Shown piece by piece: positions 1-64,000 of a stretch of DNA of 64,000 nt. The position numbers and the translations under genes are program-made. The stretch is from Porphyromonadaceae bacterium (GTDB lineage: Bacteria; Bacteroidota; Bacteroidia; Bacteroidales; Porphyromonadaceae), in assembly GCA_037191085.1 (NCBI GenBank), contig JBAKGE010000001.1, positions 1,089 through 65,088 on the forward strand, in the 5' to 3' direction. Below the pieces are notes generated by a model. That model made no database searches, was not told the DNA's origin, and worked only from the letters and a program-made list of their open reading frames with translations. Each line of letters starts with the position of its first letter. Position 1 is the first letter of the stretch.

Positions 1-10061: not shown

Positions 10062-10832
10062 ATGAAAAAGCTAACTTTCCTCGGTACAGGTACCTCCACA
10101 GGCATCCCTGAGATAGGATGTGCCTGTGCTGCCTGCACCTCTTCAGACCCAAGAGATCAGCGTCTGCGTGCCTCTGCGCTTATTGAACTAAACGGTCATA
10201 TCCTCCTCATCGATCCCGGACCGGACTTCAGGTATCAGTGTCTACGCGCCGGTGTAACCCGACTGGACGCTATTCTCGTCACACACGAGCACTACGATCA
10301 CGTGGGCGGACTGGATGACATCCGTCCTCTCTTCCGTGGCGGAATGCCGTGCCCTATCTACGCAGAGCCGCAGGTCATAGAGGCTGAGCAGATGCGTATG
10401 CCCTATGCCTTTGCGAAGAATAAATATGCAGGTGTCCCCGACCTTATTCTTCATCCTGTTTATCCCTATATTCCTCTGACATTTGTCCCCGAAGTGCCTA
10501 TTACCCCGCTCCGTGTACTCCATGGCAAACTCCCTATCGTTGGTTATAAGATAGGGGAAAATCTCGCCTACATTACGGACTGCAAGACCCTTTCTCCGGA
10601 GACCATAGAAGCCATACGGGGGATTCCTCTCCTCGTGATAAATGCTCTGCATACCTATCCCCACCCGGCTCATCTCTCATTCGGGGAATGTCTCGAACTT
10701 CTTGATATCATCCAGCCTGGCGAAGCCTATCTTACCCACTTTGCCCACACCTTTGGTACCCACAAGCACATAGAGACTCTTTGTCCTCCTCATGTATATC
10801 CGGCCTATGATATGTTGACAGTCTCGATTTGA
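10062..10832 (+). CDS. MBL-fold metallo-hydrolase (PhnP/YycJ-like)
   Basis: FLGTGTSTGIP, CxCxxC, THEHYDH, AYITD, THFAH. Confidence 0.9.
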   Translation: MKKLTFLGTGTSTGIPEIGCACAACTSSDPRDQRLRASALIELNGHILLIDPGPDFRYQCLRAGVTRLDAILVTHEHYDHVGGLDDIRPLFRGGMPCPIYAEPQVIEAEQMRMPYAFAKNKYAGVPDLILHPVYPYIPLTFVPEVPITPLRVLHGKLPIVGYKIGENLAYITDCKTLSPETIEAIRGIPLLVINALHTYPHPAHLSFGECLELLDIIQPGEAYLTHFAHTFGTHKHIETLCPPHVYPAYDMLTVSI

Positions 10833-11031
10833 TGTGTTTTACCCCGGACTCAATGTTTGTAAAATGAAGCATCGACCTGATCTTAAAAATGGGAGATATT
10901 GTTTCGGGATTGCTGGTCTAATCTAATGAAATTAAGGGCTTCGTGCGTTGGTGGAGGGGAGAGTATGGCGCGTCGTAGCGGATTGTACCTCTCTCATTTA
11001 TGTGAGATCTGTCGATATATCGTGAGAAAAG

Positions 11032-11109
11032 CTCTGGGTCGTCGACTTGCCGATGTCCCAGAGATCGTCAAAGAAAGCTCTGGGTCATCGTTTCATCGAC
11101 GACCCAGAG
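11032..11109. repeat. 78-bp double-palindrome REP/BIME-like element, copy A
   Basis: CTCTGGG-N18-CCCAGAG-N14-CTCTGGG-N18-CCCAGAG; the second unit extends to a 20-bp perfect stem. Confidence 0.92.
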
Positions 11110-11276
11110 CTTTCTTTGACCGCTGTGTATAGAATGTAGTTAAGAGAAAATGATGATAAGATCGCTTAGGCCTGACTAACGAGCGCAGGTCGTGCGTAAA
11201 CAGATATGCCAAGAGTACCTCAGAGCGGTAGATACTCTTGGCATTGTCCATATTGTTTTTGCTGTGTTTCGTCGGC

Positions 11277-13430
11277 TTATTTGCCGAATATTCTCCGCCA
11301 GAGTGATTTTCGCTGAGGTTTCTGCTGTGGGACGAATGTCGAATCTGTTATCGCTCCGGAGGTACCGGGGAGGCTGACGAAGTCTCGTGTTAGGTCGTAC
11401 ATCGCCATTTGCGTGCGGATAGGTTGTGCACTATTGTCTCGCTTGGGGACGTTTTCGAGGTTCTCGTTGATGTACACCGCATTAGTATTATCTGCCATGC
11501 ACAGGTTGAGGACTCTGCGTAGGTAGTCCTTGATCACCGAGTCGTAGACGGGTGCTGCACACTCTATGCGACGGTAGAGGTTACGCCCCATCCAGTCTGC
11601 TGAGGAGATATAGTACTTTTCCTCCCCTCCGTGCTTGAAGTACCAGATACGAGCATGCTCGAGGTAGATATCCACGAGACGTATGATACGGATATTTTCG
11701 CTGAAGGGCATATTGGGAATCACGCGGCAAATACCTCGTATGAGGAGATCTATCTGTACCCCTGCTCCTGAGGCATCATAGAGCTTACTAATCACACCGG
11801 GATCCTCCATGGAGTTCATCTTAAGTATAATACGTGAGGGCCGACCGGCTTTGGCTTCCTTGATCTCGTAGTCGATGAGGTTATGTATTTCCTCTGCCAT
11901 GCCGTGGCTCGCTATGAGCAAGTGGTCGAATGTTATTTTTTTTCTGGGTTGCTCGAGGTGGTTGAAGAGGAGAATCAGTTCATCGGTGAGTGCTATGCGT
12001 GAGGTAAATATGGAGACGTCGGAGTAGAAGCGTGCAGTCTTCTCATTGAAGTTCCCCGTGCTGAAAATGGCGATTCCGGACTTGTTTGGAATCGCATCGG
12101 TGTGAAACTCGATGACGCACGTCTTGGCATGCACCTTGAGACCCGGCAGTGAGTAAATGATCTTGACTCCATGCCGGGTCATGCGATGTGCGGTGTTGAG
12201 GTTATTCTCCTCATCGAATCTCGCCTTCAGTTCCACAAATACGGTAACTTCTTTTCCATTATTAGCAGCCTTTATAAGGGCATCGATGACGTCCGAATCC
12301 TCTGCGACACGATACTGGGTCAGCTTGAGGCCTTTGACTCTCGGATCCTCGGCTGCCTCATGGAGGAGGTATAGCAGGTAGGAGAATGATGTGTAGGGGA
12401 CGAATACAGCCTCGTCCTGACGTAGGATATGGTTTATCTTGCTCTGATGTGTATCCCAGCGGACATGTGGTATTGGTTTCGGGTACTGCTGTGCGAAGTC
12501 TGGGCCCAGAGGATTCTCCAGCTTAATGAGATCCTGCAGCTGCAGGTGACGGCGCCCTTTGAGCAGATCTTCGGCTTTTAGGCCAAAAGCTTCCTGTAGG
12601 ATGTGTAGTACCTCCATGGGCATTTCGTCGTCGTATTGAAAGCGTGTGATGTCGCCGATCTTACGCTTGCTGATAAGCTCTTCTATGTTCTCTGCAAGCT
12701 GTTCGCCACCTTCGTCGTCAATCTCAATGTCCGCATCTCGGGAGGTCTTGAAGCTGTATGACCCAAGAACGTCGTAGCCCGGAAATATATCCCTTAGCCC
12801 AAAGCGTACCACCTCGTCTACGAACGTGTAGGCATAGCGTCCCTCCGGCGAGGGGACGCGGAGGAATCGTGGAACCTTTGTGAATGGGAGTTTGATGATA
12901 TAGCATCGTACTGCCTCGTTGAGATGACGGCGGAGGTGAACAGCGAGGTAGATACGCTTGTCGCGGAGGAAAGTCTTGACTAAACTGGGACTTACTGGCA
13001 CAGGCTGGAGAAAAGGATATACCTCATTCTTGAAGTATCCTTCGATATAGTTCCGCACCTCTGGCGTGAAGGAGCGGAAATCCGTGTACACGTCTATGCC
13101 AACAGCACGTAGGTCAGGCACCATGACATCTTCCCATGCCTTGCGGAAGATAGACTCCTGATCATTGACTTCCGCGATCACGTCATGTAGATCATCGATA
13201 CGCTCCTGTAAGTCTTCGCGTTTAGCGGCACGCCGCCGAGCAATAGAGGCCTTCGCACCGGCTACTCGGATCTGGTAGAATTCTTCTAAGTTAGAGGAGA
13301 AAATGGACAGGAATTTGATACGCTCGAACAGTGGGACTGTGGAGTCCATGGATTCCAAGAGCACACGCTTATTGAAAGAGAGCCAGCTGATATCCCTGCC
13401 AAAGTAGGAATATTTCTTGTCGGATGTCAT
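11277..13430 (-). CDS. ppk1: Polyphosphate kinase 1
   Basis: RDISWLSFNKRVL, SSNLEEFYQIRVA, ELKARFDEENN, LKVHAK, YLEHARI, SSADWMGRNL; start moved to MTSDKK. Confidence 0.95.
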   Translation of the reverse strand: MTSDKKYSYFGRDISWLSFNKRVLLESMDSTVPLFERIKFLSIFSSNLEEFYQIRVAGAKASIARRRAAKREDLQERIDDLHDVIAEVNDQESIFRKAWEDVMVPDLRAVGIDVYTDFRSFTPEVRNYIEGYFKNEVYPFLQPVPVSPSLVKTFLRDKRIYLAVHLRRHLNEAVRCYIIKLPFTKVPRFLRVPSPEGRYAYTFVDEVVRFGLRDIFPGYDVLGSYSFKTSRDADIEIDDEGGEQLAENIEELISKRKIGDITRFQYDDEMPMEVLHILQEAFGLKAEDLLKGRRHLQLQDLIKLENPLGPDFAQQYPKPIPHVRWDTHQSKINHILRQDEAVFVPYTSFSYLLYLLHEAAEDPRVKGLKLTQYRVAEDSDVIDALIKAANNGKEVTVFVELKARFDEENNLNTAHRMTRHGVKIIYSLPGLKVHAKTCVIEFHTDAIPNKSGIAIFSTGNFNEKTARFYSDVSIFTSRIALTDELILLFNHLEQPRKKITFDHLLIASHGMAEEIHNLIDYEIKEAKAGRPSRIILKMNSMEDPGVISKLYDASGAGVQIDLLIRGICRVIPNMPFSENIRIIRLVDIYLEHARIWYFKHGGEEKYYISSADWMGRNLYRRIECAAPVYDSVIKDYLRRVLNLCMADNTNAVYINENLENVPKRDNSAQPIRTQMAMYDLTRDFVSLPGTSGAITDSTFVPQQKPQRKSLWRRIFGK

Positions 13431-13736
13431 ATATGCTTCAGATTCTAATATTATCTCTATCTGATTGGGCAAATGTACTTATTTTCACGGAAATATTTCG
13501 CTTGTGCTTCTGGTGTTTAGCTGTTGTGGATGTAATGAAATATTGATATTGTGGGGATGAATCTTCCGGAAATCCTCCATAAAGTTTTCTATTTTGGGAA
13601 ACTTATTGGTTTGATTTTGTTGAATAGTTTCCCACTTGTTTATTTATATTGTTGTGGGTTAGTTTGTTATGTTTTTGTTGGTTGGTGTCTGTGAAAATTT
13701 ACAATCTTTTCTGATTGTATCAATGGAATATATTGT

Positions 13737-13744
13737 TATCTTTG
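13737..13744 (+). promoter_or_regulatory. -7 promoter element upstream of the riboswitch
   Basis: TATCTTTG matches TAnnTTTG. Confidence 0.6.
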
Positions 13745-13749
13745 TTCAG

Positions 13750-13960
13750 GTATTCGGTGCTTGGCAATTAGGGAGCTTTGCTTCTCGAAATTGTGTAGGC
13801 TTAAAATGGGAATTGGGTGAGAATCCCAGACTATCCCCGTAGCTGTAAGCTCAAGATGCCTCGGTGCGATATATCCACTGTCCGCAGATAGCTAATGACT
13901 GTCTATAGGGTGGGAAGGATGCACTACTCAGGAGGCGAGCAGAGTCAGAAGACCTGCCGA
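13750..13960 (+). ncRNA. Cobalamin (AdoCbl) riboswitch
   Basis: Conserved blocks in order: AAAATGGGAA-TTGGGTGAGAATCCCA-GACTATCCCCGTAGCTGTAA, CCACTG, GGGAAGG, AGTCAGAAGACCTGCC; upstream of nrdD; boundaries approximate. Confidence 0.9.
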
Positions 13961-14006
13961 ATACGGCATCATTACATTACAAACAACTACTAAAACACAA
14001 TGTAGC

Positions 14007-16214
14007 ATGATTCGATCAGTAATCAAACGCGACGGGCGTATCGTGGGATTCAACGAAGAAAAAATCTGTTCAGCTATCCGAAAAGCTATGCTCCATACCG
14101 ACGGAGGAGAGGATGAGGCTCTGATCCAGCGTATCAGTACGCGGATTTCCTGCAGTGCCAAAGAACAGATGGGTGTGGAGGAGATACAGGATCTCGTAGA
14201 GGCCGAACTCATGTCCAGCCCGCGGCAGGATGTAGCTAAGAAGTATATCGCTTATCGTCACCAGCGTAGTGTGGCTCGAAAGGCAAAGACAAGGGATATG
14301 TTCCTTGAGATCATAGAGGCTAAGTCCACCGACGTAACTCGAGAGAATGCCAATATGAATACTGACACTCCGGCAGGGATGATGATGAAGTTTGCCAGTG
14401 AGACGACCAAACCTTTTGTGGACGACTTCCTTCTCTCCGAAGAGGCTCGTACCGCTACGGAGCAAGGTTATTTGCACGTGCACGACAAGGATTACTATCC
14501 CACCAAAAGTCTGACCTGTGTCCAACATCCATTGGATATAATACTGGAGAAAGGGTTCTATGCAGGGCACGGAGAGTCGCGCCCTGCCAAGCGTATTGAG
14601 ACGGCAAGTATCCTTGGATGTATATCTCTTGAGACGGCACAGAATGAGATGCACGGCGGTCAGGCGCTACCGGCATTTGACTTTTATCTTGCCCCCTTTG
14701 TACGCAGTAGCTTTGTGGAGGAGGTGAAGGTATTGGAGGAGATGAATGGAGCTGACTATTCCGACCTATACGGAGCTAAGATTGTTGACTATGTGCAGGA
14801 ACCACTCGGACATCTGGAAGGAAACGCTCGCATACTCCAACACGCCATCAATAGGACTGTCGAGCGGGTACATCAGGCGATGGAGGCATTCATTCATAAT
14901 ATGAATACGATTCACTCTCGTGGAGGTAACCAAGTGGTTTTTAGCTCCATTAACTATGGTACAGATACTTCTGCCGAAGGACGGTGTGTCATCCGAGAGC
15001 TGCTTCACAGTACTTATAGAGGGGTGGGCAATGGTTCTACGGCAATCTTTCCGATACAGATATGGAAGAAGAAAAGAGGAGTGAGCTACCTTCCTGAAGA
15101 TCCGAATTACGATCTCTACAAACTTGCATGCAAGGTCACAGCCAAGCGCTTTTTCCCGAACTTCCTCAACCTTGATGCAGACTTTAATACCCACGAGAAG
15201 TGGCGCGCCGATGATCCTAAGAGGTATATGTATGAAATGGCTACTATGGGATGTCGTACACGTGTCTTCGAGAACCGATTCGGGGAGAAGACCTCTGTTG
15301 GTCGTGGCAATCTTTCTTTCTCCACCATTAATATTGTCCGCATTGCCATTGAGTGTATGGGGATAGAGGATAGAGAGGAGCGGATAGGAGCTTTCTTCGA
15401 AAAGTTGGATCAACTCCTTGAGATTACAGCACGTCAGTTGCACGATAGGTACTCCTTCCAGAAGACAGCACTTGCCAAGCAGTTTCCTCTCCTTATGTCC
15501 AAGCTTTGGCGTGGAAGCGAATCCCTCAAACCCAATGATACGATAGAGAGTGTTATCAACCAGGGGACCCTTGGTATCGGATTTATAGGACTTGCCGAGT
15601 GTTTGGTGGCTCTTGTCGGTAAGCATCATGGCGAGAGCACGGAGGCACAGGATCTGGGACTACAGATTATAGGACACATGAAAGAGAAAGTAGATGAGTT
15701 CTCTGAACGCTATCAGCACAACTACAGTGTGTTGGCTACACCAGCTGAAGGATTAGCAGGGAAATTCACTGCCAAGGATCGCAAAGCATTCGGTACATTG
15801 GTGGGGATTACGGACAGGGCGTTTTACACTAATTCCAACCATGTCCCTGTCTACTACAAGTGCTCCGCCGAGCATAAAGCCAGAGTAGAAGCTCCATACC
15901 ACACGTTAACCCGAGGAGGACATATATTTTATGTCGAAATAGATGGGGACGCAACCCACAACCCGGAAGCAATAATGCAGGTAGTCGATATGATGGACAA
16001 GTATAACATAGGATATGGATCTGTCAATCACAATCGCAATAGATGCTCAGATTGTGGATACGAGAATGCAGATAAAGAGATGCACTCGTGCCCCAAGTGT
16101 GGCAGCACTCGTGTAGATAGGCTGCAGCGTATCACTGGTTATCTTGTGGGCACCACTGACCGATGGAATAATGCTAAGCTCGCTGAGCTCAATGCCCGGG
16201 TCACGCACGACTGA
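14007..16214 (+). CDS. nrdD: Anaerobic (class III) ribonucleoside-triphosphate reductase
   Basis: N-terminal ATP cone (VIKRDGR), HVHDKDYY, MGCRT, TPAEG, CxxC...CPKC, RITGYL glycyl-radical motif. Confidence 0.96.
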   Translation: MIRSVIKRDGRIVGFNEEKICSAIRKAMLHTDGGEDEALIQRISTRISCSAKEQMGVEEIQDLVEAELMSSPRQDVAKKYIAYRHQRSVARKAKTRDMFLEIIEAKSTDVTRENANMNTDTPAGMMMKFASETTKPFVDDFLLSEEARTATEQGYLHVHDKDYYPTKSLTCVQHPLDIILEKGFYAGHGESRPAKRIETASILGCISLETAQNEMHGGQALPAFDFYLAPFVRSSFVEEVKVLEEMNGADYSDLYGAKIVDYVQEPLGHLEGNARILQHAINRTVERVHQAMEAFIHNMNTIHSRGGNQVVFSSINYGTDTSAEGRCVIRELLHSTYRGVGNGSTAIFPIQIWKKKRGVSYLPEDPNYDLYKLACKVTAKRFFPNFLNLDADFNTHEKWRADDPKRYMYEMATMGCRTRVFENRFGEKTSVGRGNLSFSTINIVRIAIECMGIEDREERIGAFFEKLDQLLEITARQLHDRYSFQKTALAKQFPLLMSKLWRGSESLKPNDTIESVINQGTLGIGFIGLAECLVALVGKHHGESTEAQDLGLQIIGHMKEKVDEFSERYQHNYSVLATPAEGLAGKFTAKDRKAFGTLVGITDRAFYTNSNHVPVYYKCSAEHKARVEAPYHTLTRGGHIFYVEIDGDATHNPEAIMQVVDMMDKYNIGYGSVNHNRNRCSDCGYENADKEMHSCPKCGSTRVDRLQRITGYLVGTTDRWNNAKLAELNARVTHD

Positions 16215-16704
16215 TCTCCTCCTCTCTATCCTCGACATACGTCGGAGCACTACGGTGGATGGACCAGGATTTCGTACCAGTATCTACACGTCTGGCTGTC
16301 CTCATGCATGCCCAGGGTGCCATAACCCCGAGTCGTGGTCGATAGCAAATGGGACCCTTACACCCCTCGAGGATATTATGGAAGTGGTGGAGAATGAGAC
16401 TTTCTCCAACGTCACACTCTCAGGCGGTGATCCACTTTATCAAGTAGAGACGGTGACGGAGCTATGCCGGCTGATCAAAGCCCGTACGACCAAGACTATC
16501 TGGTTGTATACCGGCTATACTGTTGATCAGATTATTGCGTCAGGACGATTGTCTATGATCCTGCCTTACGTGGATGTCATTGTCGATGGTCCTTTTGTCC
16601 AAGCACTGAAAGACGAGGACCTACTCTTTCGAGGGAGCCGTAATCAGCGAATCGTTGACATATGTCAGACCCTCCGATGTGGTCATATTGTAGAGCTGGA
16701 CTAA
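16192..16704 (+). CDS. nrdG: Anaerobic RNR activating protein (radical SAM)
   Basis: VDGPGFR, CxxxCxxC, SGGDP, FRGSRNQR; start placed at ATG 16192, overlapping the nrdD end. Confidence 0.92.
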   Translation: MPGSRTTDLLLSILDIRRSTTVDGPGFRTSIYTSGCPHACPGCHNPESWSIANGTLTPLEDIMEVVENETFSNVTLSGGDPLYQVETVTELCRLIKARTTKTIWLYTGYTVDQIIASGRLSMILPYVDVIVDGPFVQALKDEDLLFRGSRNQRIVDICQTLRCGHIVELD

Positions 16705-16718
16705 GGGACAAAAAGTAG

Positions 16719-16754
16719 AGGCTATCTATAGTTAATGCTATAGGTAGCCTTTTT
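16719..16754. terminator. Bidirectional intrinsic terminator
   Basis: AGGCTATCTATAG-TTAATG-CTATAGGTAGCCT then TTTT; A-tract on the left. Confidence 0.8.
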
Positions 16755-16756
16755 CG

Positions 16757-17782
16757 TTACAAGTAAGAGATTAATTCATCGATGTCTTCAGGTTGTGTGG
16801 CCCAACTGGTGACGAACCGGACAGGTGTCTCTGTCTCTCCTCTGATACCCCAAAGCTCGAAAGAAACATGACTGCGGAGACTATCTATGATTTCATTCGG
16901 GAGGATGATAAACTGTTGGTTCGTCGGTGAATCGATGTACAGTCGATAACCTCTGGATACGAATGCTGCTTTTAGTCGAAGCGCACACTCTACTGCCTGT
17001 CGGCTGATGTCCCAGTACAGGCGGTGACTAAATAGGGTCTCGAATTGCACACCCAGTAGTCTTCCTTTCGCGAGCAATCCCCCATGTTGTTTAATCAGTG
17101 GCATGAAGTGCGGGAGGAGCTCAGGGCGGTCTGTCACCACTGCTTCACCGAAGAGTGCTCCGACTTTCGTCCCACCGATATAGAAGACATCACACCACTT
17201 TGCTATATCTTCTATCGTTACATCGCACATCGGAGATGTGAGACCATAGCCGAGACGCGCTCCGTCTATATACAGTGGTATATCGTGTATATGGCAGACC
17301 TTACTCAGTTCCTGCAACTCTTGTCGACTGTAGAGAGTACCCACCTCGGTGGGGAATGAAATGTACACCATTCCCGGAGCTACCATGTGCTCGTACGTAT
17401 TATCCTTGTAGAAGTCCCTCACATACCTGTCTACGTCCTTAGCCCTTATCTTGCCTTCATAAGTTGGCAGGGTCAGTACCTTGTGCCCGGTTGCCTCTAT
17501 AGCACCTGTCTCATGGACGTTGATATGAGCTGTCTCAGATGCCAATACTCCCTCATGGTGTCTCAGTAGGGCATCTATCACAGTCGCGTTTGTCTGTGTT
17601 CCACCGATCAGAAAATGTACAACCCCATCCTCCAGCCCGCATGTCTTAAGGATAAGTGCACGAGCTCGGGCTGTGTATGGATCCGTGCCATAGCCCGTTG
17701 TGTGTTCGAGGTTTGTCTCTTCTATTCGGCGCATCACCTTCGGATGTGCTCCTGCCGTGTAGTCGTTGTCGAAGTAAAGCAT
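16757..17782 (-). CDS. ltaE: Low-specificity L-threonine aldolase family (PLP)
   Basis: FDNDY, GYGTD, GGTQTN, HINVHETGA, IDGARL, GGTKVG, RFVTSWAT. Confidence 0.85.
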   Translation of the reverse strand: MLYFDNDYTAGAHPKVMRRIEETNLEHTTGYGTDPYTARARALILKTCGLEDGVVHFLIGGTQTNATVIDALLRHHEGVLASETAHINVHETGAIEATGHKVLTLPTYEGKIRAKDVDRYVRDFYKDNTYEHMVAPGMVYISFPTEVGTLYSRQELQELSKVCHIHDIPLYIDGARLGYGLTSPMCDVTIEDIAKWCDVFYIGGTKVGALFGEAVVTDRPELLPHFMPLIKQHGGLLAKGRLLGVQFETLFSHRLYWDISRQAVECALRLKAAFVSRGYRLYIDSPTNQQFIILPNEIIDSLRSHVSFELWGIRGETETPVRFVTSWATQPEDIDELISYL

Positions 17783-17801
17783 TGTATTGTCCCTCGGATG
17801 A

Positions 17802-20015
17802 TTATTTGAGATGAATAAACCGTAGTCTCAAACTATTGAGAACCACACAGACGGAACTGCATGCCATGGCTGCAGCTGAAATCATCGGCGTAATCGTCAG
17901 CTCTGGGGCATATACACCTGCTGCCAGAGGAATAGCGATTACGTTGTAGAAGAAAGCCCAGAAGAAGTTCTGTCGGATGATTTGTACCGTCTTCCGTGAC
18001 AGCTCTATCGCCTTGGGGATTGATGAGAGTGCCCCTCCTACTGATGTCACTTGTGCCACGTCCGTGGCGATATCACTGCCAGTAGCCAGAGCGATGCTTA
18101 GGTCTGCTGTCGCGAGGGCAGGTGAGTCGTTGATGCCGTCACCTACCATTACCACCACTTTCCCCTCTCGCTGTAGTGTTTCGACATATTCTTTCTTATC
18201 TATTGGCGATAGCCCTCCTCGTGCCGTGCGGATGCCCAGTCTGTCGCCCATTAGTCGAGCACGTGCAGGCGTATCACCCGACAGGATGTGCGGTGTCACG
18301 TGATAGTTTGTCTGTAGACGTGAGAGCACGTCGGGGGCTTCGACTTTGACCTCATCCGATAGTGCCAGTATTGCTATTAATCTGTCTTTTCGAGCGAAGT
18401 ATACCAGGCTCTGGTGTGCGTTTCGATCCATGAATGTTTGTATCCTTGGGATCATGATGTCTGCACCCTCATATCTATTCGTCAGACTGTATGCACTATC
18501 TCCGTGGGTGAATGTCACCCCTCTGCCAGCTACCTCCTGTGTCTTCAAGCCCTCCGCCATGAATCCCTCTACCGAGTCATACGCTCGCACAATGGCCTGT
18601 GCTATGGGGTGATTGGAGCCCTTTTCGGCGGTCACCATGAGTGCCTGTAGTTCGGGACTCGACTGTAGCCACAGATCCTCTACCACCATGATCTCACCCT
18701 GGGTGAGTGTGCCTGTTTTGTCGAATATGATGTCTGTGACTTTGCTCAGGCGCTCCAAAGCACCGGCATCACGGATCAGGAGTCCTGCTTCGGAGGCTTT
18801 GCCCATAGCCACAGCAATTGCTGTCGGTGTCGCTAACCCCAGCGCGCATGGGCACGCAATGACGAGGACACTAATAGAGTAGTATAAGCCATATATCCAC
18901 GAAGCCTCGGTGTCGCTCATACTCCAGGCGATAAGGGTGATGAGAGCTATGACTATGATCGCTGGTACGAATACCCCCGATATCCTATCTGCGATACGCT
19001 GTATGGGAGCTTTGGATGCCTGAGCCTGTCGTACCGCATCTACGATACGTCCGAGGAGTGTATCGGCACCTACCTTCTCTGCCCTAAATGTCGTCACCTG
19101 ACCTACCGAAATGGTTCCGCCGAATACCGCGTCGCCTATTCCCTTTTCAGCGGGAATAGGTTCGCCGGTGATACTGCTCTCGTCGAACGATCCCGTCTCC
19201 TCCAGTCTTCCGTCCACAGGGACTCTATCTCCCCTGCGTAGCATAAGAAGGTCGCCCACACGTATCTCGCTCACAGGTATTGTGTCCCATGAACCTTGCT
19301 TGGCGGGGTTTGCCCGTAGGGCTTCGGTAGGTGCCAGTGCCATGAGCTTTCGCAGAGACTCGGTCGTCTCCTTCTTTGCACGCTCTTCGATGAACTTACC
19401 CAAGAGCACAAATGTTATGATCATCCCGATGACATCGAAGTATGAATTGCCAAAGATCCCCTGTAGCTGCGCATCTCTTGCCGTGAAGTAGCGTACCAGA
19501 CTAAAGGTATAAGCCACAGTGATACTCATGCTTATGAGCGTGTCCATAGTGAATGTCAGATGTCTCAACTGCCGCAAGGTGCGGGCGTGATAGTCCCATG
19601 CGCAGAAGAAGTAGACCACGGTGGCAGCTATGAGGTTGAAGGTATGCCCTGCCCCCGGACTCAGACCTATCAGGTGTGGGTGCATGCCGATGATCATCAT
19701 CGACGTGCCAAGTACTGCAGCCACGATGAGGCGTACCAGTACCCTGTGTGCCTCACGGTGCTCCACCTGTTCACGCACGGCTGTCTGCTCCTCTACCGAG
19801 TCGCTGATCAGCAGGTCGTAGCCGATGCTGCGTACAGCTAACTGCAGGGTTTGTGGGGATGTGACTTCGTCATCATAGGTGATTGCGGTGCGTCCCTCAA
19901 GTAGGTTGACCTCCACAGAGGCGACACCGGGAGACTTGGAGAGGGTGTCCTGCACTGCCGCGACACAGCCCGCACAGCTCATGCCTGTGACGGTATATAG
20001 TTTGGTCTTATTCAT
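17802..20015 (-). CDS. copA: Copper-translocating P1B-type ATPase
   Basis: HMA motif GMSCAGC, TGEP, CPCAL, DKTGT, GDGINDSPAL, YN and MACSS copper ligands. Confidence 0.92.
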   Translation of the reverse strand: MNKTKLYTVTGMSCAGCVAAVQDTLSKSPGVASVEVNLLEGRTAITYDDEVTSPQTLQLAVRSIGYDLLISDSVEEQTAVREQVEHREAHRVLVRLIVAAVLGTSMMIIGMHPHLIGLSPGAGHTFNLIAATVVYFFCAWDYHARTLRQLRHLTFTMDTLISMSITVAYTFSLVRYFTARDAQLQGIFGNSYFDVIGMIITFVLLGKFIEERAKKETTESLRKLMALAPTEALRANPAKQGSWDTIPVSEIRVGDLLMLRRGDRVPVDGRLEETGSFDESSITGEPIPAEKGIGDAVFGGTISVGQVTTFRAEKVGADTLLGRIVDAVRQAQASKAPIQRIADRISGVFVPAIIVIALITLIAWSMSDTEASWIYGLYYSISVLVIACPCALGLATPTAIAVAMGKASEAGLLIRDAGALERLSKVTDIIFDKTGTLTQGEIMVVEDLWLQSSPELQALMVTAEKGSNHPIAQAIVRAYDSVEGFMAEGLKTQEVAGRGVTFTHGDSAYSLTNRYEGADIMIPRIQTFMDRNAHQSLVYFARKDRLIAILALSDEVKVEAPDVLSRLQTNYHVTPHILSGDTPARARLMGDRLGIRTARGGLSPIDKKEYVETLQREGKVVVMVGDGINDSPALATADLSIALATGSDIATDVAQVTSVGGALSSIPKAIELSRKTVQIIRQNFFWAFFYNVIAIPLAAGVYAPELTITPMISAAAMACSSVCVVLNSLRLRFIHLK

Positions 20016-20226
20016 TGATTGATATGTGTTATTTATCTATTTGTATGTTCTTCTGGCATAAATCGTACTTGACCTATGTGCAGGAGGATACCATGTGTCT
20101 CTGCAGGGGGGATGACATGTAGGACATCATCCCATATGTGTGCTCAATGTACAATACCCACTGCGCGAAGTCTTGCTGATGTTCGTCTGTTCGCTCGTAG
20201 ACTTGTCTATTGAATGGCCAAGATTT

Positions 20227-20304
20227 CTCTGGGTCGTCGATAGAACGATGTCCCAGAGAAATTTTTGGAAAACTCTGGGACATCGTTTTATCGATGACCC
20301 AGAG
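20227..20304. repeat. 78-bp double-palindrome element, copy B
   Basis: Same 7-18-7-14-7-18-7 layout; lies between copZ and copA. Confidence 0.92.
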
Positions 20305-20452
20305 AAATTTTTCTCGGAGAAATGGTGGTTGTCTCCGAATCACCTGCTATACAAGCATGCAATCCACGTGGTATATCGTGTACGTGCCTGTGTACGAAAG
20401 TGATAGAGTATCGTGTTGGGTCGTAGTTGTAGTGCTTCCTCCTCTGCATGTC

Positions 20453-20665
20453 TTAGAGCACAAGGTCGTAGCCCGCATCTTTTACCACTGCCTGTAGCTG
20501 CCTGAGGCTCACAGTGCCATCATCGTAGGTGATAGTGACTTGCTTCTCGGGGAGGTGAATTTCCGCGGACTCCACACCTGGGATTTGAGAGAGTGCTACC
20601 TTGACAGCTGATGCACACATGGCACACGCCATACCATTAACATTGTATGTATTGGTTACTTTCAT
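20453..20665 (-). CDS. copZ: Heavy-metal (copper) chaperone, single HMA domain
   Basis: 70 aa, GMACAMC, ends GYDL. Confidence 0.88.
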   Translation of the reverse strand: MKVTNTYNVNGMACAMCASAVKVALSQIPGVESAEIHLPEKQVTITYDDGTVSLRQLQAVVKDAGYDLVL

Positions 20666-20692
20666 GATTGTATGGGTTTATTGATTGGGTAT

Positions 20693-21820
20693 TTATTGAC
20701 ACTCAAAGCCAATGAGACGGAGTGATTTCTCTTCGCTAGGCGTAGCGTTTAGTACGGTATACGCCAACGGTTCACGGGGGTAGTCGTAGGTGCGACGTAG
20801 CTCCTCGAATCGTTCTGTATTTGCCCTCAGTGCTTTATCCACCAGCCGAGGACGGAATGTAGAAAGTATGGCACCGGCGATGCGATCTTTGCTCTGTGGC
20901 AGGGCGTTGAGGTCGATGATTGGTGTCGTGGGGGGCGGTGGGGTCATCAGCGATAGGCGAGTGCTGGTGAGTCCGAAGTGTCGCAGACCATTCTCCACAC
21001 ACATGCGTGCACCATTAGCTTTGCCGTCGGCCGAGAAACCTGCGATATGTGGAGTGCCTATGAATACTCTATCCAGTAGTTCGTGTGAGATATGGGGTTC
21101 ACCTTCCCAGCAATCAATAGCGACCTTATCGATCAGTCCTTCGTCCAAGCCCATGAGGAGTGCTCGGGTGTCGGTGATAGGACCGCGGCAGTAGTTTGTC
21201 ACTATGGGTGTGCGTTTGAGTGATCGGATGAAGTTCTCGTCGCAGATGTGATAGGTCGCATGACGTCCCTCGTGGGTCAGGGGGAGGTGAAATTCTACTA
21301 TGTCTGCTTCCTCTGCTATTGTCTCAAGGGAGACGAAACCATATGCTCCCTCACGCTCGGTACGAGGTGGATCGTTGAGGAGGACACGCATGCCCAACGC
21401 CTCAGCGTAGCGTGCGGCGTACATGCCTGTATGCCCGGCTCCTACGATGCCCATGGTCTTACCTTTCAGGTCGTAGCCACCCTCTTCTATCAGTGTGCTG
21501 AGCACAGCACCGGCATAAAGACCTACACCACCGGCATTACAGCCGGGCGAATTGTACCACCGAATACCATGAGCAGTGCAATAGTCGGTGTCGATGTGAT
21601 CGTAGCCTATGGTAGCAGTGGTGATGAGCTGGACACTCGTTCCTTCCAGTAGTTTCGGCGTGCACTTCGTGATGCTACGTATGATGAGCCAGTCCGCATC
21701 TCGCACACTGTCTCCATTGAAGTCATCGGACCGTATATACTGCACATCCCCCAGCTCCTCTATCACTCCACGGAGGTAGGGTAGTGAGCTCTCTGCTATG
21801 ATACGTGGGCGTCGGGTCAT
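20693..21820 (-). CDS. pdxB: Erythronate-4-phosphate dehydrogenase
   Basis: TATIGYDHID, PGCNA, GAGHTG, NDPPR, HLPLT, TPHIAGFS. Confidence 0.9.
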   Translation of the reverse strand: MTRRPRIIAESSLPYLRGVIEELGDVQYIRSDDFNGDSVRDADWLIIRSITKCTPKLLEGTSVQLITTATIGYDHIDTDYCTAHGIRWYNSPGCNAGGVGLYAGAVLSTLIEEGGYDLKGKTMGIVGAGHTGMYAARYAEALGMRVLLNDPPRTEREGAYGFVSLETIAEEADIVEFHLPLTHEGRHATYHICDENFIRSLKRTPIVTNYCRGPITDTRALLMGLDEGLIDKVAIDCWEGEPHISHELLDRVFIGTPHIAGFSADGKANGARMCVENGLRHFGLTSTRLSLMTPPPPTTPIIDLNALPQSKDRIAGAILSTFRPRLVDKALRANTERFEELRRTYDYPREPLAYTVLNATPSEEKSLRLIGFECQ

Positions 21821-21835
21821 GGGTGGGTCTTCTTT

Positions 21836-22264
21836 TTACTTGGACTGCTGAGCGGCAGCGAGGAGCTTGATGTGCCGAATCATGGCAAGAAGACCATTGG
21901 AGCGAGTGGGGGAGAGGTGCTGGCGCAGCCCCAGCTCGTCGATGAAGAAAAGGTCAGCCTCTGCGATATCACGTGCCTGTTGTCCGGAGAGTACCTTGAG
22001 GAGCATAGCGATAATACCCTTTACGATGACAGCATCGCTATCAGCGGTGAAGAGGATAGTACCGTCGGGCTGTGGGTGCCCCACAATCCAGACACGACTC
22101 TGGCAACCTTCGATGATATTATTGGGGATTTTCTCCTCTACGGCTATGGGAGCAAGCTCATTGCCCATCTCGATAATGAGCGCATAGCGATCCATCCAGT
22201 CGTCCAGAAAGGCGAATTCGTCTATGATCTCGTGTTGTATTTCGTCGATTGTTTTCATTCTCAT
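21836..22264 (-). CDS. sufE: Fe-S assembly sulfur acceptor SufE
   Basis: IEGCQSRVW, DSDAVIVKG, HLSPTRSNGL. Confidence 0.93.
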   Translation of the reverse strand: MRMKTIDEIQHEIIDEFAFLDDWMDRYALIIEMGNELAPIAVEEKIPNNIIEGCQSRVWIVGHPQPDGTILFTADSDAVIVKGIIAMLLKVLSGQQARDIAEADLFFIDELGLRQHLSPTRSNGLLAMIRHIKLLAAAQQSK

Positions 22265-22275
22265 ATTCTAGTCTA

Positions 22276-23322
22276 TTACTTTGTATGGGCAGCATCGTAG
22301 TCTGTGAGTACTTGCCATACTGTCTGACCTACCGCCCGGAGGGTTGAGGTGCTTATGTTGTCTATATTATCCTTGTGTGTGTGCCAATAGTGTCCGAAGC
22401 CATTGGCAGTATGAGGATTGTAGTTGATGATGTCTACGCAGGGGATTCGTCTGTACTGCATTACGAATACGTGGTCATCGGTCACACCACCACCCATTTC
22501 GTTGCGGAAGTAGCTCTGGTATCCCAGTCGAGCAGCGGTCTCCCATACCTTTGACACGTACTGGCCTGCGTATTCTTGGCTGTACTGTTCTCGATAGAAC
22601 GTGGCATCTTTGGATCCAACCATGTCTAGTAGGATGCCGAAGTCTGCTCTGTAGTCTGTCGTGTGTGGATGTTGTGCCCAATACTGTGAACCGAGAGCCC
22701 AAGTAGTGGAGGTGTCGCCCTCGTAGGTTACGTGAGCGGGGACCCCGTAGTCCTCCGCGTCAAAGAGCACTATATCCACACCGATACTCTGCATCGGTAG
22801 TGTACGTAGGAGCCGTGCAATCTCCATGAGCACTCCTACACCACTGGCGCCGTCGTCGGCCCCATCGATTGGCTTCGACCTGAGTGCGTGATCCTCATCG
22901 TGGTCTGCGAGTGGACGAGTGTCCCAGTGAGCGCAGAGGAGTATGCGGGTCGTGGCATTAGGATTGTGCACTCCTATGATGTTGATAGCCCGGAGGGTTG
23001 TTCCGTCCCATGCCGTTAAGTCCGCCGCTTGTTCTGTCACCGTCAACCCTTGACTGCGGAGGTAGTCGGCGAGATAGGTAGCGCAAGCACGATGGGCGGA
23101 AGTATTGGGTACACGAGGACCGAAGTCCACCTGCCGCCGGATGTGAAGTAGGGCAGAATCCGCCACGAAAGGTGAGGTCCTCTTGGGGGCATTCTCCTCC
23201 ATATCGGTTGTGTGCTCTGTGCTGGTCGTACTGGATGACTGTGACTTGCCGCCATTGCATGAAGCGGCAGATAGGACGAGTGCTATGGTGGTTGTCGTGA
23301 TAGCTAATAGTCTATGTATCAT
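22276..23322 (-). CDS. M28-fold lipoprotein, probable glutaminyl-peptide cyclotransferase
   Basis: Lipobox AASC; FGPRVPNT, AHWDTRP, GADDGASG, DAEDYG, LLDMVG, DDH, WHT. Confidence 0.82.
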   Translation of the reverse strand: MIHRLLAITTTTIALVLSAASCNGGKSQSSSTTSTEHTTDMEENAPKRTSPFVADSALLHIRRQVDFGPRVPNTSAHRACATYLADYLRSQGLTVTEQAADLTAWDGTTLRAINIIGVHNPNATTRILLCAHWDTRPLADHDEDHALRSKPIDGADDGASGVGVLMEIARLLRTLPMQSIGVDIVLFDAEDYGVPAHVTYEGDTSTTWALGSQYWAQHPHTTDYRADFGILLDMVGSKDATFYREQYSQEYAGQYVSKVWETAARLGYQSYFRNEMGGGVTDDHVFVMQYRRIPCVDIINYNPHTANGFGHYWHTHKDNIDNISTSTLRAVGQTVWQVLTDYDAAHTK

Positions 23323-23351
23323 GTGTTATATGCGTATGGTTTCTGATCTAT

Positions 23352-24602
23352 TCAGTGGTTACTCTTCCCTTCGTATACCAGTCCCGCGATGCAGTCGGGG
23401 TGGAATATTTCTGCTGCAGTCTGCCGTAATCTCTCTGCCGTCAGCTGCTCTATCTGTCCGTATACTACGTCCAATGGTTCAAAATTCCCCCTGTGCAATA
23501 TCTGTCGACCAAAGGATAGAAAAGTTCCTTCGCTATTCTCCGTCGCCATGGCTAATTGCCCTTTGACTTGCTTGATCCAAGCCCGAAGAGCGGTCTGAGT
23601 AATCGGGGTTTCCGTCATCCTCTGTAGCTCCTGTAGCGTTACTTGCAGTGCAGGTTCTGCGTGGTCAGGATCGCTGCCAAAGTAAATCTCCCACCACCCT
23701 GTATCCGAGAGCGTAGAGCTACTTCCTTCCACCCCATATACCCAGCCGTGTCGCTCACGGAGTAGCAGATTGAGACGGGTATTCATCCCTGCCCCTGCGA
23801 GCATGTTCATCAGGAAAGCCACTGGTATGCGCCCCTCATCATGCAACGACGAACACATGCCACCTATCAGCGTATGTGACTGGTGGGTGCCCTTTGGGAT
23901 ACGGTGTATCCCTATCCGCTTCCGAGGGATTGGCGGATGATTAGGGGTCCGGTGATCCTCTGCGGATCCGAAGGGAGCTCCGAGGTATTTCTCTGTGAGC
24001 ATCACAAATCGCTCCTCCGATACCTGTCCCATGCAGAAGAACACCATTTGCTCGGGACGAAATGCGGAGTGTGCGTAGTCGAGACACGTCTCCGAGGTCA
24101 TGCGCGAGAGACTTTCGGATGTGCCGAGGATAGGGTGCCCGAGGGGAAAATCACCCAGAAGTAACTCCTCGAAGTCGTCGAAGATTTGCTCCGATGGCGT
24201 GTCCTTGTACAGGTTGATCTCATCCGCTACTACCACTCGCTCCTTCTCCAGTTCGTGTGCCGGATAGGTCGAGTACCGCACGAGGTCGCCCAGCAACTCA
24301 ATGCTACGAACTAACTCTCTGCGTGGAGCGCTGGTGTAGATGAATGTATCTTCCTTTGTCGTATATGCGTTTAGTTCTCCACCCACCAATTCCATGCGTT
24401 TGTTGATGTGGAAAGCACGGCGCTTTTCGGTACCTTTGAAGAGCAAATGCTCCACGAAGTGCGCCAAGCCAGGGTACTCTGCAGGGTCGTTGCGGCTACC
24501 GGAATGAATGGCGAAGCCACAGTACGCTACACGGCTGTGTGCTGGTAGTAATGCCACGCGGAGTCCATTGGAGAGAGTATGTATGAAATAATTGCGGTTC
24601 AA
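23352..24602 (-). CDS. M16 family (pitrilysin) peptidase
   Basis: HFVEH inverted zincin motif, LNAYTTKE; TTG start at 24602 inferred from a TACTTTTG promoter at 24632-24639. Confidence 0.88.
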   Translation of the reverse strand: MNRNYFIHTLSNGLRVALLPAHSRVAYCGFAIHSGSRNDPAEYPGLAHFVEHLLFKGTEKRRAFHINKRMELVGGELNAYTTKEDTFIYTSAPRRELVRSIELLGDLVRYSTYPAHELEKERVVVADEINLYKDTPSEQIFDDFEELLLGDFPLGHPILGTSESLSRMTSETCLDYAHSAFRPEQMVFFCMGQVSEERFVMLTEKYLGAPFGSAEDHRTPNHPPIPRKRIGIHRIPKGTHQSHTLIGGMCSSLHDEGRIPVAFLMNMLAGAGMNTRLNLLLRERHGWVYGVEGSSSTLSDTGWWEIYFGSDPDHAEPALQVTLQELQRMTETPITQTALRAWIKQVKGQLAMATENSEGTFLSFGRQILHRGNFEPLDVVYGQIEQLTAERLRQTAAEIFHPDCIAGLVYEGKSNH

Positions 24603-24699
24603 CCTCTTTTGTCTTTTCGTGAATACTATCGCAAAAGTACACATTTCCGGGGGCACCGAATAACATTTTAATGATATATTGACCATTTCTCCTCCACCG

Positions 24700-25998
24700 A
24701 TGAGAAAGGATAGCAACTACAGCCTCCGTCCCCGTATTCTGCTCCTCTGCACTTACTACAGTGGCGGAGGTGCTGCCGTCTCCGCGCGTCGACTTCTTGA
24801 GGGGCTGCGTGCACATGGTTATGATGCTCGTCTCCTTGTCTCCTCACCTCTCCCTTCCGATGCGCCCCATTATGTACGTAGCGTGCACTCCCTGTGGCAG
24901 CGTGGGGCTTTCTATGCAGAGCGGATAAGTCTTCTGCGCACTCTCCGCTTCGATCGTACCCGTCTCTTTCGCTTCTCTTCCGCGTCTATAGGTGTCGATA
25001 TCTCCCGACATCCATGGGTGCGATGGGCGGATGTTATTCACTTGCATTGGGTCCAGCAGGGATTCCTGTCCTTGTCGGGACTTGAGCGTTTGTTATCATT
25101 AGAGGGGAAGAAAGTACTCTGGAGTCTCCACGACCTCTGGCCGATCACAGGAGGGTGTCATATCCCATACACTATAGGAGAGGACGGGACTACTCACTTC
25201 TGCTCTCGCTACCGGCACCACTGCGGTCAGTGTCCGATCCTTGGTGCACACGACACGTACGATCTCTCCTATCGTATCCACGAGCGAAAATCCCGCTGGC
25301 AGATGGCTCCTATACAATTCTTTGGCGTTAGCACATACGTTACGGAGCAGGTGCGAGAGTCTGCTCTGACTTCTGACAGTATCGTCTCCTGCCTGCCCAA
25401 TATGGTAGATCCACGTATTTTCCGCCCTGTGCCAAAGATACAGACGAGAGCGCGCCGTACACTTCTCTTTGTCGCCGCACGTCCCGATGACCCTGTCAAG
25501 GGTCTTGACCTCTGCCGTCAGGTACTCGAGCATGCCTGCCATGTCTCGGAGGACTTCGCACGTGAGACTGATTTCGTATGCATTGGTGCCCCAAAGGTGA
25601 CCTCTGCTCTCGCCCATTGGGCTCTGCCTCTCCGTCATATCCCTAGGGTGACACCTGAGGAGCTGGTCGCACACTACCGAGAGGCTACCCTTACGCTGTC
25701 CACCTCACGCTTCGAGACATTTGGGCAGACGATCCTCGAGTCCATAGCCTGCGGTACCCCGGCAGTAGCCTTTGACGTCGGAGGTATATCTGATATAATC
25801 CGCCCGGAGGCGGGCAATGGTGTCCTCATTTCACCTTATGATGTCGAGGAGATGGCGCGCCAGATTGTTCGACTCTCGGAGCCGTGCTATCCTCATCCGA
25901 CTCCCGAGGAAATATCGGCAACAGTGGCGCAGTACCACGTCTCAGAAGTGGTGCGTACGTACATTCAACTTCTTCCACTCGGGCAGAGAGAGTCGTAA
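24700..25998 (+). CDS. Glycosyltransferase family 4 (WcaC-like)
   Basis: GGAA, DVIHLHW, WSLHDLWPITGGCH, ETFGQTILESIACGTP. Confidence 0.88.
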   Translation: MRKDSNYSLRPRILLLCTYYSGGGAAVSARRLLEGLRAHGYDARLLVSSPLPSDAPHYVRSVHSLWQRGAFYAERISLLRTLRFDRTRLFRFSSASIGVDISRHPWVRWADVIHLHWVQQGFLSLSGLERLLSLEGKKVLWSLHDLWPITGGCHIPYTIGEDGTTHFCSRYRHHCGQCPILGAHDTYDLSYRIHERKSRWQMAPIQFFGVSTYVTEQVRESALTSDSIVSCLPNMVDPRIFRPVPKIQTRARRTLLFVAARPDDPVKGLDLCRQVLEHACHVSEDFARETDFVCIGAPKVTSALAHWALPLRHIPRVTPEELVAHYREATLTLSTSRFETFGQTILESIACGTPAVAFDVGGISDIIRPEAGNGVLISPYDVEEMARQIVRLSEPCYPHPTPEEISATVAQYHVSEVVRTYIQLLPLGQRES

Positions 25999-26013
25999 CT
26001 TCGTACAAAATTT

Positions 26014-26091
26014 CTCTGGGTCGTCGATGAAGAAAGGTCCCAGAGAACGAAAACGAAAGCTCTGGGTCATCGTTTCATCGACGACCCAGAG
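26014..26091. repeat. 78-bp double-palindrome element, copy C
   Basis: Same layout; fills the gap between two convergent stop codons. Confidence 0.92.
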
Positions 26092-26141
26092 CTTTCTTAT
26101 ACTTTGTCCGAAGGGTTCTCTATCGTTTGAGGGAGAAAAAG

Positions 26142-27182
26142 TTATTCCTCTATCAGGGTAGGGCTGATCCCGTGCTCGTAGGAGGTGTAGGCGCCACTTT
26201 CTGGATCTGCGTAGATGAAGAGTGCTTTCAGCTGTGGCTGAGAGGAAAGGATCTCTTTGCTCTTGGTCAGTCCCATAGCTATGAAAGCAGTCGCCCATGC
26301 GTCTGCCTCCATGCAGGAGGGAGCGATGACGGTAACTGCGAGGATATCCTGATGTGCAGGGCGTCCTGTGAGGGCATTCATGGTGTGTGCGAGCTTGACA
26401 CCGTCAATGACCTTGTAGTTGCGGTAGTCACCACTGGATGCTACTCCCCCTTTGTCGCACATCTGTATACTGTAGAGGAGTTCGCTAATGGTGGAGGTAT
26501 TGTCCTCGATAGGTTTATTGATACCGATGTTCCAGCACTGACCATTTGGGTTTTTACCCTTAGTCACAATCTCGCCGCCGATTTCTACCATGTAGTTCAT
26601 TACTCCGCATTCCTCCAGTGTCTGTGCTACGAGGTCTACGACGTAACCCTTGCTGAGGGAGGAAGGGTTGAGTATCATGCGAGGATCTTCTTTGGTGATC
26701 GTGTGCGCTATGGTGTCAGCATGGAGCTTCCGATATCCTACGAATGCCAAGATCGAATCCACTTGAGCGTCAGTGGCCAGAGAGGTGACTCCTTTCCTCG
26801 TTCCGAATCCCCAGATATCAAAGAGTGGAGCTCCTGTAATGTCGTAGATACCACCGGTGGCTTCGCTTACACGGGCAGCCTGGAGCACCACGTCCTGGAG
26901 CATAGGGTGCAGCTCATTCGTTTCATTACGATTGAAGCGAGAGATGAGAGAGGTGGAGTCGAAGTTATTAAGCACGCTATTGAATGCCGTCAGTGTGGAG
27001 TCGATTTGTTGAGTGAGCTGTCGATCGGACTCGTAGATGATATGGTACACGGTGTGAAATCGGGTACCCTCCTGTCGGAAGTACTCTTTGTGTACTTCGC
27101 CATTGCCCTTGGAGTTACATCCTACAGCGAGGAGGACCGAAAAGGAAAAGACAATGAGGAGTGAACGCATCGTGGTATGCAT
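26142..27182 (-). CDS. apbE: FAD:protein FMN transferase, lipoprotein
   Basis: Lipobox AVGC; YDITGAPL, SSLSKGYVVD, EIGGE, ASSGDYRNY, ADAWATA. Confidence 0.9.
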   Translation of the reverse strand: MHTTMRSLLIVFSFSVLLAVGCNSKGNGEVHKEYFRQEGTRFHTVYHIIYESDRQLTQQIDSTLTAFNSVLNNFDSTSLISRFNRNETNELHPMLQDVVLQAARVSEATGGIYDITGAPLFDIWGFGTRKGVTSLATDAQVDSILAFVGYRKLHADTIAHTITKEDPRMILNPSSLSKGYVVDLVAQTLEECGVMNYMVEIGGEIVTKGKNPNGQCWNIGINKPIEDNTSTISELLYSIQMCDKGGVASSGDYRNYKVIDGVKLAHTMNALTGRPAHQDILAVTVIAPSCMEADAWATAFIAMGLTKSKEILSSQPQLKALFIYADPESGAYTSYEHGISPTLIEE

Positions 27183-27197
27183 GGGGAAATCTTTTGT

Positions 27198-28163
27198 TTA
27201 GAGTTGATCGATGATTGTGTAGTTATTGCGATTGGGAGCTTGTCGTGCGATGAGTTCGCCGACAAAGCCTGTGAGGAAGAGTTGTACGCCAAGGATAATA
27301 GCGAGGATGCAGATGTAGAAGTAGGGGAGATCTGTGACCAGACGTGCGGGGATGCCCTGTCGTAGCATGACAAACTTGTGTACCAGAATGGCGAGGAGAG
27401 CTATGAAGCCGATGATGAACATGATGCTTCCCCAGAGACCGAAGAAGTGCATCGGTTTGCGACCAAATTTGCCGGTGAACCAGAGCACGAGAAGATCAAG
27501 ATAACCATTGACAAATCGGCTCATGCCGAACTTAGTGGTGCCGTACTTCCGTGCACGATGCTGCACCACCTTTTCAGTGATGCGCCCGAAGCCTGCTTGC
27601 TTAGCCATGTAGGGGAGAAAGCGGTGCATGTCATTGTAGACCTCGATACTCTTGACTACATCACAGCGATAAGCCTTGAGCCCGCAATTGAAGTCATGCA
27701 ACTTGATGCCTGAGAACTTTCGGACAGTGGCATTGAAGAGCTTAGTAGGCAGGGTCTTGGAAAGGGGGTCATAACGTTTTTTCTTCCAGCCACTGACTAC
27801 GTCGTATTTCTCTTCTGCGATCATTCTATAGAGCTCAGGGATCTCGTCGGGAGAATCCTGTAGATCTGCATCCATGGTGATGATAACGCGCCCATTGGCC
27901 GCCGAGAAGCCTGTCTGGAGAGCGGGAGACTTACCGTAGTTTCGGCTGAAGCAGATGGCACGAATAGTGCGATCCTGCTGCCATAGTTCTTGGATGATGC
28001 TCCAAGAGCCATCTGTACTGCCGTCGTCGACAAAGAGGATCTCGTGGCTGATACCCATGTCAGTGACGACGCGCTTTATCCAGCTGTACAACTCGGGGAG
28101 TGACTCCGCTTCGTTGAGGAGAGGGATGAGTACCGTTAGGTCAGTGGAGGGGGTGGTGTGCAT
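27198..28163 (-). CDS. Glycosyltransferase family 2 (polyprenol-phosphate glycosyltransferase-like)
   Basis: DDGSTDGS, RNYGKS, MDADLQD, DFNCGLKAY; two C-terminal TM helices. Confidence 0.9.
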   Translation of the reverse strand: MHTTPSTDLTVLIPLLNEAESLPELYSWIKRVVTDMGISHEILFVDDGSTDGSWSIIQELWQQDRTIRAICFSRNYGKSPALQTGFSAANGRVIITMDADLQDSPDEIPELYRMIAEEKYDVVSGWKKKRYDPLSKTLPTKLFNATVRKFSGIKLHDFNCGLKAYRCDVVKSIEVYNDMHRFLPYMAKQAGFGRITEKVVQHRARKYGTTKFGMSRFVNGYLDLLVLWFTGKFGRKPMHFFGLWGSIMFIIGFIALLAILVHKFVMLRQGIPARLVTDLPYFYICILAIILGVQLFLTGFVGELIARQAPNRNNYTIIDQL

Positions 28164-28177
28164 ATTGGATGATGTGC

Positions 28178-28735
28178 CTATCTGCGTACGAAAAGGGCTG
28201 CTATGTACATGAATATAAGCCCGAAGAATAACTGTGTAGTGGCTACATTGAAGGCGATGAAGCGAGGAGACATGCTGCCGAGCACCTCTTCGTAGGAAGC
28301 GCGAATTTCGTTACTCTCTATCATGCTCATGAGGAGAGTAAAGGATTCTTCTAACGTGGCCATGAATGTGGGATCTTTGAAAAGAAGTGAGAAGATAGTG
28401 TAAAATACCACTGTGGATATGATGACTCCAAAGAGGTAACTCCACGTCATAAAGCTCACGGCTCTAAGGTAACTGATATGCCCTAGGAGTTCTTGGTCAC
28501 GATAGCGAATAGCCTGTGTGACCATTAGTATTGGCGCCATGATGAAGCCCACGAGCAGCAGGAGTCCCTGTATCAGAGGTCTGCTGTAAAAGAACCACGA
28601 GATAGCACCGAGGGTAAAGGCAAGTCCGATATATAGGCCTGCTTTCATGGCGATATTGAAATGGCGACGCCACTCTATCCGAGTCTCGGGAGTTGGGAGC
28701 CCGTTGGGGCTATTATTCAGAGGTTCGTTGGTCAT
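28178..28735 (-). CDS. DUF4199-like membrane protein
   Basis: Four hydrophobic segments and GLYIG motif; start moved to MTNEP. Confidence 0.7.
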   Translation of the reverse strand: MTNEPLNNSPNGLPTPETRIEWRRHFNIAMKAGLYIGLAFTLGAISWFFYSRPLIQGLLLLVGFIMAPILMVTQAIRYRDQELLGHISYLRAVSFMTWSYLFGVIISTVVFYTIFSLLFKDPTFMATLEESFTLLMSMIESNEIRASYEEVLGSMSPRFIAFNVATTQLFFGLIFMYIAALFVRR

Positions 28736-28789
28736 GATTTGGAATTGTTTGTAGGGATTAATCTGCCTTTCGACGCGTAAAGATAAAGA

Positions 28790-28822
28790 AAAACCCTCTC
28801 TGTACAAAAGGACAGAGAGGGC
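28790..28822 (-). terminator. Intrinsic terminator after the DUF1573 gene
   Basis: CCCTCTCTGT...ACAGAGAGGG stem with a T-tract on the minus strand. Confidence 0.75.
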
Positions 28823-28844
28823 TGTATCTAACACTTGTCGCGGC

Positions 28845-29231
28845 TCACTTCACCACCTCGCCCTTGATTGTAATTACCGCAGGTCCTTCTTTGCCGTTGC
28901 TGTATATGGATACTGTTTTCACGAAAGGATATACGCGCCCGGCCGGGTCGTAGGTGACAGTAATACTACCACTTTTGCCCGGAGCAATAGGCTCCTTGCT
29001 GTATGTAGGAGTGGTACAACCACATGAGGAGATGACGCGAGTGATCACCAGAGGAGCATCACCAGTGTTCTTGATTTCAAACTCATGGGAAACCTTACCA
29101 TCCGCTTCTTTAATCGTGCCGAAGTTGTGTTCGCTTTTTGGTACTTCGATATTGGCTTTCTTATTCTGCGCATACAACGATACCGCGAAGATCGCCATTA
29201 CTACGGTGAGTAGTGCAACTATTCTTTTCAT
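28845..29231 (-). CDS. DUF1573 domain secreted protein
   Basis: Signal peptide; HNFGTI, NTGDAPLVI, SCGCT, IAPGKSG. Confidence 0.9.
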   Translation of the reverse strand: MKRIVALLTVVMAIFAVSLYAQNKKANIEVPKSEHNFGTIKEADGKVSHEFEIKNTGDAPLVITRVISSCGCTTPTYSKEPIAPGKSGSITVTYDPAGRVYPFVKTVSIYSNGKEGPAVITIKGEVVK

Positions 29232-29455
29232 ATTCCTGCTAACTTTTCTTGGTTCAAACTTCCTGTCCCGAATGTCAATTGTTCCGAGTCGGTTGATCGC
29301 CTTTGAGGATAAATCTCTACTGCGATTACAACATTTTGACGTCAGTCATAACAATTTGTTTAATTGCCGCCGATAGTTCAAAGAGACACCGACCAACTCA
29401 CCGGCAAATTTACTTATAATTGCTAATACTCCCAAAAAGAAGCTCACCCACGTCT

Positions 29456-30952
29456 TTACATGGTCCCCACATCGGTGGGTCCGTGTAGGGTAGTAATTTG
29501 GGGCTTTTTACTTCTTTTTCCTCTGATTTCCCAGCCTGTCCATAGGACCCAGACCATAGCCAAACCGACGACAAATATGTACAATACACCGGCTTCACCG
29601 AAGAACGTGTAGATGCGACCTGTGTGTATCTCCAGACTTAACGCCTTGAGCGACATCGGAAGATACCTCAGACTCTCGGGCATCGCTATGCGATTTGTCC
29701 CACGATCATACTCCACAACTATGTTACCGCCGTCTATGTCATCACTGTACCCAGCTATGACGTGAAAGCCTACGGGTCTACCCTGCTGATGCTCCACGGG
29801 CTTGCCGGTAAAGTAATCTGTCACTGTGCCTCTCCTCCTGTCCCACACGCACATGCCACTGAATGATCCCAGCACCCACCGTCCCAGCTTGTCCTGCTGT
29901 ATCACATTCAGTCCCATGACACTAGTCGGGGGCTGCTCCGTAGTCTTGATGGGGATGGCATCGAGAGCAGTCAGGGAGTAATACCCTGCTGAAGAGTACA
30001 ATACCCAGTCTCCTTGGTAGGAATCGTAGCGTAGCATTCTTAGCATATCCTGCCAGGGATTATCACTTGCCAGAACGCTAAAAGGCACCGGCATCACCCT
30101 GGCTCTCGCCACAAGGATTAGTGCGGGTGGGCGGAGAAACCAACCCGTGATGCTGAGGAAGAGGGTGAGCAAGATCGTCATCTTCCCTATCGTATTGTGC
30201 CACTTGTACAGCCAGGCTCTTGTATGGGCATGAGACTTGCGGGAGAAAAGAGGGATGAACCAGTACACCAATCCTGTGATGCTTAGGAAAATCAGCACAA
30301 TAGCGATGGCATCCACTACGAGTTTGCCCACAATCCCGAATAGTTCTCCGCTATGCAGTAGCCATATCGTCCGAAAGAGTGAAACTCTCCTGTCATACCC
30401 CTCTGGCGTCGCGATGCGCATCGGAGTGTACGTATTGTATGGTGGCAGAGAAAGATATATGTGCGATCTCCCTGTGATGACCAGCGAGTCTCCCCGTGCT
30501 GTGATGTCGCTGATCCGCTCCCCGTGTATTGTCGTCAGCGGTCTTCGCACCCAAGATTCGCTGGCGTGATCATAGGAGTATAGACCCCACGTCGCTGCAG
30601 CAAACAGCATACCTCCCTCCGTACGCACGAGCCCTCTGATGTTGCGGTGCTCCATGCTCGTGGGCAGCCCTCTACTGTACGCTACAAGCGTTCTCCCCAT
30701 GCTATCCGTCCGCCATATCCCACCATTCCCGTATATCAGTACGCTATCGCCACTTCTAAGCGTTCCTCGCAGGAGGCCTTGGTTCCAGCGGTCATATCTA
30801 TAGCTCTTCGGTAGGAGAGTTCGCGAAACATTCGCGCCACCAAGCAGCTTTGGATGATTGAGTACCAGCCCTGATAGGCAAAACATTAGTATGAAAAATG
30901 TCAGGATCAGCCCGAACCACCTGTGGTGCGTCCTCCAAGTCTTTCTCTTCAT
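29456..30952 (-). CDS. PepSY-associated TM helix domain protein
   Basis: HRWFGL...LSGLVLNH, LHSGELFG, WHNTIG, EIHTGRI conserved His pattern. Confidence 0.82.
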   Translation of the reverse strand: MKRKTWRTHHRWFGLILTFFILMFCLSGLVLNHPKLLGGANVSRTLLPKSYRYDRWNQGLLRGTLRSGDSVLIYGNGGIWRTDSMGRTLVAYSRGLPTSMEHRNIRGLVRTEGGMLFAAATWGLYSYDHASESWVRRPLTTIHGERISDITARGDSLVITGRSHIYLSLPPYNTYTPMRIATPEGYDRRVSLFRTIWLLHSGELFGIVGKLVVDAIAIVLIFLSITGLVYWFIPLFSRKSHAHTRAWLYKWHNTIGKMTILLTLFLSITGWFLRPPALILVARARVMPVPFSVLASDNPWQDMLRMLRYDSYQGDWVLYSSAGYYSLTALDAIPIKTTEQPPTSVMGLNVIQQDKLGRWVLGSFSGMCVWDRRRGTVTDYFTGKPVEHQQGRPVGFHVIAGYSDDIDGGNIVVEYDRGTNRIAMPESLRYLPMSLKALSLEIHTGRIYTFFGEAGVLYIFVVGLAMVWVLWTGWEIRGKRSKKPQITTLHGPTDVGTM

Positions 30953-31135
30953 TACTCCTTGATTGTCATTATTCTCTCCTGGGGCCTTCTTGTCTCCGGA
31001 TCAAGGCAAAGGTACCGCCATAATACCTCCCGAACAATACCTAATGTCAGCGATATTCCATACCCCTGATGTCTTGGTCAAGTACTTTTTTCATTAGGTT
31101 TGTGCATTAGTTGTTTCACCGATTCTACCACTGAA

Positions 31136-31678
31136 ATGGACCAGTTTCATTCGACGTTTCAGACTGTTTATATCTCCTCTTGTGATACCCCCTGTGGTAC
31201 TATCATTCTCGGTGGTGTCAAGGATACCTTGTGCCTATGCGACTGGCAGTGCCGTCGTGATGCTCTTGCTTTTTGTCGTCGGCTCCAAAACCGACTTTCT
31301 GCCGTGCCGAAGGAGTCCGAAACTCCCGTTATCGTCGCTGCCAGGTCCCAGATCGATCAGTACTTCACTGGGGCACGAACTCGCTTCGACCTCCCTCTCA
31401 CCATAGCAGGTACGGCCCTGCAGATGCAGGTTTGGCGAGAACTCCTTACAGTCCCTTACAGCAATACTATCTCCTACCGGGAGCTGGCCGAGCGTGTCGG
31501 CAGACCTCGGGCAGTGCGTGCCGTAGCTAATGCTGTCGGCGCCAATCCCCTCTCCCTTTTCGTCCCCTGTCATCGTGTCATCGGTAGCGATGGTACCCTC
31601 ACTGGCTATGCCGGGGGACTTGAGACCAAGCGATACCTCCTACAGCTCGAGCAAAAAATCACCACTCCTCTGGGATAA
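31136..31678 (+). CDS. ogt: Methylated-DNA-protein-cysteine methyltransferase
   Basis: PCHRV active site, GTALQMQVW, LTGYAGG. Confidence 0.93.
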   Translation: MDQFHSTFQTVYISSCDTPCGTIILGGVKDTLCLCDWQCRRDALAFCRRLQNRLSAVPKESETPVIVAARSQIDQYFTGARTRFDLPLTIAGTALQMQVWRELLTVPYSNTISYRELAERVGRPRAVRAVANAVGANPLSLFVPCHRVIGSDGTLTGYAGGLETKRYLLQLEQKITTPLG

Positions 31679-31730
31679 TGTCATGGTGGCCTGCTTGGCT
31701 ATACACACGCTCAGACATGTGTCAAAAAAT

Positions 31731-31808
31731 CTCTGGGTCGTCGATGAAGCGATGACCCAGAGATTTCTCCTGCGACCTATGGGAGGTCGATTTATCGACG
31801 ACCCAGAG
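31731..31808. repeat. 78-bp double-palindrome element, copy D (linker in reverse orientation)
   Basis: Same layout; reverse complement of the linker, GTCGCAGGAGAAAT, matches the linkers of E, F and G. Confidence 0.9.
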
Positions 31809-32072
31809 GTTTCTTGGGGGGATGCCCGCACGTTTTGGACGAGTGGTAGGGGGAAGCTTGCCATCATAATCTTACGGTCACTGTGTCTATAGATGCAGGG
31901 AAAACCGTGCGTCAAGGCAAAACGTTTGAGCGAACTGACTGTCTCTTTTTTGCGTCTCTCGCAGAGGATTTATTACCGTATTGTGAAAAAGAAGAGTTAC
32001 CTTTGTCCTGCAGCTTTTTAGTGGACTGTGTGAGAGTCGTTGTAATAATACCAAATAGATGCCCGACAAGAG

Positions 32073-32723
32073 ATGAATGCTTTTGTATCCTGGAGTAGTG
32101 GCAAGGACTGTATGTATGCCCTCCACCGCTTTCTCAGATCTGAGGGGAGTGCTCAGGTAGTACTGATGAATATGACGGATGTGAACTCCGATCTCTCACG
32201 TTCGCATGGAATCCGTACTACTCTCGTGGCACGTCAGGCGGAGCACATGGGACTACCGATTCTCCAGTGTCCGACCCTGCGAGGAAGGTATGAGGAGGAC
32301 TTCAAGGCCGGGGTGCGTACCCTCCGGGATAGCTACGGGGTAGAGGCCGGAGTCTTCGGTGACATCTACCTCAGGGAGCATCGGGTGTGGGTTGAGCGTG
32401 TCTGTGGTGACTTAGGGGTGATCCCTATATTTCCACTCTGGGGACAGTCCACAGAGGAGCTGATGCGGGGATTTGTGGAAGACGGATTCCGGTCCGTCGT
32501 GGTAGCGCTTCGCAAGGAGTGTCTCTCGGTTGAATATCTCGGACGGACGATAGATGAGGATTTTATCCTCCAGCTCTCGAATATGTCGGGTGTGGACGTC
32601 TGTGGTGAGAATGGCGAATATCATTCGTACGTGTACGATGGTCCCATTTTCGAGAGCCCGGTGCCTATTCGGCACGGAGCTGTGACAGAGGATGCACGAA
32701 ACTTTTTCCTGGAACTCATATGA
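32073..32723 (+). CDS. DUF71 / diphthine-ammonia ligase family ATP pyrophosphatase
   Basis: SWSSGKD PP-loop, GVFGDI, PLW, CGENGEYHSYVYDGP. Confidence 0.85.
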   Translation: MNAFVSWSSGKDCMYALHRFLRSEGSAQVVLMNMTDVNSDLSRSHGIRTTLVARQAEHMGLPILQCPTLRGRYEEDFKAGVRTLRDSYGVEAGVFGDIYLREHRVWVERVCGDLGVIPIFPLWGQSTEELMRGFVEDGFRSVVVALRKECLSVEYLGRTIDEDFILQLSNMSGVDVCGENGEYHSYVYDGPIFESPVPIRHGAVTEDARNFFLELI

Positions 32724-33550
32724 ATACAACAATACCTCGTCGACTACTTCTAGTCTCATTGTTTTTGCTACTCCTCACCATTCAGGCTTGGAGCCGGCAG
32801 TCGTACCACCGTATCGTGTCGCTGGTACCGTCGGTGACTCAGAGTATCTACCAGCTGAATGGTCAGGAGCGATTGGTGGGGTGTACCAGCTACTGCAAGG
32901 ATGGTGTGACTGACGGCAAGCCGGTGGTATCCACAGCTGTCAAGATGAATGTGGAGAAGATAGTGGAGCTCAAACCTGATATCGTGATTGCTTCGGGGCT
33001 CATTAATCCCAAGGATGTGAAGACACTTAGGAAGTTCGGTATTCAGGTGACAACGATGTCGTCACCGATAGCCTTGGAGGAAATTTACAATCAGTTTTTG
33101 ACCATAGGAGAATACCTTGACGCTCGTGACCGCGCGGGGCAAATCGTAGCTCGGACACGTATGGCGATTCAGGAGATACGTAATCGCCATGCACAGGAGA
33201 ACGGTCGGATAAGGGTATTCTTTCAGATCGGAGCGGATCCGATATTTGCAGTCCTCAAGGGAACTTTTATGGACAGCTATATCACGATCCTTGGGGGAGA
33301 AAATGTGACATCGGGGCTACAGAATGGTACGGTGGGGCGGGAGTATATCCTTGCACAAGACCCTGACTATATATTCATAGCGACCATGGGGATAGTGGGG
33401 GAGAATGAGGTTAAGGCGTGGAATCGACACCAGAATCTCAAGGCGACGAAGGGCAAGCATATCTATGTCGTGAACTCGGAGATCGCTTGTCAGCCTACCC
33501 CGGAGACATTCCTACAGACACTGAGGGAGATGGACAGACTAATCAAATAA
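32720..33550 (+). CDS. btuF: ABC transporter substrate-binding protein, BtuF-like
   Basis: RIVSLVPSVT, VGCTSYC, EKIVELKPD; operon with cobO and a FecCD permease. Confidence 0.72.
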   Translation: MNTTIPRRLLLVSLFLLLLTIQAWSRQSYHRIVSLVPSVTQSIYQLNGQERLVGCTSYCKDGVTDGKPVVSTAVKMNVEKIVELKPDIVIASGLINPKDVKTLRKFGIQVTTMSSPIALEEIYNQFLTIGEYLDARDRAGQIVARTRMAIQEIRNRHAQENGRIRVFFQIGADPIFAVLKGTFMDSYITILGGENVTSGLQNGTVGREYILAQDPDYIFIATMGIVGENEVKAWNRHQNLKATKGKHIYVVNSEIACQPTPETFLQTLREMDRLIK

Positions 33551-33564
33551 GGAAGATAAGAACT

Positions 33565-34107
33565 ATGGGACAGAAGAAAGGACTCGGACTCATACACGTA
33601 TACACAGGTGACGGCAAAGGTAAGACGACGGCCGCTATCGGACTGGCGACACGTGCCCTTGGCAAAGGGCTGAAGGTATGCTACTGCTCTTTCCATAAAT
33701 GCCCAGAGAAGTATGGTTACACCGAAATGGAGAGTTTGCGCAAGCTCGGTGCTACGGTGTACAATTTTGCCAAGGGACATCCACATTTGGATAGGTCATT
33801 GGACGAGAATGTAATCCGTCGGGAGGCGAATGAAGCCTTTGATATTCTACGGCGGGAGTTGGGGACGACACACTATGATCTGATGATATTGGATGAGGCG
33901 AATATCTCGGTACGTGATCACTACATAGAGGAAGATGTTCTTCTGGACTTTGTGCAGAATGTCAAGCCTGCTGATATGGAGCTTGTACTTACGGGGCGTG
34001 CTGCGACAGATAGAATCATAGCACTGGCAGACTACGTTACCTACTGTAAGAAGGTGAAGCACCCCTACGATGAGGGTATTACCAGCCGTGCAGGGATAGA
34101 ATATTGA
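33565..34107 (+). CDS. cobO: Cob(I)alamin adenosyltransferase (CobO/BtuR type)
   Basis: GLIHVYTGDGKGKTTAA, ILDEA, ELVLTGR, KHPYDEGI..RAGIEY; start moved to ATG 33565. Confidence 0.92.
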   Translation: MGQKKGLGLIHVYTGDGKGKTTAAIGLATRALGKGLKVCYCSFHKCPEKYGYTEMESLRKLGATVYNFAKGHPHLDRSLDENVIRREANEAFDILRRELGTTHYDLMILDEANISVRDHYIEEDVLLDFVQNVKPADMELVLTGRAATDRIIALADYVTYCKKVKHPYDEGITSRAGIEY

Positions 34108-34139
34108 GAGAGGGGATGGACTTGTCGAATGTATAGGGT

Positions 34140-35153
34140 ATGAAGAGACAGTGGCTCGGCTGGGCATTAAACATCCTTCTGCTACTCGTGATACTCACGG
34201 TATCGGTACTTCTATCCTTGAGCATAGGTGAGATCTCCATACCGATAGAGCAGATCGGAGAGGCACTTTCGGACTCTGAGGGAGTGGAGTATGGGGTATT
34301 GTCTTATATCCGTATTCCGAGAATTGTACTCGGAATAGCCATAGGAGGAAGCCTAAGCCTTGCAGGGGCAATACTGCAGGGGGTCTACCGAAATCCTCTC
34401 GTGGAGCCATACACTCTCGGTATATCAGGTGGGGCATCGTTGGGAGTGACACTGGTGATCGTTCTGGGACTACACTTGGTCAATGTCCTGCTGATGCCCA
34501 TAGCGGGATTTGTGGGAGCATTTATTACTATCTTTTTGGTTGCTACGCTGGGGTTGAGTAAAGGTAAGGTGAGTGTCAATCGCATGCTCCTCATAGGTGT
34601 GATGCTTAGTTTCATCTCCTCATCAGGAGTGATGTTCCTGATGTCGATTACGAAAGTGGAGAATATTCATAGCATTATCTTCTGGACCATGGGTTCGTTG
34701 AATGAGTCGAATCCTACCCTGGTATGGGGGATGCTGGTACTTGCACTGGTGTGCTTGCTTTTTGTGTACCTCTTCGTCACTCCACTCAATGCACTGCGCT
34801 TGGGGGAAGAGAAGGCTTCGCATCTTGGGATTAATTCATCTGCTACTATACGTATCCTTTTCCTCATCACCTCTCTACTGACAGGTGCCTGCATTGCCGT
34901 AGGAGGAGTGATAGGTTTCGTGGGGCTTGTGATGCCACACATCATACGACTATGGGTAGGGTCGGACTATCGGATCCTGCTTTTGGCATCGTTCCTCAGT
35001 GGGAGTATCTTCCTCGTACTGTCGGATCTGCTTGCACGTACGGTCATAGCTCCCAATGAACTTCCTATCGGAGTTATTACCGGCATTGTGGGAGGGATCA
35101 CGTTCATAGTGCTCCTGGCTCGCTCATCCAAGAAATCCAGACTTCTGCAATGA
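34140..35153 (+). CDS. btuC: FecCD/BtuC family ABC permease
   Basis: RIPRI, RNPLVEPYTLG, ALRLGEEKA, GFVGLVMPH, ELPIG. Confidence 0.82.
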   Translation: MKRQWLGWALNILLLLVILTVSVLLSLSIGEISIPIEQIGEALSDSEGVEYGVLSYIRIPRIVLGIAIGGSLSLAGAILQGVYRNPLVEPYTLGISGGASLGVTLVIVLGLHLVNVLLMPIAGFVGAFITIFLVATLGLSKGKVSVNRMLLIGVMLSFISSSGVMFLMSITKVENIHSIIFWTMGSLNESNPTLVWGMLVLALVCLLFVYLFVTPLNALRLGEEKASHLGINSSATIRILFLITSLLTGACIAVGGVIGFVGLVMPHIIRLWVGSDYRILLLASFLSGSIFLVLSDLLARTVIAPNELPIGVITGIVGGITFIVLLARSSKKSRLLQ

Positions 35154-35959
35154 TGAAAGAGGTACTACGCATTACCGATCTCTCGTGCGGTTACTCGTCA
35201 GGATTCCGGATTGAGGGAGTAGACTTCTCACTTGTTGAGGGAACTTTCGCAGGTATTGTAGGTCCCAATGGCTCGGGCAAGACTACTCTTTTCCGTGGGT
35301 GTACGGGAGACCTTCCTCTGCGCTCTGGCAGTGTGGTGATAGAGGGTCGGGCGCTCGCCGACCTCTCGGTGAAGGAGCGGGCACAGAAGGTAGCTATCGT
35401 GAGTCAGTTCACGGAGAAGACAAATATAACGGTTCGGGAGTACGTACTCCTGGGACGTACTCCGTATCGATCGAAGTTCCAGTTCTTCGACACCGAAGAG
35501 GACATCGCTGAGGCCGAACACTACATGCGTCTGACCGGTACTCTCAGGCACAGGGATAGGATGATGACCGAGCTCAGCGGCGGCGAACTCCAGATGGCAA
35601 GCATCGCTATGGCACTTTGTCAGCGTCCTCGTCTCCTGCTCCTTGATGAGCCTACCTCCCATCTCGACATTACGCATCAAATACGTTTCATGGATCTCGT
35701 GCAGCAGCTCAACCTCGAACTGGGGCTCACGGTGATGATGATCATACATGACCTCACTATGGCAGCGGAGTATTGCGACTATCTGGTGATGATGAAGCAA
35801 GGAAAGCTATTCACACAAGGCACGCCCGACCAAGTTCTTACCCACCAGAATATCGAGGAAGTATACGAGACCCCTGTCGTAGTAGGTACCAATCCTGTCT
35901 CCGGCAAGAAAGCAATCTTCCCGGTCTCCCGACAGGCTATGATGAATAGCAGGCTATGA
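35150..35959 (+). CDS. btuD: ABC transporter ATP-binding protein, BtuD/FepC-like
   Basis: GPNGSGKT, LSGGE, LLLDEPTSHLD. Confidence 0.82.
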   Translation: MMKEVLRITDLSCGYSSGFRIEGVDFSLVEGTFAGIVGPNGSGKTTLFRGCTGDLPLRSGSVVIEGRALADLSVKERAQKVAIVSQFTEKTNITVREYVLLGRTPYRSKFQFFDTEEDIAEAEHYMRLTGTLRHRDRMMTELSGGELQMASIAMALCQRPRLLLLDEPTSHLDITHQIRFMDLVQQLNLELGLTVMMIIHDLTMAAEYCDYLVMMKQGKLFTQGTPDQVLTHQNIEEVYETPVVVGTNPVSGKKAIFPVSRQAMMNSRL

Positions 35960-36537
35960 GATTGTACATCGTGCGACACGGAGAAACTGAGGAAAATCGC
36001 CTGCGCATCTGTCAGGGGCAAACCCATGGTACCCTCACCGCTGAGGGAATAGAGGAGGCGAACCTAATCGGTCGTCGTTTGGCGCATATCCCTATCGATA
36101 TCTGCTATACCTCCGATCTCCGTCGAGCATATCGAACAGCTGAGATCATATCATCGAAGCATTCCACTGTCATCCCGGTCATCACTGACAGCCGCCTTAG
36201 GGAGCGGTACTTCGGGTCCTATCAGGGGCAGGTGTTCCCTACGGAGTCACACACCGATCACTTCTTCTTCTCCGAGGCAGAGACGCCACGCCTTATCGCT
36301 TGTCGTCTTCTCTCCCTCCTGCACGATCTCATCGCCCGACATGCTCATCACAGCGTGCTACTCGTGAGCCATGGCTTCACCATCCGTGTGCTCCTCGCTC
36401 TCCTCACGGGCAGAGATGCCGATGACTGGACAGAGCTTCCCGAACTCCTCAATACCTCCCTCTCTATCGCTGACGGTCCCGAGCCATTCACTCTCGTTCT
36501 CCTTAATGACACCTCCCACTTAGGCGGAAGATTCTGA
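35956..36537 (+). CDS. Histidine phosphatase family (CobC-like by context)
   Basis: RHG motif, TSDLRRAYRTA, LRERYFG, VSHG; last gene of the cobamide operon. Confidence 0.8.
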   Translation: MRLYIVRHGETEENRLRICQGQTHGTLTAEGIEEANLIGRRLAHIPIDICYTSDLRRAYRTAEIISSKHSTVIPVITDSRLRERYFGSYQGQVFPTESHTDHFFFSEAETPRLIACRLLSLLHDLIARHAHHSVLLVSHGFTIRVLLALLTGRDADDWTELPELLNTSLSIADGPEPFTLVLLNDTSHLGGRF

Positions 36538-36559
36538 ACACTCCGAGTGCTCTACACCC

Positions 36560-38401
36560 TTAGAGCTTATAGACCACGAAAGCCTCCACCACGTTCACTG
36601 CATAGTCTCCGAAGTGCTCATACTCATCTATGAGATCCAGATAGTGTACGGATTCCTGATACTCATACTTCTTGTCTTCGAGGTCTTTGAGGTTTTTGTT
36701 GAGTAGGGCATCACGTTTGTTGTTTAGCTTATTCTCCAGGTTGTTGGTCTCGAAGAGCATGTTCTCGTTCTTTGTAGGTGACTCCAGCACACGTATCGTA
36801 TGCTGTGACACCTCCTGTGCTATCTCCTGCACCTTGCGCAGCTGCTCCTCCAGCATGGGAGAGAAGGTGATACCATTTTTATTCTTTCGCTTGAGTATTC
36901 GTGCCATATTGAAGCACGCATCCCCCATGCTCTCTATTTCGGTGGCGATACGCATCATCACACGCACATCACGGCGTGAGTCGCTGCTCAGGTCACCTTC
37001 AGATACTGCACTCAGGTACTGTACGATCTCCACCTCCACACGGTCGCAGATGTTTTCATACTTCTCCATGCGATTGAATGTCCTCTCGAACTCTTCCTGA
37101 TCCTTCGTCTGCAGGAGGGTCAGTGTCATCTTCAGCATCTCATTCACTTTCCGCAGATAGCTCGCCGCCTCCTGCTGTACCTGTAGCATCGATAGCTCAC
37201 TTGTGGAGAGCATGCGCATGCTGATGTACTGCAAGTGTGAGTGTTCTTTCTCATCCGCTGCCTTCTTATTCGGGGTGATAACGGCAGTACATATCCTTAC
37301 ATACAGCGGAACGAACCACACCATGACAACTGTATTCGTGATATTGAACAATGTGTGAAACAGTGCCAACCCTGTGCTGCATGCTGCTGCCATAGCCAGG
37401 AGGCTCGACTGTATCCCTGCCATTTCGGGATCAAATATCTTTTGACTTCCGTCCGTCATCAGTGCGATATCCCCCGGCTCATAGCGCAGTGCAAGATCAT
37501 GTATCTGCGGGAAAAGCTGGCTGGGATCTGCCCCCTCCATGCTCGTCACCAGCATCGTCACCAGACGCACGATAGGGTAATACAAGCACAGCACCCATGC
37601 GACACCGAATGCATTGAAGAGAAAGTGTGAAAATGCCGTCCGCTTCGCATTGATATTCGCATTCAGCGCTGCGAGGTTCGCTGTGATCGTGGTGCCGATA
37701 TTCTCCCCGAGGATCATTGCGGTGCCCATCTCGAAGGGAATCCACCCCTTGCTACACATGATTAGCGTGATCGCCACTGTCGCGCTGGACGACTGGACTA
37801 CGAATGTCAGTACCGTGCCTATCAGCAGGAATATGAGTACGCTCCCAAATCCCATGTCCGTGTACCTCTGTAGGAAAGACAACGCATCGGGATTAGCCTG
37901 TAGGTCGGGCATCGAATCCTTGAGGAACTGCAGACCCAGAAAGAGCAACGAGAAGCCCATCACAAATGAACCCCACGAGTTCCACCTCGGCTTCTTAGAG
38001 AAAATTAGGGGTATCGTCAGTGCTATCACAGGGACAGCAAAGGCGCTGACACTGACCTTGAAGCCCAGCAGTGAGATGATCCACGCAGTCACGGTAGTCC
38101 CGATATTGGCACCCATGATAACGCTGATGGACTGTGCCAGCGTGAGGAGCCCTGCGTTCACGAAGCTCACCACCATTAGTGTCGTAGCTGACGAAGACTG
38201 GATGAGTGTGGTGATCAGGAAACCCGTGAGGATCCCGAAGAAACGATTGGAGGTCATCGCCGATAACACCGAGCGCATGCGGTCGCCCGCGACCTTCTGG
38301 AGTCCCTCGCTCATGATCTTCATCCCGTACAGGAAAAGACCGAGCGAACCAATCAAGTAGATAAAGTCAAAAATACCGTATTCCATAAATAGAACAGTCA
38401 T
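36560..38401 (-). CDS. Na/Pi cotransporter with PhoU-like C-terminus
   Basis: Two QSSSA repeats, GANIGTT / GENIGTT, helical C-terminal domain. Confidence 0.9.
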   Translation of the reverse strand: MTVLFMEYGIFDFIYLIGSLGLFLYGMKIMSEGLQKVAGDRMRSVLSAMTSNRFFGILTGFLITTLIQSSSATTLMVVSFVNAGLLTLAQSISVIMGANIGTTVTAWIISLLGFKVSVSAFAVPVIALTIPLIFSKKPRWNSWGSFVMGFSLLFLGLQFLKDSMPDLQANPDALSFLQRYTDMGFGSVLIFLLIGTVLTFVVQSSSATVAITLIMCSKGWIPFEMGTAMILGENIGTTITANLAALNANINAKRTAFSHFLFNAFGVAWVLCLYYPIVRLVTMLVTSMEGADPSQLFPQIHDLALRYEPGDIALMTDGSQKIFDPEMAGIQSSLLAMAAACSTGLALFHTLFNITNTVVMVWFVPLYVRICTAVITPNKKAADEKEHSHLQYISMRMLSTSELSMLQVQQEAASYLRKVNEMLKMTLTLLQTKDQEEFERTFNRMEKYENICDRVEVEIVQYLSAVSEGDLSSDSRRDVRVMMRIATEIESMGDACFNMARILKRKNKNGITFSPMLEEQLRKVQEIAQEVSQHTIRVLESPTKNENMLFETNNLENKLNNKRDALLNKNLKDLEDKKYEYQESVHYLDLIDEYEHFGDYAVNVVEAFVVYKL

Positions 38402-38928
38402 GTGGCGAAGTAGATAAGACCTCGGCAGAAAGCCCTAAATCGGCTCTACGCAACCTTGTTGAATTCGATCGCAAAAATAATTAAAAATATTCAGAATTGG
38501 TGACTTTTAGGAAGATATATTTCCTCTTTTTCTTTCGTGCTTTGCTCTCTCCGCTCCTCGTAGATAGTCCTGTACTACAGTGACTTTCTGCTCCAATCGC
38601 GGATTATCAGCTCTATGGATTCCAAAATTTTGCATCGAGACGGGTTTTCTTCGAATTTGCACATACAGTAATATGTATTCAGGTATTTAACCAAAATGAT
38701 TATAGATGCGTGTATCCTTGTATGTCGTGGTTCTACCGGGAATCGGTAATGGGAGGTTCATTGTCCTACTCTCTGTTTCCTCTTTCCTGTTCCTTTTCCG
38801 GCTTCACTTTCGATTTATTCTTCAGTTACATTTTTCCTCTTTGCGGTCCTCTCTATGGAGTGTAAGTGGCTTTCTACTATCGCATTACATAGGGATGCTA
38901 TTATTTGCCCTTGAAATGGCACAGATTT

Positions 38929-39006
38929 CTCTGGGACGTTGATTCACCGACGTCCCAGAGGTCTCTGAGAAAAGCTCCGGGACATTGACAGAGCGACGAC
39001 CCAGAG
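38929..39006. repeat. 78-bp double-palindrome element, copy E
   Basis: Same layout; upstream of the fimbrial locus. Confidence 0.88.
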
Positions 39007-39424
39007 AAATTTGTCGTGAGGAGCGATACTGTTGCATCCATGCGTGTTGTTCTCCTCTCCTTGAGTATCTGCTGGCGCGTGTTATCTGAACCCTCCGGAA
39101 TGCGTGCCAAATACACATAAACAGAGGGATGATTGGTGGTAACTTATTGGTTTTATATACCGTTCAATACCAGAATTATGTGATGTTTCCGAATCAAGTG
39201 CCTGAACGCCTGGAGATCATGCAAAATGTCGGACAATTGGATGGGAAATTCTTCTTTTTCAGCTGAGATGGCTTCTCTTGCTGCCATTTGAATTGTTATC
39301 AAAAGTTAACTAGGAGGGGGTAAACACAATAATATTTAACGATATAATTTTTCGAATCTGCCCGGAGGTCTTTTGTAGAGAGGGGAGTATGTCGTTTTAT
39401 AAATTTGGCGAAAAAAATAAGCAT

Positions 39425-39455
39425 TTTGGATGTCTGAATATTAATTGTAAATTTG
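39425..39455 (+). promoter_or_regulatory. Bacteroidota -33/-7 promoter, probably for the fimbrial operon
   Basis: TTTG (39425-39428), 19 nt spacer, TAAATTTG (39448-39455). Confidence 0.6.
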
Positions 39456-39877
39456 CCAGCGAATCTAAGATATCTCTGTGATAATTGTGCGAAAATTCCT
39501 GGTGCTCAGGCAAAAATGTGAGCTGGAGCAGCGGACGCAAGCGGAGAGGCAGTAGATTATTGGACGTAGAATTTTAGGGAATTAGACTTTTATTAGTTTG
39601 TACAGGAAATGTTGTGGACAGGATTGCCGACGGCCGGTAGCATCGGAGAGGGGTGCATGGAGTTTTTGTTGTCGGTCGTGTAGTTCTGGACGGAAAGAAA
39701 GTCGTTGTAGTTCGTGTCGGATGACGGGGCATATTAGTCTGACACATTCGTGTCTCAAAGTAATTTTAAATCAGTAAAACATATAACTCTCAACCCAAGG
39801 TAATATTTTTTCCTTGCACGTCTTGATAGTATGTGCAGGGCGGTGGGATAATGAGCATGTAAAACGAAGTGAAAAGT

Positions 39878-40468
39878 ATGGAATCCAAAAGAATTGTCGG
39901 TGTTTTGATGCCACTAATCCTCTTGCTCGTGGCAGCGTTCGCTGCTGATAGAGCAGACGCACAGAGGGTAGCTCTCAAGACTAATCTGGCGTACTTAGCT
40001 ACCACCTCTCCGCAGCTTTCTCTCGAGGCTCGTCTCGGCGACAGAGTGACCATGGAGCTGGGTGGCGGCTTTAATCTCTGGAACTTTCAGTCCGGTATTC
40101 GCATCAAGCACTGGCTTGCTCAGCCGGAGCTGCGACTCTGGACATGTGATGTCTTCAATGGTCACTTTTTGGGGCTGCATGTGCATGGAGGTCAGTTCAA
40201 TGTAGGCAAGCTTGATATCCCTGTCGGCAGGCTCGCGCACTTCAAGGATAGCCGCTATCAGGGTTACTTCTATGGTGCAGGTCTCAGCTACGGCTACCAG
40301 TGGGTGCTGGGACAGCACTGGAACCTCGAAGCATCTCTCGGTGGAGGGTATGCACGATTCCATTACGCCAAGTATCCATGTACTGACTGTGGTACCCTGC
40401 TGGGCGAGGGTAACTATGACTACTGGGGTGTCACACGTGCCACGCTTTCTCTCCTGTACGTATTCTAA
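39878..40468 (+). CDS. DUF3575 outer-membrane beta-barrel protein (FimX-like)
   Basis: ALKTNL, HWLAQPELRLW, GHFLGLH, YGAGLSYGYQW; ends in an aromatic F. Confidence 0.85.
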   Translation: MESKRIVGVLMPLILLLVAAFAADRADAQRVALKTNLAYLATTSPQLSLEARLGDRVTMELGGGFNLWNFQSGIRIKHWLAQPELRLWTCDVFNGHFLGLHVHGGQFNVGKLDIPVGRLAHFKDSRYQGYFYGAGLSYGYQWVLGQHWNLEASLGGGYARFHYAKYPCTDCGTLLGEGNYDYWGVTRATLSLLYVF

Positions 40469-40550
40469 GGGACAAGGGTGTACAAGCAGCAGAATGCTCT
40501 CAGAGTTTCAATCTTGATATATAACAGGTAAAAGCATAACATACAGAGTG

Positions 40551-42014
40551 ATGAAAAAAACAATTATTTCGCTATTCCTCCTTCTCACCCTCTTCTCCTC
40601 TTTCCCTCTCATGGCGCAGAGGAAGTACATGGAGCAGATAAAGGTGGAGAACGTAAGGGTGCACAAGCAGGACGGCAAGGTCACGCTGGATATGAATATT
40701 ATCCTTGATGACCTGCAGATTCGCTCCAATGATGCGATCCTCTTCTCTCCGGTACTCCGGCACTCTGGATCCAAGGAGGTGTCTATGGTGTTTCCTGCCG
40801 TGCAGGTAACGGGGCGCACACGTGACATTGTGCTCGATCGTATGGAGCGCAGCGGAGTGCGCCGCCAAGTCAATGCAGAGATAGTCTCGGACGTACGTCG
40901 ATATAACGGCAAACCTCAGAGTATCGCCTACCACCACACCGTTTACTACGAGCGTTGGATGGCTGAGACGGATCTTGTATTCATGGAAGTGGTACATGGC
41001 TGTGCGGACTGCTTTGTGCATGAGGATGCCAGAGTACTTTTGACACCATTCGTCAGTGAGCCGTATTCGCCTGAGTATGTATTGACGTACATCACCCCGG
41101 ACGTGGAGCCGGTCAAGGCTCGCGCCGATAGGCACACAGCTACATTTAACTTTGTTGTAGCTAAGCATGACCTCCTCCGTGACTACAAGAATAATGCAGC
41201 CGAGTTTGCACGTGTGGATAGAGTCGTGGGTGAAGTGGTCAAGAATAAGGACCTTACCATAACAGAGTTCGCAGTAGCTGGATATGCATCACCGGAGGGT
41301 AACTTCGAATCCAACCGTGCTCTCGCAGGCCGCCGTGCCAAGTCATTTGCCGATTATCTTAATGCTACCTATGGGGTGAATCGTAGCAAGTTTACCGTCA
41401 CAGGATACGGAGAAGACTGGGAGGGGCTGAAGAAAGCTCTCGAAAACTCATCCCTCCCCAATAAGGATGCTATACTCAGCATCATCTCCTCGACCTCCAA
41501 CCCTGATGCTCGTGATGCCAAGATCGTCGCACTTGATGGCGGTAAAACCTACAATCGTCTCCTACAGGAACTATATCCACCGCTGCGCCGTACAGAGTAC
41601 GTGATAGCATATAATGTGCGTGCATTTGATGTGGAGGAGGCAAAAGAGATGATCAAGACGAATCCCAAGCTACTTAGTTTGAATGAAATGTACCTCGTCG
41701 CTCGTACCTATCCTGCGGATAGCAGAGAGTTTAAGGAAGTCTTCGACATTGCTACACGTCTCTATCCGAATGAGCCGGTAGCTATCATCAATGCCAGTGC
41801 TGTTGATATCGAGGGTGGCAACTATCGAGCTGCTATTGATAGACTTCACAAGTTGGGCTCCAATGCCAATGCACTCAACAATACTGGTGTAGCTTACGCT
41901 CGTATGGGAGATCTGGAGAAAGCCAAGGAATGCTTCCGGCAGGCTGCTGACAAGGGCAATGCGGATGCTCGAAAGAACCTTGAAGAACTCAATAAGCACA
42001 TCGAGAGTCTCTGA
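40551..42014 (+). CDS. DUF3868 + OmpA-like + TPR protein (PgmA-like)
   Basis: Signal peptide; GYASPEG...N..LA.RRA OmpA-like motif; LYPPLRR; C-terminal TPR (NNTGVAY). Confidence 0.82.
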   Translation: MKKTIISLFLLLTLFSSFPLMAQRKYMEQIKVENVRVHKQDGKVTLDMNIILDDLQIRSNDAILFSPVLRHSGSKEVSMVFPAVQVTGRTRDIVLDRMERSGVRRQVNAEIVSDVRRYNGKPQSIAYHHTVYYERWMAETDLVFMEVVHGCADCFVHEDARVLLTPFVSEPYSPEYVLTYITPDVEPVKARADRHTATFNFVVAKHDLLRDYKNNAAEFARVDRVVGEVVKNKDLTITEFAVAGYASPEGNFESNRALAGRRAKSFADYLNATYGVNRSKFTVTGYGEDWEGLKKALENSSLPNKDAILSIISSTSNPDARDAKIVALDGGKTYNRLLQELYPPLRRTEYVIAYNVRAFDVEEAKEMIKTNPKLLSLNEMYLVARTYPADSREFKEVFDIATRLYPNEPVAIINASAVDIEGGNYRAAIDRLHKLGSNANALNNTGVAYARMGDLEKAKECFRQAADKGNADARKNLEELNKHIESL

Positions 42015-42096
42015 TATTACTCTTGACTTGAACAATAATACGTACAAGATAATTGAACAAATACTAAATTTCCCTTAACTTTTTCGAGTTTTCAAA

Positions 42097-43683
42097 ATGA
42101 AACTGAACAAAATCTTTGCAGTGGGAGCCATTGTGGCTCTCACCCTCGGTCTTGCGTCCTGCAGCAAGAAGCAGGATGCGCCCGATAACGATGGTAAGCA
42201 GGCGACCGACACCTACGTGGGTCTGACCATAAAGTTCCCCACTCCGGCAATTTCACGTGCTTTGCCCGAAGATTACAATTCGAAAGGTGCATGGGATGGT
42301 CAGGATAAGATTGAAACAGCCAAGGTGTATATTGTTACTGACGATGCTACTGTAAACTCATCCTCCTATGATCTGTCGAAATTTAACGTAAATGCATCCA
42401 ATAATGAACTGACACCTAGTATTGCTGTCAGGGCTAAAGCAGGTGAACATGTGAAAGCTTATGTCATCCTTAACGACAAGAAAGCAAGGTTTATAACCGA
42501 GGTTGATAAACTTGCACCAGCTGAGTTTAAGACTAAGTTTGCAACTGTGATTGCTGAAGTTACTGCTATCAGCGACGTGGCTATGACTCTTGATGACTCT
42601 GGAATCAAGGATATCATCGTGATGACAAATGATGAAGCTCCAGCCGAGGTGACTATTGACCCGAATGTGGATGAGAATACCGCAAAAGCTGGAACTAAGA
42701 ATCAGATGGTTGTAAAGGTCTCTCGTGTTACATCTAGGGGTATCGTAACTCAGAAAAAAGACTTGCAAAAGACACTTGAGGTTAAAATGATCAAAACCAT
42801 CACGAAGAAAGATTCTAGCGGAGCTGTTACTAGCAGTGATACAAAAGAAGCCAAAACGGCCACTGTAACAATTAGTGATATTCAGTATCGTGTATCAGGA
42901 GGAGCTAGAAAGGTTTATGCCATGAAAAATGTCTTGGCTACAACTCCTGCTGAAAATGGGGTCAAGGTTGTGGATGATGTTTATAACTTTGCTCCTAATG
43001 GAACTACTACGTGGGCTCAACTATACGTTAATACAACGGCATCTGCCAATTTCCTTTTCAGTCAAAATGATGCTGATTTTAAGGAAGTTTTGAGTGCAGA
43101 TGATGATACTCCAGAGAGCATTAAGAAAGCACTTGTGGCTGAAAAGATGAATAGCCAATTCGTTCTCCCAGTTACCCATGCTACAGGGAACTATAAAAAA
43201 GGTAACACTACTATGTTTGAAATCCGTGCGAAGTTTAACGCTGTAAACAATACTGTTGATTTTCCTGAGGCTGAAGATCTTACTTCTGTCAATCTTGGTA
43301 CCACCATATATTATGGTGTGTCTGATGGCTTCTTCTATTCTACAAAGGTAAAGGCTGAAATGATGAATAAAGATGCGTCTACGCTTACGGGGGCCCCGAA
43401 GCAGCAAGTTAAGGAGTACACGAATGGTTATATGTATTACTATATCTGGTTGAATCCTAATAAGCCATATAGTGGCACTGAAAAGATCACAATGTCTCCT
43501 ACGGTACGGAATCAGGTTTATCACGCTCATATCAGTAGCTTCAAGGAACTTGGTTTGGCGAATAAGGACGAAATTAAGCCTGAAGACCCATTAGAAACCG
43601 ACAAGACCTACTTGTCAGTCAAGCTCAATGTACTCCCGTGGGGTATGCATAGTTATACAGTAGACTTGGGCAATCGCTATTGA
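42097..43683 (+). CDS. mfa1: Type V fimbrial major subunit, Mfa1 family
   Basis: Lipobox LASC, SR/A processing site, YYYIWLN, VRNQVY, C-terminal LSVKLNVLPWGMHSYTVDL. Confidence 0.85.
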   Translation: MKLNKIFAVGAIVALTLGLASCSKKQDAPDNDGKQATDTYVGLTIKFPTPAISRALPEDYNSKGAWDGQDKIETAKVYIVTDDATVNSSSYDLSKFNVNASNNELTPSIAVRAKAGEHVKAYVILNDKKARFITEVDKLAPAEFKTKFATVIAEVTAISDVAMTLDDSGIKDIIVMTNDEAPAEVTIDPNVDENTAKAGTKNQMVVKVSRVTSRGIVTQKKDLQKTLEVKMIKTITKKDSSGAVTSSDTKEAKTATVTISDIQYRVSGGARKVYAMKNVLATTPAENGVKVVDDVYNFAPNGTTTWAQLYVNTTASANFLFSQNDADFKEVLSADDDTPESIKKALVAEKMNSQFVLPVTHATGNYKKGNTTMFEIRAKFNAVNNTVDFPEAEDLTSVNLGTTIYYGVSDGFFYSTKVKAEMMNKDASTLTGAPKQQVKEYTNGYMYYYIWLNPNKPYSGTEKITMSPTVRNQVYHAHISSFKELGLANKDEIKPEDPLETDKTYLSVKLNVLPWGMHSYTVDLGNRY

Positions 43684-43772
43684 ATAGCAGTACATAAAGT
43701 ACGAACATGACGGATCGATGAAGACCCGAGAATAGATAGGTCTGAGGCGATTGTATACAACGAACTATATAG

Positions 43773-43829
43773 AGCTACAGGGATGCTTCGACGGCATCTA
43801 TTCAGATGAGCGGAGGCATCTCTGTAGCT
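43773..43829 (+). terminator. Large stem-loop between the major pilin and anchor genes
   Basis: AGCTACAGGGATGCTTC...GGAGGCATCTCTGTAGCT enclosing CATCT-ATTC-AGATG. Confidence 0.6.
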
Positions 43830-43862
43830 GCTTACATTATTCTATTTCTCAAAATAGGCGTT

Positions 43863-44849
43863 ATGAAACCGGTATTTCGACTACTTATTCTTTCTCTCAT
43901 TTCGGTGTTGCTCCTCACAGGGTGTGATAAGCTTATATACGAAAATCTTGAAGAATGCCCTCAGGGGGTGTATGTAAGTTTCTATAACCAGACTCCATGT
44001 ATGGACGCACCTCAGCCGATAGGAGAGGTGGAAGATCTTTATATCTTTGCTTTTGACCTCAATGATGTCTTGGTAAAGCTGGAGAAAGTAGACGGCGAGA
44101 TAGACCTTGGCAAAGCCTATAAGATTGAACTACCTCCCGTGGAGAAAGGGCAGTACTCTTTTATCGCATGGGCGGGAGCAACAGGGAAATACTTTGACCT
44201 AAATGATTTCGTGGAGGGTAAGACCACCAAGGAAGATGTTATGATGGTACTTCGATCGAAGGAAGGTAGTGCTGTTGCACTACAGGACCATAGAGTATGG
44301 CAGGGGGAGAGTAAGGTGGTTAACCTACCTGATCGCAAGACTCACGGATCAGTATTCGATGAGATCTCAATCAATATGCTCGAAGTAACTAACAGGATTA
44401 ATATCACCCTTAAACTCCATGAGAGCGTCTGCGACAAGCTGGATATAGGTGACTTCGACATTATAGCATCATCCGCCAATGGCGTCTACTCTATCAACAA
44501 GAGAATGCCTCTCAAGGCGTCCAAACTAAACTATCCAGGAACGTTAGTAGTCGAAGAAAAATTCTCTAAAAAGCTATCGTATACGCTGATGGAACTCAAA
44601 AGCGGCTACAATAACGTCCTCAAAATATACAATAAGAAGGAGGACAAGGATTACTTCGTACAGGACCTGCTGGGCAAGGTACTGCTTGAGAATCCTAATG
44701 TGAACCTTGAGTGCGAACACGACTACGACATCGTCGTGGAGATAGAGGACAAGTGCGCGAATTGCTCAGACAATAATCTCGTAGTGCACATCATCATTAA
44801 TAACTACCAGATTCACTCCTTCGCAGTTGATCTGACTAATAGGTATTGA
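43863..44849 (+). CDS. mfa2: Fimbrial anchor subunit, FimB/Mfa2 family
   Basis: Lipobox LTGC, ENLEECPQG, YIFAFD, FIAWAG; follows the major pilin. Confidence 0.82.
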   Translation: MKPVFRLLILSLISVLLLTGCDKLIYENLEECPQGVYVSFYNQTPCMDAPQPIGEVEDLYIFAFDLNDVLVKLEKVDGEIDLGKAYKIELPPVEKGQYSFIAWAGATGKYFDLNDFVEGKTTKEDVMMVLRSKEGSAVALQDHRVWQGESKVVNLPDRKTHGSVFDEISINMLEVTNRINITLKLHESVCDKLDIGDFDIIASSANGVYSINKRMPLKASKLNYPGTLVVEEKFSKKLSYTLMELKSGYNNVLKIYNKKEDKDYFVQDLLGKVLLENPNVNLECEHDYDIVVEIEDKCANCSDNNLVVHIIINNYQIHSFAVDLTNRY

Positions 44850-44882
44850 TAGAAAGTCTCTTGGCACTTATTTCATAGTATT

Positions 44883-46562
44883 ATGTACCATACCAAAGTA
44901 TATACGTCAGTATTATTCACTGTCGCACTCTTGGGTGTGCTCCTTGCTGGGTGTCGCAAGTCGGGAGTAGATGACCTAATTCCAGGAGCTGGCGGAAAGA
45001 CTTATCTCCAGTTCTCTATGACGGGAATTCATCCGCAAGTGGTCACCACTCGAGCACAAGGCGATCAGCCCTCCATTCACACGGACACGGAGGACTATGA
45101 AGACTATGTGGGTGAGATAGCTGTCCTCATCTACGAGGCGTCGTCAGGTTCTCTACTCAAATCTTATTTCACCACTTATCAGTCTTTTGTGATGGAGCTG
45201 GAGCCTGATGTCTCCAAGAGGTACCACTTCTGCTTTGTTGCTAATTACCCAAAGAGTTGGAGAAATACCCTTGAAAGTCTGCATACGTACGACGCTCTTA
45301 GGACGACACTGAGGGAATTTAAAGACTTTGGAACCAAGCAATCAACAGGGGGAACTGCTGCCGTGATACCCCTCTACGACGGAGCATCTGAGGACAACCT
45401 CTTCCCGATGTCTCGAATCTATGAGAATCAGTCTATACCTAGGGGAGGATCTGAGACCTCTCCTATTCCTTTCAATCCCACGGTGACTGCTTCGGGCTCT
45501 CTGACGCCTATCAGCTCATGGACGACAGATAAGGAGACTGGTACCACCCAACAATTCGTCAACCTGGTACGTACCTCAGCCAAAGTAAGTCTCAATGTCA
45601 GCGGCGAAGGGTTATCCGACATTACAAAGATAGAACTCTGCAACATTGCCTCCAAGCATAGTTTCATGGAGAGTACTCCACCCAATGACGTGGATATGTC
45701 CCATATTGAAAACACTCCACGCCTTTTTAGGAAAAGTGATAATATCTCCGACAACCTCCTTTCTGGAGGCAGAGTTTTTAGAACTGAGATGTACCTACCA
45801 GAGAGACTTATAGGAAAGGGAGATCGTTTGACGAAGGGGTGGGATCCCATAAATAATACTCCCTTTGGTAGGCCAATATATATCCGAGTCGAGATGAAGA
45901 GTGGCCAGGCATATCTAATTCCTGTGATTACGGCTAGTCCCTCTGACTGGGCAATTCATGGATATGATTATTCGTACTTGGACTTGGCACGAAACAAAAT
46001 ACAGGGCAAGGATGCTGACTATAGCATAGTCCGCAATCGCCACTATGACTTTGACATCTCGGTTCCTGCTGACGGGAAAGAAATCGTAGTCGGGTACAAA
46101 GTCATGCCATGGACCTTGGTAGAATCAGAGATGTCCTACAAGCGCCCAAAGTACACATTCCGATTAAAAGTCGTAAATAAAAAAACTAGTGAAACCAGAG
46201 ACTACGCGAATATGTCAGAGGTGATATTACCTCCCGATTGTTACGTGGAGATAAAGTTTCAAATCCAAGAGCCAAGAGGAGCGATTTGGGTTGCCTCCAT
46301 AACCAATGGGCATGATTTCAAACTTGAGGGAGATTTTAAGGATGTGATCGCGGGAGCTGATATTATAGGATCCAATCCTGTCAAAGATTACACCATGAAA
46401 ATTCATTATCGAGCAGAGTTTGAAAACGAAGCAAGGTATACCCAATTCTTTATCATCGTAGATGGGAGGGAGATAGATTTGAGTGTGAATCCAGGTGAAG
46501 ATGGACGATACTTAAATGAGGGCAGTGCAAAGAGATGGAACATAAAGCAAGTAATGCAGTAA
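44883..46562 (+). CDS. Type V fimbrial accessory/tip subunit
   Basis: Lipobox LAGC, TTR/A, FCFVANYP, LVRTSAKV, IVRNRHY, VMPW pilin motifs. Confidence 0.75.
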   Translation: MYHTKVYTSVLFTVALLGVLLAGCRKSGVDDLIPGAGGKTYLQFSMTGIHPQVVTTRAQGDQPSIHTDTEDYEDYVGEIAVLIYEASSGSLLKSYFTTYQSFVMELEPDVSKRYHFCFVANYPKSWRNTLESLHTYDALRTTLREFKDFGTKQSTGGTAAVIPLYDGASEDNLFPMSRIYENQSIPRGGSETSPIPFNPTVTASGSLTPISSWTTDKETGTTQQFVNLVRTSAKVSLNVSGEGLSDITKIELCNIASKHSFMESTPPNDVDMSHIENTPRLFRKSDNISDNLLSGGRVFRTEMYLPERLIGKGDRLTKGWDPINNTPFGRPIYIRVEMKSGQAYLIPVITASPSDWAIHGYDYSYLDLARNKIQGKDADYSIVRNRHYDFDISVPADGKEIVVGYKVMPWTLVESEMSYKRPKYTFRLKVVNKKTSETRDYANMSEVILPPDCYVEIKFQIQEPRGAIWVASITNGHDFKLEGDFKDVIAGADIIGSNPVKDYTMKIHYRAEFENEARYTQFFIIVDGREIDLSVNPGEDGRYLNEGSAKRWNIKQVMQ

Positions 46563-46575
46563 GTCAAGGTAATAG

Positions 46576-49230
46576 ATGGATTTGATTAGATATTTTAGTC
46601 GTCACACTTACACACTTGGATGTATGATTGTGTCGATACTCTTCCTTCCCGGTTGTCGTCACGAGATAAACGGAGCAGTTCCTAGAGGTGACATTGATGA
46701 TCCCACAGCTGGAGGGCTTATAGAAGTACCCTTTAGTGTGATCAGTCATGACTCTCCCATTCAAAATATTATAACGCTGTCTTCTTTACGTGGAATATCG
46801 GTTGAAGATGGAGACTTTGATAAGGCAAGTTATGATACAGGATTGAATGAAAACAAGATAGATAAATTGGATTTATTTCTTGCTTATGGTGGTAATATTG
46901 TTGCTTGGTTTTCGAGCAAAAAAAGCACACTTGTCATTGATGAGGTTAGTTCAACTGTTAAGGCAAAGATCACCAAAGCTCAGGTCGATGTTCTTGAAAA
47001 TAAGTCGGTGGATATTTATCTCGTTGCTAATGCTAAGCAAGAGGATTTTTCTGGGATTACCACTTATAGTGCTCTTAAAGCCTTAGTACAGGATGATTCT
47101 GGTTCGTTGAGTCCAAACCCCGTGACTCCGGATGCAGATGTGAAACCTCAGGAGAGATTTTTGATGGATGGTGCCACACTCAATTATCACCTCGTGTGGG
47201 GTACCCAACCGTTGCATCATGTTACACCGATCATCGAACTACGGCGTGCAGCATCAAAGATCAGAGTTAGAGTTGACAGGGTAGATGTCACCGATCATCA
47301 GAATGGAGGAAATACTAAATATCAAATGATAGGGGAACCTTACGTTAAACTCCTTCACTACACAGAGAAAGGTACTGTCATAGCGAGTGATGTGCCGTAT
47401 GACGTCCAACCCAATGAATGGAGATTTGCCACCGAATATCGAAGGATGCCAGAAAGGATTTTTTCGGGTAAGGATGTGGGCTCATATCCCCATTATGATG
47501 GTAAGTTTTACGCCTCAATGCCGTTCTACACGTACCAAAATGATTGGAGTAAGGTTCAGGATAAGGAAACCTATCTTCTGATGAAAATCAGAATGCGACC
47601 TCTGGACTCAAGTGGGAACCCTATAAAAATAGACAGTCAAGGAAATCCCACGACAGATGGCTCTGGGATAGAAGATCCAGGAAGAGAATATTTTTATCGA
47701 TTGCCAATTAATTATCGCATGGATATGGATGGTGTTCCGACGGAGAAGATTGGCAAACTTGAGAGAAACCATCTTTATGACATCCGCACCACTATAGAAG
47801 TGTTGGGAAGCATTGATGAAGATACGCCTATGGACATCAAATCATATGTAGCCATTCAGGAGTGGAACAAACCTGATGTGATTGATGGATCTCTTTCAGC
47901 TGCTCACTTTTTGGTGGTGAAGGAACACAACCCCCTTATGCCCAATATATCTGTCCGAGATATCGGTTACATCTCCAGTACTCCGATTGATGTGATGGTC
48001 ACGAAAGCATACTATCAGTACTATGACATCAGAGGTGAGTATCATAAGGTGGAATTTGATTTGTCCAACAGTTGGGATAATACCACTGTTACGGCATCGG
48101 CAAATCACTTGGATGGAACGATCACAGTGAAGCACAATATTCCGATTAACTTCGTACCGTTTTATATAGAACTTGACGTCAGGCAAAAGTCGCCTGGGGT
48201 CTTGATGGATAAGATTCTCGTAACGCAGTACCCACCTCGATTTGTTACGGGACAGATGTCACCTGGACGCAAAAATGGGAAAGAAAGATTGGATTCAGAG
48301 TCCGGAACTCCTGTCAATGCTGACTTCAGACATCACACGTCTTTAGGAGCCTTGGCTAGATATAGTGCAATTGGCAGTGATGTATATGAACCTCAGAAAA
48401 ATGAGGTATTTTCGAGAGTAACTACCGTTGTGCCCCTTTCCGGAGAGATAATAGGGACTGCTGTATCCGGTGGCAAAACCAAGTCGGATGAGCGGTCAAA
48501 CAAAATGATTTCTCCTGAGTTTATAATTTCGAGCCAGTATGGGATGTCTTTACCCACCGAGCAAAGGACCAATAATGGTATTCCTGTCGGAGGTGTACCA
48601 AATAGAACCTATTTTGGGTACATGTACGGCCCCAATTCCGGTCGTTTTTATAGATTTCCGGAGTATTACAATAATCGGTATGGATATATTAGTTCAGATT
48701 ATCATTACTACTACTATTATGCCCAAACAGGGTATTACTATGTCGTGGACCAGATAGCTACATCATCAACTACTAATCCACAGATTAACGCTCAGTATCT
48801 TTGGCGCGACTACACCAGTGCAGAAGATCGCTGTTACAATTACTTTGAGGGTGAATATGGAGCAGATGGTGTATACACAGAACACTATTTGGACACGTCT
48901 GGCATATGGAGAACCAGAAACATCTACAAAACATTTAAGTACAAAGGACGCTGGCGTATCCCTACGTTGGCTGAAGTAGATATGATCAACAAATTACAGA
49001 AGAACCCGAATTCAATTGTGAAAGGGTTGATGTTTGGGGCTTACTACTGGTCTGCTCTGCAGGATTATGCTTATGCATTTGCTGAAGATAGTAGGATATA
49101 CTATGGCGATAGTAGAATTGGATCGAACGTGCTCGTTGATGGTTACGGAAGTATCCCAAATATTTACGTTAGGTGTGTGTTTGATACCTTTGGCTTGGAT
49201 GATAAAGGGGAATATGAGATTAAAAAGTAA
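46576..49230 (+). CDS. Type V fimbrial tip adhesin with C-terminal CLec-like (DUF1566-type) domain
   Basis: Lipobox LPGC, LR/G, IYLVANA, LRRAASKI, LERNHLY; C-terminal WRIPT..E...YYWSA...YVRCV. Confidence 0.72.
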   Translation: MDLIRYFSRHTYTLGCMIVSILFLPGCRHEINGAVPRGDIDDPTAGGLIEVPFSVISHDSPIQNIITLSSLRGISVEDGDFDKASYDTGLNENKIDKLDLFLAYGGNIVAWFSSKKSTLVIDEVSSTVKAKITKAQVDVLENKSVDIYLVANAKQEDFSGITTYSALKALVQDDSGSLSPNPVTPDADVKPQERFLMDGATLNYHLVWGTQPLHHVTPIIELRRAASKIRVRVDRVDVTDHQNGGNTKYQMIGEPYVKLLHYTEKGTVIASDVPYDVQPNEWRFATEYRRMPERIFSGKDVGSYPHYDGKFYASMPFYTYQNDWSKVQDKETYLLMKIRMRPLDSSGNPIKIDSQGNPTTDGSGIEDPGREYFYRLPINYRMDMDGVPTEKIGKLERNHLYDIRTTIEVLGSIDEDTPMDIKSYVAIQEWNKPDVIDGSLSAAHFLVVKEHNPLMPNISVRDIGYISSTPIDVMVTKAYYQYYDIRGEYHKVEFDLSNSWDNTTVTASANHLDGTITVKHNIPINFVPFYIELDVRQKSPGVLMDKILVTQYPPRFVTGQMSPGRKNGKERLDSESGTPVNADFRHHTSLGALARYSAIGSDVYEPQKNEVFSRVTTVVPLSGEIIGTAVSGGKTKSDERSNKMISPEFIISSQYGMSLPTEQRTNNGIPVGGVPNRTYFGYMYGPNSGRFYRFPEYYNNRYGYISSDYHYYYYYAQTGYYYVVDQIATSSTTNPQINAQYLWRDYTSAEDRCYNYFEGEYGADGVYTEHYLDTSGIWRTRNIYKTFKYKGRWRIPTLAEVDMINKLQKNPNSIVKGLMFGAYYWSALQDYAYAFAEDSRIYYGDSRIGSNVLVDGYGSIPNIYVRCVFDTFGLDDKGEYEIKK

Positions 49231-49241
49231 GAACATAACCA

Positions 49242-59158: not shown

Positions 59159-60394
59159 TCACTCCGCTTTTTCAGTATGAGGAACTGAGGGTCTGCGATC
59201 TTCGTCCTTCTCGGGTAGGATTAGGTTGAGCAACACAGCTACGAGTGCCGAGAGACCGATGCCGGCGAGGGTGAAGGTTCCCATGGAGAGAACCGCGCCG
59301 CCGATACCCGTAGTGAGGGTAACCGAGATAATCACAATGTTGCGGGAGCTGGAGAGGTTGACCTTGCTATTGAGTAAGCTATTGATGCCCGCTCCCGCGA
59401 TAGTTCCGAAGAGTAGAAGCATGATCCCACCGAGGACAGCACTATCGATGCTCTTGAGGAAAGCACTGACTTTGCCGACAAGAGAAAAGACGATGGCCGT
59501 GATAGCGGAGATACGGAGGACACGAGGATCGGTGACCTTGGTGAGGGACATCGCACCCGTGACCTCAGAGTAGGTGGTCACGGGAGGTGCTCCAATGAAG
59601 GCTGCCACGAAGCAAGCGAGACCATCACCGAACATAGTACGATGCAGACCAGGATCCTTGACGAAATTTTTACCTGTTACGCTATTGACCACATAGACGT
59701 CGCCGATGTGCTCAATCACAGGAGCAATAGCTATAGGAATCATGAAAAGGATAGGTTCCCAGCTGAAGCGATCGGGGATGGTGAGAGCAGGGAGCGAGAA
59801 CCACTTGGCCGCTGCAACACCGGAAAAGTCAACGTCGAAGAAGATAAGGTCTACGATGTAACCCACAAGTATACCGCAGAAGATAGGGATGAGCTTGATG
59901 ATTCCTTTGGTATAAAGTGTCACAATTATCGCAGTACTCAGAGCAATGATAGCGAGGATCCAGTTCTCCTTAGCCATATTAACCGCCGAGCCGGAGAGGG
60001 AGAGCCCGATGAGCATGATCACTGGACCAATGACGACGGGAGGAAAGAGACGTCCGATGAACTTAGTCCCAAAGGAGCGAATCAGTGCCGACATGATGAA
60101 GTATACCAATGCTACGCCTACTATGCCGAGGAGAGCCCCGTTGAGACCATACAATTCCGAGGCACTTTGGATAGGTGCAATGAAGGCAAAACTGCTGCCG
60201 AGGAAGATAGGTACTTTGCCCTTCGTGACCATGTGAAATATCAGTGTACCTATACCTGCAGAGAAGAGAGCTGCAGAGGGGTCCAAGCCTACGAGCAGTG
60301 GTACTAAAACGGTAGCTCCGAATGCTACAAAGAGGTACTGAATACCTACTATTGTCTGCCTGGCAGGGGAAAGAGTGGGGATCGTATCGGTCAT
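59159..60394 (-). CDS. uraA: Uracil permease (NCS2)
   Basis: FVAFGATVLVP, FLGSSFAFI, EHIGD, PPVTTYSE. Confidence 0.9.
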   Translation of the reverse strand: MTDTIPTLSPARQTIVGIQYLFVAFGATVLVPLLVGLDPSAALFSAGIGTLIFHMVTKGKVPIFLGSSFAFIAPIQSASELYGLNGALLGIVGVALVYFIMSALIRSFGTKFIGRLFPPVVIGPVIMLIGLSLSGSAVNMAKENWILAIIALSTAIIVTLYTKGIIKLIPIFCGILVGYIVDLIFFDVDFSGVAAAKWFSLPALTIPDRFSWEPILFMIPIAIAPVIEHIGDVYVVNSVTGKNFVKDPGLHRTMFGDGLACFVAAFIGAPPVTTYSEVTGAMSLTKVTDPRVLRISAITAIVFSLVGKVSAFLKSIDSAVLGGIMLLLFGTIAGAGINSLLNSKVNLSSSRNIVIISVTLTTGIGGAVLSMGTFTLAGIGLSALVAVLLNLILPEKDEDRRPSVPHTEKAE

Positions 60395-60524
60395 CGTGGT
60401 ACTAAGGAATACACAGATTAAAAATGATTAAAACTGCACAAAATTACACAAATTGGCACTTACTTCCAAGGAGATTTCCCTGTATGCGAGATGATAGCTA
60501 CCTATAGCACACTGCACGGAGTAG

Positions 60525-61139
60525 TCAGGGGAGAATGAAGTGGTCTATAGTAAGGGCACCTATGGGCATCATGGTATTGATAAGGTGTACCTTACGACAT
60601 AGGTGTAGGTCGTGCAGGGTAAGTGGTACGGGTAGGATACGATTCTCAGAGATGAGTCTTGCCCTCTGCGTACCTTCGAGGAGCGGGGTATCGGGTGTCA
60701 ACAGTCGCCCGTCTGACATCTCGAGGACTACATTCGTGTAAGTAGTGTCTGTGAGCCATCCTCTTTGGACGAGTAGGGCTTCTTCTCCGGCTTGGCACTG
60801 ACTGCTGTAGGCGGTGAAGCAGGAGCGGTCGGCGTACTTGAGGGAGTAATCCAGATCGTCCGGCACGGTCAATACCCGCAGGGTGTGAACTGGACGGATG
60901 GAGTAGGGGACGGAGCGTACTTCGTGTACCTCCTCGCCGTAGACAATCGTGCAGCGGAGAAGTTGATCAGCGGAGGTCCCGAGACCTTCATTAGCCAAGT
61001 GCTCCAGCACTCTTTGCCACACCGTACTCCACGGTATGGGATCCCACCCCATAACGCACGCAGAGCGGTGCATACGCTCCGCGTGCAGGAGGGGAAAGGG
61101 GGTACTGCCTCGTAGGATTGGTAGGGTTTCGATCAGCAT
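60525..61139 (-). CDS. pabC: Aminotransferase class IV, probable aminodeoxychorismate lyase
   Basis: IETL, LKYADR, TDTTYTNV, LLEGTQR; adjacent to pabB. Confidence 0.78.
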   Translation of the reverse strand: MLIETLPILRGSTPFPLLHAERMHRSACVMGWDPIPWSTVWQRVLEHLANEGLGTSADQLLRCTIVYGEEVHEVRSVPYSIRPVHTLRVLTVPDDLDYSLKYADRSCFTAYSSQCQAGEEALLVQRGWLTDTTYTNVVLEMSDGRLLTPDTPLLEGTQRARLISENRILPVPLTLHDLHLCRKVHLINTMMPIGALTIDHFILP

Positions 61140-62125
61140 TGTCCAGAGGGGAGGTAGACCTTTTGAATCACTTCACGATACTCCTTTTCCGCTTTGCTAT
61201 CGATCGTAACCCCACCGCCGCTCTGGTAGGTGAAGTGCCCGTCGGCATCCTGGCTGATGAATCGGATGAGTACCCCACTATCAAGGGTCTCGCCGTCGTA
61301 GTATCCCACGACCCCTGTATAGAAACCTCTTGGCTCCTGCTCCGCATCACGGATGAGCTGTAGTGTGCTAACCTTCGGGGTGCCACAGATAGAGGCAGCG
61401 GGGATAAGCGCGTCGAAGAGATCGCCAAGGGCTGTGCGGTATTCGGGCTTGAGCTGGCCTGCGATCTCGCTACTCACCTGTAGGATATCTCCCGTAGAGT
61501 GGGCTATGCGTGTGAAAAAGCGGAATCGCTCACAGCTGACGTCATCGGCTACTGCTTTGAGTTCATCTACCATCATCTCCACCATAGTTACGTGCTCACG
61601 TGTCTCCTTGTAGTTATTGAGGATTGCCATTTCCACATCCGGAGTGGAAGCGTCTATGGTGCCTTTCATGGGCTGCGAACCGATTCGACCATTTTTATCG
61701 ATCGTGACAAAAGTCTCCGGAGAGAAACATACCCAATGCCCGGGGATGCACATACGGTACTTAGCGGTGGTGCTGTGAAATATTTCCTCCAGCGTACCGT
61801 CAATGGTCATTGGTGTGCGTACGGTGAGGTTCGTGAGCCTGGTGCGTCCGTCCTCCAGTCCTGCTCTGACGATAGCGAATCGTTCGCAGTAGCGCTCAAA
61901 AGACTCTGGTTGGATACTCCAGGTGATAGCCCGTGGTGCTGTGGTCGTGGTGACATTGGTGACACCGTGGAGGTCGAAGAGGATGTCTGTCTCTGCTGTC
62001 AGTGGATCCGCGATGACATAGCCCTCGCTCTTTTCGTAGTCGAGTGCGAAGACAAAGGGGCGGTGCTCCTGTCCGTAGCGATTCATCGCTGCTACGGCAT
62101 CCTTGAAGGTCATGCTCTGTGCCAT
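61133..62125 (-). CDS. pabB: Aminodeoxychorismate synthase component I (short Bacteroidota form)
   Basis: FSPETF, PMKGT, KETREH, SICGTPK, RGFYTG, SGGGVT. Confidence 0.85.
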   Translation of the reverse strand: MAQSMTFKDAVAAMNRYGQEHRPFVFALDYEKSEGYVIADPLTAETDILFDLHGVTNVTTTTAPRAITWSIQPESFERYCERFAIVRAGLEDGRTRLTNLTVRTPMTIDGTLEEIFHSTTAKYRMCIPGHWVCFSPETFVTIDKNGRIGSQPMKGTIDASTPDVEMAILNNYKETREHVTMVEMMVDELKAVADDVSCERFRFFTRIAHSTGDILQVSSEIAGQLKPEYRTALGDLFDALIPAASICGTPKVSTLQLIRDAEQEPRGFYTGVVGYYDGETLDSGVLIRFISQDADGHFTYQSGGGVTIDSKAEKEYREVIQKVYLPSGQC

Positions 62126-62314
62126 GTTTTGTGTAGGTGAGTGGTTGTGTTAGTAATTTGCAACGGCAAAGGTAAGAAAATGCTCCATAGTTACGTATCT
62201 TGTCGAAATAAAATATCGTAAGATAACGAGAGTTCTGCGCAAGGATAAACCACGCCATCTTAGGCGAGGCATCGCTTCGTTTGCCTGAAACATGTGGATA
62301 CACCCAGTAGAAAC

Positions 62315-62392
62315 CTCCGGGTCGTCGAAAAATCGACATCCCAGAGGTCGTCTCCGAAAGCTCTGGGTCATCAATGAAGCGATGACCCAGAG
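62315..62392. repeat. 78-bp double-palindrome element, copy G
   Basis: Same layout; lies between pabB and cas3. Confidence 0.9.
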
Positions 62393-62847
62393 CTTTTTGA
62401 ATCCAATTGTGGATAGCTGATGTAGTGAGGAAAAGATTCAAGAATGTTGGACCTTTTAGGTCATAAACATTCTGTAGTGTTTCAATGAACATCTTTAAAG
62501 CCAGAAGGGGGGAATGTCGAAGTTCGCGTAAAAGCGAATGGCGGCTTTTCAGAAGAGTTTTATTTTGCGGTCGATTGTATGTGGGCAAAAACGATTGAAA
62601 CTACACCTTGTCTTCAATGTATCAGGTCACTTAAACTGGTTGATTCGACTTAATGGACTTGATTTCTTGTCGCTGAAACGATTGTTTATCGATGCTAAAG
62701 GTGACCCCATATTTGTCAGATGGGATAAGGAGTGTTTCAGGCCCCTCTCCTCGTCATTATTCACTATAATTCAACGGTATATATAGTTCACGTATCTCAG
62801 GGAATTTTAATTTTACACTCGATGTTATATTAATTAAACTTTATTGT

Positions 62848-62855
62848 TATATTTG
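62848..62855 (+). promoter_or_regulatory. -7 promoter element upstream of the cas3 fragment
   Basis: TATATTTG matches TAnnTTTG in an AT-rich context. Confidence 0.55.
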
Positions 62856-62911
62856 TGAGAGACCTAATTCACAGCTCTAAATCTAAAATGGAAACTTTGT
62901 CAATACGATAA

Positions 62912-63427
62912 ATGGAGATACTTGATTTCATTGCCCACGTAGATACGGGGGGCGAAACTCAATCTTTGGAAAACCATGCTGAAGAAGTCGCTCGACGGTG
63001 TGGCGAGTTTTGTGCCCAAATAAATCCCGATTGGCGAGGTGTGGGCATTATCCTTGGTCTATTGCATGACCACGGCAAGTATCAGAAGGCGTTTCAAGAG
63101 TACATACGATATTCCTCAGGGCTCTCAGATTATGGCCCCACACGAGCTCCTCACAGCATGGCTGGAGCGATTCATGCGTATTCTTTGTTCAAAGACCGTG
63201 ATAAAGCCTTTGCTCGTGTTCTTTCCTACTGCATTGGAGGGCACCATCGAGGTCTATACGATAGTGCTGAATTGGAGAACGCTCTCAAGGCTGCTGACAA
63301 TGCAGCTTACTACCGTAATATGCTCCAAAATGCTCCCGAAGCAGCTATTAGTCTGGAGAAAAAAATTGCCAGGATAGCTACACTGCCGGATATTATGGAG
63401 ATCGAAGAGGAAGATAGACCTTTTTAA
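62912..63427 (+). pseudogene. cas3: Truncated type I-C Cas3: N-terminal HD domain only
   Basis: IAH...QSLENH, LLHDHGK, HSMAGA, IGGHHRGL; stops after 171 aa with no helicase; CRISPR array directly downstream. Confidence 0.85.
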
Positions 63428-63520
63428 GGATCTCTATCTAATGGATCTTTTTTTCATTACATTTGCACTCACAAAAACGGTGAGACGGAGTCTCTATTCA
63501 TCGAGCTTATAGTCTCCGCA
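63428..63520 (+). promoter_or_regulatory. Putative CRISPR leader
   Basis: Non-coding, contains TACATTTG (63458-63465), 5' of the first repeat in the GAAAC-last orientation. Confidence 0.65.
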
Positions 63521-63681
63521 GTCGCACCCATAAGGGTGCGTGAGTTGAAACTCCCTGCAATCCGCACCGCTGGTGGTTACATTGCGTCGCACCCTTACGG
63601 GTGCGTGAGTTGAAACTAAGGTCTTACTCCAAGCCTTGTTCCTTTAGAGCGTCGCACCCGTAAGGGTGCGTGAGTTGAAAC
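63521..63681 (+). CRISPR. Type I-C mini CRISPR array: three 31-nt repeats, two 34-nt spacers
   Basis: GTCGCACCC-NNNN-GGGTGCGTGAGTTGAAAC at 63521, 63586 and 63651; spacers 63552-63585 and 63617-63650. Confidence 0.93.
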
Positions 63682-63894
63682 CATAGAGTAGCGGCTCTAG
63701 CCACAAAAACTGACCAGCCACCACTGCAAACACCCTCGAGAAGTGCTGTAGCGAAGCTACTTAAGCCTTTGATTAGGCCAGGGGTACCAAACTTTCTTTA
63801 ATCCACCAAATACTCTTTACCCCAAAACATGAACGTAGATTCAAATCCCAAGTGCAATATTTCCCCATTTTTTGCAACTCAAAAGGGGAAAAAC

Positions 63895-63925
63895 GAGCAA
63901 AAGGATTTTACATCCTTTTGCTTTC
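63895..63925. terminator. Intrinsic terminator-like hairpin
   Basis: GCAAAAGGAT-TTTAC-ATCCTTTTGC followed by TTT. Confidence 0.6.
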
Positions 63926-64000
63926 CCACTTCATTATGAGTTTGAAGAGGATTTTGTAGAATAATGAATATTGTTGGTAGTGATAGAATCCACTAGCTTT

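Follow-up and report, generated by a model that had tools for sequence, protein, structure and literature searches.

The 2.13-Mb assembly of a Porphyromonas-like member of the Bacteroidales contains 274 loci of a 78-bp core in which four half-sites are held at invariant distances. The reading that we favor, with a probability of roughly 0.55, is that this core is a selectively kept protein platform within a lineage-restricted fossil repeat family that is borne, in part, by IS982-type MITEs. In the proposed scenario, the long form of the repeat would owe its past spread to an IS982 transposase not recovered from the present assembly, and host-level selection would keep the core as a duplex-DNA platform for a putative multimeric, sequence-specific protein, possibly of the dimer-of-dimers type. 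The core could then be an exapted site, with a role analogous to that of the IHF site in Correia elements or to protein binding by BIMEs.

Copies, geometry and range of the core family

Within the window, that is, the whole 64,000-nt stretch of DNA that was analyzed, a search for CTCTGGG-N18-CCCAGAG units with up to 2 mismatches recovered 14 units, whereas shuffles yield 0.25 on average and never more than 2. These units form 7 pairs at a 46-bp offset (starts 11032/11078, 20227/20273, 26014/26060, 31731/31777, 38929/38975, 51888/51934 and 62315/62361); 10 of the 14 are exact and the other 4 carry one heptamer change. The unit search and the shuffles thus confirm the seven 78-bp double palindromes with 18/14/18 spacing that a sequence-only reading had described. 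All seven copies are intergenic, and the core HMM detects no further ones in the window. What did not survive is the notion of the 78 bp as a free-standing element: the core is oriented and runs at least 6 bp further on each side, and in 4 of the 7 window copies it is flanked by the decayed arms of a longer element.

10876..11031, + strand: decayed left MITE arm of copy 1, the right arm being lost (whole-element HMM)
11032..11109, + strand: core copy 1, long type, two exact units (orientation and class from the whole-element HMM)
20227..20304, strand given as ".": core copy 2, short type, AAATTT-core-AAATCT, without arms (model positions 171-257 only)
26014..26091, + strand: core copy 3, short type (unit search and whole-element HMM)
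31653..31861, - strand: decayed MITE enclosing copy 4 (match to model positions 116-329 at E=8e-48)
31731..31808, - strand: core copy 4, long type (unit search and whole-element HMM)
38929..39006, strand given as ".": core copy 5, short type, with divergent genes on either side (unit search and HMM)
51888..51965, + strand: core copy 6, long type, in a decayed element at 51858-52026 (unit search and whole-element HMM)
62188..62429, + strand: decayed MITE enclosing copy 7 (match to model positions 48-282 at E=8e-46)
62315..62392, + strand: core copy 7, long type (unit search and whole-element HMM)

The whole-element HMM match of copy 1 spans 10876-11118 (model positions 13-257, E=2e-48), with a terminal repeat that has decayed past 3 mismatches; the MITE around copy 4 retains part of the left arm and most of the right arm. 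Copy 3 occupies a 143-bp gap between convergent glycosyltransferase and ApbE genes.

The same geometry holds throughout the genome, where the loop is exactly 18 nt long in 408 units, against 1-9 units for each other length between 8 and 30, and the spacing from CCCAGAG to CTCTGGG equals 14 in 174 cases. The core consists of four half-sites of ~14 bp, CTCTGGG-WCR-TCGA, which alternate in orientation and start at invariant offsets of 0, 18, 46 and 64 bp. Given that the outer two half-sites are alike (TCG type), as are the inner two (ACR/WCA type), a dyad runs through the 14-bp linker.

The scan of this and related genomes that had been proposed at the outset yields the 274 loci here and no match to the core pattern in 24 congeners, in 16 genomes of the same order, or in the genome, metagenome and viral contig collections; the family is species-restricted, that is, confined to a single species or lineage. 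The nearest genomes are distant, with ~73-80% DNA identity over short coding stretches only. No analogous family with other heptamers and a comparable copy number emerged from 400-kb samples of two congeners, in one of which (G013) the matches listed were mostly N-runs. The suspicion that the repeat belongs to no described family also stands, as it is absent both from Rfam and from the searchable literature: no Rfam family matches at the gathering score, the window gives a cobalamin riboswitch and tRNA only, and the repeat itself attracts nothing except chance miRNA-hairpin matches far under the threshold.

Long form, short form and mobilizing enzymes

At ~130 loci, about half of the total, the core lies within an element of ~350 bp. 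The 218 classifiable loci comprise 64 with both arms, 66 with partial arms, 79 short ones and 9 without a whole-element match; left arms adjoin the core in 87 of 91 cases and right arms in 72 of 73, with most of the exceptions located at contig ends. The long form is non-coding, with only spurious ORFs of 81-154 aa over the elements, and is bounded at both ends by a terminal inverted repeat with the consensus ACGTGAGTTCGAC-N-TAAGAAAT. Exact matches to this 21-base consensus number at least 120 in other phyla, where the chance estimate is ~0.3. Elements of ~1.02 kb in Leptospira weilii and Nonlabens are bounded by these repeats and code for IS982 transposases (NF033520, E=9e-77 and 1e-58; PF13612, E=6e-74). 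The loci L173, L192 and L283, the last in a congener, have IS982 transposase genes between such repeats, and a congener, G018, carries at least 7 intact IS982 copies, with an ATAAT duplication and with repeats that agree at 19 of 22 positions. The ends of the long form, then, match those of autonomous IS982-family elements in a congener, in Leptospira and in Flavobacteriia, and because these ends are of the IS982 family, the long form, as judged from the sequence matches, is a MITE derived from an IS982-family insertion sequence. In a few copies, a 5-bp target duplication can be made out, for example, ACATT at C159:772, most ends being too decayed for one to be recognized. A single IS982-type terminal repeat is common, nearly letter for letter, to MITEs of Bacteroidota, Acidobacteriota, Leptospira and Chlamydiae; the autonomous IS982 elements and the IS982-type MITEs of other taxa are without the 78-bp core. 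Accordingly, the match to a known IS end that the sequence-only reading had listed as incompatible with its interpretation is not seen for the 78 bp itself and is found for the enclosing MITE in about half of the loci.

The short form, at 79 loci, consists of bare 90-bp units without terminal repeats, which match the model over the core only and in which conservation stops ~6 bp outside the core. Lacking the terminal repeats, these copies cannot owe their spread to an IS982 transposase.

None of the enzymes that might be expected to move either form was recovered. The IS982 transposase model (NF033520) has no match at E<=0.01 in the assembly, which consists of 163 contigs, the smallest of 1330 bp, such that an insertion sequence of 1 kb might have collapsed and been lost from it; the same model matches in 11 of 24 other genomes of the genus, over the cut-off in 4. 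This absence bears on the present mobility of the family rather than on where it came from. The absence of a RAYT gene from the window is borne out and extends to the whole assembly, given that the six-frame search for Y1_Tnp (PF01797) returned nothing there and gave control matches in 6 genomes. The lack of a RAYT gene, together with the location of the core inside an IS982-type MITE in about half of the loci, speaks against the original framing of the family as a REP/RAYT system. No terminal repeat in the genome has fewer than 2 mismatches, a single one is located at a contig end, and no young one was seen; no repeats of at least 300 bp at 85% identity or more in the assembly involve the family, and at the non-heptamer positions of the core, pairwise identity is 0.59-0.66, indicating old, diverged copies. 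With no IS982 transposase or RAYT, all terminal repeats decayed, and no near-identical copies, the family is a fossil.

Other transposases are limited to one decayed DDE_Tnp_1 fragment adjoining an element at C13:1389-1658 and one rve gene. Among 15 tyrosine-recombinase matches in the assembly, two of the best are located some 0.5 kb away from an element, a proximity compatible with chance. A mobilizing gene between close or inverted copies was also considered and rejected, the ten ORFs there looking like housekeeping genes when judged by eye. Integron attC sites were rejected as well: the copies are single and dispersed among housekeeping genes, with a median spacing of 5.2 kb, in contrast to cassette arrays by intI.

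Constraint on the core and competing explanations

Some 60 long copies each carry their own neutral control in the form of the arms. In an unbiased set of 59 copies ascertained through the flanking arms alone, with loop and linker lengths allowed to vary by +/-4, the arms are 0.63 identical to the consensus and have accumulated 329 indel events, a rate of 0.020-0.026 per nt per copy, whereas the core shows 0 indels over its 78 nt, compared with ~100 expected at the arms' rate. The 18/14/18 geometry is retained in 59 of 59, so the claim that the copies contain no indel holds in copies chosen without regard to it. Identity of the core to its consensus is 0.91-0.98 in the heptamers and 0.54-0.68 in the loops, and the TCG/CGA triplets, too, have been kept while the arms decayed.

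The stems tell a complementary story. Paired cells make up 83.7%, compared with 84.8% after shuffling, and 498 of the 500 shuffles reach or exceed the observed value; the covariation score falls under the shuffle mean in the two-hairpin and the long-hairpin model alike; and mutual information across the stems is weak. Mismatches are themselves conserved: 90 of 124 copies have T:T at stem position 8 of hairpin 1, and 84 of 124 have A:C at position 10 of hairpin 2. Folding energy has no strand asymmetry. The sequence is constrained rather than the pairing, and the paired arms vary independently. The lack of compensatory variation in the stems favors a protein-recognized four-site geometry. Of the two options that the sequence-only reading had drawn from strict spacing with free sequence, therefore, purifying constraint on a four-site protein geometry is the one that gains, and mobilization in a REP/RAYT framework is the one that loses. 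Constraint on sequence and spacing, and not on pairing, is unusually clean comparative evidence for a domesticated, transposon-borne putative protein site.

With respect to the neighboring genes, 51 copies lie between convergent, 76 between tandem and 19 between divergent genes, compared with a background of 125, 367 and 147 (chi-square ~24.6, p ~5e-6), so that gene 3' ends and convergent gaps are enriched; apparent copies inside ORFs reflect spurious small ORFs of a crude gene caller. Orientation relative to the flanking genes shows no preference (45 vs 31), and the copies are spaced more evenly than chance, at about one per 6-8 kb. This even spacing enters a bolder and distinctly tentative version of the favored reading, in which ~270 putative binding platforms for a lineage-specific multimeric protein, seeded chromosome-wide by an extinct burst of an IS982-type MITE and by a second route, would have been domesticated and would now serve the organization of the chromosome or of transcription units. 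If true, the family would be a Bacteroidota counterpart of the BIME/gyrase-IHF sites, with a four-site geometry stricter than in any described REP-like family.

The placement at gene 3' ends is also what would be expected if selection preserved a role at the RNA level, with the repeats acting as bidirectional intrinsic terminators or 3'-end stabilizers, as E. coli REP does. The consensus flanks, AAAAAC/AGAAAG ahead of the GC-rich hairpins and CTTTTT after hairpin 2, lend themselves to this interpretation, as does the indifference to orientation, which is expected of a bidirectional device. Yet, the stems show no compensatory variation under either model and conserve their mismatches, the folding energy is the same on both strands, and loops of 4 and a linker of 14 are invariant, whereas a terminator can function with loops and spacers of varying length. 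Furthermore, in a lenient scan of positions 10000-29999, only 1 of 6 hairpins, the second one of copy 3, scores as terminator-like, and 19 copies are situated between divergent genes. We consider an RNA-level role rather improbable, and the earlier assertion that the copies are not simple terminators is supported.

Somewhat less probable still is that the core is a transposition substrate maintained by element-level selection, be it a hairpin pair for an HUH/RAYT-type or unrecognized enzyme or a transposase-binding enhancer internal to the MITE. The family is high-copy, dispersed, intergenic and lineage-restricted, much like REP/BIME, the core is central in the MITE, and the ~80 short copies without IS982 repeats do need another way to spread. 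However, the six-frame searches found no Y1_Tnp, the ten ORFs between close copies look housekeeping by eye, no copies are young or identical, the core is absent from the autonomous IS982 relatives, and the stems are without the covariation of hairpin substrates. Moreover, element-level selection cannot hold every resident copy intact, and all 59 are. That the repeats are neutral fossils, the conservation of which reflects ascertainment on the heptamers, gene conversion or self-correction of quasi-palindromes, seems very unlikely. The copies are indeed old and diverged, and the first searches did select on the heptamers and fixed spacing, but the arms-ascertained copies give the same result, which largely refutes this explanation; position-specific conservation does not fit conversion tracts, and self-correction would raise complementarity, contrary to the conserved mismatches and to pairing that does not exceed the shuffles, and would not fix the lengths of loops and linker.

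Known repeat families and fixation of the loci

A selectively kept protein platform would set the family apart from MITEs and REP-like repeats as these are usually treated, namely, as decaying junk or hairpins, and in a phylum, the Bacteroidota, where REP-like systems are barely described. The likeness to REP/BIME of Enterobacteria and Pseudomonas lies in the paired, intergenic, imperfect palindromes, in their copy number, which runs into the hundreds, and in their enrichment at gene 3' ends; the differences are the absence of a RAYT gene and of stem covariation, the location of half of the copies in a DDE-type MITE, and the rigid spacing, as opposed to the variable architecture of BIMEs. BIMEs bind host proteins, and the Correia elements (CREE/NEMIS) of Neisseria contain an internal IHF site, with no cognate transposase in the genome. 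Like the latter, the family described here is MITE-like, with inverted ends, hundreds of copies in a genome of ~2 Mb, restriction to one lineage and no cognate transposase; however, its sequence and terminal repeats are unrelated, its parent family can be named (IS982), and its internal site is a four-fold palindromic array rather than a single IHF site.

The closest parallel for the long form is MITECca01 of Cardinium, an IS982-family MITE derived from ISCca4 (PMC9769881), which is likewise short, non-coding, lineage-specific and multi-copy, with IS982-matching inverted ends. Unlike the family here, the Cardinium MITE co-exists with intact parents and looks active (PMC9769881), whereas the search for a parent came up empty here, decay has affected the terminal repeats, and the internal four-site core is better conserved than the ends and also occurs ~80 times without them. 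BrickBuilt of Porphyromonas gingivalis, which has terminal repeats of the IS5 type, GAGACCTTTGCA, and direct repeats of 23 nt in tandem, shares with MITE239 and MITE464 of that species, and with the present family, the general bacterial group and internal short-period repeats (PMC4596501). Identity with BrickBuilt was rejected, as the terminal repeats and the repeat unit differ and neither heptamer occurs in the sequences of PMC4596501.

The core supplies a directly testable target, namely, a 78-bp bait of defined sequence for which variants that should lose binding can be predicted. In other samples, public contigs that cover 31731 or 51888 contain the element or end inside it, with no empty allele at either site: copy 4 (31731) recurs at its locus in 10 independent public samples, and copy 6 (51888) in two other samples, 100% identical over 221 bp. 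At 11032, one public contig ends within the element, and at 20227, where the comparison covered the gene spacing alone, one public contig keeps it unchanged.

The core repeat and its two forms

The sequence-only reading had described seven copies of a 78-bp double palindrome, CTCTGGG-N18-CCCAGAG-N14-CTCTGGG-N18-CCCAGAG (the core), and a search for its unit, a single CTCTGGG-N18-CCCAGAG with at most two mismatches, bears this out: the 14 units found form seven pairs with a 46-bp offset, starting exactly at 11032, 20227, 26014, 31731, 38929, 51888 and 62315 (copies 1 to 7), against a mean of 0.25 units in the shuffled window. In copy 1, the second hairpin is lengthened by its flanks, GTCAAAGAAAG...CTTTCTTTGAC. 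In the assembly as a whole (2.13 Mb, 163 contigs, 48% GC, 99.7% complete), where the window is C74:1089-65088, 408 units have a loop of exactly 18 nt, and the remaining lengths between 8 and 30 account for 1-9 units apiece; the units with the 18-nt loop include 151 strict pairs at 46 bp, and the roughly 100 "single" units are mostly pairs as well, with a partner that carries more mismatches. The exact unit occurs 202 times, and a core HMM recovers 274 loci.

Outside this genome, the exact unit is absent from 24 same-genus and 16 same-order genomes, and the double pattern was not found in 185,000 species genomes, JGI metagenomes or IMG/VR. Likewise, the matches listed for 400-kb samples of two congeners, those of G013 being mostly N-runs, include no hairpin family of similar abundance. 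The congeners are distant, with 73-80% identity over short coding stretches only, so that "species-specific" translates here into "arose after a deep split".

The core is an oriented unit with the consensus AaAAAc-CTCTGGGTCGTCGAT.aATCGAcGTCCCAGAG-GTcGtcAaAGAAAG-CTCTGGGTCATCGatTcAtCGACGACCCAGAG-CTTTTT. Its most complementary pair is that of the outer arms, with 1.66 mismatches per 14 positions vs about 3 inside each hairpin. Both hairpins also contain a mismatch that is itself conserved: T:T (90 of 124 copies) in the first and A:C (84 of 124) in the second.

Half-sites of the core, arms written in one orientation
Sites 1 and 4: CTCTGGG-TCG-TCGA
Site 2: CTCTGGG-ACR-TCGA
Site 3: CTCTGGG-WCA-TCGA

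Alignment of wider flanks revealed a longer repeat of about 350 bp (the long form), with a left arm of ~165 bp and a right arm of ~100 bp, bounded by inverted repeats (left TTAACGTGAGTTCGACaTAAGAAAT, right ATTTCTTAgGTCGAACTCACGTTAA); the arms essentially never occur without the core. Of the 218 loci that could be classified, both arms are present in 64 and partial arms in 66; a further 79 consist of a bare ~90-bp unit of the structure AAAAWWT-core-AAATTT (the short form), and 9 have no match to the whole element. Because diagnostic positions, such as TCATCG vs ACATCG in site 3, separate the two types, they represent subfamilies rather than mere stages of decay. Copies 1, 4, 6 and 7 in the window belong to the long type, with decayed arms, and copies 2, 3 and 5 to the short type.

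The heptamers also occur in variant architectures (for example, at C35:18049-18150, C54:8457-8560 and C111:15562-15650). In CTCTGGG-N16-CTCTGGG, they are repeated directly every 23 bp, half of the 46-bp offset; this arrangement and its mirror number 35-45 cases each. In others the spacer is palindromic: CCCAGAG-N14-CTCTGGG and the "inside-out" hairpins, GGTCCCAGAG-N14-CTCTGGGACC, which are followed by a T-run. The direct-period and inside-out variants together make up a few dozen copies.

Terminal repeats of the long form

The 21-base consensus of the terminal repeat is matched exactly at least 120 times outside this genome, in Kordia, Tannerella, other Bacteroidota, Pyrinomonadales, Leptospira and Waddliaceae; about 0.3 matches were estimated to be expected by chance. 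For the most part, these matches belong to 180-400-bp MITEs. The same repeats lie ~1.02 kb apart in Leptospira weilii, Nonlabens and one Flavobacteriaceae MAG, and in the first two they enclose transposases of the IS982 family (NF033520, E=9e-77 and 1e-58; PF13612, E=6e-74). In the congener G018, at least seven IS982 genes are intact; ACGTGAGTTCGGGATAAGAAAC and an inverted counterpart flank one of these, and ATAAT is duplicated there. These flanking repeats identify the long form as an IS982-type MITE. IS982-derived MITEs are already known from Cardinium (PMC9769881).

The motif ACGTGAGTTCGAC-N-TAAGAAAT recurs nearly letter for letter in 180-400-bp MITEs of Bacteroidota, Acidobacteriota (Pyrinomonadales), Leptospira and Chlamydiae (Waddliaceae). 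These MITEs often adjoin TTAA, and their copy number per genome is high in Kordia and one Bacteroidota MAG.

Examples of MITEs with the IS982-type terminal repeat, from loci L162-L241 in other genomes
L174:620-820
L165:4960-5145
L203:2263-2527
L168:6897-7290

Constraint on the core and rival readings

To avoid selection by the heptamers themselves, 59 loci were picked by their match to the left and right arms alone. With all loop and linker lengths allowed to vary by up to 4, the best placement of four heptamers was 18/14/18 in 59 of 59, so that the invariant spacing proposed from the window extends to loci chosen independently of it. Alignment to a model of the whole element yielded the identities and indels tabulated below; at the arm rate, by our arithmetic, about 100 core indels would be expected in the 59 copies vs the 0 observed. 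Conservation of the core is position-specific, which argues against conversion tracts.

Identity to consensus and indel events in 59 arm-ascertained loci
Arms (~250 nt): identity 0.63; 329 indel events (0.020-0.026 per nt per copy)
Core (78 nt): identity 0.83; 0 indel events
Heptamers: identity 0.91-0.98; 0 indel events
Loops: identity 0.54-0.68; 0 indel events

Base pairing leaves no comparable trace. When 47 oriented copies are aligned without gaps, 83.7% of cells are paired under the two-hairpin model vs 84.8% in shuffles, and the covariation score is below the shuffle mean; a long-hairpin model likewise shows no excess of pairing or covariation over shuffles, mutual information at paired positions is weak, and both strands fold equally well. 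The hairpin arms are therefore complementary only because each stays near one consensus, and selection appears to target the sequence and spacing of four half-sites rather than pairing. The inner heptamers are 21 bp, that is, by our arithmetic, two helical turns, apart. A putative symmetric multimer that recognises duplex DNA would account for this pattern, which argues against a function as RNA or as a single-strand hairpin.

The explanation that we consider best, with a probability of roughly 0.55, is that the core is an exapted platform with four sites for a putative binding protein. The sequence-only reading was half right, in that the geometry is real and constrained, but its REP/RAYT framing is not supported: the assembly has no RAYT (TnpA-REP) gene, and about half of the copies sit in an IS982-type MITE. 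A terminator or stabiliser acting in RNA is unlikely, the apparent selection being on half-sites and not on pairing. A still-mobile element or transposition substrate is less probable again: the assembly has no match to an IS982 transposase, the Y1 transposase, reported missing from the window, is absent from the entire assembly, the best terminal repeat has two mismatches, and no long near-identical repeats involve the family. Least credible is a neutral fossil, which is hard to reconcile with the contrast between the arms and the indel-free core and with position-specific conservation in loci ascertained by their arms.

As a mobile element, the family seems to have died out, with the caveat that this assembly contains no contig shorter than 1.3 kb. 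Just one terminal repeat lies at a contig end, and the sole DDE_Tnp_1 match is a decayed fragment with seven stops (C13:1389-1658), ~150 bp from the repeat copy at C13:1811. Ten other public samples have the element at the locus of copy 4, differing by a few SNPs, and two others have an identical element at that of copy 6. The Logan contigs of ten samples (L150-L159) all start at the same base within heptamer 1 of copy 4, and thus, the repeat breaks k-mer assemblies at a fixed point; in one of the ten, heptamer 4 of this copy reads CCCAAAG.

Genomic placement and the surrounding genes

All copies in the assembly are effectively intergenic, in 51 convergent, 76 tandem and 19 divergent contexts vs a background of 125, 367 and 147 (chi-square ~24.6, own arithmetic), with no orientation bias. 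They are spaced more evenly than chance, with a coefficient of variation of 0.555; a null that places one element in each intergenic region, based on crude gene calls, gives 0.787+/-0.056, and none of 500 simulations reached so low a value. Both members of a pair of neighbouring intergenic regions are occupied 51 times vs 89.6+/-4.5 expected. Assembly breaks do not explain this evenness, an arm being present at just 14 of the 326 contig ends. It could reflect saturation of the permissive sites, target immunity when the elements inserted, or a function that depends on spacing.

The gene content of the window is ordinary for Bacteroidales housekeeping (ppk, nrdD, copA, apbE, ogt, fimbrial genes). 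The host is probably Porphyromonas-like, because, among named sequences, those closest to one fimbrial-region protein come from Porphyromonas, Fermentimonas and Proteiniphilum (36-42% identity).

Other features of the assembly
13738-13975: cobalamin riboswitch (87.5 bits), directly upstream of nrdD (14007-16214), which encodes the anaerobic ribonucleotide reductase
62912-63427: ORF of 171 aa with Cas3 HD as its sole domain (PF18019, E=6e-7), beginning 520 bp past copy 7
C112:36330-36864: tandem array of ~540 bp with a 27-bp period, as indicated by self-matches offset by multiples of 27 bp
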